Positions 1-64,000 of a stretch of DNA of 64,000 nucleotides are shown here, piece by piece. A program made the position numbers and the translations under genes. How positions within the stretch are numbered: position 1 is the stretch's first letter; the number at the start of each line of letters is the position of its first letter. Below the pieces are notes generated by a model. It was not told the origin of the DNA, did not search any database, and saw nothing but the letters and a program-made list of their open reading frames with translations. The DNA is from Bilabrum cf. latius (lineage: Eukaryota): NCBI GenBank assembly GCA_965178125.1, contig OZ237749.1, positions 682,001-746,000 of the forward strand. Direction: 5' to 3'.

Positions 1-3000
1 AGTCACTGGAACGATATGAGGTAAGAACAAAGATTGCCTTCGTCTCTCCTAAACGGAGTCGAACGGCCCCACGCCTTGGATATGACTTCTCACCGTGTTT
101 GGGGTCGCCGATACTGCATCGCCCATTTCGCAGGGAGAGACAGAGGCACCTGTCCACGAGGTATCCTCTCCATGCAGCTGAATATTACAGTTTCAAGGCA
201 GCTCACCTGTCAAAGCACAGGAAGCGCCGGCTGGACAGAGAGAAGACACGCAAACTGCTGCAGGGCCGTCGAGAGCAGCTGGTGTCTTAGCTGCCTTGCT
301 CTGCCTTGCGGCACCCCAATAGCGCCCTTAGAATTACTATTGATGTTATTTTGGTCATTCTGACTCTATACAGTGGTGAGATAGCCATGTGCGATTTCCA
401 CTGGCATGCCCCGATGGAGTAGCTGTTTAGCTTGTACCGCACGCTGCTGTTTAGTTTCAGTTGCCTTCCGACGCAGTCATGATGGTGCCTTATCAACTTG
501 GCTTTGGCCTTGAGCCGCAGCCATGGGATTTTCTGTTCGTGCTAGAGGTCCTTATCGACATTACTTTCGGAGCCGATCTGACGCTGCAATTCTTCTCGTG
601 GCGTGTCGCTCCCGTGTCTGGAGACACGCTCCTTGACTGCGGTTCGAACGCGAAGAACTATTTATGTTCTTGGTTCATTCTTGACCTATTGTCCACGGTT
701 CCATTCGACAGGCTTGTGCTAGGCACGAGTGGCAGCACGGCGTTGCGAACGTTTCGGATTCTGCGTATAGTACGCCTCCTGAAGCTGCTAAAGCTTACCC
801 GGCTCCTTAAGCTGCAGGACCGTGCGAAGCGGTTGGCCCGGATTGTAGGCGTCGGCCTGTACAATTCTGTCGGTGGGGTGTTCCAGCTCCTGTTTCTCAT
901 TGGGTTTGCCACCCACATCATCGCTTGTCTTTTCCATGGGCTTACGCTCTTCACATTGTTCGGAGAGGTACCGGAGAGGGTGCTTCTCGAGGGAATTGCG
1001 GATGAGCCGGACCCCGATGCGCCAATGCCGGGTCTTTTCCGGGTCGGTGTGGACGGGTCCTCATCGGTGCTGAATGGCGGGGAGAGCTGGGCCACTCTGT
1101 ACGGGGAGACGAACGCAACGGACGCGCAGAGGTACGCGTCTGCCGTGTATTACACGGTAACTTCCCTGCTTAGCGTCGGCCCCGGCGACATTGTGTCGCA
1201 GAACGACACGGAGCGCTTCTTCTCTGTCATTCTGATGGTGCTGGGAGCCTGCCTGTTCGGCATCGTAGTGGCTGGAGTGAGCAAGGTGGTGGAGCAGATG
1301 TCCGCGTCGAGCCTCGCGTACCAGCGCAAAATGAACGAGGTGAACGAGTGGTCGAGCAGCAGGAAGCTGCCCACTCGCCTGCGCCAGCGGATCGGGCGCT
1401 TCTACCGGTACCTGCTGTCTCGCGTGAGCCTATTCTCCGAGGCTAGCATCTTGCAGGACCTGAGCACGTCGCTGAGAAATGAAGTGGTGGCGTGGTCCAA
1501 CGGAAAAATCGTGTACGCGATGGAGCCGTTCAGCGACGCGGACCCCACTCTGGTGACCCTGCTGGTCACCAGGATGCGGCCTTTGTTCCACATGCGGCAG
1601 GACGTGGTGTTTCGAGAGGAGGAGCAGGGCAGAGACGTGTTTTTTCTGGTGAGAGGGGCCGTGCAGCTGGTGGCTGCAGACCCTGGTGAAGCACCGCTGC
1701 AGTACTTGAGGAAGCAGGCGAGGAGGAAGAGGAGGGACGAGCTGCTGGACGTGCTCGGTTTCTTCAACTAGCGGGTGCACGGGTCTGCGGGCAAGCGAGA
1801 GGTCGAGGTGGCCGGGGCTGGGGGGACCGTGCGTGGTCGCGCCTCCGACAGATAGCTGCAGCTTCAGAACGGCGACAGAGCTGGCTCTAGCAGACCATTC
1901 GCGTTCGCGTCAGCTAGCAACTCGGAGTTCAGTGGCGACATCAGCGGCTCCATCCTCGACATCCAGCAGGCTCTCCTCGAGCGGGCACCGAAAAAGGCAA
2001 GGAGCGCCCGACGAGCCACCCAGCGCAGGTCAAGAAAGAACCGACGCTCCTCTTCTACGCCCAAGAGCGCGTATCAGTCCTCCATGCCGTCCGACCAGTC
2101 CCACATGGGCACGTCTGCCACTCTCGGCACGGTGGACCCGAAGCACATACCTCGGGTGGAGCAGGAAGCGTCCGACTCGGACAGTGGTTCTCAGAAGAGC
2201 GGATGGACTGGCTACTCATTCCTCACTGACAGGCCTGGGAAGGGCAACGAGAAATCCAAGTCTCCACTGCTGGACAAATCGGAGAGGAACAGGAGGGCAG
2301 CCAACGAGGCGGCGCGCAGGCGCCGGCTATCGATGCTTCGGGACGCGCATCACAACGGAGTGGGGGGCGATTCGAGCGGTGGAGCAGGCAGCAAGGACAA
2401 TGACCAGCTGCTCCCCTAGACCGTGGATACCGTCAGGTCCTTCGGTGGCGCCAAGTCTATCCCAGCACCGGACGATCGTGACAGGGACAGAGACTCTGGT
2501 CCCGATGTTGTTGGCCAAGACGTGTCAGCTCCCGAGATGAAGTCTGCAGAGAGCAAAGGAGACGACGCAAGCGCAGGTGAGCACGAGAATGGTGCTGATG
2601 ACAGCAACTCGCGCGAAAATGCTCCCAAGATTGACAGGGAAGCGAACGTTCCTGCAGGCCAAGAACCAGACCAAGCACGCGGCATCGACATTAGCAAGGG
2701 AGGGACGCACGGACCCACGATGGAGGGAATAGCATCCATGGGCATGCGACGCAAAAGCGGACACGCTAGCGACAAGCAGGACCTGTGGACGGCCGGTGTG
2801 TCAGTGGGGCTCCGCTCCAGCAACCGACAGGCCTTGGACAGGCTCAAGGACTCGAGGCAATTCCAGATCATTGCTGGCATGCAGCAGACGCATGCCATCG
2901 GGTAGGCGTCCGCACGGGCCGAGGCCACTGCCGCCTTCCTGCGCCGCAAGGCAATGCAGGAGGCCAGGTATGGCACGCAGCTCGGGAGCGACAGCAGGCC

Positions 3001-6000
3001 GCCGTACTCGCCCCAACAGCATCGGAAACAGAGTCGAACGCCTGGCAATCCCGGCCGTGGCTCTCGCCCTGGCAATTTCGGACAGGGACGTGCTGCGAAA
3101 GAGGCTTCCGCTGCATCCACCTTGAGTGGAAGCATCGACATGCAACAGATCGCGCTGGGCCGCACCTAGTCGTGGACCGAGGCAGCGCAGCAGATGCGGC
3201 AGAAGGCCTCCATGCTGCGCATGGACTACGCCCGCAGCGCGCAGGGAATTCACACAATCCTGAGCAACGATGGGGGCAGGTTACCTGATGATCTTGACAG
3301 AGACGAAGACTTGAGGTACAGGAAGCAGCGGGGGCGGGACACATCGAATCGTGCGGGTGTGTCCGCAGCTCTTGGCATGGTACAGGAGGAGGACACGGAG
3401 GACGAGGCCCAGGACCATGAGCAGGACCAGTCCGCCAACGAGCATGAATCCAGCAAACCGAGTAGCCGGGACAAGCAGCAACAGCAGCAGCGTGAGCATG
3501 AGAACGATGAAGCACCATCCGGCAGTCCAAGGCGCACCGTCACCGAAGCTGGCTCTTCCGGAGACTCGAGCGCGTACCCGGTCGATATAGGTGGCGAGTC
3601 AATTGGAGACCCCAAGCTTGGCCTGCACACGATACCCCGTCCAATGGGAATGAAGGGGTATGGGAAAGTGGCTCAGACGCTTGATGTAGCTGACTCTAGC
3701 CATGGGGAGCAGGACGGTGGCGATGAGGAAGAAGGGGACGTCCGAGCTCTCCTCGCGGCGGGATCCAACCAAGCCACCAACCATACCAACGGGTCTACGG
3801 AAGGTGGCGCTTCTCTTGTTGGGCTCAGCGGCAAACAAATCCTTGCACCGCGCACATCCGGCTCGGGTGGGCAAGTTCGACACGGTGCACTTCAGCGCAA
3901 GCCCTCATGGCACAAGCAATAGTCTCCAGGTCAGCGCTCCGGGGGCTCGAGGCAGGGAAGCCGTCGCATCATCCAAAAACGCAACTCGGACAAGCTCACT
4001 CCAAAGATGTCTTTCAAGCTGTTTGGGAGCGTGATGGCGAGGCCACACGTGCCGACAATGGGTGGCGCAATGCAGCGGCTGCAGCGCGGCTCATTCCATG
4101 CCGCTCAGGCCATGGATCTGCCAGACGATGGCATTGACAGCATTGACAGCTCTGACACAGGAGAGCTCGGCATAGTGGTAAGTGCTGGCCAGCGCACGCA
4201 CCCGGCCCCAAGGCCTGTCGAGCCCGTGCCGCCTGGGTAGGTGCAGTCTCCAGGTGCCTCCGACAAGCGTCGAGTCGTTGGGTCCGCTGGCGCGCCGGAA
4301 GCGAGACCGCGCCCATCTGGGCCAGACGTAGACCAGGGCAGCGATGAATCGGTTCGCATTATTGCTGTGGCCTCAGATGGGTCGGGAGGACAAGGAGATG
4401 GTGTGCAAATTTCTGGTACCGGTCTGAACATCGACTCTGTCGGTGGCGCGAATCCTACCGGCAGCACGGCTCTCGATGAACTTATCCAAGATAGCAGGGA
4501 AGCGCAAATCGTTCCATCTAGTCAGAGCAGTGGCGTCAGCGGAGGTTCGCCTGCCAAGAAGAAGAAAGACAGGTAGTGGGGGAAGCAAGGCAGTGGCAGG
4601 CTGATCGGGGCCCCAGCCGGGAACTCCCTTATGGACGCACCGTCGTCGCATGAGGAATCCGGCAACGTGCCACGAGTCGGAGCAGACTCGTATGCATCTC
4701 TGGCCGATGCAGATGCGCACATTGCTTTGCCATCGGAAGCTGACATGGTAGCAGAGCCAATGAGCTTGGCTGAGGCACGGCAGGTCCTGGCCGCTCAGGC
4801 TGGCAAAGCAGGCAAGGGCTTCAACCGCGCCAGCAGCATGGAGCGGATCATCACCAGCGGGGGTGACAGCAGAAAGCAAGCTCCTAGTCTTCCAGGTAAA
4901 ATTCCGCAGCCTTAGCTGCTGCAGCCCAGTCCGTCATACGGCGGGTCTGTGCACCGTATGAGCCTTTCGAACATGAACCCGCAGAGGTCGTTCACCGCAC
5001 AACGGAGGTACTCCGCGGTTTCAAGTGGGATTGAGAGCAACGAAAGCATGAAAGAGAAGGAGGCAATGCTCCTCCTTGGCGACTCTTCCAGCTCAGATGA
5101 ATCCACTGGTGAGTTGCTTCAGCACAGGCTCCGCAGGGCCAGTTCAGGTGCTTCGTCGCTTGTGCAGGAGCTTCTCGTGCCGGAGGTAGAAACTGAGGAG
5201 GAGAAACAAAGGAGGTTGCAGCTGCTTCAATACAAACGTGACTAGGCCAGGCGCAAGCGAGAGAAGCAGAAGCGCTCGAATCAATCCAACAAGTCTGTCA
5301 GCCCCGGCAGCCGGCATAGCGGAGGAGCCGAAGCTGGCCGATCTGCCGGATGGAAAGCACTTTCTGCAAGCGCGGAAGTCGAAAACGTTCCGTAGCGAGG
5401 ACCGCCGACGCGTCGAAGGAGCAGCAATCGACCGATGACGTTTGCAGAGGCAAAGAGGATGCGAGAGTTCGAGAAGACAGACTCTGGGTTGAGTGGCGGG
5501 AGCCGCCCCGGTCGCAACATGATGAGCATGTCAAGCCGCAGGCTCATCAACTCGAGGGACGCAGAGGTGCGACGAGCGTGGAAACTGGGTCCTCTGTATG
5601 CCATGGCTGTCCTCACCGATGGGCGGCACTTCGGTGACGTGGCTCCGCTCCTCGGATGCACGAGGCCGCTGGGTGCGCGGGCATCCACTGTGTGCGACAT
5701 GCAGACAATCACGATAGAAGAGCTTCTCATGGTGCTGCAGGACTTCCCCACCAAGCTTCGTGAGTTGCGTAAGCTTGCAAAACAGCGGCGCAACGCCTAC
5801 CGCAGATCGCGGATCTTGCTGGCTGCTCAGCTGCACGTTGGCGCTGCCTCGAGGCACGAAGAGAACGGCAAGCGAGATGCCGAGCGCGAGGTAAAGCGAG
5901 CGGTAGAACAGGGCAAAATCAAGCCTGCGAGTGCCAAACACTTGGCTCTTTTTCAACAGTTTGTACCTGAATTGCATGGCAGCAGCGGCAGCCTCTCTTC

Positions 6001-9000
6001 CAAGCGTGGGAGTCGAAGCAGTGGTTCCGTCTCGAAGCCTACAGGGTAGAGGGGCGGCACACTTGGTGATTCTACCAGCATCAATGCGCCAGGGCCTCCT
6101 GGAAAATTGCCGAAGCCCATGCAAGTGTAGTCTGGCACGGCACAATAGAAAGCAGAGAGTTAGGGCGAGCACAAGGGTGCGCCGTCAGGACAGCGCGGCT
6201 CCGGTCGCAACAGTACCAGCGATGACCGTAAGCGTCCGCTCAAGTCCGCGTTGAAATCTGGTTCCAGGCGGCAGGTTCCTCCTCGGGCAGAGGAGCATAA
6301 TAGTGACGATGAAACGCTACCTCCATCGCAGCGACCCAAGCGTGGTAGGCACGCTGAGAATGACAACGGTGGAGGTATTCAGCCCCAGCAGAGCTGGGCC
6401 AAGCGCGGTTATGAAACCATCTCAAAGAGCGCCAAGACGATTGGAGCCGTGATGTCGCAGGGTGTCAATCTGCTCACGTCGACGATCAGGGACGAAGATG
6501 ACCTGGATGTGGACGAGCACGACGACTCGCCTGCTGCTGTGGCGAAACGAGCCGCGATCGAGAGCGTTGCCCCCGCGCCCCGTGCCGTCTTACCCCTCAT
6601 TTTGCTGAACGATGCGCCTGCCAGTGTGCGGCTGCTTCCGGAGGGTCTACTTCCTACTCCAGAAGAAGAGGAAGACGATGAAAAGCTGCTGCTGAGGACA
6701 CTGCGACAGGTCGAGGTGGACTCAGGTCACATGGAGTCCATCGGAGCCGGATGCTGTGCCGGTTGCTTGGCATGGTACGTGAACTTTTGCGGGTGCGAGT
6801 TTCGATTCTCGGGGCGGTGTTGGTGCCCCTCTTGGTGCACGTGGCTGATCATGGCACTGCAGTGCGCCTGCTGCGGCCGCAGCGTCGGGTCAGTCTCACC
6901 TGGTGATGCTGGTGTGATGAGCGGAGGATTTGCAGCCGCTAATGCATCCAGATCAGCCGCCAGCGAGCGTGATCGCTAGCGGTGTTCCTGCTGCGCTAGC
7001 TGCATCACATGCGCGCGTGCGTCTGAGGCGGACGAGCGCGCGGCGCTCATGGAAGAGAAGTCAGCGGCTGCTTCGGGTCAGGATGGAGCGGCTCAGGCTG
7101 GACCGCTCGGCTCCGTGTTCAGCCCCACTGCCTCCAGCACCATTCAGGTGCCCAAGCACTTGGTGCAGAGAGAGGCTGTTAGCGTGGACGATCAGCCAGG
7201 TAGTGACGTGCATGGCTCCTCAGGCAACCAGAAGAGTGTCGTGGCGGCAGCCCCAGGTAGCAGCAGCCCACATGATCCATCCATCCCCTCGAAAGGCAAG
7301 AAGAAATTAAGGGTAAGACGAGGTTCAACTTTCACTGCTGCGGATGGCACCAAGTTTTCGGCTTCCATGAGGAAAGTGGGTTTCGATCCCGATGCAGCGG
7401 AGGAGTTCGAGGACGAGCAGATCATGCACGGCAAGAACGTCCACGGGCACAGAGGCGGAGATAGTGGCTTTTGGGACGAGGCGCTGAAGTGGTTGTGCTG
7501 CAGACTCGATGCGAAGTGCTGCTGCCTCGATGAGGGCAGCAGCTGCTGCCAGGACCCTCTTGATCCGTCGGGCGGTGGCATGGGCACTGGCCCTGGCAGG
7601 TCGAGGAGCCGCAGGCGGAAACGCAAAGCAGATTCGGATGCAAATCGGCACCTTTGCTACTATACCTGCGGCACGCAACTGATTGAGCTGGCATCTGGAC
7701 CCATTGTAGAGGATGTGGAGACCCCAGCAGCCCTCTCCTCTCGCTGGATTATCTGGAGGGATTCATCGGCTAAGGCGCGATGGGACCTTCTCGTGCTCGC
7801 TACAGTGCTCTTCACTATGTTTCAGGTGCCGTTTTTCATCGGATTTGATCTTGATGTCGATGTGGGCAGCGGCATGTACATAGTGGAGCGAGTCATCGAC
7901 GCGATGTTCATCCTGGACATTTTCCTGAGCGCCCGCACGACGTACGTGGACGACGAGACGCAGCTACAGGTCACGGTTCCATCTCTCATGTGCTGGCAGT
8001 ACTCCAAGAGTCGCATATGGGTTGACCTGCTGAGCAGCGTACCATGGGACCTCTTCATCCCCTTGCTGGTGAGTGGGGATGCCGACGCCAACGCACTACG
8101 ATCCATCAAGCTGCTCAGGACTCTAAGGCTCGTTCGATTGCTGCGCCTGCTGCGTCTGCTGCGTCTTTTCAAGGTATCTTCATACGTGAAGGGTCTATCT
8201 GTAAGCATGTTCATGTCCCCGGGGGTGGTGCGCTTGATGACTCTGTCATTCCAGGTGCTGTTCAGCGCTCACATACTTGGCTGCTTGTGGCACTTTGTCA
8301 CGATTGTTGACGCCGATCAGACTCACTCGTGGCTCGAAAACATTGATCCAGCCCTCAGTGTTGGATCAGGGCTCGGCAGCAAGTACCTAGCGTCAATATA
8401 CTGGGCTGTTAGCACGCTCACAACCGTAGGATACGGTGATATTGTGCCGCACACTGACAGCGAGACTGTGGCAGCCATCTTCATCACGGTGATCGGAGCT
8501 TCGATGTTTGGGTACATCATTGGCTCAATCGCTGCTGTACTGACTCGGCTGGATCCATCTCGGTCTCTGAGTGAAGACAAAATGAGACAGGTGGACGAGT
8601 ACCTGAGGGACAAGAACCTCGACCCTGCCCTTGCAGCTCGGGTGATCAGCTACTACGACAAGCTTATGAAGCGCAAGAGTGCTTTCAACGAGGATGCCAT
8701 CCTGGCTGAATTGAGTGGTTCGCTCCGACGGGCGGTCGTACTGCATTTGAACCGAGACATCATCGGATCTATATCCTTCTTCCGAGGCGCATCGGAGGGT
8801 CTCATCTACCACGTCGTCAGCGTGCTGAGACCGCAGTTCGCTGCACCCGGCGAGTACGTATTTAGGGAGGGCGAGCAGCCGTTCGACATGTTCTTCTTGA
8901 CGGATGGCGTGTGCGAAGTGGTCGAAACTGTGGAGGCTGCACCGTCTAAACACGGCAGGAGGAGGAGGAGCAACCGCAAGTAGGGAAGTCGAAGGGCGGG

Positions 9001-9502
9001 ACCGTCTCGGCACAGCTCTTACAGCTCCGTGGGCAGCATGGCGCCCCCTTCACCGACTGCTCGGAAGCACAGGAGATATATTGGCAGCGGGAGCCAGAAC
9101 TTTGGTGGGATCATGTCGGCTGCAAGTCGTAAGTCACTTGGTGGCCGCTTTAACAGCGGTTTTGTGGCAGAGGGTAGCAGCATGGGTAGTGGGCCGCAAG
9201 GGAGGGGAGACTTCGGGGCGGACGCACACCCCGCGCACCTGGAGGTTGTGCACGAGCAGCTAGACCCAGGGTCCTACTTTGGTGAGCTTTCGCTCCTGCT
9301 CGGAATCCGGCAGCCCGTCGGTGTGAGGGCCAAGACTCACTGCTCCCTCTTTGCGCTTTCCCGGGAGGAGCTCAAGGACCTCGTCGATCGCTTCCCGCTG
9401 TTCGGAAAGAGGGTTGAGCAGAGTATGAGAAGATTTCTGCGGTCGGTCGTGCGGGACCGAAGGCGACGACGCAAACTTGAGGAGGGTGGGCAAAGCGATT
9501 GA
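1..9502 (+). CDS. Two-repeat (2 x 6TM) cyclic-nucleotide-binding-domain K+ channel-like protein, 5'-partial, >3,130 aa; intron 376-476; needs TAG read as sense
   Basis: The frame is open from the window start. Splicing 376-476 (GTGAG...ACGCAG) restores S1 'HPNSALRITIDVILVILTLYSVMMVPYQLGF'. Track ORFs 461, 2084, 2423, 2954, 3194, 4007, 4241, 4631, 4949, 5435, 6251, 7049 and 9029 share one frame and are separated only by TAG (18 in total). The first TGA is at 9500-9502. There are two S4 R/K-x-x ladders, pores SVGPGD and TVGYGD, C-linkers, and CNBD motifs VFREEEQGRDVFFL...HFGD and VFREGEQPFDMFFL...YFGELSLL. Confidence 0.92.
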
Positions 9503-9768
9503 CGCTGAGGCTCTACCAATTCGGAATTGTTGTTGCTCTCTACAGGAACTAAACAACGAAGTTCGATTTCAAAATAACTTGATACATGGCATCCACGCAT
9601 GCAACAGCTGTTCTAGCAAGCCACATGTTTGCCGAATCCGATCCGGATTCCGGAATCTCCTAACGACCATGATTGTCCCAACCAACTGCATCTGTCTGAA
9701 GATCCGAATGGCTAACGCCAACCTAAAGCCAAACTCTGAGGAGCCAAACATCTCAACCGGAGCTTGCA

Positions 9769-12700
9769 TCAGACAGCAGTAGCGTTAGCGCCGTCTGGAC
9801 CCTTCGCGGGCTGTGCCCCCTGCTGCTGCTGCTTGCCAGTCGTGGTCTGACCAGTCCGTTCAGCAGAGGCCGGGTTGCCGTGCTGCACCGGCTTGCCCGT
9901 CGCCCCGCTCGTCTGCACACCACTGCCGATGCGAGCTGGGGGAGAGCAGCAGCACGGGCACGGCAAGAACACGTGCCACAGCCACTGCAAGCACGACATC
10001 GGCGCCTCTCCGAACAGCTCCCGGTGCGAGTTCGTCGCGTTCGCCATCGCGTACACCAGCATCAGGAAGAAGATGCACACGGACACCAGCGCGAACACCA
10101 GGCCCACATTGTGCCGCACCGTGTCGCTGGTACCGTCCACGATGCGCGTGGTGACGATACGCCCGTTCACGCACTGCTTGCCGCTGGGGATGCCCTGGCC
10201 CTGCCTGTCTGAGCGGTCGTCGGCCGAGCTGATGGTGTAGTCGGGGTTGCACTCCTGGCAGATGCCCTGCAGACACACGCCCTGCCACAGAATGGCGCGG
10301 GCGTAGCCGTCGCGAGGCACCTGCGACTGCGATAGCATGTGTCCCCTGCCGGTGGAGTTCCAGAAGCGGGCATCGCCGCAGAAGCCGTCGTTGGGAGTGT
10401 ACCTGTTGTCACCGTCGCCGCCGATCCGCGGGATGTTGACCACCTGGGTCTGGCTCAGACGAGACGTCAGACCGTACACGTTCACGCCCTAGGTCCTGCA
10501 CAGCTTGCCGAAGAACTGCCAGCCCGCTCCCTCCTTGTTCTGGCACGTGCCGTACGTCCGGTGGGACCAGTTGTCGCACACGTACTCTCCCTGGTCGTTC
10601 TAGCAAATGCCCATGTCCGTCTGGCAGTACTGCCCGTCCTCGCACATGCCGTCGTTGGTGCACTCGAGGCATCGCGTGCGCGGCTGCACGCGCTGGCCCA
10701 TCCTGGAGTCGTACGACGGCACGTCAGCGCAGATGGTGAAGCGGTGCTCGTCGTTGTTGTCGCTGGCGTCCTTGCGGTCTTCCGAGGGATGGTCCTTGTT
10801 GCGCACACAGTCGTCGTTGTGGATGCACTCCCCTCGCACGCTCTCATGCGACGCACGCACGGACATCTGCATGTAGTTGGCGTCGCACGTGCTGCCTCGG
10901 GTGACCGTGATCATGTACGTGCCCACCTCGGACATGCCCGTGCGGGCCGTGGGACGGCCGAACGGCTGGGTCAAGGCGCTGCGTGAGCCAAGGCTGCCGA
11001 CACCCGAGATGGAGTCCGACTCCGAGTAGCTGTCAACGAGGGCGCCGTATCGAGAGTGCGTGCCGGGGAAGGGCTGCACCTGTGTGGAGCCGTCATCCTG
11101 GAAAGGACGCACGTTCGTGCTCCGGTCCACGGATCGGAAGCGCACCTGCATGGCGTTGCGAGGAGGATGCTTGACGAAGTTCATGCCTCGGCCTGCGCCC
11201 AGCTGCACGTTGTCCACGATCACGGACAGGTTGTTGAAGAGGTCCCGCTCGTAGTGCACGAAGAAGATGGCCTCCCTGTCCGGGAACTCCCCGTTGTGGA
11301 TCTCTCGCTCGTCGATGGTGACGTTGTTGATGGGCTCGGACTCTCCAAACTCGCCGTCCTCGCGGAAGTCGTACAGCACAGGGTAGTGCTCCAGGCCCGT
11401 GATGGTGACGGTGAAGTCGATGAACACTCCCAGCGCGTACGGGTACTGTCCGTCGCTGCTTGGGAAGGCCACATCCTCGTCCTCGAACACCTCTCCGCCG
11501 GGCACCTGCACCTCCACACAGGCAGGGTACTGCGTGCCGGCTGAGTCATCGGCACCGCCGTCGTACTCCACGCGAGGCAGACGGAACCGAATCCGGCCCG
11601 CGGCATCGTAGTGGTACTTGGCCTCTTGGTCCTCCAGCGACGTGTACGTCTGCGAGCTCGTGGCAGGCTCATACCCGGGGATGCGCACCTGCCAGAAATC
11701 GCTGATCTCGTCGTTCTCGATGGCAGTCACATTGGGCAGAGGCATCACGCTGGGATCCGCCTCGATGGTGATCTCGATGGTCTTGGGGGGCAGGCCCATG
11801 GACGCGAAGTCTTCTCCGATGGGCACGCACACGGCCTGGCCTGGCCTCGTGTATCCGTTGATGGCCACGGTCTTGTTGGCCGTGAGGCGTGGCACGGAGT
11901 CCAGATAGATCTCGCCGTTGTCCTCACTGTTCACGTTGTACCCGATGCTACCCTCGCCGTACAGCTCGCTGTAACCGCCCTGATACGTGCCGTTGCGCGT
12001 GACCATGCGGGCGGCCAAGTGCCACTCGAAGCCGTCGTCGTCGAGACGCGCCACGTTGCGCATGTCGAAGACGATCTGGTACGTGCCCACACACCAGGAA
12101 TTGAGCTGCGATGGGAGGCCAAGACATGGGGCAAGCAGGCAGCATGGAGCTGAGGCGCGGCAAAGGGGATGGGGGCGGGGAGACTGAGGCTGGGTTGGCA
12201 GACACATCGCAGCATTCTGCAGGTGTGCCGTCTCACCTGCTTGGCGTGGCTGTGGATCGGAAGCTGCAGCACATCGTTGCCGTCTTCCTGATACGCCCGC
12301 ACCTCGACCGAGTTCGCTCCGAAGAAGTTGTTGAAGTCCTCCTCCTGAGAGGGCACAGCGTCGATGTCGCTGTAGTCCGTGGAGGGCGGCAGCACGAAGA
12401 ACTCGTCGATGGCATCCGTGGCAGATGGATTCCAATAGTCGGTTTGTCCGTTTGCGTTGAACAGGATGATCTGCAGCTGGGCGCTGTCTTGGTACGGGAG
12501 AAGATCGTTGTTGAGCGTGATGCTGAGGACGGATGAGTTCTCTCCTGCATCGCTGATTCCGCGCGCACACGTGAAGTTGGATGGGCCATAGGAAGGGAGG
12601 AGATCAGCGGCGGAGAGCTCAATGGATGAAACCTCTTCGCAATCGCTCCTAGTGAGGCCTGCGAAGGATGGGTAGCTGACCACTTGTCGAGCAGTGCGAG

Positions 12701-12938
12701 TACACTCGAAGAGCTCTACGATACGTTCTTCAGCTCTTTGTGTATAGAAGTATGCTATTATGTGGGAGTAGCTGCAATGGTTAAATGCCCAGCAATACTC
12801 CGTAAGGAGAGCATGCAGTTGGGGTAGCATGCATGCGACTGCTCATGCGGCTCTTCCTTTTCGGAGCGCTTCACCGCCGGTCTCACTTGCATTCGCAGCC
12901 CCAGCCAGCATAGCAACTAGTACCTGCAGTATCTTCAT
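9769..12938 (-). CDS. Uncharacterised type I membrane glycoprotein, copy A (about 936 aa); exons 12938-12887, 12658-12237, 12105-9769
   Basis: Signal peptide MKILQVLVAMLAGAANA; two GTGAG...TCGCAG introns with matching phases; acidic ectodomain with N-x-S/T sites; Cys-rich membrane-proximal region; TM helix VGLVFALVSVCIFFLMLVYAMA; cytosolic Cys cluster PCPCCCS. In-frame TAG at 10600-10602 and 10489-10491; ends in TGA. Confidence 0.8.
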
Positions 12939-15900
12939 GGCCACAGCTTGTATTGCTGTTTGTGGGTCTTCAGTTGTGATTGTTGTTTGGTTGTTATCGT
13001 TTGCAAGTTCCATGCAATTCCGGTTAATGAACTGGACTGTTCGGACGGAAGCTTCCCATAGAAACGCCCAACAGAATAGAGCAAGAGTACGAAGAATCCA
13101 ACAGCTGCACATACACACAATATTTTCAGTTCACATAGTTGGATTGCAATGACTCGTTGCAATGGCATACCACTGGCAAGGTATGCATGGTCGCATGACT
13201 GCTGAATGGTCGCACTGCACAGGCCTTCAAGGCCGTTTTCTGGCGCATCAGCGCGTACGATTGCGCAGTAAGAGTAACAACATGGAGAGAGTGGAAAAAT
13301 CGATTCCGCTTCAGACACATAAACAATCAAGCCAAACCACATGTCCGGGAGCATCATTGCAGCTGCTGCCTCACACAGATGTCGCGTTGGCGCCGTCCTT
13401 AAAGCCCGGGCCACTGGCTGGAACAGGAGAGGACTGCCCACTTGGCTGCACATGAGCACTAGTAGTATCTCCAGTGCGCTCGGGGGTTGGTTCCCCATGC
13501 TGCACCGGCTTGCCCGTCGCCCCGCTCGTCTGCACTCCACTGCCGATGCGAGCTGGGGGAGAGCAGCAGCACGGGCACGGCAAGAACACGTGCCACAGCC
13601 ACTGCAAGCACGACATCGGCGCCTCTCCAAACAGCTCCCGGTGCGAGTTCGTCGCGTTCGCCATCGCGTACACCAGCATCAGGAAGAAGATGCACACGGA
13701 CACCAGCGCGAACACCAGGCCCACATTGTGCCGCACCGTGTCGCTGGTACCGTCCACGATGCGCGTGGTGACGATACGCCCGTTCACGCACTGCTTGCCG
13801 CTGGGGATGCCCTGGCCCTGCCTGTCTGAGCGGTCGTCGGCCGAGCTGATGGTGTAGTCCGGGTTGCACTCCTGGCAGATACCCTGCAGACACACGCCCT
13901 GCCACAGAATGGCGCGGGCGTAGCCGTCGCGAGGCACCTGCGACTGCGATAGCATGTGTCCCCTGCCGGTGGAGTTCCAGAAGCGGGCATCGCCGCAGAA
14001 GCCGTCGTTGGGAGTGTACCTGTTGTCACCGTCGCCGCCGATCCGCGGGATGTTGACCACCTGGGTCTGGCTCAGACGAGACGTCAGACCGTACACGTTC
14101 ACGCCCTAGGTCCTGCACAGCTTGCCGAAGAACTGCCAGCCCGCTCCCTCCTTGTTCTGGCACGTGCCGTACGTCCGGTGGGACCAGTTGTCGCACACGT
14201 ACTCTCCCTGGTCGTTCTAGCAAATGCCCATGTCCGTCTGGCAGTACTGCCCGTCCTCGCACATGCCGTCGTTGGTGCACTCGAGGCATCGCGTGCGCGG
14301 CTGCACGCGCTGGCCCATCCTGGAGTCGTACGACGGCACGTCAGCGCAGATGGTGAAGCGGTGCTCGTCGTTGTTGTCGCTGGCGTCCTTGCGGTCTTCC
14401 GAGGGATGGTCCTTGTTGCGCACACAGTCGTCGTTGTGGATGCACTCCCCTCGCACGCTCTCATGCGACGCACGCACGGACATCTGCATGTAGTTGGCGT
14501 CGCACGTGCTGCCTCGGGTGACCGTGATCATGTACGTGCCCACCTCGGACATGCCCGTGCGGGCCGTGGGACGGCCGAACGGCTGGGCTAAGGCGCTGCG
14601 CGAGCCAAGGCTGCCGACACCCGAGATGGAGTCCGACTCCGAGTAGCTGTCAACGAGGGCGCCGTATCGAGAGTGCGTGCCGGGGAAGGGCTGCACCTGT
14701 GTGGAGCCGTCATCCTGGAAAGGACGCACGTTCGTGCTCCGGTCCACGGATCGGAAGCGCACCTGCATGGCGTTGCGAGGAGGATGCTTGACGAAGTTCA
14801 TGCCTCGGCCTGCGCCCAGCTGCACGTTGTCCACGATCACGGACAGGTTGTTGAAGAGGTCCCGCTCGTAGTGCACGAAGAAGATGGCCTCCCTGTCCGG
14901 GAACTCCCCGTTGTGGATCTCTCGCTCGTCGATGGTGACGTTGTTGATGGGCTCGGACTCTCCAAACTCGCCGTCCTCGCGGAAGTCGTACAGCACAGGG
15001 TAGTGCTCCAGGCCCGTGATGGTGACGGTGAAGTCGATGAACACTCCCAGCGCGTACGGGTACTGTCCGTCGCTGCTTGGGAAGGCCACATCCTCGTCCT
15101 CGAACACCTCTCCGCCGGGCACCTGCACCTCCACACAGGCAGGGTACTGCGTGCCGGCTGAGTCATCGGCACCGCCGTCGTACTCCACGCGAGGCAGACG
15201 GAACCGAATCCGGCCCGCGGCATCGTAGTGGTACTTGGCCTCTTGGTCCTCCAGCGACGTGTACGTCTGCGAGCTCGTGGCAGGCTCATACCCGGGGATG
15301 CGCACCTGCCAGAAATCGCTGATCTCGTCGTTCTCGATGGCAGTCACATTGGGCAGAGGCATCACGCTGGGATCCGCCTCGATGGTGATCTCGATGGTCT
15401 TGGGGGGCAGGCCCATGGACGCGAAGTCTTCTCCGATGGGCACGCACACGGCCTGGCCTGGCCTCGTGTATCCGTTGATGGCCACGGTCTTGTTGGCCGT
15501 GAGGCGTGGCACGGAGTCCAGATAGATCTCGCCGTTGTCCTCACTGTTCACGTTGTACCCGATGCTACCCTCGCCGTACAGCTCGCTGTAACCGCCCTGA
15601 TACGTGCCGTTGCGCGTGACCATGCGGGCGGCCAAGTGCCACTCGAAGCCGTCGTCGTCGAGACGCGCCACGTTGCGCATGTCGAAGACGATCTGGTACG
15701 TGCCCACACACCAGGAATTGAGCTGCGATGGAAGGCCAAGACATGGGGCAAGCAGGCAGCATGGAGCTGAGGCGCGGCAAAGGGGATGGGGGCGGGGAGA
15801 CTGAGGCTGGGTTGGCAGACACATCGCAGCATTCTGCAGGTGTGCCGTCTCACCTGCTTGGCGTGGCTGTGGATCGGAAGCTGCAGCACATCGTTGCCGT

Positions 15901-16292
15901 CCTCCTGATACGCCCGCACCTCGACCGAGTTCGCTCCGAAGAAGTTGTTGAAGTCCTCCTCCTGAGAGGGCACAGCGTCGATGTCGCTGTAGTCCGTGGA
16001 GGGCGGCAGCACGAAGAACTCGTCGATGGCATCCGTGGCAGATGGATTCCAATAGTCGGTTTGTCCGTTTGCGTTGAACAGGATGATCTGCAGCTGGGCG
16101 CTGTCTTGGTACGGGAGAAGATCGTTGTTGAGCGTGATGCTGAGGACGGACGAGTTCTCTCCTGCATCGCTGATTCCGCGCGCACACGTGAAGTTGGATG
16201 GGCCATAGGAAGGGAGGAGATCAGCGGCGGAGAGCTCAATTGCGTTGGTCTCCGTGCAATCGCTCCTAGTGAGGCCTGCGAAGGATGGGTAG
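9881..16292. repeat. Direct tandem duplication: about 9881-12675 versus about 13498-16292 (period 3,617 bp)
   Basis: Line-by-line comparison shows only about 10 substitutions over the central ~2.75 kb, including intron 2. The flanks (C-terminal tail, most of intron 1, exon 1) are clearly diverged. Confidence 0.97.
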
Positions 16293-16540
16293 TTGACAAG
16301 TGTGTGACCGTTACTTGTCTTCGCAGTGAACAGGCGTTTTTTACCACGATTGGTGCAAGTATAAAACGATTTTTAAAAGTCGTTGTCGATTGTGTAATTT
16401 CTAGGTGTGTATACGTTTTGTTACCCTAGTTCTAGGCGAGTATGTACGCCACCAAGTTTGACGAACAAGCGTGTACATTATTGCTCACTTGCGGATGCAA
16501 TGCTGCTGATGCTGCCCAGCAGTACTACAAGAGGTATCAT
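13371..16540 (-). CDS. Uncharacterised type I membrane glycoprotein, copy B (about 941 aa); exons 16540-16489, 16275-15854, 15722-13371
   Basis: Paralog of 9769-12938 at an offset of 3,617 bp. It has the same 52-nt first coding exon length with a different signal peptide (MIPLVVLLGSISSIASA), the same intron positions and the same two in-frame TAG codons; ends in TGA. Confidence 0.8.
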
Positions 16541-16746
16541 GTTGCAAATTCAGATCCTGGAATTCTTTCCGTCTCGAATTGAGGAGATATGTGACCGCTG
16601 CCACCGCAACGGAAAATCGCGCCACTTGATGGAATTCCGGATTTTGCCAGATACGTCCGTTTCGCTCTCAGGTATATTTTGTCCCATAGGCGCCCTGCCT
16701 TTCTAGCAAAACTTGCCCCGATTGCAGACTAGCGATTATCTAAACA

Positions 16747-17098
16747 ATGAGTGAATTGGGGCTTGTCCATGACTCGCTGGTAGCCAGTGACCGGTCTTTT
16801 TTGTAGATAATGAAATCTGCTGTGCAGCGCCTTGACAGCATCGTGGAGCAAACCGGTGAGTCTTGTACTTATGAAGTTATCGTACACCATTATGATTGGG
16901 GAAGGACGACCTGCATGGTCGCATGGAAGTCGTCGAATGCCTATGGTCGCAAGATTGGTTGAGCCGTTTTTGCTCCTGGCTGGTGCAGGCATTTTGGCGA
17001 CAGAGAAACTTGATGGACTTGAGCGAAAGTTGGAGAGGATAGAGCAGCTAATTTCTTCAGCGGAGCAGAGCACAAGCCAACCCAGAGCAGGTCGATGA
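16747..17098 (+). CDS. BRK1: BRK1/HSPC300-like small coiled-coil subunit of the SCAR/WAVE complex (72 aa); intron 16856-16988
   Basis: The spliced product is MSELGLVHDSLVASDRSFL(TAG)IMKSAVQRLDSIVEQTGILATEKLDGLERKLERIEQLISSAEQSTSQPRAGR-TGA. Its size and ungapped heptad register match my recollection of BRK1 (NREYIEIITSSIKKI...SRLATLNEKLTALERRI). It is absent from the ORF track in this form. The family call is by eye. Confidence 0.55.
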
Positions 17099-17406
17099 GA
17101 TGAGCAACTTCGCGAATCTTGTTGTTGTTAATAGTCCTTGACTCTTAGGCTCGCCACACTAATTTCCTATTATAGACTCTCATTAATCAGATGACCATAG
17201 GCAGTTCAGTATCGGCTGCTTTTGGAGCAGTGTTAGAAGGTGGCTCTGTGTTCGAGAGCATCTCAACTTCATACAATTCTAGAGGTTTACATGCGGTCAA
17301 GTTAAATAGTTGTATCATGATATCACGAATCCAGACATAGCCATAACGCTGCTGGAAGCTCAACGTGAATCCTTCAATGAAACCAACCGGCGGGCTTCAT
17401 CACAGC

Positions 17407-18128
17407 TCAGAAGCTCTCATAGACCGGATTGTCCGGCACGTAGCACACCATCCCGTCCATTTCCTTGGTCAACTTAACTTGGCAGCCCAACCTAGAGGTG
17501 ACTGCAAGATCCTCGGGAAATGGGTAGTCGTCCAGTCGCTCCTTCTCGGTGTCGGTGAGAGCGGGCATCGACTGCCACTTGTCCTGAGGGATGATGACAT
17601 GGCACCCGTGGCACATAGGCCCTACTCCGTACTTGGGCTCCCAAAAATCCTACTTCTTATGATACAGCGCATCCGGCGTGCCGCCTCCGCTGCAGGGGTT
17701 CTCGACCATATCCAGCTTGTGGTCGGCTGCCAACTCTGTGAGTGTCTATCCGACCCGCCCCGGTAGTCGCACACGCTTTCCAGCGTAGTCAACGAAGGTC
17801 ACATTGACACGAGTGTCTTTCACGTGAGCCTGGTCGACACCATCGAACTCTACCTTAATCCCAGCAATTGCGCGCTTTGAGCTTGAATGCAACAGCGCGC
17901 GGCTTCGGGCGCCGAGCAACGAGCTAAACTGATTTGCTGCAAATGATGGGCAGAGAGGAAACGCTTAAGCTATCCGAGATAGAGTGACAAGATAAACAGC
18001 GGTGAGCACACAATGGGAAGGGTGATCATGCAAGCCCCGCTTTCTACGCCGTCGCGATACATCACAGCGCATACATATTTCAACAGGAAGTTCTCACGTC
18101 TGCGCACCAGAGACTACAAAAATCGCAT
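17407..18128 (-). CDS. Mitochondrial adrenodoxin-fold ferredoxin, possibly the complex I-associated type (186 aa); intron 17937-18097
   Basis: Arg/Ser-rich presequence MRFL(TAG)[18 protein letters not shown]; then [20 protein letters not shown](TAG)TL, CHGCHV and [16 protein letters not shown]. Three in-frame TAG; ends in TGA. Confidence 0.88.
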
Positions 18129-18357
18129 TCGAACACGAAGGAGGTCGATGAAGCCCAATATCACAATCTGTATGCTTTTTGTAAAACTGCACGTTACCAG
18201 GAATCATGCTCGGGCGCGTCGACAAGGCATGCATATTTACGAGGTGAGGATTTCAACTGGTGTGCTGTCACTTTGGTTTTTCATAATTTTGTGTTACACC
18301 CGTTTATTAATGGTTGCAATTCGTTTTTCGCTGTTTGATGCAGGCGCTCTTGTCGCC

Positions 18358-21300
18358 ATGATCGCTGTGGCTTCGGTCATTGCTGCTTTGTCAGTGTCTG
18401 TGCAAGCCCAGACTTACAATATCGATGGAACAGCCAAGGGGCGCACCTTTGATGGAATTGGTGGTCTCTCTGGTGGTGGTGCAACGTCAAGGCTGCTGCC
18501 GTCGTACTCAGAAGAGAAGCAAGGGGAGATCTTGGACTTCTTGTTCAAGCCCAACTTTGGAGCCAACCTTCACATCGCAAAGGTCGAGGTAAGTGAAGCA
18601 GTATCCAATTCTCCGCAATACGGCCTCGCTTTGACATTTCGTCTAGAATGCTCCGAGCAATCGAACTTCGCAGATTGGTGGCGACGCGTAGTCCACAGGT
18701 AAGTTCTGTCTCCGCCAGCATTGCCCTGGTGATCTGGAAGTATTTAATGTTATGGTGATCAACGATGCGTTATTTCTGTCCATTGTAACGCAGATGGGAC
18801 GGAAGCCTCTCACATGCACTGGGAAGCTGACCTCAACTGCGACAGAGGGTACGAGTGGCTGATCCTGGAGGGCGCCAAGCAGAGGAACCCCGACATCAAG
18901 ACGTACGGCCTCTCGTGGGCATGGCCCCGCTGGGTTGGCGGCGGAGGGAGTACCCCTTGGGACGACGTGGCCAAGTCCTCCAACTACACGATGAACTGGC
19001 TCCAGTGCGCCCGGCAGAAGGGCATCCAGATCGACTACATCGGCAGCTGGAAGTGAGCTCAAGAGTCCGAGTCGGTTGAAATCACATATGAGTATGAGGC
19101 TGTCTGCCCCCGTAGTGTGGCAGTGGCTCCCTGCGCAGGCCAGTCGCCGGGCCGTGGCATGCCCTGGCGGCAGCCTCTGCTCTGCAACCTTGCCGCCGAT
19201 CCCGTGTGCGTAGCGCGTGGCTGGCCACATGCAATGCCCGCGCCGCTGCACCTTGCTTCGGGCAGCGGCGCCCCGCCGGGCCCCAATTAAAAGCCCCTGC
19301 CCCTCAGCTCCCTTCCCATCCCCCCTATACAAATCCCCCTCCTCTCAATCTCTCTCATATTTTTTTCTCCCTATCTCTCAGCGAGAGGTCCTACTCTGAC
19401 GACTACCTCGTCTCCCTGAGGCAGCAGATGGACGCGGCGGGCTTCACGAACACCACCATCGTCGCCCCTGACGCTGGCTGGAACATCGCCGGAGACATCC
19501 TCAAGAACGCGAGTGTGGCCAAGGCCGTCGGTGTGATCGGCGCCCACTACCCCGGCATGCACAGCTCATCGCAGGCCCAGTCCACGGGGAAGCCCCTCTG
19601 GGCCTCGGAGGACGACTCCACCCTCAACTCCAACATCGGGGCCGCGTGCTGGGGCAGGATCGTAAACCGGAACTACGTGGAGGGCCAGATGACGGCGACG
19701 ATTAACTGGAACCTGCTGGCATCGTACATGTGAGTCTAATTTCTCGGTTACCTTGCACTGTGCGCCCCCCGCAGCTGTCTTGTTGCTTTCGTGATGATGT
19801 CATTGGGCTATCTGCGGGCGGGCTGCCTTGACTGAGAGCCTTTGTCTACATGTTCCCTCCACTCTTCCCCCCTAATTTGTTGTTCCGCACCGCAGGCCCG
19901 GCTTGAACTGGTACTCGACTTCCTTCATGACGGCCGACCAGCCGTGGAGCGGCAGCTACATCGTCGAGTCTGAGATCTGGGTGGCTGGACACACTGGCCA
20001 GTTTGCCAAGCCGGGCTGGCAGTACCTGCTCGTAGACAGCAGCTCGCTCCAGACCGGGGACTCGGACCTGGCCAGAGCACAGGGGACGGCCCGCGTGGCG
20101 CTGCAGGGGTCCACCCCTGCCGCCGGCAGCGGCAGCGGGATGCTCCTCGGGGGCGGCTCCTTCGTCACTCTCGTGGATCCCGACTCGAAGGACTTCTCCA
20201 TCGTCATTGAGAAGTTCCACGCCGACAGGTCCCGCTGCGTGCGCCCCGGTCTACCGGAGTACAACACCACGGCCGAGACGGCTACATTCGTGCTCAAGGA
20301 CCTCGTCCAGGGGCAGAGCCAGACCCTCGCCGTGTGGAAGACTCACCTGGCGTACGACGGCGCCAAGAACGTCGAGTTCTCAAGGCTGCCCGACATTACG
20401 GTTACCGCTGACAAGCCCCAGTTCGCCGTGCAGATCGACGTGGACGACATCATCACCGTGACCTCCCTGACCAGCGGGCCGGCCAAGGGCTCGTACCCTG
20501 CCCCGCCAAAGCGGACCAGTTTCCCAGTGCCATACGACGACGACTTCGAGAGCTGCACGCTGCACAGCGAGGGAGCGTACTTCTACGACCAGGCCGGGTC
20601 TTTCGAGTGCCTGCCCGCACCCGGGGGGCGGAGCGGCGTGGCGATGCGCCAGCAGGTGCCTGCGCTGCCCATCTGCTGGGGCGGCGACATCCTGCCAGTG
20701 TCTATGGTGGGTGCCGACACGTTCACCGATGCATCCCAGAGCGTCGATTTCTATTTCGAGGAGTCCGCGCACGACAACGCAACGGCCGTCGTGGCCGCTC
20801 GCATGATCGGCCAGGTCCGGGCGAGGGGCGTGTTCCTCTCGATCGCGCTGGACGGGTCCTACAGCGTCTTCTACCAGATCGAGGACATGAAGCAGCCGAG
20901 TCCCAAGCCAGCCTTTACGGGCAAGCTGCCTGTCTCCGTGAGCCGAGGGGAGTGGCACACGCTGGCGCTGCAGGTGACGGGAGAGACCGCCTCCGGTCAG
21001 CTGGACGGCAAGTCGCTCTTCAGCGGTAGAAGCGTGCACGACTGCAACTGCCCCTTCGGATTTGCCGGCATTGCCGTGGGCGCGTGGGAGCACGTGTGGT
21101 TCGACAACTACAAGCTGATCAGCGCCACAGACAACGGCGCCGTGTGCGCGCACCCGGCAGTCGGCCAGAACGTGCAGGTGCGCGGTTGCTCCGCAGACGA
21201 GGCCATGGGCGAGCGCTGGACCGTGGTGCAGTCTACGGGTCAGCTGCAGCTGCAGTCGAATGCCACGCTGTGTCTCGGCATCAGCGGCACCGACCCCAAC

Positions 21301-21723
21301 TCTGGATTCCCCAACATGGCAGTGGTGCGGTGCGACGCCAAGGACCCGAACCAGCAGTTCATCTTCGATCTCACAGATAAGGCCACCCAGATCCAGCTCT
21401 AGAGCAACGCGTCGCTGTGCATGGATGCCACGGGCGGCTCGTCTGGCCCTGGCACCAACATCGAAGCGTACACGTGCAACGGCGGCAGCAACCAGATGTG
21501 GGTCGTGGACGAGCTCGGCCGCATCATCAATGGAGGGTTCACTTCCCCCAAGAGGTGCGCCGGGCCGTGTGACGGCCTCCCGTGGCAGTCCACCCCTCTT
21601 GATTCGCTGAGCGAGCAGCACCGCGAGTACGTGCTCGAGGGCCGCCAGAAGAAGATGCTGTCGTCTGGGGCTCGTCGCGAGCTCGAGCTGTTGCAGTCCG
21701 AGGAGCAGCAGCAGAAGCTCTGA
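18358..21723 (+). CDS. GALC: GH59 galactocerebrosidase-like secreted glycosidase with C-terminal ricin-B lectin domain (about 896 aa); introns 18589-18673, 18699-18793, 19053-19381, 19730-19895
   Basis: Motifs [32 protein letters not shown](TAG)[21 protein letters not shown] (acid/base Glu), [15 protein letters not shown] (nucleophile Glu) and MTADQPWSG, followed by QxW-type ricin repeats. Signal peptide starts at 18358; an upstream in-frame ATG at 18310 probably lies in a 5'UTR intron 18244-18343. Confidence 0.93.
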
Positions 21724-22440
21724 AACCTTTTGGTCTGGGGGGCGGGAGGCGTCTCTATCCCCGGGGTTATTCCCGGGACGTTTTGACTTATTGCGCGTGT
21801 TTCATTACTTGTCTGCAGAGAAGACGTCAAGCTGGGTGGGAGGCCGCCCGTGTCTGCTGACTGGTACACGGCAAGGCTGTCTCGCTGGGTTTGGTGCGTC
21901 ATCGGGTTCCACGTGATTTTTCGCTTCGGTTGTTTTGCTTGGAATGCCCTACGAGGTGCGCACCTCGAACACATAATTTCTCTGACCACTGCCATTTCGT
22001 TCTGCTTCAAGCACGAATGGGTGCACGCATGCATGCACTGGCAGCACAATCCGGAAGAGCACAACAGCATGAGGCTGCAGCAATCGGCGCCTCGGGAGTC
22101 GAGTCCGAGTCGCGGCAAGCCTTGCGAGCCACGCCTCACACTTGCGCAGCGTCGTATCGGATACTCCAGGATGGCAGCTTCAAGCTAGACTAGGTAGCAA
22201 AGCTACTCCCGCCGATGCATCGACAGCGGTCCCATCAGCACCGCCGGCGGTGGCCCGGTACCGCTGGTCGTGGCAGTGGTGCTGCTAGTCATCTGTGTCT
22301 ACATTGTAAGCTTGCTTGCGCTATATCTATGGCTACTCTGGAGGTACTACCTCGCAAAAGATCACAGCGGAGAGGCTAGGCGGAGCCGCATGTACACCTG
22401 CTCTAGAACTTGATCCCGTCCTTGATCCCGTCCTTCAATT

Positions 22441-24885
22441 TCAATTGGACACCGTTGGCAAGGTGGCACTGCTCTCCACAGGTAATACGCCACTAGACAC
22501 AGTCGTTGTCGACACTGCGTTCGTTGCTGCAGCAGATGCTGCAACCGCCTGTTGCTCACCTGAGGCCGCGCCGCGTTTCCCTGCTATTGCGCTCTCGCCG
22601 GCAATTCCAGCGTTGCTCGCTCCAGTCCCGGGAGGCACTTGCCCTCCAAACGATGACGCTAGCCTAGCTGCATTGGCAGCCAGTTCCGCCGCGCTGGCTG
22701 GGACAGCCATGCCCGACAGCACACCATCGGCCGAGAAAGAGGAAGAGGAAGCAGCAAGGGCGCCAGATGCAGTTGCCGTGCCACGCGCCGCACGTGCCGC
22801 GGCTGCCGCGGCCAAAGCGGCAGCCGACTGTGGAGCAGCACGCGACTCGTCCACGGAGGGCAGCCCGCCGGCATTCAAAGGGCTCGTGTACTGCCCGCCA
22901 CCGGACGCTGCTGCTGCTGCTGCTGCTGCTCGCCCCAGTCCCGTCGTGAGAGGCAGCATGCTGCCGGCATTGGCCGCGGCTGACATGGCCGACACGGGCA
23001 GGCTCACATCGGCGGCAGTGGAAGCAGCATCGCTGGCCGGGGCCGGGTACAGGGCGCCCATTCCCGAAGATGAAGACCCAAAGCCCACTTTTGAGGACGC
23101 CATGGAGTGCGAGCCGCCTGGAAACGTGCCCATCGCAGACAGAGGCTGCTACTACAGAGGCTGCTGCTACTGCTACTGCTACTGCTACTGCTACTGCTGC
23201 TGCTGCTGCTGCGATGCCGCCGCCGACATCCCCTGCCCCAGTCCCTGTGGGCCCAGCCCAGTCCCCCCGAGGCTCCCTGTGGTCAAGGGGCCGAAGCCCA
23301 CGGAAAATCCGCCGAGATCACCGCTGATGCCAGCGGCGGCATCCATGGGGTTTAGCTGGCCCATGGCAAGACCGGCGTGCGGGTCCAGCCCGGCCTGGCT
23401 GATCTGGTCCATGGCCTTGTTCAGCCCACGGGGCTTGATCGCGCGAGCAGGGCCCCCACCTACTCCCGAGCTGCTGTACAGTGACAGCCTGCTCTGCGCC
23501 AGCAGCGCCCTGATCTGATCAGCCAGCTGGGACACGCCGTCCCTGTATTCCTCCCTGTGCACGTGCCTCGCGTGCCTCCTCAGGTTGCTGGGCGTGGTGA
23601 AGGCGTGCTTGCACAGGGGACACTCGTACCCTCGCCAGGACTTGTGCGCGCTCTGCACGTGCTGCCTCAGCTCGTCGTTGCGCTTGAACATGCGGCCGCA
23701 CCCCGGCTCAGGGCAGGGGAACTGCTGCGTCCCATGCTGCGCCTTGGCATGTCTCAGTAGGTTGCTCTTATTGCTAAACTGCTTCTTGCAGACCAAGCAT
23801 GAGAGGTTGGGGAGATCCACGATCGACTCCAGGGGCCCACGGACCACTGCTGCTGCCGAATCAACGGCCCTGCCCGTTGTCTTGCGGTTGCTGCTGCTGC
23901 TGGAGGAGGACGAGGACTTGCTGCGGCCGTTGTACGAGGACGAGGACGAGGCATACAAGGACCTGGAGCCTGCCCCTGCGAGGGCCGGCAGTCCCATGAT
24001 CATCCCGCCGCTGCCATCGCTCAGGGCCGATATGGGGTCCATGGCCTGCAGCCCCACACCCGCCGCAGCTGCCAGCCCAGCGTCCTGCCCGCCCATGGGG
24101 TCTGGCCCCGTGAGTCCAAAGGCGGAGGCAGGCAGGCCCATCCCGGCAGAGAAGTCATACCCACCGCTAGATTGCTGGTGCAATCCCTGAGAAGCGGACG
24201 CTAGCTGTCCCATCGTGGGCAGCACGCCCATGGGCTGCAGCATGCCCATCATCCCCGCGCTCATCCCAGCGCTCGCACCCATGCCCATGCCCCCCGACAC
24301 GCTCCCAGTCTGGGCCAACAGGGCTGCCAAGTCGGGATTCACCCCGGAGCCAGCTTGCAGCATGCCCAGGCCGTACTGAGAAGTGCCCCCACTCCCCCCT
24401 CCCCCTTCGCTCACCCCCAATGCCATCGACGCCACAGCTCCAGCCGCGCCCGAGCTAGCCTGGGCTGGCATCGACAAACCGTGCAAACCCGCAGACACGT
24501 GCAACTGATCGGTGCCACTAGTAGAATTCGAGCTGTTAGATGATGGCTGAATCCAACCGTTCGCGCTGGTGGGAGGCTCTTGCGATTGGCCGTACGAGCT
24601 TTGGAACGAGTTTGGGCCCTGACTTGAGCTGCTCGGCGATCCTTGGGATGCGACCATAGAACCAGCCGATTGCGCTCCAAACACCTGCTACAGCCCCGGC
24701 TATGAGCTGGGGGAGCCCAGCTGGTCGCCTCCAAGAGAGCCAAGCGGCGCAGAGTTTGTCGGAGCACCTGCCCCGGCGATGGGGCCTTGGAATGCCATCG
24801 AAGCAGCCCGTTGCTGCTAGCTCCCGTACTACGGCTGCTGCACGTTCGACATTGAGCTAGTTAATGCTATGGCGGCCTCCTACAT
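22441..24885 (-). CDS. C2H2 zinc-finger transcription factor with Gly/Ser/Ala/Gln-rich regions (about 814 aa; start codon uncertain)
   Basis: Three fingers: CLVCKKQFSNKSNLLRHAKAQH, CPEPGCGRMFKRNDELRQHVQSAH and CPLCKHAFTTPSNLRRHARHVH. Track ORFs 23191-24684 and 22441-23133 share a frame and are joined by a CAG/TAG tract. The frame stays open through TAGs to ATGs at 24798, 24852 and 24885; ends in TGA. Confidence 0.85.
23146..23211 (-). repeat. Coding trinucleotide repeat mixing CAG and TAG (polyglutamine tract)
   Basis: The minus strand reads (CAG)6 (TAG CAG)5 CAG CCT CTG TAG TAG CAG, in frame with the zinc-finger CDS. Confidence 0.95.
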
Positions 24886-25338
24886 TGCTGAATCAGCGCC
24901 ATCTGCGATGCTCCAAAAGAAAGGGCTTGCACGTTTACTATCTCGCAGCTTCAAGCAGGCTGCTCGGGCGGCTGTGCACCCGACATCATCCAGGAGCGCA
25001 GCTAAGTTCGTTGTTTACTTACAGCTGGAGCTATTTTCAAGCCTTGGTCTCTTGCTCGGGTCGTGCCTGGCATCTTGCGAGGCAGTTTGATGTTCCCGAG
25101 AAGAGTTCGATGGGCGCTTCTACCCTGCAGCAAAGACTCCATCATCCGTCTTGCCCTGAGTTGCAGGGTACATTATTAAATAAAGCTTTTAGTTCTAAGG
25201 GCCGGATTGACCAGATCCGTGCAGACTGATCCGTGCCGCTCGGATCACACATCGACCGTTCGTTGGCCAAAATTATACACGCTACTACACAAGGTAGAAA
25301 TACGAATTTTGATACCCCAAGTCTTGGGCTTCAATGGG

Positions 25339-25572
25339 ATGGCCCCGAGGGTAATTTCTGTGCATTGCATGAAATGCAGCACTAAACTGTGCTCGTACTT
25401 GAAGGGAGGGCGTGGTATGCTGGTCAAGACGTTCCTTCACAAGATCAAGCGCGACTACACTTTAGAGCGAGGTGTTTGCCCCAGCTGTGGCTCTACCTTT
25501 GCTCGTGCTGCCATCATCAAGAATAAAGAAGCCAATAAAATCATTGGAGGCAAAGTGTATACCAAAGGGTGA
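25339..25572 (+). CDS. Small basic zinc-ribbon protein (77 aa)
   Basis: MAPRVISVHCMKCSTKLCSYLKGGRGMLVKTFLHKIKRDYTLERGVCPSCGSTFARAAIIKNKEANKIIGGKVYTKG-TGA; two CxxC pairs; intronless. Confidence 0.75.
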   Translation: MAPRVISVHCMKCSTKLCSYLKGGRGMLVKTFLHKIKRDYTLERGVCPSCGSTFARAAIIKNKEANKIIGGKVYTKG

Positions 25573-25990
25573 TCGTAGAATTGCATACAGTCGGGCATAT
25601 TTTCGGCAAGCATTCCGGTTGAACTTGGAATTGAGCCAGAATTCGAAATTGCCTGGTGCAGGGACAAGAAGGAGCAATCCATGTTTCGCAACACTTCTTT
25701 TGCGGCGTTCATCGCCCAGGTGCACCCCATCTTGGCGACCGCATTGGCGAAAGCCAGGTGATGCACTAGGTTCTAGATCGGCCAAGAAAACTGTACCACT
25801 GGTGGCACTGGCAGGCAACAATGGCGCTGCTAGACGATCCATCGCTGTTGGCCCGAGAGAAAGGTAGCATGGGATGCAGACGGGCAGTGGTGTCGATGAC
25901 AGGGCAGTTTGTCGCTCGGCCAAGATGGATGATGGCAAGTTTTTGCTGTCCGCCCTACTCGTTGCATGTAGAAATAGAAACAGCTGCAAC

Positions 25991-28066
25991 TCAAGTCTCC
26001 ATCTTAGCCTGCTTTGCAGGAGACTCCAGCGTATCATCGGGCTTTGGGGGCTAGGGGTCCCGCTTGCGCTTGTCGCCGGCCCGCTACTGACCCTCCCCAT
26101 CCCCCTGACCGCCCTTGCCCTGACCCTTGCCCTTGCCCTTGCCGCCCGATTTGGCCGCCCAGACATCCTCCACCGCCTCCCAGTCGGTGCTCTCCTTGAT
26201 CTCCTCAATCTCCCGCCTCTCGCTCTCGATCTGTTCCTCGGTGGGTGCCACCGCGGTGTACTCTGAGCCTTGCACGACAGCCGAGACGAGGTACAGCGAA
26301 TGGCCCTGCATCCTCACCACGGGGTGCGTCCTGTTCGGGAGCACCTGCTGCTTGCGGTGCCACAGTGTGATCACCCGAGGCTTGGACAGCAACCCGGGAA
26401 AAGGTCCGTCCCTGCCGATCGCAGCACACGCGGAGGCTACGTCCGTGGCTGACTCGATCGCCAGCGCCACTCGACCCCCCGGGCGCACCATGCGCGCGCC
26501 CACGAGCAGCGCAGCGGTCGGGTCACCATAGCACGCGACTACCATGCTGTCAAACCCACCTGCAAGCACGCTCACGATGAAATCGTTGCGTTCCCGGGTC
26601 AATGCGCGGCGCCTGGCCGACTCCGCAGCAGCCTCTACCGACACGATAGATGACGACGACGTAAGGGACGAAGATGGCTGCGCGTCCGCATCAGCCCCAG
26701 CACCACTCGCGGCAGCGCTTGAAGAGGAAGCGGTTCCTACCGTGGGGGCGGGTGCGGGCCCGATCACGGGAGCAACGACCAGGCCACCCTTGAGAGGGTC
26801 TGCGTACTGCTGCAGGTCTCCTGCGGGCAACACCAGCATCTCCAGATTGCTGCTGCTCCCCGGATCCTTGTTCCCCAAGTTGCCGCCGTGCGGCCACGTC
26901 TCCCACGTGTGAGCTTCCCCACGCGGCCTCGAGGGTCGGCTCTGCGTGTCTCCGGCCTCGGCAGGCCCGGCTGCCTCCGAGGACGCAGCAGACGAGGAAG
27001 AGGAGGAAGAGGGCGACATTGCAGACGAAGCGCTTCCAGCCTCCGATCCCTGCCTGATCTCAGCAGCCGCTTCATCTCGCATGGACAGGCCGCTCTTGCC
27101 CCCGGTGCCCTTGCCAAACGACCGCGTCGACTGCTTGGACCGCTTGCGCATGACCGGGCGCACCTGCAGATTACCGAAGCAGATGACTTTGTCTAGGTCG
27201 CAGTTTAGAGCAGACAACCCGAGTATGGTCCTGCCGTGCCTGGCGGCCACCGCAGTCAGCCCGCCGGCTCCCTGCCGCTCGTGCACCACGGCCGACAGGG
27301 TCCCCATCGTGTCGTCGAACACAAGGGTTCGCCCCTGGGGACGAACGTTCGCCAGCGACATGAGCATGCTTGCAGCATCCCAGCGGATGGAGATGGCGCG
27401 CGCGAAGAGAAGCGCAGGGATGGCACCCTCCAGCTGCGCCGACAGCAGCGCCTGAGCCGAGATTCGCTCCACTCGCACCCGGCGGACGTGCACATCCGCT
27501 TTCCGGCGAATGAATTTGCGCTGCGAAAAAGCCGTCTTGGAACCAAAATTTGTATTGGTCTCCGTCAGCCTATGCAAGATGGCGGCCCCAGACTCGCCCG
27601 CCTGCCGCATTTGCATGACTTCCTCAGTCCTCGTGAGAGCCCCGGCGTTCGAATCCTCGATGTCGCGGTTGTCGCGCTGCTCCTTCTCTGCTTCCTTCGT
27701 TGCTTTTACTAGATCCTACACGGTCGGTGCACTCGAAGCAGCTTGCGCTGCACCAGAAGCTACCCATTCACTTTCTGCCCCAGCATCGGTGGAAGCATCA
27801 AATTCCAATACCTCCGCCTCAGCCTCGTTCAAGGTACCATCAGGAACGTACTTGGCCCGTACAATTCGCTCACGCCGCTTTGGGCCGCCCTAGGACAAGT
27901 CAAGCTCGAATACTGACCCGAAAGGGGCACCAATAAAGTCGCTGCCCCGAATCACTGCTTTCATGACCCTTGAATTGAATCCTCGTGCAGCTTGAGCGAC
28001 ACCAAACGATCCATCGGAACCTCTTAGCCCAAACCATTGCCATGGCTACACAACCAAGTCGTCCAT
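25991..28066 (-). CDS. TRM6: tRNA m1A58 methyltransferase non-catalytic subunit Trm6/Gcd10 (about 691 aa)
   Basis: Motifs FIGAPFGSVFEL, DNRDIED...GESGAAILHRLTETNTNFGSKTAFSQRKF, IRWDAASMLMSLANV, GGFDSMVVA and RKQQVLPNRTHPVV. Track ORF 26084-27616 extends both ways through five TAG to an ATG at 28066 and a TGA at 25991. Confidence 0.9.
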
Positions 28067-28387
28067 TGTAATTGTACGGCTGGGTTTTCACTTCCGAACA
28101 ATGTGTTCCGCTATGTCGAATGCGCGGCGACGTAGTGATCGGATCAAACCAGCCAACCGAACCACGAACGCGCCTGGCGACGCTACATATCCTTTGGAGG
28201 TGAGCTATGGTGTCTGCGAACTCCCGTCGTTTGGCAATCCTGCAATTTATGATTGTACTTATTCTTGACGCCTGATACAGAACACCAGAGCGTTTTTGTA
28301 TGTTGTCGGACCTGCCAGAAGCAAACTCGCTCATCCTACTGTCGACTGTTTAGCCCATTTCCACCCCTTTTGCTCGCAGAAGCAAAT

Positions 28388-29035
28388 ATGTAAGATCATC
28401 ATATGCATTCGTAAAAGAGTCTTTTGCGAACTGTACTACATTACTTCACCAAGGGCTTGTTGTAGCCGCAAGAAGTTGTGGTATCCTGGCCCCTTGCTGT
28501 TTGTAGGTGCTGCTGCGCTCCTCTCATACTTCTTGGTTCGAATGCCGCTCACACATGTTGGTTCTTTTCCGTACATTGCAGGGGACGTCTTCACGGGCCT
28601 GGCAAGGGCATCAGCAGCTCTGCGCTGCCGTACAAGCGCACCCCCCCGTCTTGGGTTAACACCACCGCTGACCAGGTGGAGGAGCAGGTGTGCCAGTACG
28701 CACGCCGCGGCATGCGGCCATCTGCCATCGGCATGACCCTCAGGAACTCCCACGCCGTGCCCCAGGTGCGCAGCATCACCGGCAACAAGATCCTGCGTCT
28801 GCTGAAGAAGAACGGTCTCTCCCCCGACATCCCCGAGGACCTTTTCTTCCTGATCAAGAAGGCTGTGAACATGCGCAAGCACCTTGAGTCGAACAACAAC
28901 GACAAGGACACTAAGTTCCGCCTGATTCTCATCGAGAGCCGAGTGCATCGCCTGGCACGCTACTACAAGCGCACGCGCCAGCTGGAGCCCAACTGGAAGT
29001 ACAGGGCCGACACGGCCGCCACGCTCGTGTCGTGA
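28388..29035 (+). CDS. RPS13: 40S ribosomal protein S13 (uS15), 151 aa; intron 28390-28581 splits the start codon (AT|G)
   Basis: [20 protein letters not shown]...[20 protein letters not shown]...[23 protein letters not shown]. The canonical 151-aa length is obtained with the AT|GTAAG...TTGCAG|G splice. No TAG codons; ends in TGA. Confidence 0.97.
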
Positions 29036-29372
29036 GCTACGAGCCTCATGGCTTGGTTAGGTTTTGGTGGAGTGGTGGTTTGGGGCACTAGATAGAGCCG
29101 TTGGACCGGCAGCGCATGCGATGATTGGGGCTGCTGGCAATGTGGCGAGTGCGTGGTATGTGGCCTGTGGTGTCATGCTGGGGGCATTGTGTTGCCTGTA
29201 GTGTCGGCATTGCACGCCGGAATTGAGCTGCCATACGCACTTTGACTATCGATCTGTCCGAATAGCTCGTACCAGTGTTGCTCAGATCAACCCACCCGCC
29301 GACCGGCCCGTGATGCCCTTCCAAACGATAATGGGCCGAATGCATGTCGCGAGCAGGAAATCCGAATCACAG

Positions 29373-30410
29373 TCAACCCCACCTGCTCTTCCTGCCGCCC
29401 TACCCACCCGTGGCACCGCCTGTGCCCGAGCCCATGCCTGCCCCACCTGCCGCCCCATGCCCGCCCGCAGACGAGGATGACGCTGCGTCCGGGTTCCAAT
29501 TCCCCTGCACGGGGAGCTGCAAGCTAGGCCCAGAGGAAGATGCGCTTTGGCCACTACCTCCCTGCCCCTGGCTACCAGGTGCTAAGCCGCTGCTACCGGC
29601 AGGTGCTCCTGCTCCCACGGCACCCCCCCTCGGGCCAGCATGAGCAGCGCCCCTGCCCACTGGCATGCCCATCCCGGCTGCCCCTCCCCACTGCGGAGCG
29701 CCAGACCCCTGGCCGGCAGGCAGTGACGGAGGGCGAGGGCCGCCGTGCATGCCCTGCTGCCCCATTGCTCCTGGTCGCGGGCCCCACCCCGCGGCGGGGG
29801 GACGGCCCCCCATCATGGGGGGCATGCCCCTAGGGGGGAATCCGCCGCCCATCCCCATACCCATGCCGCCCATCCCCATGCCGCCCATACCGCCCATACC
29901 GCCCATCTAGGGTCGCATAGGACCACCGAATCCTGGGCGAGGTCCACCAAAGGGTCCGGGCCTACCACCGCCGAGCTATACTTGCAGTCCCGGACCTCCA
30001 GGACCGCGTCGCATAATGCTGAAATCCCTGTCACCGTACCCAGCGCCTTCGGTACCTGCAGTCTTGCTCCTAATACCAGCCTATCGGAGGACACCCAGTC
30101 CTGTACTAACTTTCTTTCCTTTGCTTTGCATCTCTACCCGCCTAAACATGGGGGAGTGCTCCAGGATATCTGGAAACACCACGAAACGCACAGTAAATCC
30201 TGGAATCCAAACAGACTGCAAATGCTTCGTATTCCCATCTGGCTACGTGAGCAACACGTCGCGCATCCGAATATTCATGCAATCTTCGGCATACTCAACA
30301 AGGCCACGATATACACAATCATGCTTCGTTTCGACAGTCAGCACCATACCTTCGCCTTCGTGCATCAGCATAATGGGAATAGACACTCCTTTCTTTCCAG
30401 AAACAACCAT
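29373..30410 (-). CDS. SMD3: Divergent SmD3-like snRNP core protein with long Gly/Met/Pro-rich tail (345 aa)
   Basis: SIPIMLMHEGEGMVLTVETKHDCVYRGLVEYAEDCMNIRMRDV...VWIPGFTVRFVVFPDILEHSPMF follows the SmD3 pattern (PIKVLHEAEG...YRGKL.EAEDNMN...YIRGSKIRF...PDMLKNAPM). It is in frame with track ORF 29400-29906 through five TAG and ends GGRKSRWG-TGA. Confidence 0.82.
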
Positions 30411-30533
30411 TTTTTAACAAAGAGAGCGGTGCACGGTGCCTACTGGCCCAAATACCAAGCTGTCGGCCCTCACAGTCATAATGGCACGTTACAATTTCGA
30501 AGTTGCAGCTCTACAAATATCCAGTCGTGCGCC
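30411..30533. promoter_or_regulatory. Probable bidirectional promoter between SmD3-like and V-ATPase H genes
   Basis: Only 123 bp separate the two divergent start codons, and the spacer is more AT-rich than the CDS. Inferred from geometry; no TSS data. Confidence 0.55.
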
Positions 30534-33149
30534 ATGGATGAACGTGAAATTGAACGGATTTTGCGCAACGCTGCTGATATACGATGGGATACATTCATGG
30601 CGTGAGTTTCCGGGGCGACGGCCGGGTCACATGGGATTCTATCGCGTGCTTGTCATGCCTCCAATCCTTGACCATTCTCGCATCTCGCATGTTTGCAGGG
30701 CTGGAGCCACAGATGGGTCTTAGAGCAATGTGATGATCAACCAAGATGATGTCGAGTCAATTCGAAGGCTGCAATCGGAGCCTCCTGGTGCTGTCTTGGA
30801 ACTGCTCGGGACAGCCTCAGACGATGTCAGTGTTATGGCCTGCAAGTCACTGGACGTCACGCTGTGAGCATAGGAAAGCGCATTTCTATTGTATTGCCAT
30901 GCCCTCTTTCGCAGATGTACCAGTCTTACCCCCGGGTACTGTTCAAAGTTGTGCAAAACATCAGTGATCCGTCTCCGGTGCGACACTGCCTCGCTTTGCT
31001 GTGGCAATTGCTGGAGGGTGAGTCAGCAAGTTGCACTGCACGTTTGTCGAAAATGCTCATTTTATGCAGACTCCATGCAGTCCTCTCTTTTGGCGCCGCA
31101 GGCAACTTCTACCAAGCCACTCCCTTGCTGCGTGGCGCTGCCCTGTTCACGGACAGCCCCACGGCCGCCCCACGCAGCGACACCATTGCCAGCGTTACCC
31201 GCCAGCTGGGCATCAGCAAGGACCAACCTGTGCTGCTGCTCGCTTCAGGAGTCGCTGCCCGCATGCTCGCAGCGCTGCCGCAGGAAGAGGACCTCGAGAC
31301 TGGGCGGACAGCGCCTGTGGTTGCGGCTACCACCGGCGCTGGCGAGGCCTCCACGCCCAGTCACTCGTCCCGGGTGCTTGCCGTGCCACCACGGGGAGTT
31401 TGTTCCTTTGGATCGTCTCTCGGAACTGCCCAAGCTGGCAGGGCAGGGGCCTCCACCAGCAGCGGAGGCAGGGGCGCTGCCGATTCTGTGCTGCCGGTGA
31501 CTGTGCCCGAGCTGAGGGCCGCAGAGGAACTCATGGCCTGGATCCGGAACACGCTCAGCGGTTGCAACCAATTTATCAGGGAACAAGCAAAGGCAGAGGG
31601 GCGGCGGCGGGCCGCTGCAGTCAGGGCGGGCCAGCAGCGCGGCAGGACGGGCCCCCATGCAAAGACGAGGCACCACCACGAGGACGGCGAAAAGGAGGAT
31701 GCAGGCAAGGGCAAAGGCGGACTTGGTGGGGATGGCTCGGCTGTTAATGACGGGGGAGTCAAAGGCTAGGCACGGGGCGGCGCTTCCACTGTGTTGTCTT
31801 CTGCGAGCAAGTCCAAGGGCGGCGGGCTGGCCTCTCGGTTCGACCGGGACGGGAAATCCGCCCTGTCTCCCGGAGAAATCGTCGCGATGTCCTGGAAGAA
31901 TCTGCAGATGCCGGCGGACACCCCCGAACCGTCGGTTGTCGCAAGGCTGCATCGGGGTGCCCTGGACGCGCTCATGGTGGTGCTCGAGTCGAGGTGGCTC
32001 GTGGGCAAGGCCGTAGGCCTCAGGATGGCCGACCAGCTCGTTCCAATTTTGAGGCACGACGACCCGGAGATCGCGTACCGCGCGGCGTTCTGCCTTTGGG
32101 TGCTCAGCATGGACGCGGAGGGCAGCCGGCAGGTGGGCATGCACCCAGAGGGCGTGCCGGTGCTGGTGTCGCTCATCCGGCCCAACACGGTGGCTCTCAA
32201 GGTCATCCGGGTGGCTGCGGCATGCCTCCGGCAGTGCAGCAGGGACGAGGACACGGGTGCGGAGGCAGTGGCCATCATGGAGGACGCGGGCCTGCGGGAG
32301 TCGCTCGCGAGTTTGGCCACCCAGCAGAAGGCCATGGAGGACGGGGAACTGCAGGCAGACGCGCGGGGCCTGTTGGAGGCCCTGGAGTCGAACGACACCG
32401 CGCTCACCGCCGTAGACAGGTATCGCAGGGAGCTAAGGAGCGGGAGCTTGCGGTGGTCCGGCCTGCACACCGCTTCGTTCTGGGAGGAAAACAACGCGCT
32501 CTTCGAGCAGAAGAACTTCGAAGTGATTCGTGCCCTCGCCTCTATCCTCGGAGCGAGGGGCGTCCAGGAAAGCGGGTCCGGGTCCGGGTCCGGGTCCGGG
32601 TCCGGGGGGCCAACCGAGAGCAAATCGGGCGAAGATGGATCCGCCGGGGTCCTTGCTCGCTCACTTTCGTCGTCAGGCACCAGTGCAGACCCGGAGACGC
32701 TGTGCGTGGCGTGTCACGACCTGGGAGAGTTCGCGGTGCATCACCCGTCAGGAAAGCTGTGAGTACAGGTTGATGCGGAGAGGGCGTGTGTTGACTTGTG
32801 CGTTCGTCTGTGTGGGTTGGCGGTTTGGCGGTTGTTTGCTGATCTTGCTTGCTCTCCGCACCGTACCCCCTACGCTTCCCTCATTTACACCATGCCTCTT
32901 CCGTGCGCCATACGTATCCATCGCAGGCTATGCCACCAGCTGGGAGTCAAGACCGCCGTGATGCAGATGCTGGACTCGTCACACCCGGATGTGTCAAGAC
33001 ACGCTCTGCTTGCCGTGTCCAAGATGATGATCGCGCGGTGGGAGTTTACAGCTGCAGCGCAGAAAGCCAAGGAGGAGGAGGAAGAGGAGCTGACTGCCAG
33101 CAGCATGCTCGCGGGGATGGGGGAGCCACGGGTCGGCGCATTGGGCTGA
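30534..33149 (+). CDS. ATP6V1H: V-type ATPase subunit H (about 725 aa); introns 30602-30698, 30826-30914, 31018-31101, 32759-32926
   Basis: Motifs YRAAFCLWVLS, LKVIRVAAACL, YRRELRSGSLRWSGLHTASFWEEN, ACHDLGEF and LGVKTAVMQML...ALLAVSKMM..RWEF. In-frame TAG at 30721 and 31767. The 5' introns are less certain (one GTCAGT donor, one 84-nt in-frame intron). Confidence 0.9.
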
Positions 33150-33346
33150 TGTATAGTGTCTGCGACGCAATATTGGCGGATTGATTCGAAATATGTAAGC
33201 GAAACCCCACGAAGCCAGCCCACCACACGTGAGGACAGCGAGGTGCGTGGTGGCGGCGCCGCGGCTGAGTATGGTGCTACCCAGTTCCGCAATCGATCCA
33301 GAGTCTGTTGGAGCATTTGTAGCACACACCAACGAGAAAATATATA

Positions 33347-35389
33347 ATGGCAGGCGCTGCCACGAAAGCTTTTCCTCCATTCGTGGGTAGGACGTTTCAC
33401 GAGCTGCGAAAAATGGTTGTAGAGAGGCGAACCGCCCTTCTGGACGTGATCGACGTTGACTTGTTAGGCAAGCCAATGAATTCGTGAGATTGAGGCACTT
33501 TGATGCTGTAAATTCGGTGATTCATAAGTTTTCTATGGTTCTTCGTTTCCGACCCGTTTCCAAGCTCGCACTCCGATCCCTCGTTCTTGGTTGCCGTGGT
33601 GGATCGCAGCGGGCACTTCGGCGACGTTTTCCAGGGCAAAGTGAAAGCTACCGGCCAGTAGGTTGCGGTGAAGAAGCTGAAGCGTTGCCATTTCACGCAT
33701 CCTGGCCGACTTGAGCGAGAAGCTCTGTATGAAGTGGCCGTCCTGCAGTACTTGAGAGACACCAAGCCAGCCTCGGCTTGCAAGAACATCTTACAGCTGG
33801 TGTCCTGTTGGGAACTCATTGACGTCGACGGCAACTTAACTTCGTGCATTGTTACTGAGTTTGCCCCGGGCGGAGACGTTATGGATGCGGTGATGGACTT
33901 GGGCGAGCAGGGAAAGCACTTTACCGAGCAGCTCGCTGCACGGTTCATGCGGGAGGCCGCGCAAGGCCTCGCTGCGACCCACGCCACGGGGGTTTTGCAC
34001 CGTGACATTAAACCTGACAACTTGCTGCTCTCTAGCAAGATCGGCACCGAGGGCTCCCGGGTAATCGTGTGCGACTACGGCCTGGCCAAGTGCTCCGGCA
34101 GCCGCATGGCTGGCATCGGCACCTTGCATTACACCCCCCCTGAGGTGCTGGACGCAGGCGACAGGGTCGACGGCGGCTGGACCGAGGCAGCTGATGCCTG
34201 GTCCCTGGGCTGCGTCGTGTACATCATGCTGGTTGGGCTCATGCCCTTCTACGGCGACGAGCGACAGCCGCGTATGGTGCAGGACGCGCAGACAAAAAAG
34301 GCCATAAGAGCGGGAAGCTTCTCCAGGACAGTCCACGCCTACGCCTCTTTGTCCAAGGGCGCCAAGGAAATCATCGAGGGCCTGCTCACCGTGGATCCAG
34401 CGAAGCGAATGACCCTCCCGCAGTTCCTAAAGCACCCCTGGGTGGCGGACTCGGCTGTCCCTGCACCCGGCCCCCTCACAGAGGCCACCAAGGGCATCCA
34501 CAAGATACACGCTCGCAGGAAGTTCAAGGCCGCCGCCCTCGCCGCCCTGTTCGGCTGCAGCATCAACCGGGTGGCACAGCTCAACGCCCTCGTACGCGCC
34601 ACCGGTAAGGTGTTCGACGCAGACGAGGTCAAGGCGGTGCAGTCCAGGCTCATGGCAAAGTCCTCCGACGGGCAGGTGGACGAGAAGCAGTTTGCGGAGG
34701 TGATGGCGGAATGCGGCTCCGAATTCACGGAGAAGAAGGCCGCCGCGATGTTCCGCGTCTTCGACGAGGACAACAGCGGGACCGTCAGCACCAGGGAATT
34801 CGTGGTGGGCCTGGCCATGCTCAAGTCGCACGGGCCCAGCGCCATCAAACTCTGCTTCGAGCTGCTGGACGCGGACAAGAGCGGGTCGCTGGACAAGGAC
34901 GAGCTGGGGGTGCTGATCCGAGCGGCTCACGAGGCAGTGGATGCCCACGCGCTGGACCGCTTCGAGGCGAAAGAAGAGCGGAGGGCAGCCGAGGCCTCCG
35001 CTACCGAGGGCAAGGCAACGCCCGCGGAGGCCCATGGGGTGGAGACGCACCACGACCGTGAGGACGAAGAGAGGCTTGCAACCTTCAAGAACATCGCGAG
35101 CGCGATCGATGCACTTGACGTGGACCACAGCGGCAAGGTGAGCTTCGAGGAGTTCGAGGCAGGGGTGCAGCGGGAGCCGCTGCTGATCGACCTCTTCCTG
35201 CACCGGGGGATCCGTGCTCTCACCCACGATACTGGTGCAAGCGAAGACGCAGAGGCCGTCACTGCTGGGGAGCACGGCGGGGAGGCTGCTGCGGGAGGGG
35301 CGGGGGACGCCGTGGCCAAGGCAGGAGGCAGCGGCACTGCTGTGGCCGCGGCCGGCAAGTCGTCTGGGAAGGAATGCACCGTCTCGTGA
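33347..35389 (+). CDS. Ca2+-regulated Ser/Thr kinase with CaM-binding-like helix and three EF hands (CCaMK/CDPK-like, 638 aa); intron 33484-33609
   Basis: SGHFGDVF, TGQ(TAG)VAVKK, HRDIKPDNLL, DYG, GTLHYTPPE, DAWSLG; then ARRKFKAAALAA; EF loops DEDNSGTVSTRE, DADKSGSLDKDE and DVDHSGKVSFEE; C-terminus CTVS-TGA. Confidence 0.92.
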
Positions 35390-35624
35390 AGGAGCCTGGC
35401 AAGTCTGATGCGCGCGGCACAGGGCATCCGAATATTGATCCAGACCGTAGATCTCCAGAATGTGGATTGCGTGAGTGGTGCCCGTGTCAGCCCGTCGAGT
35501 TTGGGCAGGTTGCTTTTCGGGGTTAGCGGCTTCAATTGATGTTGATTAGGATCCCGCACGCAGCTGTACAGATAGTATGCAAAATTACAATCACAGACGC
35601 CGAATCCACTCCAGTTCGCCTCGA

Positions 35625-38600
35625 TCACTGGCCACCAGATCCTGCTCCGCTAGAGGGGCCACGCGACAGCGGCGCAGCCCCAGATGCAGCCGAGGACCCG
35701 AACGGGTCGTCAACAAACGGGTCGCCGTCCTCTCCCGAAGACGATTTGCCGGACAACATAGCCAGCGCTGGCTTGAATAGGAACCTCCAGGAATTCTACC
35801 TGACAGATTCGAGCGGAGACTTGCCTCTCGCCAGATCCACCACCGCGATGGCAGACAGCACCCCGGCAGATACCACGACCACTGCACCAGTCGTGGCGAT
35901 CGCCTTCGACACGGCGGGCTGCCAGTCCTTCCGAACGAGCGGCATGCTCCCCGCCGCCTGAAGCCAGGCGCTCGGCGAGACCCACCTAGACAGGGTGCCC
36001 ACAGCCGCTCCTGCACCCTCGCCGGCCTCTTCTGCCTTGGCATCCACCACGGCCTGACCCATAGACTCCATTTCCTTCACGGCGGCGGGCAGGTCCGTCT
36101 GCTTCTCCTCTTTGGAAAGAGTCTGTATTGTGAGCTTGGACGAGAAGTTCGAAGAGTACCCGATCAGGACGGGACCACCAGCGCGCTTCGGGCTGCTACT
36201 GCCCCCACTCATGGCACCGGTTATCATCTTGCTTGACTGCTTCTACCCGGCGGTTCGTGATCGCTTGGCAGGGGCCTCTTGGATCGTCTCGAGGGCCTGA
36301 GAGCCTTGCGACAGCGGCTTGATTCCGATCTGCTTGGCCACCTGGTCCTGCAGGTGCGCTGGCAAGTCCCCGAACCTTGCGCGACGGGCAGGGCCGCCGC
36401 CTTGGGGCTGCAGCTGAAGCACGCGGTTGAGGTCCTGAGGGGCCCACCGCGAGGCCCCGCCTGAAGCAGGAGGGAGAACCAGGCTATCGCCCCGTCCACC
36501 AACGCCTGCCCCTTCCGCCGTATCGCCCGCAGCGCCACTGTTCTCCTCCCCATCGTCGTCCTCCTCCTCGTCTTGGCCGGCCGCCGCCCGCTCGGCCTTC
36601 TCTCGCTCGGCCTGCTGACGTGCCATGGCGAGCAACGCCTCGTTCTCTCCGTTTCCCACTCCTTCGTCCTCATCGTCTTCTTCCTCAGATTCTTCCTCTT
36701 CCTCCGATTCGGACTCCTCCTCTTCCTCCGATTCCTCCTCGGAGTCATCGTCCGTGTCTTCCATGTCATTGCCATCGTAGTCATCATCGCCATACTCGTA
36801 TGCCTTTGGCTCTAGGCTTGTTGGCAAGGCGCTGGTGCCCGACGGCTCCGCGGCCTTCGCGTCCTTGCCATCGGCGCCAGCCTCCTCGTCACTCTTAGCC
36901 TCCACTCCGGCATACCCCGTGGATGAAGCTGGCGGAGCAGCTGCTTCCACTGCACCAGCAGATGAAGCGGCGCCGCCAGTGGCAGGCACGGGATCCCCAT
37001 TCTGGGCAGCCCGGATCACCTCGTCCACCTCCATCTCGTTCAAAATGTCGTCCAATCCGTCGTCATCGTCCTCTTCCTGCTGCTTGCTGGCTCCACCCGA
37101 AGCAAGGGGTCCGTCCCCAACGGGACCAGATGAATCTTCCGTTTCTTCCGTTTCTGCGACCTTTGCTGGCTGCTACTAGTCCGGTCCCGCCTCTGTCTTG
37201 CCGTCTGTGGCGGCGGCGACAGGAGAATCAGCAGCGCCAGCTGGCTAGGAGACAGTGCCAATTTCTTTGGCATCACTGGGAGAGGTGGCCGGCGCCTGCA
37301 GCAGCCGCCTCAAGTCGATCTGCAGCTTTGAGCCGCAGATGGGATGGTACCAATCCCCGTGCTCCTTGACAACCTGCACGGCCACTTCGCGGCCGCCGTC
37401 GGCGTTACCGGCCAGCAGCGCCAGCAGCGGCCTGGCGTACTTCATGCGCCCGAAAGACACCAGGAAGTCACGCGCCTGCTCGATCGCGCCGGGGAGGCCT
37501 GACAGCATCGCTACGGTGGTCCACGCCATGCGCAGCTCGCAATTGCCAGTCGTGCTCAGGCCTGACTCTCGGTCGATCTTTGCTAGCACGTCGGCGCTGA
37601 TGCGCTGGGGGGGCTCCATGGACGCAAGCTCTGCGTGCATGGGTGATGACAAGAACAAAACAGTTTTCAAAGATGACCGAAGCGGTGGCGCATCACTCAG
37701 AGTATATGCCAAGCAAAGCAGCAACAGTAAGCAAGGTTCACACATACGCAAGCAAACCGCTCCGAGCGTGGAGAGAACAGTCCTCAGGTGGGCCTAATAT
37801 ATTAGAATCAGCGTGGCCCGAAAGATGTGTTCATTGGGATCAATGGAAAGAAGTATCCTCATTGGAAAGTCCTCCCCAGCTCGCAGCAGCGACACACACA
37901 TAAGGCAGGCAGCATTGCAAGGGGAGCGATCGAAGATCTCACGTTTAGCACTCTCCGCCAGATGTTTAGCGAAAGCGATGAGTAGGTGCGCGTCGTTGGC
38001 CCACGAGGCGAGGAGCCCTTCCTTTACGGCGGAAGGGTTCGTAATGTAGTCCCAAGCGAGTTTCTCGCAAGCCGTGCGGACACTACCATCGTGGGACACC
38101 GGCTCGGGCGGGTTGCCTTCCGTGTAGTACCAGGCGTCCCAGTCCACGATGCTGTCCATGTCGACGGTTTCGCCGCCGTCGTTTGCAGGCTCGGCAAAGT
38201 AGTCCGTGATGTGCTTCTGGAAGTCGAACCTCGAGATGCTCTTGCCCATGTGGTCCAGGGTGAACGACTTGAGCCACGGCTCGAACCTCGCTTTGCCACC
38301 TAGCTTCTCCTGGAAAAAGCAGAGGAAGTGGTACCCCTTCTCATAGGGCACGACGGAGAAGCTCTCGTCAGGGTCCACGCCTGACATGTCCGGCACGAGC
38401 TTGGTGTACTTGGAGTGGCCGCGGCTTGCCAACGTCTCGAGCTCTTCTGCCAGTTTGCCCGCTCCATCGAAAGAATCGAACGCGAAGAATGCGTCACCCT
38501 TGATGATCGAATCCTTGTGGGTGTGCTTTTCCCTTACGGCAGCCACGACCTTTCTCTGCCCCATCATGGTGAAGCCCTCGTTCAGCCAAAAGTCCTCCCA

Positions 38601-39961
38601 GGCACAGCACGTGAAGCCATTCCCGCTCCATGAGTGGATGATCTCGTGTGCCACCACATCCGCCAGCGACCCGTCCCCGGCCAGCAGGGTGGGCGTGGCA
38701 AATGTGAGGCAGGGGTTCTCCATGCCTCCGTATGGGAAACTTGGGGGCATGACCAGCACGTCGTACCGGCCCCACACGTACGGACCCAAGAGTGCCTCTG
38801 CCTCTGATAAGAAGTGAGGAGCCGCGTCGAATTCCTTCTTGGCGGCATCCACGACGCCCGGTTCCGCCCACACGCCGACAGAGTCCGTGATGGCCCTGTG
38901 CTCAAGGGCACCCGCAGCCAGCGCGATGAGGTACGTTGGTACGGGTCGGGGCTGATGGAAGGAATGCACCGCATGATCCTCCTCGAACGAAAAGCCGTGC
39001 AACGCGTCACCACCAGCACCACCACTGCTGCTGCTGCTGCCCGTTGCAGCGGGCTCCTCCTCGCGGTCCGCCCCGGATCCGGCAAGTGTGCTCGCTCGGC
39101 TCTGCAGCGAGGCGACCGCCTCCCTTGCGGCAGATAGACCACTCTCTCCATCGAGAGATGAACCTCCGTTACCAAGAGCAGACATAAGCACTGTGATGGG
39201 CGCGGGAGCTGCCACGAAGGCCCTAAAAGTAAGCTTGTGTGCCGGCGTGTCCGGGCACGGCAGCAGCGTCCTAGCGTGGATTGCCTGGCACTGGGTGAAT
39301 ACAAATGGCTGCGTCTTGCCATTCGTCTGGGAGGCATCAAGCCATTGTAATGCAGATGATTCGTCTGTTGTGCTGTACTCAATCTGCGAGAGATAAAGAA
39401 GTACAAAGTGCATGGTGACAAGATTCCGCATGTCGCTGCGCGCCTCTCGCCCATTGATCAAGCTATCAGCATCTCACTGAAACTGCGAACGTATCACCGG
39501 CCGACATATTCCGACCAAGAGGAATGGATAGCTGCCTTCCAAAGGGAGCTGTCTCTGGTTTCAACACAGAATATCCTTCGCACTCGTCCGAACCTCGCAA
39601 GTCCCGAAAAGGGATTGCTAAGCCTGCAGTGGAAAAAGTCGATGCCGTACGGACCATAGATATTAAGCATGGAAGCTCGTAACGAGAAAAAGCAACAGAT
39701 AGACATTGATGCCTCACCGTTTACATGGACACCACGTATTGCTAGTGCGCTCGTGTCCAAGTCGACCTTTGCTTCAGAACCTTCCAAGTCCTTCTAGCAT
39801 TCAAACAAATAATCAACATTGGCATCAATTGTGGACGAGTCGAATCGCAGCTGCGCAGTCCACACTGCTTCCACGGCTCTGACAGACCGGTGATTTGCCA
39901 AACTACTCTTATCAACAACATTTCGTCTATCCGGAAGGGAAGGAGCCTGTACAGACGCCAT
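35625..39961 (-). CDS. LTA4H: Leukotriene A4 hydrolase-like M1 aminopeptidase with long acidic C-terminal extension (about 1,278 aa); introns 39624-39717, 39384-39477, 37631-37942
   Basis: Motifs VDKSSLAN, SALQWL...QPFVFTQCQAIHAR, PSFPYGGMENP, HEIIHSWSGN (HExxH), FWLNEGFT, PYEKG and GRMKYARPL. Track ORFs 37245, 36243 and 35796 continue in the same frame through TAG to a TGA at 35625. Confidence 0.88.
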
Positions 39962-40184
39962 TATTATTTCGTCGCTGGCAATCCAATGGATTCAATGACA
40001 GCCGGACTAGAGAATCTGTGCACTAATGCTGTGTGCTGGGGAACCCTTTTCTGAGATAATCGGATTTCCATTTTAATAACACTGTATATTTTAATGCCTC
40101 ATCAAGTGAATTAATCGGAGCATTCTAGTCGTTGGACCAGATTCGCTAAACACCGAGTATTGGCGCCAGAATATCAACTTATCA

Positions 40185-43100
40185 ATGTCATGCATGTCAG
40201 CATTGGCTGCTAGAGCGGCTGTGCTTGCGGCAACTGGAATAAGAGAGGAAAATGCGCGGCTACGCCGGGCGCTATTTCAGCGTGGCGCTCGAGGCCATGT
40301 ATCAAGAAGCCACGTCGATTCTGACTCGGACCCTGACACAACTACGTAGACAATAGACGATAAATCCAGTGATACGGCCTTCAGGCACCGAGTTTTGGTC
40401 GATGAATTGCACAGCACAAGGTCAAGCCTCCGAGATGCAAAGTACTAGCTTGCATAGCTACGACGCGATAGCGTTCAATAGAGAATGAATGTTATCGCAG
40501 AATCCAATCGGCTACAATCTATTGCACGTAACGCCGCTGTAACAGGAGGGTCATCTCTATCAGAGCTTCGTGCTTTGTTGGTCTCGTCTGGCTGCCAGTC
40601 CTCAGCGCAATTGCAGTTGCTTGACGGAGCTCGAGCTGCGCTGTCCCGGCTGTACGATGCTACGTGCCATTACTCTGATCAACGATCTCGGCGCTTTCGT
40701 GTCGATAAACATGAGCCGGAAGAGTCTGAAAGCAAAGATGGTGGCTGCGCAGAGCTTTCCACCAGCCGGGCAGGCGACGCATCAGCGCCGGAGGGGAGTG
40801 CAGGGACTCCTCGCAGCAAGGAAGCTGAATTTGCTCCGGATCCCAGAGCGTCAGCGATACAGCACCTGCGCGCGGCATTGGTCGCGTCAGAGGCGCAGTC
40901 GGAGTCGCTGCAGCAGGAACTCATCGGCACGCGGTCTCAGCTGCGACGAGCCGAGAAAGCAGCTGCTCGGGCGCAGGAGGCTGCTGGGCACATTGTCCAC
41001 TACCAGGCAGCCGTCTAGCGAATGGAGCAGCTGTGCAGAGCAGCCGAAGCGAGGGTCAGGACGGCTCAGATCGACAAGGAGTCGGCGGAGGATCGCGTCT
41101 CGGCCCTGGCTCGCGAGGTGGCGTCTCTCCGATCGCAGATCGGGGCGAGGCGGGAACTCGAAGAACTGGCACACGGGCGCATGTATGCGAGCGCGAGCAT
41201 GCAGCCGAACGCCGATGCATGCCTCGGTCCCAGTGCCCGGCAGGACGAGCAAGACGGCAGTGCTAGCGCTGGCTCGCAGCAGGACCAGGCAGGTGGCTCT
41301 CTATGTGCATCGACAGTGGACCGGGCACAGGCATCCTAGGCCCTCCAGACAAGCTATGGCTCTTCACCTCGTGGTGACACACAGCGTAATCGCGCCGAGG
41401 CCTTGGAACCGTACGCAGCTGCAGCGACAGCATCAGCGGCCGACCATCAGCGGTCGGTATTGGATCAGCCGGCTAGCTGTTCGATGTAGCAGAGTGATGG
41501 GCCGGTGTAGATGTCCCAATCTGCCGGAACAAGCACACATACGCCACAGTTAGGCATTGCTGCCTCGATTGACAAGTATGGTTCATCGGCACCCAAGACG
41601 ACTGGGGAAGTAGCAACAGCCAAAGACAGCAGAACGTCGCTGCGTGACTCTCGTGGCAGGGCGCCCTCAGGCGAGGGGGGTGGGGCTGCGAGTAAGTTGC
41701 CGTTGCACGGACATGGATAGTAGTCCAGAGATTCTGCTAGAGGCAAGCTATCTCCGTCCCCATCATCGGATCAATCATCTCGTACACCGTCGGTGAAGAG
41801 CTACGACGTGACGATGCAGTCGAGGGGGGCCGCTCAAGCTCAAAGGCCCCGAGAAGATTCCCAACAGGAGTAGGCTGGGCATTAGTTGGAAGGAGCAAGG
41901 GCTTCTCCATGCACGGAGGCACCACATTAGTGTGATCCGAATGCAACTCATGCCGGTGGAGCTACACAGGCCCCGTGCGTCTAGAGATCTGCCCGAGACG
42001 TAGCCAAGGCTGCTACAAATCCTCAATAGATAGCAACAGCAGAGCATTCTGTGCGTCAGCCAGGCACTAAACAAGTTTATGCTACGCGTCAAACTCAGCC
42101 AAACTAGCCCTAGGGGGGGTAGGCGGAGCTCCCCTAGGGCTAGGCAGAGCACCAGCCCTTGTTGAACATGAGAGGGTCGCCTGACATTGCAGCCACATCG
42201 GAAGCAGCAGCTCCTCCCTCAGACCCGCCTCCTCGTGCCTCCAAGCCTAGCAGACCGGTGCGCTCCCGAGGGTCGTCCCAAGGGTCGTCCGCCAGTGTGG
42301 CTAGCCAACCAGTCAACCTGCAGCCTAGTCACACGGGAGCCAGCGGGGCCACATCATCTGATCGATAGAAACAGTACGGTAGCCCCGTTAATCAGCGCAG
42401 CGCGGGCAGCAGTACGAGCAGCAGCAAGGGCTCAAGTCGTCTCGGCACTGCCGCAACGCCATCGGCCAGCAGCTTAGGCGAGCCCGGGTCACAATCGCAG
42501 GCACGGCGATCGCGACACGGTGCGATGCTGGACTTCACCGCTGGAGAGAGCGTGATTGTGCTGGCGATGCCACAGGACGAGACTTGGCAGAGCTCTGCGG
42601 GTGGTGACTCGCGGTCAGGCAGCCACGCCAGTGCTTGCGATGACCCCGGTCGCACAACGGTTAGCGATAGTAGATCGAGGCCCTCACCCCCAACGGGGGC
42701 TGTGGAAGAACAGCAGCACCGTTTGGTGAGGGTAGCGGAGGGAGATTCGGCGGGGTCCGGCCACCTCCTGCGAGTACCACCAATGGTGCAGGTGGTGAGC
42801 AGTGAGGGGTCGGGTGATGGGTCGAGCAACGGCAGCACAACCGCACCGCATTCAACCCACGAGAGCCCTACCTCTAGCGGAGTTAATTCAGGACCAGCGG
42901 CTCGATCTTTTGGAAGGAATCGGGCAGAAGCGACCGAGCACCAGCACGGGTCAGGTCATCATGATGGGCCTGCTCCACCCATGCCGCCAACATCTGCGCG
43001 CACCGATGATTCGGGCGGGAGGTGGGCACCTCCTGTTCCTTTGGCCTCGAGAGGCTTGCCTATTGGTGCGCTTAAAGGTGTGCAGTCATCCCCCGTGCTC

Positions 43101-43379
43101 GCCCGAGGCGCTGGTGGCGAAATGGGTGGGCCAAGCCCACTGATCCACGGGATACTGAGACAGCATGGGTCCATGAATACCAACGCACTGGCAAGAGAGA
43201 TGATTGCCGAAGACTATAGCTCCCGTAGCAGTGACGCAGACGCGCAGGGCAGTCAAAGGGAGGCTGACAGTCGCGCTGACAGTCGGCCGGGTGGCTCTGT
43301 AGCAAGCGCCTCGAGCAGGCATATCTTGGCAACAGTTGACGCTCTGCTCGAGGAGATTTCGTCTGATTCAAGTAATTGA
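40185..43379 (+). CDS. Uncharacterised protein with N-terminal coiled coil and long disordered Ser/Gln/Pro-rich region (about 1,064 aa)
   Basis: Track ORFs 40485, 41022, 41511, 42159 and 42525 are one frame with about 21 TAG and no TAA/TGA between the ATG at 40185 and the TGA at 43377-43379. Heptads include LRAALVASEAQSESLQQELIGTRSQLRRAE. Confidence 0.75.
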
Positions 43380-43460
43380 TAGATAACATATTGTAGCTTA
43401 ATTGAAGTCCGTGACCAAAGCCTATTCAGTCAGTAGACCCGACAACCACCTGCGACCAAC

Positions 43461-44705
43461 ATGGCCCAGCTAGAGCAGCTTGCGAACATTTCAAACTTGA
43501 AGCTAGTCGGCATGGAGCATATGGACTATGATGACACTGAAGAACGAAACGCTTTGGTTCTAGCGCAGAAAGCAAGGATTAAGGCCCTTGAAGCAATCGT
43601 TCGGGTGCAGCGCAGACTTGGCTAGCGCTCCCAAAACAGCAATGGCATCGTACAAACGGACGGTGTTCGCTCCTAGATTAGAGCATCCCAATTGGGTGAT
43701 TCTTCTTTTCTATCACCTTCAAGGCGAGATCCGGTTGCTGAAGACTTGCGAGCAACGCAGCCTGTTCGCGGAGTTGCCGTTGACCGCGATGAAGAAACGG
43801 CACTGGGTGCTGATCGCACCGATGCCAAGGACTCGCTTATCAAAGCCCTGCAAAGACAGTTAGTGTCCAAAGAACGCCAGGCAGCCGACGACGAAACGCA
43901 TCGACTCAGACTGGTCCGGCGACTAGCGGAATCAGAGCAAAAACTTGCTTTAGCCCTGTCGAAAGTAGCTGAGCAAGATAACGAAGCTACTGCAGAAAAT
44001 ATGAAATAGGGAGCATAGCTTGAAAGGGCAAGATAGCAGTATCGACGCGACAACGAGGAGCTTGAGCAGCAGCTCGAGCTATACCGCGCTAGGACCCGTC
44101 GCCTCGAGCGAGAGCTTGAGGATGCACGCCATGAAGCAGCACAGGAGCTGGATGCTGCTACATCTGCACACTAGGCTGTTGAGCGTGAATTACGGCTGGC
44201 CATCGAGAGAGCAGCCGCACGGAGCGACCAGGATCGTCAAGAGGCGATTCGCCTCCGGGGCGAGGCAAGTGCTCGTGAGAAACGCGCGGCCGATGATGTC
44301 AGAGTCCTCAGAGAAGAGTGGTCCCTTGTGGAAGCAGCATCCAGGGACGAAGCTGCTCGATGGAAGGCAGAAGCCTTGAGGGCCAGAAAAGTCGCCTCGA
44401 AACTTCGTGCAGAGGTGCGGAGGCTTCGAGGCGGGGGCGTGCAGGAGGCCGAGCGGTTCAGGGCAGACGTTGGCAAAGGGGTTTCGGCTGCGCTCGAGGA
44501 TACCTGGCCCTCGCACAGAGAGGGCGGTGGAAGGAAGGAGGCCACGAAGCGGAGCGGCTCAACTCAAGGCCGCGGGGGAGGCAATGACGCTTGGGTGCGA
44601 CGGCATGTGGGCAAGGGCTGGGTAGGAGCGGACGGGTTCGGTGCCTCCGTGGGATCGGCGCGGCGGTTTGAAACGGGATTCAACGAGTCGCCAGCATGGA
44701 GCTGA
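43461..44705 (+). CDS. Uncharacterised coiled-coil protein (414 aa)
   Basis: One frame from the ATG at 43461 through six TAG (covering track ORFs 43692 and 44328) to a TGA; E/R/A/L-rich heptads such as NEELEQQLELYRARTRRLERELEDAR. Confidence 0.75.
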
Positions 44706-44864
44706 GCAATCGAGATGACTTGGAATACAAAGAGAGAAGCATCAATGAGCAGCATAAGCAGTTCTAGTCTATTTCAATAGGATTCATTTTTCGCAAGCCG
44801 ATTGATCGCACCGAGCCCTCGTAGCTCCTCCACCGCAGCAAACAAAGCCTGGCACAAATCCCTG

Positions 44865-47800
44865 TCACCCATCGAATCCAAACAACTCCTCGACGCCCTC
44901 GACCACCCTGTCCACCTTGGTGGCCAAGTCGGTGCCCAGGAAGTAGAGCCTTCCATCCGCGGTACCCACCTGCAGGTGGTGCTCGCCTGGCGTGAACGCG
45001 AGCGCGGTGACCGGCTGTGGAAACCCAACCGGTTTCTTGCCCTCGGTGTTGCGGAGTGCTTGCACTGTTTCCATATCGATGGTCCCATCCACATCAAGAT
45101 TGGGCAGAGCTCCACCAAGCGGCCCCAGCGTAGCAATGACTTTCATCTCCCAGATGTCTACCAATCGGATGCGCGGATGTTCCTCCTCGACGGCGATCGC
45201 CAAGGTCGAACCGTCTTCGCTCCAGCACGAGGCAAGAATTGAAAGGCTATCGCGAAAGCCAAGGATCTTGAGGCTTGGGCTTGCACCAGCAGCAACTCCA
45301 TCAAGCTTGAAGGCGTACAGGTGATGGTTCTCGTCGCTATACGCCGCTACAACTCCAGCTGGAGATACGCTGCACCAATGCAGCGCGTTCAAAGACTCCG
45401 GCAGCTGGCGTGTATTCCTGTGAATGGCTGGATCACTCGCTTGCGCACTCGGTGCTTGAGCCCCGGCACCGGACGCTGGTCCTGGGGTGGCATCGCCTGC
45501 GCTGACCTCGGGCGAAGCTGCCTGGTCACCAGCTGATTTAGATTTTTCAGATTCTTCCGACTCGAAAATACCTGGCGCAGGCGCGACGCGAGATTCCACC
45601 CACTCGGGGACAATGGATCTGATGAGGCGACCCGTCGAGAGCGAGTGCAGGAGCACGCTACCATCTGCAGAGCAGGAAGCCACCACGTCAAAGTGGGCAC
45701 AGGCATGCACGCAAGTAATTGTGTCTTCGTGGCCCGATAGAACAAGCCTGGGTTGTGGCGAGATGCGCCCCTGCCACATCCGCCAGACTCTCACGGTTCC
45801 GTCACTCGACCCAGTCGTCACGACGTCCTCGCCAGACCAGCCGTCCTTTGCGACAGGAGTGACGACGGGCAGCTGCGGGGCGCTGCGGAACTGGGCAGCT
45901 GCAAGGTCGAGTCGTTCCGCGGTGCGCTGCAGGAGGTCTGGATTCACAGTGGGCATGCTCCACTGGTCTCTTGGGTCCAGCAGCTTTGCCATGGCTCTCC
46001 TGACAGCATCGCTGCTGCTGACGTCGGTTACCGCGGCCAAATGCGTCCCCGCGTGGCCTTCCGTCGAGTTCAAACCATCCTCGAGATCGCTTTCGAGATC
46101 CAAACCGGCTGCAAGGGCGGCAGTGGCAGCTGCCTGTACCGTAATGCGACTCGGATGCAGCAATGCACCTGACAACAAGCCGCCAGCGTTCACCGCAGCG
46201 GCTGCAACGTCACCACAGGCACGCGTGCTGCCGAGATGCGGGTCAGCTTGCAGGCTACTGACGATGGAACGAGCTGCGGAGGTACTTGGTGCCCTATGTA
46301 TTGAGGCCACTGACCCTACCTCTGCGGCTGGGACTGGACGGGGACAGACGTGAAGGCAAGTGACGGGCCCATCGTGCCCCGTTACCACGCAGACCGATGG
46401 CATCCCCTCTGCGATGGCTGATACTCTGAAACTATGATCCCAGTGCATGCACGACAGCAAGAATTGCCCGTCAGAAGAGCAAGCAACCATCCAGGGCCTA
46501 GTCCAGCTCGCGGCAGATCGAGAGCCGCCTGCGCCAGCCATCGTGTCCGCGAGTGTTGATGCTTCTGCCCCAGACAAAAGAGGCAGCCATGCGGCCTTGC
46601 GCATGCCATCCGCAACAGCGGCTTGCCTCTTGTCGTGTAGAGCTGCTGCACTCAGGGGGGTCGGGCGATTGCCGGCAGTTGCGGTATTCTGCTACGAGCT
46701 AGCATGGAACAAGCTGGCCGCGTCGTTGTTCGCCCAGCCTCTTAGCTTCCGTCTGACGAACGACCACCAATCTGGGCCCTGATTGCTTGCGATTGACAAA
46801 TTCATCTTATTTCCCAGAGGGTTCCGCCTTGTTCTGCCCAAACACTCGAGTGCTTTCGTTCTAGCGACGAACGGGACTCCCACCACAGAACCGGAGCCCA
46901 TCGTGGTGCGTCCGCCCGCCGCAAATGCAGCATTGACCAAATGCTTCTTCTGCGTTTCTTCTTGCTGAGCACTGCCCGCAGCAGTGCTTGTAGCTCCAGA
47001 CCCGGCCTGATCGGAGCTCATTGACACCTGCTCTGCGGTCCCGCTGACCTTGACGCTGCCGCTCATGCCCAAGATTGACATAAACGCACCAACTACACCC
47101 TTTCCGTCTCCCGAAGGCGCTGCCTTTACGTCATAGGAAGCACCAGACCCAAACTGGGCGAAACTATTCCCGAAGTTTTGCAGCATTCTAATGGCAGAGC
47201 GTGGATCAAGCGATGGATGGTCTGGGCTGAGCTCCTGCAGTCGGGGAGCTGCCAGAAAAGCCTTGATCGGGGCTTGGATTCGTCGAGGTGGCTTGCCGAT
47301 CGCGCCTGCGTGCCTTGCAAGGAAGAGAGCTGACGCAGCCTCCCTCAGGTCACAGTCCAGCATGAGCTTCTGCAGCCTCCGGAAGCTCATGGAAGCAGCC
47401 TGGTCATTGCTGTCTCTGTCTCTGCCGCTTGCGCCACCCGACGCTTGCGCTTTGGCCTTGTGGACAGAACCTCTTTTTCTGTGGTGCCTGCTCGTTCGCG
47501 CCAATGTTCCCTATGATGTTGTCCAGTTGTGAATGCCGACGGAACGATTCCCGTCCACGGTTATCAAGCCAGGCTGCTCTCCAGAAATAAAAAACAACCC
47601 AATAATCCGCTGCTAGTGGATCTGAATGCCCAGCTGCCGCCCGATTACTTCTTGCTCGGCTTCAGAGGGAGCAATCCTGCCAACATCACCCTCGCCATCG
47701 CTCGACATACCCGAGTGCCCGCTGGCCTCGCCCCCCTGTTGCGACACCCCGCCAATCCTGTTTCGGAACTCCTTGGCTCTGGGAGCTCCATTCTCTCGCT

Positions 47801-50800
47801 TGCTCAAGTTGCGCGCGACCCTGCGAATGTGTGCCTTGACGTGCTCCTGCGCTGAAGCCATGAGATCAGCAAACCCGAACTCGGGTCGGTCATACGGGAC
47901 CCACGGCATCACGCCACGGATACCTTTCCTACGAATCTCCCTTCTCCTTCTCTCAGTTTTTCGCGCTTGCAGCTCTTCCTCTGAGATGCCCTGGTCCCTG
48001 AGCTTGTCTTCCACGTCCACCATGCTGCTGTGCTCTGACGCAAGACGTACGCCGGCAGCATCGCGGCGAGGCAGCGGTCCAGACGCGCCTGATGTGATGC
48101 TGCAGGCAGGCGTTGAGATTCCAAACACGTTTCGGCTGAGCATGGGCGCCGACGGAATGGTAGCGGTCGCAGAGAGCCACCTCTACGGGTGAGGGTTCCT
48201 AAACAGCAGCCGGGGGGTCTGGCCCAGCTCATACCTATAGATCCTTGCCATAACCAAGGCCTGGCGGCCCTCGGGCGACATGGACAGCTTTCGAATGTCA
48301 ATTGAGTCCTCGTAGAACAACTGGTGATACACATTCAGCTTTTTCTCGGCGAGAGAGTGAGGCGATGCGCCGGGCATATCCGCTGGTCTTTGATGAGCAC
48401 CGAAGACGAGGTCGATCCAGTCGTGCAAGTGCTCACTCACGTAGTCGCTCTCGAGTGCCTGGCGCATGATCCGCACGAAACGAGCCGCGCTGCCGCGCGC
48501 CCACGGTGGCAGCTCGACATCACCAACTGGCGTCCCCGTGTGCTCTCTAGTCCCGAAATCAATCCCAGACCGATGTAACAGGAACGAGTGGTCGTAGTAG
48601 AACTCCGGAGTGAGTTCTCGCTGCTCTTGCGGCTGACCCTAGGACGCACTCCTCCACGAGTGCGCCACCGAGTTGAACATACGGTCCGGTTTGTCAAACT
48701 TTCCGTCGTGCAGCACAACGTGCAGCCTCAAAAATGGCTCCACTCGGAACATGTAGCCGATCACAAAGCCAGCGTTGAGGTAATGCGTTCCGTAGTTGTG
48801 CCCTCGCCCGCCCTACACGATGTCGGGGCGTACCGAGGGATCGTCTCCAGCCTCCCAGGCCATCTCGGCCATCATCTCGTAGTTTTCCCGCGTGGTTTCG
48901 ATGCCTTCAACTGCGAGTTCGCGTCGCTTTTGAGTGATTGCTCCAATTGGCAGGCTAAGGTCGCGGTAGTTCTCCGGGTCTGCGAGATCAAGCTCCTCGC
49001 TGGTAAAGTTCGAGAGAACCCAAGGCATGACCGGGTACTGGGCAAGATCCTGCAACGAACGCCCCGCAATCCTGTTCAGCCACATAAGATAATCGAAATT
49101 CGTTATTCTCTTCTGTCTCCAAGCTTCCTGCAAGAAATTCAGCGCTTGCTCTCGATCTGCTTGGCTCGCTACCACTTGTCGTACAAACGGCGGTTTTAGG
49201 CCCAGCAGGAACGAAATGAAAACATCCCGCGCCGACTTGCTAGAGAATGCAATCAACCAGGATCCGCCGCAAAATGCAGGCGGCACATCGGTTTGTCCGC
49301 TTGACTTGGAGGGGCCGGCTAGTCCCCTTGCGGGAAGGATAGGTCCGCCTGCATCGAACAGCTCCTCACCCCCCTTCCCAGACACTTGTCTAGTGAGAGG
49401 TTTCCTATCCCTGGCTGCTGCGGCACCAGATGACGCCACCACTTCGCTGTTCTGGCCTACCTCTTCAAGCGATTGGGGCCCTGCATCGGCTGGCTCTGCC
49501 GGCTCGCCGCGCGCTGCTGCGGCCGCACCTGCTGACGAGGACACGAAGAGCTCAACTGCGCGATCCTCCAGAAGAAACGTCCGTATCTCCACGGCACCAA
49601 GCACGGTTAGCGGTAAGCGCACCGGCTCTGGGACGTACAGCAGGGAGTCCCTATAGGCGCGCTTCTCGTTCTCTTCTCTCTCATGCTGCTGCTGCTGCTC
49701 AATGGCGGCGGCGCTGCGGGCGCGCCTGCTTGTTGTCCTCTTGGATTTCCTGGCTGCCTTGGGCTCGAGCTTTCCCCTCATGTCAATGTCTGAGATCACA
49801 TCGTGGGTCGAGCAGTCGACGTCCGTGGGCCACCATTCAATTGCTGCAGCACTCAGCCGGACAAGCCCGCGCGTGACACGAAGTGGCTACACAAGCTGCG
49901 TGCGCCCGCAAAAGAGGACAGTAGGCTCCGAGTCGGGATGTCGTCCCGCGCCTGGATGGCTGCTGTGCTGTTCTGCTACTCCATACCTGCCTTGAGCACG
50001 GGCATACTCCGCACCATCGACGTGATGGGCCTCTGAAGCGGAATAGGTTCGTGGCCCGGGTCCATTCTCCTTTGAACTGCCGCTTGAAGCAGTCGCACGT
50101 GCCGATCTAGAGACACCCTGACTAGAAGTTGACACTGAGGCAGCATCCGAGGCGGACTACTTTCTCGCATCTCTCTTTGTTAGTCCATAGTGCTATGCTT
50201 CAAGCATCTCTCGAGCCAGTCCAAGCCCGGTGTCTTCGTCATCTGCGTCTGCTCCGTCCTGGGCCTCCCCTTCGCTGCCCGTGGAACGAACGGCTGGCCG
50301 ATCCGAGGCCTGGGCAGACTCAGGAGCTTGCGACGTTCGCCTGCCGTGCTTTGCCCGGAGTTCTTTGGCGTTCGTTTCGATTTGCTGCAGCAATTGGTAT
50401 GCGCCACTCTCTCGAATTCTACCAGCAACGTTCTCGAGCGCTGCTGCTTCGGCCCCGCTAGCTTTCTGCGATTCTTGAGCAGATTTGTAATCGCCGGCGA
50501 TCTAGGAGTACTCGCGAGCCTTGGTATAGTCAGGGTCGCCGCGTTCCAATAGACAGGACCGCCATCTGCGCATCGTCGGGTCGAGCCTCGCATCAATCTG
50601 CCACGATTTGCTGGCGAAGCCCGACACGCCAGAGCTTCTCTGCCCGGAGCTCCTCTAGATTCCATGACCCCATGGACCGCGTTCTCTCGCAACAACTCTA
50701 AGCAACTTGCGCAGCATGCGGCTACCCTCGTGTCGCTGCTTGGTTGAGGCTTGCTTGTCAACGTGCTGAATGAGACCTGCATATTTGCGGCAAAGCTCGA

Positions 50801-53800
50801 CTAAGAACGACGAGCTCCAAAGCGAGCTAGTTTGCACGTGGCACAGCCGGAAGGCTTGTGATAGGCCTTGAGCGTCGCATGCAATGTACGTCTCCTTGGT
50901 GCGAATACACAGCAATGGAACACTGGTCGTGCTGAATGCATCACGGTCTGAAGTGGGCTCCTCAGTTCCCGTTGCGACATCGTGCTTCGAACCCATGCAG
51001 CGCAGCAGTTCAACCACAAGATTCGGGCGCTTTGGTAACGGGCTAGACTCGATGGCAGTGCTACCATCATTTCGCATAAAACCTGAAGCGTCCAGAGATG
51101 CGGCTTCCAAAGCTGCCTCAAACGAAGTCTTGGCTTGGTCACCATCTATAACAGACTGCAGCTCGGCCTCTACCTGCGCCTTGAGATCGCCGGTCGGCAC
51201 CTCAAACTTGACCTCTGCAGAAACAGAGGAAGGCAGCGATGCTCCGTGGTCAACCAGGATGGATAACATGTGTCGGACCTGCCTCGAGACTGCTTGCAGC
51301 TCGGCCTGCAACTTCCTTATTCTGGATTGCTCGCCAGGAGCCGGTCTCAGAGGGCCTGCCCCCGAAGCAGAGCATACAGGGCCGAGCTAACCAGCTTGTA
51401 CCGTCATAGCCGCAGAGACAATCACAAGCTACGATACGCATGACTGCGCAATCGCGCCGCTCCTTGGAAGCGCCTCTTTTAAGGCGGGCATCTGGCACAA
51501 CTTGCCCAATTCTACCCATAACTCGTGTAGCAGTGCCCTCAGTAGTCCCGACAAGGTTGATTCATCCTATCTCAAGTCTTGGACCTACTCTAAGGCCCTA
51601 GCTACCAGAATTGATGCAGCAAACAGCCCTCGAAGGACCCCGCACAGCAATGCAACGACCGGTACGACGCGCACAGAGCTTGTTTCTGTATCTGCGGGCG
51701 TCTCATCGCCAATCCCATGAGTCGCTTCTGCCACGACAGTGTCAGTTGCATCGCTCCCATGCGCAAGCTTGGTTGCAATGGGAAACGCGAAATCGTCTCG
51801 CATTGCTTCAACCTCTGCCCAAAGCAAAAGCCTAGTCAAGCCTTGCAGAACAATGACAAGTCTCCTGTTGCACGCAACCGGTAAGCTCACCGCGGTGGCG
51901 CCAGAGCCTGCACTGTGCGTCCGTAGTTTCTCAAATAACCACAATACTAGCACACAAATAGGCCTAACATACAGAGACCGGTCGATTGTTGCCTCCTCAT
52001 CCATGTCTGCAAGGGTCACCTCGGCAAGGTCCCAGGCTACTGTTGCATGAAAACTCGAAGAGAGCGTTCCCAATGCATCTACTAGCAGGCATGGTGTAAT
52101 ACCCTGACCATGCCGCCTTTCACCAGGAGTACCTCGAGCGCTTGTCCCAGCACTACTTCGGAAGAGTGGTGTGCTTGACCCGCTGCTCTTTCTCTTTCGA
52201 CCTAGCTCTTCTATCAAGCTGAGAACGCGACCTGAGTCAACGGACTCTGGCACACTGCCAACTGCTCCTGCCATCAGAGTCTTGGCAGCCAACTACATGC
52301 ATCTTTCCAGCTACAATATCTTTATAGGCAACGAAATAGCAACCGACATGCACGTGGCGATCATGGAGGACAAAGCGTGTAGGCACTCTGAAACGTCAGC
52401 AACGGTTGCAGAACCAGCACTATCCGCCGAATCAACAGCAAGATGTCGCTCCAATAGTCTCAGGACACACCAAGAGAAAGTCTGCACCCAGTCAGTCTTA
52501 CGAAACTCCACAAGGTTCTGGTGGGACTAATCGCACACAGTTCTGGCAAGGAACTGCATCGCTGGCTTCGCAAAGCAGAATGGCACAGAGCCCGCTGCCA
52601 CACGCGCACAGGCCAGAACGGCGGCAGGGCATACTGTAACCCCCGTTGGACTCTCCCTTTGAGATTCAATCCAGGCATACCGTTGTCTCATTGCTTCTTC
52701 AAAGCGATGGAGGCCGACCTCACGGAAATTGGACGGAAACTGCAGGATTGGCGAAGCGGTGGACGACCTGCCGCCAACAGCAGCGTCCAATAGATACAGC
52801 AAGGCAACTTGAGCAGGCAGTTCTCCAGGAGAAAATTGTGGTGCACTCTGCTGAACAGCATCCTCTAAAGCTGACGCGGCCCATGCTGAAATTTCGTGGG
52901 CATCAAAGGCGCAAAGACCGAGCGTATACTTGGCCACTCGCCCATGACCGCGCTGCCAAACCCCGACATCGCCCGGCATGCTCGCACCCCTCACCCTGTC
53001 CTGTCCGCGGAATGAAATGCCACTTGCGAACAATGCAGGTGGCTACGTCAGTAGGGCGGAATCAGTGAGGTCGGCAACAACAGCAGCGTGATCGCCAGCC
53101 GATTGTCTGCCCGACAGCTGGGCGTGCAGAGTTGCTTGAGCTATCCTATCCAGGACATGTTCAGCTACGACCGGGGCTGCAGCAAACTTTCGGTTAACGC
53201 TGCCTCTAACGTACCCCTCTTCACCAGAAATGTCGTCTGTGTTGGTCGGTGAAGCTACCTAGGTGTAACCGGCAAGATCAGATAGAGGAACGCTGACATC
53301 CAGCTGGCCCGTTTCCTGTTCTGACATGCTTCCGCTACGAAAGTTCGGTGATCGCCTGGGAGGTGGCGTGTCGATGGAATGGCGCCGTACAGGGTGGTCC
53401 TACGGATCGCTGCGCGGCGGCGTTCCATAGCTGTCATCACCGTCAAAGCTGGACCGGCCAGGCAGCCAGCCGCCCTGCGATCCTGCACCAGAATCTCGTC
53501 TTCCTATCCGTGCCATAACAGCCGCAGCAACAGGCTACGAGGCCTTTGCATCAGACTAAACTCGACGCCGCTCAAATGCATTTCGTCTTCCGCCCGCCCA
53601 TAGCACCCCGCTGCCTCCAGCCCCATCGCTGGCAAAGCTGCCAGACCCCCGTGCCAGAATTGCAGCACTCCCTGCGCTGCCAGTGCTCTCCACAGACTAC
53701 CTACGGGATGCACTAGCCATCATCGGGTCAATGTGAGACGCTATTGGATTAGGTAGGTGATGCCTAGTACCGGGTCGAGGCGCAACCCCCGTGCCTTGCG

Positions 53801-56800
53801 AGGCGAGCCTAAGGTGATAGGGAAGCTCCGTCACCACATCCTGACGCTATAGGACTGCAACTGCAGTGGCAGCAGGCGGTTCTGATGCAAATGTCCTGCG
53901 CATGCGCTCTGACAAAGATTGTATAAGGCGGTGTTGCGGTGCCGTGCGGCGCGCCAGCACAGCAAAGAGCGACTACTCCGGTACCGCCGGCGTCGGAGAT
54001 AGTGCAGCGAGACTGCTGCCGGACGGCAGACTTGAGTACCACGATACCATGTCAAGAAGCAGTGCCGATGCTTTCAAATTGATTTCCTGCGACCAGGAGC
54101 TACCACTCTTCCTTGCAGAGGATGCAATTCCGAGCAGAAGATCTGCAACTCCCATGCTGCCTTGCTGAGCCACCCGAAAGGAGAGCTCCGAAGCTGCTGC
54201 AGATAGTGCCTCGTCAAGGTTAGCAGGGGCGCGAGATGATACAGACCTCATCGATTTGCCTTCTCCTGCAAGAGTGCTAAGCTATTTGTCCTAGAGTCCG
54301 TGGAGGATGCGGTATGAATGCACCCAATCAACGGGTACTTGCCGGTTCTGTGGTACCTCTTCGAGTTTGCGAGCTCGTCCGCCAGTTGCAGACCCTAGCC
54401 TGGCTGCATTAATCGGCAGTACCGCGGCCAAGCTCATTAACCTATCGCGCCGTGGGATGCCACGCAAGCGATCTGCCGCTGACTCGTTCGTGGCCGCCTG
54501 CCACAACTGTTCAGATTGCTTTAGCCTACCACTCTACACACCTCCCATGCCAGCTTGATGCGCAGCTTTGCCAGGTGGGTCGTCAACGTACTGCCTTGCC
54601 ATGCTACTTTCGGATTTTACGTCATTTACGCTGCTGGCTTCAGACGCAGGTATGCCAAGCGCATGAACACCTCCTGCTGCTCCTTGTTCAGGCACTGATG
54701 CTTCTTGCTGCACACCTCCGAGGCGCGGTGACTGCACCGATACAGCTGCAGATTCCTTGGCTCCGCCTGGAGAATTGTTCGGATCATCAACGCGATCGAT
54801 ACCAAAAAACTGCGCCGACGTCGATGCATCCGCGGCGCTAGCAGTGCGACGATGAGAACCCCTTACGCTTGGGACCGTAGGGTGCACGACGTGCCTGCTG
54901 GCCACGCCTGCCCCCGACTACTAGCGCTAATTGTGGAACGAGCTGGTTGGCTAAAGAGGTGGTTCTCTCGCGCGAAGAGAAGAATTTGAAGAGCGATTCG
55001 GACCTAGTGATGGTTGGTGTACGTTGGCCGAGTCCACATCGGCTTGCTCCACATCCACGCTGGTGTCCAGGCACGCGGCCACCGAGGCGTAGCACGTAAC
55101 TGCTGCTGCCTTATTCTGATGTGGACCTCCTTGCAGTCGACCAATATGCGTGATAAGGAGCTGCTGTAACAGCGCCTGTACCGGCGGTGGGTTGGCCGAG
55201 GTAGCTGCATCCACTTCTTCCCTGGCTGTAGCAGCACCCTGAATGGCAGCCGTGATCTACGAATGCAGGGACTGCAGGAGGGTAACAGCGCGAAAGTTGC
55301 GCGTTCCAGGCTGTCCTTGCTTTGACTTCCTCCACAAGTACGCTAGGATTGACAGCGAGGCTGCTGCAGTGTCCACCCTGCTCTGCTGTCGGTGAGATGG
55401 GGCCGCATTTGTAGGCAGCTCATCAAGGTGCAGCGACAGAAGCGGCATAAGAACGTGCTACACAGCAAGACCGAGCTTTTCAAAGCTGGCAGAACGCACC
55501 CCGTGCTACCTTTTGGTCCACAATCCGTTTTCAATTGCTGTCTGAATGATATCGGATAACCGTGATCGGATCGCCTGCCACTCCGCGAGCTGGATCATCT
55601 CTGTTGCGTCATGATCTTCGGCCCGCCTATCGTTAAGGGGGGCTGAAGCTGGGTGAGCGTGATTTCTATCGTCACCAGCATCGCTGGCACTGTCAGGGTC
55701 GAGCATGGAAGCTCGCCCATGCTGCAGCCCGCTGGATGCGCTGCTTGCTACGGAAAATCCACTGACTGTGCTAGACACACGCGGAAGCTGTTGAATACCA
55801 GACTGCCCAGAAAATAATCTGTCGGCTTCAATTGCTGCCGGAATGCTAGGAACCCCATGTGATCCGTGCGTCTGTGCCTACTAGCTGGCCGAAATAGCAG
55901 GAGTACGAGATACCCGCGCCGACAGTGATGCAATCTTGTACGAAATGTTGGAAATTGCGCTTATGCAGTGCTTGACTGCGCCAGCCTCGATGAAATCTAC
56001 CGCGCTGGAGGCATTCTATCTAACAAAACCCCAGATCAGGTCGACTGCCTTGGCTGCAGTGCTTGGCAGTCCCTTGCACCAGATGGACGCATCGAGCAAT
56101 ACGGATCTGAGGAGAGTAGCCCGAAGCATACGCCACCACACTCTCTCTGAGTATGCAGCAGTCGTCAGGTGGCTGCCGTACTTGCCAAGAACGCCCATAC
56201 TCAAGTCCCACATGGCTTCTGCAGCGCTTGGAGAGAGAAGGGCGGAGCTCATACTGCGCACAAGATGCACTACCAGGCCCGGGCCACCGAAATGGGCCAA
56301 CCTATTTCTGTCTGCACAGCTACCAGGGTGGCTTAAGAAACCCTGCAGCAGCCTGATCGTGTCTGCTACGGGATCAAGCTACGTGACGCCGGCCAAACCG
56401 TCTCCGAATGAAACAACGCCTGCTGCAACTCGCGGACATGTCACTGGAGCTATGGCCAGCTGCGTTGAGCTGCCACTCAATAATGCATCGTCGTTCGTAG
56501 CAGCTGCAGAGCCTACACCACACACAACATGACGAGCATGAGCTGTTGCTTGGTCTCTTGAGAGGCCCCTCTTGAGCCCCTCTTGGCGGACTGTCTCGAA
56601 GTGGATGGACAGCTGACCGAGCAAGGGTACAATGACTTCGATGCCGCCGCTTGATTGCACTACGTCTCGCGCCGGCTGCCATGACACGGAGTAAGCGCCA
56701 CTGATTCCGAGTAAATGAACCCCAAGCAGAGAGGGAGGCCTTGCCATTTCCTGCTCCGATGGCTTCAACAACCCGAGGCTTGACGGTCTCGCCCCCACGT

Positions 56801-59800
56801 ACACCTCTCCGATTATGGCACCAGCCCGGGCCTCAAAGGTGGACACGGAGGACGACGACGTATTCAAAAACAGGGGGCTTTCGTGCACTGCAGGCGAGAA
56901 CACAAACATGATGTCCTCAGTGAAACCGCCACGAAGCAAAGCCAGCGATGCGCTCGTCATTCTACCCAGTCGACTCAGCTGCTCCCGCTACAGCTTGGCG
57001 CTGGCCGCCGTCTCAAGGCGCATGCCAGAAGCTTGTCGCGCGCCACCTCCTGTGAGAATATCGATTGCTTCGTCGACCTTAGAGCCACCTTCCTCCTCGC
57101 CAAAGCTGCCTTCACCGTAGCTCCCTCGACCGAAGCTGCCAGCCCTCGACCCGTCGAAGCTGTGCTTGTCCCCGTGTAATAAAGTGATTTCGTCTTGGTC
57201 GGAGTCGACCGGGAATACTATCGGTGGGATCAAAGACCTACTGGGGCCCCGTACGTCAGTTTCCGGCGGCAGCAGCATGGACCCATATTCGGGCCCAAGC
57301 GCAAATAGGCCTAGCACTTGATTCTAGTCTAGGCACCGGCGCAAAAGCATGATTGGCCCAAGACGCCCCGTCAGGTCTACAACGGCCTAAGACTTCAGAA
57401 TTCGTTCCGCAACTGCAGTGTCAGGGCTGGCCAACCTAAGGTTTGTGTTGATTCCGCCCCCAAACAGGACCTGCACCCCGGCTTGCGGCAGAGGAGGGCC
57501 TCCTTCGAGCCCATCCCCTGGCTGAATACCAAGAGAGCCTAGAGACTCTTGACCAGATTGGCCACCTAATACAACAGTGCTACGATGGGGCACCTAAGGC
57601 TGAAAATTAGGTAGTCTCATGGCTCCGGCAACAGCTGGTGACCCATCCACATATATGGTGGTCAGTCCGTCTCCACCGAACATTGTGCTGGGGCCTTGGA
57701 CGATTGTAACGTGATGCCATCTGCCAGGCTGAATGACGGGGAATTCAGTGGCCACTGACTACGGCTCTCTGCTGCGGGAATGGTGCTTGGCCGTCAAGCG
57801 CAGTGCGAGGCCTGCCCGTGGTCCAGCACTCGTGATCTCGGCCTGCAGGGTCAAGCTGCGGCCCTGCCCATCCCACATGCGCACCAAGTACGGGATGTCC
57901 CTAGACGAGAATACGAGCTCTGGAGCAGTCTCCTGTGAGTCTCCGATAGTATTCGACCTCTGCCTTGGTTCCTGCTGCTACGCATGTCGGTCGACACCTC
58001 GTGCGCCACCACGCCCAGCCCCGGATGCTGGCCCAGGTGTAGTACCAATCTGAGTGGAGTCTTCACGTGTAAAATTCGATGGCATCGTCATTCCCAAGAC
58101 CTTCGATAGCTCCGAGACGTGCTGCGATCCGCCTGCCCGCTTCGTCCCAGTGCCCGGATGATCCGGATTCACTACGCTGCCAGTCGGGGCGTGTGCCGGA
58201 AAAACGCACACCCACATGGAAAGGGTGTAACCCTCACTCACCGGCCAGTATGGCAAACCGTACGTAGCCTGGCGTCCCGACGAATCTGGCCCCTAGATGC
58301 GACGCTTCTCCTCCAGTGGTCGGCGATGCTGCGAGCCACGCTGAGACTAGCTATCAGTCTACATCTCACCGCCATCTCCCACGTAGAATGCGGCAGAAGC
58401 AGGGCTATGCGTGCTGTGGAACCGTCCACTGTCATCGTGTCGGCGGGAGTTAGGCTCACCCATTAGCCTCTCTCCATCGACTTGTTCCCTCTGCTGAATA
58501 ATCCTCTCAAGCAAAATCCTGCTCCTAGTAGACAGATGGTACTTGACAGCACTCACCGCACGAAGTCCGGCTCCTCGCTTGCCAAATACGAAGTAGGACC
58601 GGGGCGCAAGATGCATGCCGTATTCGGACACTGTTGAGCCGGTGCCCACCATGCCTTCCTAATCTAGCTCTGAAACGCTGGATCGCACCATTGCGACCGC
58701 TCCGGTCCTCGTCCTGACAGTCTGCATAGCAGGCAACAGATTCGGGCGCGGAAGCCTCGTCTCATTTCTTGACACCATGACCATCCGCCGCAGAGTCCCA
58801 ACGATTCCCCACGCACGGTTAGGCATCGTAGCCGGGCTTTGCCTGAGCATAGAAATCAGTAGTTTGAGCTGCCGAGCCGATAAAGACAAGCTGGTCAGCA
58901 TCGACACCTCGTACAAACTCGCCCTCTGGATCGCTGAATCGACAGAGGTGTCCAAATACCTCGCGATAGAATCCATGGGATGGGGAACCGCTGCTGCGAG
59001 CCTCACACGGTTCTTGAATGAGTGCGGACCTGAAATACACTTGGCCACTGTGAGTAGAAGCCATGCCTACACCATGGGATTCGACAGGCAGGCCGCTTGC
59101 ACCACGTGCATGATCCGAGAGGCGTCATGAACTGCGCCCTAGGGCGGCATCGGAAGATGCAACGCGTGGCTATTCTCCGGTAAGAGTCCATGGCCTGCCG
59201 CATCCACGGCGTCCCACCAAGACGGCTGCACAGACGCATCAAACGCTACACCGGTGGCTGCTTGCATCAACAAAAGTGCTTGCCCAAATCCAAGTCGCTA
59301 GGGAATCGCCCTTCCGAATGCAACTGACAAACTTGCCGCCTCGTACTCGTTGGCAAGCTGAACTAGCTCAAGACTTCCAGATAAACCCTAAAAACGGCTG
59401 GGTGCTCGTCTGTCTCCAGACCTAGACGATACGGCTTCTCTAACACGATCCTGCAGCCACCCATGCTTCAGCGCGGTCAGCATCGTATCTCGGATCACCT
59501 GAGCAGGTGTCGGCAAGCTGTGTCGTAGAGAGTCAAAGGGTGGCAAAGCTGGCCTGCTGGGAGAGCCAGCCGACTCTGCACCTGTACTTTGTTTACCGCT
59601 TTCATCGATCCAGCTGTTCGCCAGGCTGGCACCTCGCGCCCTGAATTTGTGCACGTCTGCCAGCACTGCGGCTATGGCGTTGCTATTTTCTAGAATATTC
59701 GTCGAGACATCACGAAGCGCTTTACCCGTAGCAGAGTCCATCCATTGCCTGGGCATTTTTTGCAAGGATTGCTTGACAGGTTTCAGACGCCACAACGGGA

Positions 59801-62800
59801 CTCCATCCTGACCTCTAGCTTGATACTGTGCAATTGGAAACGCTTCAATTGCTTGTCCTGCTTGTCCAGCGCCCGACATACTTACTTGCTGAGACCTTGG
59901 GGCTCTTGCAAGCCTTGTCAAACGCAACAACTTCTCAAAACTCGCTGGCTCAGCCGCCCCAAACATGCCCAGCATTGCGATGTCCTGCGGCTAGCAAAGG
60001 GTAGTCGCGGCAGACGCTGCAACAAAGTCGAGTCCGGCCGTGCCCTCAGCAAACCTCGCGGCTAGCAGCGAGCCCTCATGGTACGGTGCCCTAGAGTGCC
60101 CGAGGAAATCAACGTAAGCATTAAAATTGCGGCTGTATTGTGCCTCCTTGGCCCCTGTATCCACTTCAAGCCAGTGCTGAAGCGACCGCTGACTGGCGGA
60201 CACCGGTGCATGCACCAGACAAGGGCATGCGCATAGTTCTGACACATAGCTGGCCACACCATGCAGGGCACGCAGATCGGGATCCTGAGCATGCAGTTCG
60301 CGCAAATTATTGCCACTACTCGAGTCGCCGTCCTCGTCTGGCGGTATGGCAGCAAGCTTAATGCGCTCGATGGCCGGGCCTTGCTGACGCTGAGGTGTTG
60401 CTCCATGCATCGAAGAATGGCTACTATGCCCCCCTGTCGACGACCCAACTACCACCTGTTGCGAGACCACGGTAGTACACAGACGCTCCACCATTCGAAG
60501 AATCCTGACAAAGGCTCGTGAGTTTCGCGCCGCTTGCAGATGGGCTGCTCGCAGTCGGGCCACAGTCTTGCCAACTCGCATACCATCTGCTTTGGATCGA
60601 CTCGACTCAATTGCGCCCTTTGGTTCGCCCGAGGACTTCCCTGCAATATCCAAATTTTCTTCGGCGTTCCTGGTATCTAAATCCACGACTGCGTCCCTGC
60701 CCAGCTCCGCAGCAGTACTCGTCCCCGCCCTGCACATCTTCAGGTGTCTCTCCGCCATCTTGACCGACTCGATTAAGAAGCTCTCTGACGGTGATGTGTC
60801 CCGTACAAGTGCCTCTAGGCGGCCTGCCGGCGCCGTGGCCAGCAGCGGGAGCTTTACATGCAGGTCGTCGGTCCAACGGGGGATTGAGTGGAGCGCGCGT
60901 TCAGCAGCGGACTGAATGTTGGATTCGATACACCCGTCGCTACCACCGCTGAGCTGCAGTTGATTACGCCTCGCTAAAAACGCTGACAGCGGTAACGCGG
61001 AGGCACAGAACATCCGCACGCGAACAGGGGATTGCCAAGTTGATACCTCGGGGCGCGGCCGCTGCGGAGGCAGCTGACCAGCACCAGATGGCGCTAGCAG
61101 AGTTCTTGGCGGCATCATCTCGCGTTGGATTGGCCTAGTGCCTCCCGCTCTCATCGATTTCCTTGGAGACACTCGGTGTGCGGCACTATGAACGATACCC
61201 CTATGTCTCTACTGAGGAGAGGAGGGGTGTCTCTCCGCAATACCATGCTAAACATCGTCATCTTCTTCGTCCAGCTCTGGAACCCCCAGCTGAGCTAAGT
61301 GGTCACCAAATGAAGAAGTGCGACTGCCTGCCGATACCATGCGCCCGTTTCGAAGTCCAGAAATGTCCATGTTGCTAGCGCCGCTGCTTGCCCTTGATCT
61401 GGACCGCGGCCGCCGCAAGAACGACCGGCCCCGAATGGGATCTAGTGCTTCCACCAGGGGCATCCGCACAGGTTTGCACTACGATGGCCCCTGAAACGAA
61501 AATGATCCCTTGCCTGTATACCTACTCACTCTAATGGCTGTCGCTTGCAGTTTATGTAGCAGACACAAGGAAGCGTCCCCGAACTCATCGTGAGTGGCGA
61601 GTTCGACAAGCATTCGAGACAGGCGCGAATCGCGCACCGGAAAGAACCCAATGATGCCAGTCCTCGCCAGACCAGCAGGCGTTGGCAGAGCCTTTTGCTC
61701 TAGATACCACATCACTTTGCGTGCTACGTCCTGCAGCACGGCTCTCAGGCCTGCAGGCATCTCAGGGTCGCCACGAGAGCCCTGTTGCTCGGCACTGTCA
61801 AGACGTTGCGCCTGTATTCGGTAGTGTTGCTACTATAGCACAATGGTACGGTCAAGGTCACCACCTGACCCAGGTCGACCAAGCCACCTGGAAAGCAGCA
61901 GCAAGCATCCACCAAGTGCAGGCCACAGCAAATCTCGCCTCACGATAGCAAGCGACCCGTCGATAAACACGGAGCGAGCGCTTCCAGACGTGTTGATTGA
62001 GTCGGCGTATGGACTGCCTGTGGAGGCATGGGAGGCCAAGGAGCCACTCGAATCGCCTCGATTCGGGAAAGTTGCTGCCAGTGGTGAAGAAACCAAGTCA
62101 CCAGAGCCCGAGCTTGACGTGGTGGGGGCAGGCGAACGGATATAAAACGGTACAGCGCTGGCAGCCGGCGGTTCAGAAGAACCAGCAAGGCTTCCGCTGT
62201 CCTGCATTGGCCTCTATGCTATCAACTCATCGATACCAGTGCACGTTCCCAGCTCTCGCAGCACTGGCCAGGCATGCTAGTACGCTGAATACACGGGCAG
62301 CGCATTCCAGTCATCCATGGATGCATGTTCCACGCCAGAACCAGTTGAAGCAAGGGATGATTCGCCGCATGCAAAGCGCGTCGAGCCACTGTGCACAATA
62401 CCTGCGAACTCAGATGGGCCTATTCGATCGGCAAACGACATGTCTAGGAACGGGAACTCAAGCAATGAATGCAATCTGCCCAGCTAGCTGTCGCTTGGAC
62501 GCGCCGGGCAGAGCGCCAATTGTCTCAAATTCGTTCGCAGGCATCCGATGTCTCGCATGCTCTCGCGAGACCTTCCCTTCATGAGCGAATCTTCGTGGTA
62601 ACTGTTGATTTGGAAAGCAAACTCGCGCTGTCTGCCTACTAGCGTTGTGAGGATCTGGACGGCGTCGCAGTCGCGCAGGCCAGCGGAGGCTAGTTCAGGC
62701 TCTAGTAGCAGCTACCGATGCAGACTATTGGAGGTGGCACACAGAGACAAGTCGTCATCGAGGCTCAGAAACATCGAGTCCAGAAGAGTTCTAGTCAGGA

Positions 62801-64000
62801 CTACTAGAGCGCGCCGGACAGCTGCTTCTGCCTAAACCTGTCTATGACGATCTCCCACGTCAGCGCCCGCGCTCTCATGCCGCGCGCCCTGTATTTCGGC
62901 TCGTAAATTTGACCTGCAGGCAAGCAAGCTCACAAAGTGCTCGTCGTGGACGCGGCTAATTGCCTCTGGTGCCAAGCAAACACATGTTGCCAGAGCCCGT
63001 ACCGCGTACTACTAGGCTGGTTCGCCAACACTGGAAGCGTCAATGTTCGCGACGTACTTACTCCAATCCGCTTGACATGGAATCACCGCAGGTAGTTGTT
63101 GACGGATGTTCTCAGGCGACTGCCGCACGGCGTGACCAGCCTCTACCAAACTGAGCAAACGTCCAGTAGCAAACTGCTGGGGGCCATCTAGCTGCTATGA
63201 TGCACCTTGCATGCTCTTGGCCTCGACAATAGATACTATTCTGTGCCTCCACACCATGTTGGGTCGATCGGCAGTATCAACTGCGGCGCTTTCGGTCGGA
63301 TCCAACGGAGGCTGCCTGGCGGCTGGACGCAGCGGGCTCGCCGAACCGGAAAGGGACGAAGCAGCGCCCGGTCCGAAGCTGCTTGCCGGTGGCACAGCCA
63401 TTCCCTCTAGGAAAGACGCCGGGATGGACGACGGTCCAGGCGCTTGCGAAGACAACGGCCTTGCTGATGATGAGGATTGCCTGTAGAACTAGGCAGTCCC
63501 TCCCTGCAGCAATGACATGGCCAGCGCTGCACGAATCTAGGCTATAGCGAGCATGCCTGGCACCAAGCAATCGTTTGCAACGAGCTGCATCTGCCAAGCG
63601 GGTACTTCACAAACGCGTCGCAGTGCAGTGATTGACAACCGAACAGCTGCTATGTCTGCCAGGCATGTCACAGGATTGACGGCAGGCCCATCGTTCGGGT
63701 TGAGCTGCGCACTTGCCAGGTTGGCCTATCGCACGAGCTGCAAGGAGCCTTGATCGAGAAGAGACGCCACTCCGAGCACCACTGCAGAAGTGACCACTAG
63801 GTCCCGTCGCTTTGAATCGATGCGCTCATCTAGCTGCATGCCTGCTTGGATCATGCCGACGCATGCTGCAAGCCAAGCATCAGGGCCTGGTAAAAACCAC
63901 ATTGCTCGATGCAGTTCGTGTTCACAAGCATCCAATAGACCGGGAGGCTCGCCTATTTCATGCGATATAACGCCAAGCTCCGCATGCCAGTGGCGGTCGA
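44865..64000 (-). CDS. Giant BEACH-domain protein (neurobeachin/LRBA/NBEAL-type order: ConA-like, PH, BEACH, WD40), 5'-partial, >6,370 aa, intronless in this window
   Basis: I walked every gap between track ORFs: one frame from 64000 to the TGA at 44865, interrupted only by TAG (about 70). ConA-like GYTLSMWV...IQPGRWHHVTIV...IYVDG (~57600-58250); PH [53 protein letters not shown]...YGTHY...DKPDRMF...RELTPEFY...DVELPPWA...[20 protein letters not shown]...GQTP; WD40 TGSSDGTVRVW and LSGHEDTITCV. Confidence 0.93.

Follow-up and report, generated by a model that had tools for sequence, protein, structure and literature searches.

Evidence for UAG as a glutamine codon in GC-rich nuclear genes that end at UGA

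Introduction

Is UAG, alone among the three stop codons, an ordinary glutamine codon in this nuclear genome? The question was raised by a sequence-only reading of the 64,000-nt stretch of genomic DNA analysed here (the window), in which most genes were seen to carry in-frame TAG. Nuclear reassignments of UAG only are rare, and those named in the available excerpts of PMC5304391 and PMC11687900 are one fornicate, one rhizarian (as leucine) and a handful of ciliates.

Results

TAG is in frame in nearly every gene and TAA in none

The gene set was curated to 14 genes in 15 CDS segments (Table 1), and codons were recounted. The earlier estimate of roughly 150 in-frame TAG in about 18,700 codons, spread over 15 of 17 genes, was borne out with adjusted figures: 154 TAG were found among 18,198 sense codons, and 13 genes contain the codon, all except RPS13. 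The same codons include 606 CAG and 200 CAA, giving UAG a share of ~16% of glutamine codons (154/960). Only when TAG is counted as sense do stop-to-stop frames of 6,377 aa (71 TAG) and 3,040 aa (19 TAG) appear; under the standard code, or with TAA taken as sense, no frame is longer than 667 aa. Few TAG fall in the best-conserved cores, and both the LTA4H core and RPS13 have none.

The claim that no TAA or TGA remains in frame after splicing also held. The curated CDS contains no TAA and no internal TGA, which chance would by no means produce, and the GH59 and V-ATPase H genes, once their four RNA-supported introns each had been removed, are each a single frame with a terminal TGA only. One TGA stands apart: it lies at 43377 and separates two ORFs that share a frame. 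For a frame-keeping intron over it, 63 GT..AG pairs are possible; among the 25 listed, none matches the 11 real introns in donor (GTAAGT/GTGAGT) or in acceptor (GCAG). One placement had to be reversed: the TAG-rich + frames at the tandem genes are shadow frames, and the genes themselves lie on the - strand.

Table 1. Genes and introns of the window, with their in-frame TAG codons and ends
Feature	Position	Strand	Remarks
Gene with two cyclic-nucleotide-gated-type channel units	479..9502	+	3,008 codons; 17 TAG; TGA end
Tandem gene A, Cys-rich membrane protein, no known family	9769..12842	-	2 TAG; TGA end
Tandem gene B	13371..16372	-	99.2% identity with gene A across 2,805 bp; same 2 TAG; TGA end
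Adrenodoxin-type 2Fe-2S ferredoxin gene, last exon	17407..17936	-	2 TAG (one at 17746-17748); TGA end; intron 17937-18097 upstream
GH59 galactocerebrosidase-like gene with C-terminal ricin-type lectin domain	18100..21723	+	TAG 18689-18691 and 21400-21402; TGA end at 21721
GH59 gene, RNA-supported introns	18587-18671, 18696-18790, 19053-19381, 19730-19895	+	
C2H2 zinc-finger gene	22441..25219	-	12 TAG including polyQ tract 23146-23211; intron 24903-25022; TGA end
Gcd10/TRM6 gene	25991..28066	-	5 TAG, at least 4 within RNA contigs identical to DNA; TGA end
Ribosomal protein S13 (uS15; RPS13), main exon	28583..29035	+	0 TAG; TGA end
Sm/LSM protein gene, Gly/Met-rich tail	29373..30410	-	5 TAG; TGA end
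V-ATPase subunit H gene	30450..33149	+	2 TAG; TGA end at 33147
V-ATPase H gene, RNA-supported introns	30602-30698, 30826-30914, 31017-31100, 32759-32926	+	
Protein kinase with C-terminal EF hands (CDPK-like)	33611..35389	+	Intron 33484-33609 upstream; 1 TAG at 33659; TGA end
Leukotriene-A4-hydrolase-type (LTA4H) M1 peptidase gene, long acidic tail	35625..39473	-	6 TAG, 0 in conserved core; TGA end
Ser/Gln-rich coiled-coil ORFs	40110..44705	+	21 + 8 TAG; in-frame TGA 43377-43379 between; second ORF TGA end at 44703
Giant BEACH-WD40 protein gene	44865..63998	-	6,377-codon open frame leaving window; 71 TAG, 0 TAA; terminal TGA 44865-44867; Pfam Beach match E 3e-91

UAA is not a glutamine codon

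The uncoupling of UAG from UAA was examined in the window and in a metagenome relative, L001, which carries a homolog of the giant BEACH-WD40 protein (42% identical over 3,759 columns). Over 3,635 codons, L001 has 34 in-frame TAG and neither TAA nor TGA. If TAA encoded glutamine at the ratio of CAA to CAG, ~51 would be expected in the window (200:606) and ~22 in L001 (61:96), and none was observed in either. TAA is thus not a glutamine codon in the window or in L001, in agreement with what had been proposed.

These counts bear on a rival, a code in which UAA and UAG both encode glutamine and UGA is the sole stop (NCBI table 6), with UAA merely rare from high GC. Such a code predicts the TGA ends found in 14 of 14 genes, and among reassignments UAR = Gln is much the more frequent (PMC5304391 and PMC11687900, excerpts). 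The window is indeed GC-rich (59%; 54-64% in 4-kb bins), but A-ending twofold codons are well used in it (CAA 25%, GAA 30%, AAA 24%), and the remaining two frames over the same CDS hold 54 and 65 TAA (with 282 and 361 TGA), so the trinucleotide TAA itself is not rare. Against this background, and with both expected counts unfilled, we regard the table 6 code as improbable.

All genes seen end at UGA

All 14 genes terminate at TGA; TAA ends none, in a sample too small to exclude a seldom-used stop. The match to NCBI table 15 that had been suggested is therefore a partial one: UAG as glutamine and UAA as a non-sense codon are supported, whereas the UAA terminator of that table was seen at no gene end.

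It was also considered whether UAG might be ambiguous, that is, glutamine inside genes and, depending on context, a terminator at some ends. Gene ends taken from ORFs cannot reveal a stop at TAG, and TAG does lie close before the final TGA in the Sm gene (9 codons) and in Gcd10 (21 and 32 codons). However, where the C terminus is conserved, in RPS13 and in the ferredoxin as compared with P0002, the frames end directly at TGA. The hallmark of ambiguous codes is the presence of all three stop codons in frame; in the window only TAG is in frame and TAA and TGA never are, unlike in Condylostoma, Blastocrithidia and Amoebophrya sp. Kv (PMC12005148, excerpt). A double role for UAG is on these grounds quite improbable, and UAG as an ordinary sense codon is retained.

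UAG aligns with glutamine

The meaning of UAG was assessed by reciprocal alignment of the giant protein with L001. Glutamine stands opposite TAG (in either sequence) at 15 of 62 informative columns against a background of 4.4%, and one further column pairs TAG with TAG. The other 47 columns are not glutamine, as expected at 42% identity. In columns of local identity of at least 0.5 the share rises to 10 of 20, matching the 0.57 found for real CAG/CAA codons as a control. Log-likelihoods for the residue opposite TAG over the 62 columns are -160.9 for Gln, -180.7 for Lys and -193.2 for Glu, making Gln the best by ~20; leucine occurs in 2 of the 62 and falls outside the six best-fitting residues listed. 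One L001 TAG falls on the glutamine of the BEACH motif QYPV.PW, a residue that human neurobeachin and LRBA share, and one BEACH-domain TAG of the window faces P in these two human proteins and V in L001. Q is enriched beside TAG (0.064-0.089) as it is beside Q itself (0.066-0.075), with all other residues at or below 0.05.

The TAG sites named beforehand at 18689-18691 and 21400-21402 (+ strand) and 17746-17748 (- strand) are all present. The first, in a 24-nt micro-exon (18672-18695), falls in a GH59 motif column with Q in 15 of 33 homologs, L in 3 and E in 1, the copies closest to that of the window reading IGGDAQSTDG. For the second, in the ricin-type repeat, a public fragment (P0162) identical at 105 of 107 residues (98%) has Q, a letter that depends on the code assumed by its gene caller. 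The alternation of CAG and TAG in the polyQ tract was likewise seen, on the - strand, as six CAG, five TAG CAG pairs, CAG, CCT CTG and TAG TAG CAG.

Two of the five single-site arguments first advanced for glutamine are weak when taken alone. The ferredoxin TAG at 17746 exists, but its column in 15 homologs (D 11, E 3, Q 1) is not decisive; opposite the second ferredoxin TAG the nearest homolog has G, and the kinase TAG at 33659 faces E in Cryptosporidium CDPK1. In tandem gene A, a Cys-Gln-Asn motif written TGC TAG AAC is followed 24 codons downstream by a TGC CAG AAC copy; a codon comparison of genes A and B was uninformative on TAG because the copies are too alike (99.2% identical), and a search of the Protein Atlas with the tandem-gene domain gave no usable match. 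When BEACH, LTA4H and kinase were aligned to PDB entries with X in place of TAG, the TAGs fell at variable or unaligned positions, and these alignments are for that reason uninformative on TAG meaning. A homolog search for Gcd10 gave one weak match among 8,000 scored candidates.

Could UAG then stand for another residue, such as Glu, Lys, Leu, Tyr, Trp or pyrrolysine? The mostly Asp/Glu ferredoxin column would fit, and other protists are known that read UAG as Leu or as Glu (PMC5304391 and PMC10553269, excerpts). This reading is nevertheless very improbable, given log-likelihood gaps of ~20 to Lys and ~32 to Glu over 62 sites, a Q share equal to that of real glutamine codons, the 15 Q against one E and three L in the GH59 column, and the polyQ tract. 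The proposed assignment of UAG to glutamine is thus upheld by the L001 likelihoods and the GH59 column, together with Q in P0162. It is a trait old enough to be common to the window and to a relative whose version of the same giant protein is 42% identical.

UAG is retained in spliced RNA

Contigs of two public runs from two other studies, X5 and X8, were compared with the window alongside those of a DNA run, X1. X5 and X8 were picked as presumed RNA and carry no RNA label on record; their RNA nature is shown by spliced contigs, which skip 11 GT..AG introns (10 skipped by both runs, one by X5 only), whereas X1 skips none of these. Intron lengths range from 84 to 329 nt. Over 20 kb, a single base difference between run contigs and window is listed; it lies at 34676, outside the TAG codons. 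RNA pieces and joints with zero differences span at least eight TAG codons (18689, 21400, 26053, 26086, 27718, 27892, 31767 and 33659). The appearance of CAG in mature mRNA, through editing or an error of assembly, had been named as one observation that would overturn the glutamine reading; since the spliced contigs keep their TAGs, both explanations are excluded. That the in-frame TAGs are artefactual at all, whether as assembly errors, pseudogenes or C-to-U differences undone by RNA editing, is scarcely credible, as nothing was found in its favour, the RNA contigs and the DNA run agree base for base with the window at these codons, TAG alone (never TAA or TGA) interrupts frames, and the same pattern recurs in the independent contig L001.

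How UAG might be decoded

By the rules of wobble pairing, a tRNA with the anticodon CUA cannot read UAA. A tRNA scan found no tRNA gene within the 64-kb window, and an Rfam scan of it gave no match. By analogy with eukaryotes in which UAG reassignment is established (Panek et al. 2017; McGowan et al. 2024), UAG would be decoded by a tRNA-Gln with the anticodon CUA, and eRF1 would no longer terminate at UAG.

Discussion

The reassignment of UAG to glutamine in the nuclear code of the window is real, and it most likely adds a new lineage to a known and rare kind. Taken jointly, it is highly probable that these are GC-rich (59%), intron-poor nuclear genes in which UAG is an ordinary glutamine codon, UGA terminates all genes seen, UAA is neither sense nor, within the window, a terminator, and the arrangement is shared with the 42%-identical relative. 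Because the change is common to that relative, over a protein of some 3,500 residues, a whole clade may carry UAG = Gln. A practical consequence is that gene callers using the standard code shatter 13 of the 14 genes; to annotate this genome or those of its environmental relatives, the changed code has to be used. As the case comes with public RNA data as well as with genomic DNA and its introns, the tRNA and eRF1 changes could be read directly from the full assembly.

One further interpretation, which we put forward as speculative and rather unlikely, is that the window comes from a deep-branching eukaryotic lineage not yet described, perhaps allied with alveolates and having environmental relatives, whose code is half-way to UAR = Gln, with UAG as glutamine, UGA as the sole terminator and UAA unassigned (read by no tRNA and not used as a stop). 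If true, the intermediate required by stepwise models of stop-codon capture would have been met in nature for the first time.

As for placement, one gene tree leans towards alveolates; having no fornicate row, it is silent on any affinity to fornicates. The LTA4H of the window does not group with fungal or chytrid rows, and a search of the Protein Atlas with part of it gave family-level matches only, with no useful taxon. RPS13 scored highest against PDB ribosome entries taken to be plant and fungal, by a few bits only and with no usable placement. For the dinoflagellate spliced leader, a 15-nt piece had two matches at three mismatches in the window, where 1.9 are expected by chance. In GC content, intron size and its 19-kb exon the window is presumably unlike ciliate macronuclear DNA.

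Two candidates were rejected. Amoebophrya sp. Kv is AT-rich with all three stops in frame (PMC12005148, excerpt), as against TAG only in a GC-rich window. The aphelid Amoeboaphelidium protococcarum is associated with algal cultures, and its TAG and TAA appear to encode glutamine (PMC6299283, excerpt; original Karpov et al. 2013). It is a non-ciliate that, like the window, reads TAG as glutamine, and an aphelid origin was raised by this and by the algal-culture link; however, Amoeboaphelidium reassigns both codons and has a GC content near 40% (A. protococcarum 40.5%, A. occidentale 39.9%; PMC10608142 Table 1, excerpt), and the absence of in-frame TAA together with the 59% GC of the window rules it out.

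Among lineages that reassign UAG alone, Rhizarian sp. exLh and three uncultivated phyllopharyngeans read it as leucine (PMC5304391 and PMC11687900, excerpts), where the meaning here is glutamine. The phyllopharyngean ciliates Hartmannula sinica and Trochilia petrani, and Protocruzia tuzeti, show the same codon with the same new meaning and UAA kept separate, and suppressor tRNAs with a CUA anticodon have been proposed for them (McGowan et al. 2024, PMC11687900, excerpt). The fornicate Iotanema spirale is a non-ciliate in which, as in the window, UAG alone has become glutamine and UAA is not sense; its stops are UAA and UGA, with UAA predominant (Panek et al. 2017, PMC5304391, excerpt). Setting Iotanema aside, the literature search found no described GC-rich non-ciliate lineage with UAG = Gln. 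Iotanema was described from transcripts (same excerpt), whereas the window is genomic DNA with introns, and this GC-rich genome of non-ciliate appearance adds a probably independent case of the rare UAG-only change. It also goes beyond the known cases, first in being shared with L001 and second in its stops: UAA is the preferred stop in the UAG-only lineages described in these excerpts, whereas here UGA ends every gene and UAA none, which bears on whether eRF1 separates UAG from UAA or has dropped both.

In-frame TAG codons lie in ordinary eukaryotic genes

The window has a G+C content of 59% overall (54-64% by 4-kb bin), and under the standard code its longest stop-to-stop frame is 667 codons. 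Reading TAG as sense extended the longest frame to 6,377 codons, with 71 TAG, in a giant BEACH-WD40 gene that is open at the window edge, and the second to 3,040 codons, while reading TAA as sense had no effect on frame length in the window. The genes in the TAG-containing frames are ordinary eukaryotic genes. Pfam named tandem cyclic-nucleotide-gated-type channel, GH59 with a ricin-type lectin domain, C2H2 zinc-finger protein, Gcd10/TRM6, Sm protein, V-ATPase subunit H, kinase with EF hands, leukotriene-A4-hydrolase-type (LTA4H) peptidase and BEACH-WD40 protein families; adrenodoxin-type ferredoxin and ribosomal protein S13 were added from the ORF listing.

Fourteen curated genes (15 CDS segments; 18,198 sense codons) held 154 TAG, 606 CAG and 200 CAA codons, with TAA and internal TGA both absent; their two off-frames held 54 and 65 TAA, and 282 and 361 TGA. 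TAG was present in 13 of the 14 genes. When the sequence was re-read, the individual TAG sites and the polyglutamine tract named in the sequence-only reading were all found where it had placed them. The tandem genes that it described lie on the minus strand, and the plus-strand frames rich in TAG at that place are shadow frames. A lone in-frame TGA divides a 1,530-codon Ser/Gln-rich frame, and no frame-keeping intron across it was found with consensus splice sites like those of the 11 RNA-supported introns. This TGA may reflect a pair of genes separated by ~80 nt, an intron that changes the frame, or a site of read-through.

Features of the window and their coordinates
Feature	Position	Strand	Observation
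Second-longest frame	380-9502		19 TAG
Tandem gene pair	9769-12842 and 13371-16372	minus	99.2% identity over 2,805 bp; product Cys-rich, membrane segment at C terminus; no family or usable match in Pfam and Protein Atlas
GH59 micro-exon	18672-18695		24 nt; codes for the conserved IGGDxQST motif; confirmed by spliced contigs from two runs
Low-complexity repeats	22898-22938, 23153-23227, 26109-26146, 29853-29906		Gly/Lys-coding, Gly/Met-coding and CAG-type
Ribosomal protein S13 frame	28415-28585		No ATG at start; conserved N terminus directly after a likely acceptor site; deepest RNA contig coverage within 17001-37000
LTA4H-type peptidase	35625-37900	minus	Tail of ~550 residues, absent from solved homologs, with an extended acidic stretch and a hydrophobic segment
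Ser/Gln-rich frame	40110-43379 and 43380-44705		Divided by TGA at 43377-43379
BEACH-WD40 gene	44865-63998	minus	>6,377 codons; frame unbroken over 19 kb; 5' end outside the window

TAG codons are retained in spliced RNA

Contigs from four public sequencing runs were aligned to positions 17001-37000. Those of X5 and X8, which come from two other studies, skip 11 GT..AG introns (10 in both runs, one in X5 only), and those of X1, the apparent source-DNA run, skip none. Since its contigs lack introns, X5 is cDNA, despite its automatic label 'probably DNA'. Over the 20 kb, the single base difference listed lies at 34676, outside any TAG, and at least eight TAG codons, including that of the GH59 micro-exon, fall inside RNA pieces or joints with zero differences. 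Following removal of the RNA-supported introns, GH59 and V-ATPase H are each a single open frame whose only stop is the terminal TGA. The in-frame TAGs are neither artefact nor editing, and the UAG expected in mature mRNA is indeed kept in the spliced contigs of X5 and X8.

The low-complexity repeats draw partial matches and loose contig ends in large numbers from every run, and account for most 90-95% contig matches over the interval. The conserved N terminus of ribosomal protein S13 adjoins a likely acceptor site, so a very small exon further upstream probably supplies its start codon. In the LTA4H peptidase, an unaligned, hydrophobic insert (residues ~530-620) looks like a retained intron that keeps the frame.

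TAG aligns with glutamine

The strongest evidence for the meaning of TAG comes from sequence comparison with L001, a metagenome contig of a relative (10,907 bp, 57% G+C) and the one locus returned when metagenome contigs were scanned with the last 5,000 residues of the BEACH protein. The two BEACH proteins are 42% identical over 3,759 alignment columns, and the L001 frame, unbroken across 10.9 kb, contains 34 TAG in 3,635 codons and neither TAA nor TGA, so L001 has the codon trait in common with the window. In the 62 informative columns, where TAG in one sequence stands opposite an ordinary residue in the other, Q was found in 15 (24%), compared with a Q background of 4.4%; one additional column was TAG/TAG. 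The non-Q residues (S 8, A 7, R 6, G 4, then smaller counts) were close to background frequencies. With substitution frequencies drawn from the same alignment, the log-likelihood was best for Q (-160.9), against -180.7 for K, -187.0 for N and -193.2 for E. Where flanks were at least 50% identical, Q stood at 10 of 20 TAG columns, and real CAG/CAA codons gave 0.57 in the same test. One L001 TAG occupies the Q position of the BEACH motif QYPV.PW, also Q in human neurobeachin and LRBA.

Further sites likewise uphold the glutamine assignment proposed from the sequence alone. The TAG of IGGDA-TAG-STDG was aligned with those GH59 homologs that span the N-terminal motif (33 of the 150 listed), giving Q in 15, D in 7, N in 5, L in 3, F in 2 and E in 1; the copies closest to that of the window read IGGDAQSTDG. 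P0162, a public protein fragment of 107 residues (105 identical), has Q at TAG 21400, a reading that may depend on the code applied in its gene call. The polyglutamine tract begins with six CAG followed by five TAG CAG repeats. Enrichment of Q within two residues of TAG (0.064-0.089) equalled that around Q itself (0.066-0.075), and all other residues were at or below 0.05.

Three sites gave no help to Q. The ferredoxin TAG, offered earlier as evidence for glutamine, does exist, but its column is mostly D (D 11, E 3 and Q 1 in 15 homologs); the kinase TAG is E in the best PDB match; and one BEACH-domain TAG is P in human neurobeachin/LRBA and V in L001. These are variable positions. The protein cores with the highest conservation are poor in TAG.

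UAA is not a glutamine codon

A-ending twofold codons are common (CAA 25%, GAA 30%, AAA 24%), and at the CAA:CAG ratio ~51 TAA would be expected in the window and ~22 in L001. None was observed in frame in either, so UAA does not function as a glutamine codon, and the proposed uncoupling of UAG from UAA holds. All 14 gene ends are TGA and none is TAA, which, with n=14 and a GC3 of 0.67, is compatible with UAA being a rarely used stop. The suggested match to NCBI table 15 therefore stands for three of four testable features and may or may not extend to the fourth, UAA as terminator.

No tRNA genes and no Rfam matches were found in the 64-kb window. By analogy with systems treated in two reports (PMC5304391, PMC11687900), a tRNA-Gln with a CUA anticodon would decode UAG and be unable to read UAA, and eRF1 would be without action on UAG.

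Affinities and comparison with known codes

A quick maximum-likelihood LTA4H tree was built from the window sequence and 34 homologs picked by name and rank from 120 listed. The window and P0038, a public protein 95% identical to it, share a long branch nested in a 9-row clade (SH-aLRT 99) that also holds a Symbiodinium sequence and environmental rows and is separate from green algae, fungi, Dictyostelium and animals. The best solved relatives of the kinase are calmodulin-domain (calcium-dependent) protein kinases of Cryptosporidium and Toxoplasma. The lean towards an alveolate affinity is weak and comes from one gene tree, with a long branch and a named assembly that is possibly contaminated. 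Public data also hold a GH59 fragment (P0159, 80% identical) and a ferredoxin (P0002, 50% identical), so relatives at several distances exist. Two candidates were rejected: Amoeboaphelidium, with 40% G+C (PMC10608142) and both TAA and TAG reported as Gln, and Amoebophrya sp. Kv, with AT-rich DNA and in-frame occurrence of all three stop codons.

Reassignment of UAG alone to glutamine is, as such, already known, being described for Iotanema spirale, Protocruzia tuzeti and two phyllopharyngean ciliates (PMC5304391, PMC11687900). Full-text searches of mostly open-access literature found no description of a GC-rich non-ciliate lineage with UAG-only Gln; the present case may already be known to the submitters of the assembly. 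The features worth following are the possible spread of the code at clade level and termination by TGA only: in the described UAG-only lineages, UAA predominates or is preferred as the stop (PMC5304391, PMC11687900), whereas in the window every one of the 14 ends is TGA.

Follow-up and report, generated by a model that had tools for sequence, protein, structure and literature searches.

UAG as a predicted glutamine codon and UAA as a minority stop in the nuclear code of a Bilabrum-like bicosoecid

Known codes that separate UAG from UAA

Only a few lineages are known in which UAG and UAA have come to differ in meaning. In the fornicate Iotanema spirale (Panek et al., 2017; PMC5304391), UAG specifies glutamine and both UAA and UGA terminate translation, with no codon carrying a dual meaning, and a change in the N-domain of eRF1 has been proposed to weaken the recognition of UAG. 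UAG alone is likewise read as glutamine in the phyllopharyngean ciliates Hartmannula sinica and Trochilia petrani (table 15; McGowan et al., 2024; PMC11687900), where no suppressor tRNA was detected; Protocruzia tuzeti is grouped with these UAG=Gln-only ciliates, as cited in the same paper. UAG and UAA are also uncoupled in the rhizarian exLh, although the residue there is Leu (PMC5304391). In these earlier UAG-only codes UAA makes up 79-98% of stops (56/71 in exLh, PMC5304391; 86.9-98.3% in the phyllopharyngean ciliates, PMC11687900), and for the latter UAA has been argued to be locked as the stop (PMC11687900). In the UAR=Gln codes (table 6: many ciliates, hexamitins, ulvophytes and Amoeboaphelidium; PMC11687900), UAG is a glutamine codon and UGA is the main stop.

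We analyzed a 64,000-nt stretch of DNA (the window) together with the genome it comes from, that of a Bilabrum-like bicosoecid flagellate, a bacteria-eating stramenopile. Judged from sequence, its nuclear code is of the table-15 type, with UAG as glutamine and UAA and UGA as stops. It shares UAG=Gln and UGA as main stop with the table 6 codes but differs from them in that UAA is still a stop and tRNA(UUA) was not found. In contrast to the earlier UAG-only codes it is dominated by UGA, with UAA at about 18% of stops (31/175, compared with 104/119 in the unrelated I. spirale, PMC5304391; Fisher p = 2e-34). The organism is placed at or next to Bilabrum (Bicosoecida) by two rhodopsin stretches that resemble the Bilabrum sp. 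proteins B1ChR1 and B1ChR2, at 148/151 and 129/131 equal residues counted by eye (Vierock et al., 2022; PMC9733931). The top hits of eRF1 exon 3, LTA4H and mitochondrial nad5 included no named close relative. The literature that we searched holds no report of a UAG=Gln code in stramenopiles.

Stops and codons of the window

All 17 stop coordinates listed for the window carry TGA, read as such on the + strand and as TCA in the forward letters for genes on the - strand. On the + strand, TGA ends a cyclic-nucleotide-gated channel-like gene (9500..9502; Ion_trans and cNMP_binding, with 17 in-frame TAG in 521-9502); a tiny intron-containing frame (17096..17098), which is the weakest of the 17 calls and lacks a homology anchor; a GH59 galactocerebrosidase with a ricin-B lectin domain, identified by domain matches (21721..21723); a 77-aa ORF of no family (25339-25572, stop 25570..25572), which contig record 1 from run X1 covers; and the gene for ribosomal protein S13 (uS15; 29033..29035). 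The stop of the latter is anchored by homology, the Ribosomal_S15 match running to position 77 of the 81-position model and ending six residues ahead of the TGA. The same strand carries V-ATPase subunit H (33147..33149), whose last exon is reached via a GT..AG joint at 32758-32927; a CDPK-like kinase with EF hands, again recognized by domain matches (35387..35389); a TAG-rich ORF with 21 TAG (43377..43379); and a coiled-coil-like ORF with six TAG (43461-44705, stop 44703..44705).

On the - strand, two copies of a duplicated cysteine-rich membrane-protein gene without a Pfam family, 99.2% identical over 2,805 nt, end at 9769..9771 and 13371..13373. They are joined there by a putative ferredoxin-like gene with two TAG and no Pfam match at 1e-4 (17407..17409); a C2H2 zinc-finger gene (22441..22443) with 12 TAG, whose polyQ run mixes TAG with CAA and CAG; a Gcd10p/TRM6 gene with a family match and five TAG (25991..25993); an Sm/LSM-domain gene with a domain match (29373..29375); a leukotriene-A4-hydrolase-like aminopeptidase (35625..35627); and a BEACH/WD40 gene, also with domain matches (44865..44867). 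The BEACH/WD40 frame extends from 44865 to 63998 over 6,377 codons, with 71 TAG, no TAA and no internal TGA, and it stays open only when TAG counts as sense.

Contigs from the sequencing runs, which cannot reveal transcript ends, cover some of these frames. The five TAGs in the last exon of the aminopeptidase gene are unaltered in spliced contigs (records 4 and 10, with no other letters), and an unspliced contig (record 5) covers 40229-43327 of the TAG-rich ORF, also with no other letters. A hint from the gene finder that the TGA at 43377 lies inside an intron was dropped, given this unspliced contig and the new ATG at 43461, where the downstream gene begins in frame. No variant falls at a stop codon among the 40 of about 800 variant rows listed.

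In 17 long frames and exons of the window, comprising 17,491 codons, there are 150 in-frame TAG, 190 CAA, 589 CAG and no TAA, and all 15 of them that reach a stop do so at TGA. If TAA were a glutamine codon used as CAA is relative to CAG, about 48 would be expected; its absence is beyond chance. The first-pass annotation had noted that the terminators of all its 17 genes are TGA and that CAA is frequent, TAG often in frame and TAA never, and had concluded that TAA is not a glutamine codon; each of these statements is borne out.

The all-TGA run, by comparison, is not convincingly above chance. The stops at 9769 and 13371 terminate copies of one gene, leaving 16 independent stops, and at the genome-wide TAA share of 17.7% the probability of finding no TAA among 16 is 0.044 (window against pooled sample, Fisher p = 0.08). 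About 34 of 759 windows would be expected to show an equal run genome-wide, and a sampled block of contig C1 is likewise free of TAA, with 0 of 11 stops called by the gene finder. The lone TAA-ending call of the gene finder in the window, at 61843-62145 (+), is antisense within the BEACH gene frame and was not counted as a gene. The run would then be a sampling fluctuation on an 82:18 TGA:TAA background; G+C bias and small sample size, which the first-pass annotation had raised as caveats, turned out to be its main explanation.

Decoding of UAG: codon positions, tRNA and eRF1

Several gene families place TAG where glutamine is expected. The catalytic Gln of the small-GTPase G3 motif, DTAGQ, is encoded by TAG in 6/13 cases, and the structure of Rab31 (2fg5) has Q opposite the TAG at this motif. 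In eRF1, one TAG falls at a column with Q in 108/110 homologues, and TAG is exchanged for CAG between the eRF1 genes of this genome (G000) and of a relative (L189, 82% nucleotide identity). Among paralogous host ORFs the residue most often opposite TAG is Gln (48), with Tyr outside the top 12. As in H. sinica and T. petrani (PMC11687900), TAG is not depleted toward the ends of genes, here measured over the last 200 codons. TAG is, on these alignments, a glutamine codon.

A nuclear tRNA(CUA) gene is present at G000:C23:907607-907679 (69.8 bits), where in I. spirale such a tRNA could only be predicted (PMC5304391); the Gln tRNAs found are one Gln(UUG) and two Gln(CUG). Its acceptor stem resembles that of this genome's tRNA-Tyr (C1-G72), to which it is identical at 50/73 positions compared with 47/75 for Gln-UUG. 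This Tyr-like stem, together with a second eRF1 TAG that stands where 105/110 homologues have Leu and taken alone is compatible with Leu, could suggest that TAG encodes another residue, either Tyr, if the tRNA descends from tRNA-Tyr, or Leu, the residue in exLh, or that it is ambiguous between Gln and Tyr. However, Gln also occupies that Leu column in the nearest eRF1 homologue (P0031), the variable loop of the tRNA is short and its D arm resembles that of Gln(UUG), and the six catalytic glutamines of the small GTPases, the interleaving of TAG with CAA and CAG in polyQ, the TAG/CAG swaps between paralogues and with L189, and the absence of Tyr from the 12 residues most often opposite TAG all point to glutamine. 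We therefore regard a different or ambiguous residue as highly improbable and favor a tRNA(CUA) that would be charged with Gln.

A dedicated tRNA with a CUA anticodon would read UAG and would be unable to pair with UAA, so that the two codons would be uncoupled (pairing rules as in PMC5304391). No tRNA(UUA) occurs among 2 + 2 + 8 pattern matches or 22 typed nuclear tRNA loci; these searches give lower bounds, with 63 of 780 candidates scored and with patterns that miss intron-containing tRNAs. One pattern match (L122) was rejected as a tRNA, the pattern having had the wrong spacing.

The eRF1 of this genome retains GTS, NIKS, E55, S70 and YxCxxxF; GTS is thus intact, in contrast to the T32G change of I. 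spirale (PMC5304391). The site equivalent to Leu69, which is Ala in exLh (PMC5304391), is Gln here, itself encoded by TAG; Val replaces Ser in TASNIKS, the protein is also altered upstream of GTS, and its branch is long (0.75). The changes at the Leu69 site and in TASNIKS would probably weaken the recognition of UAG, although Gln at the Leu69 site is found in 3/110 homologues, including Yarrowia, and is therefore not diagnostic.

The other two stop codons do not behave as sense codons. Within 148 kinase matches there are 85 TAG, two TAA and three TGA, and all five of the non-TAG codons are intronic. Matches to Ras, UBC and rhodopsin contain one TAA each, again within an intron. Over all family matches, 5/5 TAA are intronic and so are 4/4 TGA examined, a count that stands apart from four further in-match TGA in the Ras and UBC tables and one in the rhodopsin table. 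TAG occurs only internally and TAA and TGA only terminally, which differs from what is expected of the context-dependent codes of Condylostoma and Blastocrithidia. Two TAAs in long frames of the region L086, where adjoining repeat units have Gln codons, could be taken as signs of an ordinary table 6 code in which UAR is Gln, UGA is the sole stop and TAA is just rare. That region, however, consists of a non-coding satellite of 125-253 bp in which stops interrupt each of the six frames, so that TAA as Gln was rejected along with it; the intronic TAAs within family matches and the TAAs directly after prenylation motifs (see below) speak against table 6 as well, and we consider this reading already refuted and its residual probability negligible.

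UAA as a minority stop and the dominance of UGA

Outside the window, TAA is a working, ordinary, less-used stop that ends roughly one gene in six. Among homology-anchored genes 9/45 terminate in TAA (six Rab/Ras, two UBC and eRF1) and 0/45 in TAG. The Rab/Ras cases are 6 of 31 Ras-family genes that reach a stop, and their TAA immediately follows CC, CXC or CaaX prenylation motifs; the UBC cases are 2 of 13. Predicted host genes outside the window end in TAA in 22/130 cases, for a pooled share of 31/175 (17.7%). This tally comes from a self-trained gene finder, filtered, over 800 kb (1.6% of the genome), for which an earlier, stiffer model was used, later iterations having broken up TAG-rich genes; blocks C9, C12 and C33, which contain virophage and retroelement DNA, were left out of the host counts (152 genes with these blocks, 142 without them, 130 without the window too).

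The eRF1 gene itself (G000:C35) encodes an acidic C-terminal tail followed by TAA, with 0/110 aligned homologues extending past the last column, and the L189 gene has TGA at this position. Downstream of TAA and TGA alike the coding score drops, with medians of -5.2 (n=24) and -5.5 (n=108), whereas it stays up after TAG (+6.9, n=799) and CAA (+7.0). From 330 long frames, of which 217 ending in TGA were left out, Pfam anchoring of 70 TAA-ending frames, many of them antisense or viral, gave families for 12, such as a PRAI match ending five residues before TAA. No TAA/TGA swap occurs among 58 paralogue-end pairs, mostly near-identical copies.

The first-pass annotation had offered TAA as either a rare stop or a nearly abandoned codon, possibly an intermediate between the standard and UAR=Gln codes. 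The first suggestion survives in the form of a minority stop. An abandoned or unassigned TAA on its way to UAR=Gln would fit its absence from 16 independent stops and 17,491 codons of the window, but the TAA ends of anchored genes refute it, barring read-through in those genes; the predicted genes, the synonymous TAA/TGA swap with L189 and the failure to find tRNA(UUA) in lower-bound searches weigh the same way, and we assign it almost no probability. Nor is the intermediate state supported, with eRF1's own gene ending in TAA and no tRNA(UUA) among the candidates covered. At homology-anchored C-termini the TGA majority of the window holds and its lack of TAA does not, and TAA ends genes at close to the frequency expected from composition (22-25% predicted), which largely undoes the argument for abandonment.

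TGA dominance we attribute chiefly to the G+C-richness of the genome, which would favor TGA over TAA where the TAA-TGA exchange is the sole remaining synonymous stop swap; a TGA excess is general in G+C-rich genomes (PMC9348620). Compositional nulls for TAA are 21.6-24.9% from A-ending Gln, Glu and Lys codons and 25.5% from 3' flanks. The pooled 31/175 lies slightly below them, with p=0.23 (21.6%), 0.029 (24.9%) and 0.019 (25.5%), and p=0.0005 against the unfiltered flank value of 29.5%. C follows the stop in 1/32 TAA compared with 30/155 TGA cases (p 0.03), and a second stop lies within three codons in 6/23 compared with 12/119 (p 0.08), both tests being post hoc and uncorrected.

These deficits would be expected if, under the same code, a UGA-biased eRF1 made UAA less efficient, so that selection too favors TGA and a later reassignment of UAA is poised. 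The long eRF1 branch with its changes at L69, in TASNIKS and upstream of GTS is compatible with such a bias, as is the increased read-through at all three stops in yeast eRF1 L69A (PMC4381064). Endogenous virophage genes, which use the host code with TAG as sense, bear on it in both directions: in an AT-rich type (G+C 0.34-0.43) TAA ends 3/12 ORFs, where the trinucleotide background would give 61% (p 0.015), but in a second type it ends 10/14 against 68.5% (p 1.0), and among all viral ORFs together 15/29 against 65% (p 0.17). UAA termination has evidently not been lost, as it would be with a UGA-restricted eRF1, since the eRF1 gene and six prenylated GTPases, with C-termini intolerant of read-through, end in TAA; high-GC3 genes still use TAA at 9/41. 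The TAA deficits hint only weakly at less effective termination by UAA, and we think a UGA-biased eRF1 quite unlikely, UGA dominance being mostly G+C pressure.

Implications of the code

The reading that we prefer, and hold with considerable confidence, combines the code, an uncoupling tRNA, the eRF1 changes and an all-TGA window that arose by chance on the 82:18 background. Codon positions, stop tallies, the tRNA gene and the eRF1 sequence are observed; glutamine charging of the tRNA, a causal role for the eRF1 changes and G+C pressure as the cause of TGA dominance are inferred. A more far-reaching version would make this the first stramenopile variant and the first UAG-only code with UAA unlocked, with an eRF1 drifted toward UGA, a weaker UAA, a Tyr-stem tRNA charged with Gln, UAR=Gln cheaply reachable, and virophages (by implication also a giant virus) co-adapted; we regard it as speculative and unlikely.

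On the narrow question, the seeming abandonment of TAA is ordinary sampling, and it is the code behind it that carries the weight. An altered code looks to be unreported for stramenopiles, and the contiguous genome supplies a CUA tRNA and an eRF1, components for which previous studies had to rely on prediction. The pattern of UAA as near-universal stop once UAG is lost is broken here, which tests the locked-UAA argument (PMC11687900). The virophages represent viruses adapted to a recoded eukaryotic host, for which we found no report in the literature searched; their capsid found no relative in an IMG/VR search, and their host is a candidate for the kind of host used by metagenomic TAG=Gln giant viruses. 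Annotation with the standard code truncates proteins of this organism. Vierock et al. (2022; PMC9733931) assumed the standard code and described alleles of B1ChR2 in which two variable positions carry 'premature stop codons'; we infer that these are TAG/CAG variants, and that channelrhodopsin study may have thrown out valid alleles.

Stop codons and in-frame TAG in the window

The window is C15:682001-746000 in the Bilabrum cf. latius assembly (G000; 48.6 Mb, 111 contigs, introns present). The first-pass annotation had all 17 genes stopping at TGA, and each of these ends proved to be a TGA on the strand assigned or the opposite one. Its observation that in-frame TAA is missing and TAG frequent also holds: a tally over 17 coding frames or exons (17,491 codons) gave 0 TAA against 150 TAG, 190 CAA and 589 CAG. 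Reading through TAG joins fragments into long frames, such as the 6,377 codons with 71 TAGs at 44865-63998. Contigs from sequencing runs X1 and X2 lack the window's GT..AG introns and match its TAG-bearing exons with 0 other letters; the TAGs are thus not edited away in these contigs.

Two of the stops come from duplicate genes, a 99.2% tandem pair on the minus strand at 9769-12911 and 13371-16540 encoding a cysteine-rich single-pass membrane protein without a Pfam family, so the independent stops number 16. At the pooled TAA share of 31/175 (17.7%), the probability of 0 TAA in 16 is 0.044; by chance alone, all-TGA windows should number about 34 among 759. The 17/17 result is a mild fluctuation of the sort that a window scan picks up.

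A single X1 contig (25329-28005) covers two convergent genes, whose stops lie at 25570 (+) and 25991 (-); this suggests overlapping 3' ends, though a two-gene contig proves no single transcript. Over 25001-45000, contigs from runs X4 and X9 are ~92-98% identical to the exons, with the same splicing, and represent a related strain or species. Protein P0121 is 95% identical to the window's LTA4H exon.

The evidence points to glutamine as the meaning of TAG. The 14 G3 motifs in the fetched GTPases carry CAA/CAG in seven cases, TAG in six and Ser in one, and a PDB alignment of Rab31 places Q opposite TAG. In paralogous host ORFs, the codons facing TAG are most often Gln (CAG 43, CAA 5), with Tyr outside the top 12 residues. 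The eRF1 gene contains two TAGs: the first lies in a column with Q in 108/110 homologues, the second in the Leu69-equivalent column (L 105, Q 3, N 2), where the nearest homologue, P0031, has Q. One eRF1 codon is TAG in the metagenomic relative L189 and CAG in G000. Among Gln codons the share of TAG is 7% where GC3 is high and 17% where it is low, and we saw no TAG depletion before stops.

TAA as a minority terminator

The claim that TAA is not a Gln codon is borne out by the kinase, Ras, UBC and rhodopsin matches, in which every internal TAA is intronic. The 148 kinase matches contain 85 TAG, 2 TAA and 3 TGA, the five non-TAG codons all intronic, and the Ras, UBC and rhodopsin tables hold one intronic TAA each. 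Two TAAs at Gln-like repeat positions of locus L086 were rejected as sense codons, since this DNA is a satellite in which every frame contains stops; L086 and its neighbours (C14:423000-433000) are large satellites (125-128, 253 and 326 bp) that look like long ORFs.

TAA does terminate genes. The eRF1 gene on C35 has four exons with GT..AG introns. Its reading frame closes with TAA after an acidic tail, and 0/110 aligned homologues extend past this position; the terminator in L189 (82% nucleotide identity) is TGA. For an anchored sample we took the 3' ends of the 34 Ras-family and 19 UBC matches, from 65 and 37, that reach the domain end. A stop lay within the fetched stretch for 31 Ras-family (6 TAA, 25 TGA) and 13 UBC matches (2 TAA, 11 TGA), leaving 9 without one there. 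All six Ras TAAs directly follow a prenylation motif (CVVS twice, CGC, CC twice, CMIL), as does TGA in 19 Ras-family ends. With eRF1 included, TAA accounts for 9/45 anchored ends (95% CI 11-34%) and TAG for 0/45.

A self-trained gene finder, applied to the window and to 16 blocks of 50 kb, placed TAA at 47/222 stops before filtering and at 22/130 after, when we required a last exon of at least 300 nt with coding signal before the stop and none after, and dropped three viral-DNA blocks and the window. In a model-light test TAA ended 52/237 long frames. The coding score collapses past TAA and TGA alike, not past TAG. TAA is therefore very probably an ordinary minority stop: the earlier interpretation stands in treating it as a minority stop and not as Gln, and fails in treating it as nearly abandoned.

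The suggestion that G+C bias favours TGA accounts for most of the ~18% TAA share, which lies a little below the compositional nulls. A null from A-ending Gln, Glu and Lys codons in the last 100 codons predicts 21.6% TAA pooled (p = 0.23) or 24.9% per gene (p = 0.029), and 3' flanks predict 25.5% (p = 0.019; unfiltered, 29.5%, p = 0.0005). TGA excess has likewise been attributed generally to G+C pressure (PMC9348620). A slight weakening of UAA as a stop is hinted at post hoc by avoidance of C after TAA (1/32 vs 30/155 for TGA, p 0.03) and by more backup stops within three codons (6/23 vs 12/119, p 0.08); we consider it improbable. The AT-rich viral ORFs, 46 de-duplicated by hand to 29, are mixed, TAA ending 3/12 in one element type and 10/14 in another.

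The tRNA(CUA) and eRF1

The nuclear tRNA(CUA) lies at C23:907607-907679 on the minus strand (L010:1501-1573; 69.8 bits). A genome-wide anticodon pattern gave eight matches (one Gln(UUG), two Gln(CUG), this CUA, two mitochondrial tRNAs and two non-tRNAs), with no UUA-anticodon tRNA among them. In the CUA tRNA a short variable loop is accompanied by a D arm like that of Gln(UUG) and a tRNA-Tyr-like acceptor stem with C1-G72 but G73; from its sequence, the tRNA is possibly Tyr-derived or chimeric.

The eRF1, on a long branch in the tree, retains GTS, NIKS, E55, S70 and YxCxxxF (names and numbering as in PMC5304391) but has TAVNIKS for TASNIKS and is changed at the Leu69 site, the four residues preceding GTS, and K130. 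In yeast, L69A makes all three stops leakier, UAG slightly more so than the others (PMC4381064), and eRF1 of exLh, a rhizarian with UAG = Leu, has Ala at this site (PMC5304391). In the mechanism we propose, tRNA(CUA) would outcompete an eRF1 with weakened UAG recognition and would be unable to wobble onto UAA, so that UAA and UGA would stay stops. Because its gene has two TAGs, eRF1 synthesis itself depends on the altered code.

Mobile elements, lineage and known codes

AT-rich endogenous virophage-like stretches of at least two types occur on C9:431000-447000 (L072-L073), C12 (L079-L082) and C33 (L109-L111). They encode Sputnik-type major and minor capsid proteins, a polB-like protein and an ATPase, as well as DUF5906 helicase-like, rve integrase and DUF285 genes. 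Their 46 long ORFs contain 322 TAG, 468 CAA and 105 CAG, with TAA and TGA terminating 23 each; one capsid frame has 15 TAGs in 590 codons. The virophages are adapted to the host code. A minor-capsid copy on C12 is broken by a TAA, and no capsid relative was found in IMG/VR. Tyrosine-recombinase-like frames at L040:6887-7819, L070:1-2029 and L081:2502-3434 (Phage_integrase matches for the latter two) are presumably DIRS/Ngaro-type retroelements. Confirmed giant-virus isolates all come from standard-code hosts (PMC13524828).

The mitochondrial genome (C111; L009, L012, L014, L019) has frames with TGA = Trp, a UCA tRNA and long frames ending in TAA, and is insulated from the nuclear code change; close relatives of its nad5 are 100, 93 and 81% identical. 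SSU rRNAs at C95:6099-7900 (L006) and in a C12 array (L007) are both eukaryotic and only 78-83% identical, and C95 may belong to a second organism in the assembly.

G000 eRF1 groups with Bicosoecida sp. CB-2014 (support 97/100, 34 rows, midpoint root; FastTree, 111 rows, 0.996). Cafeteria roenbergensis proteins sit in an LTA4H match cluster. Within the same bicosoecid-containing eRF1 clade as G000, a divergent metagenomic eRF1 (L231) with two in-frame TAGs, a TGA stop and TASQIKS replacing TASNIKS is nested beside the standard-looking L225 and P0031; it is possibly a second recoded lineage. Among 11 rhodopsin matches in G000 are counterparts of the Bilabrum sp. channelrhodopsins B1ChR2 (C12:87345-87797, L271; 148/151 residues by eye) and B1ChR1 (C8:100912-101329, L275; 129/131 by eye). 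On these results we assign the organism to Bilabrum or its immediate vicinity (Bicosoecida, Stramenopiles). The 'premature stop codons' reported at two variable positions of B1ChR2 alleles (PMC9733931 supplement) may be TAG = Gln.

Our search, which covered few subscription journals, found no report of this code in bicosoecids or stramenopiles. An altered code in Bilabrum may have been noted elsewhere, and table 15 may be in use in the assembly's own annotation; given these points and the journal coverage of our search, novelty is uncertain. The relevant passages of PMC10553269, PMC10089648, PMC11412368, PMC9733931, PMC12153298, PMC12152300, PMC13768787 and bioRxiv 2022.07.02.498568 and 2020.04.15.042127 do not report it in the group. 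The Discussion of PMC11687900 gives exLh, Iotanema, Scotinosphaera, Protocruzia and phyllopharyngeans as UAG-only cases, and no stramenopile. Iotanema spirale (PMC5304391), Hartmannula and Trochilia (both PMC11687900) share this code table. The stops differ: UAA makes up 104/119 in Iotanema spirale and 56/71 in exLh (PMC5304391), and 86.9-98.3% in Hartmannula and Trochilia (PMC11687900), against 18% in G000. What gives the finding its main value is a stramenopile code in which UAG is Gln and UGA the predominant stop.
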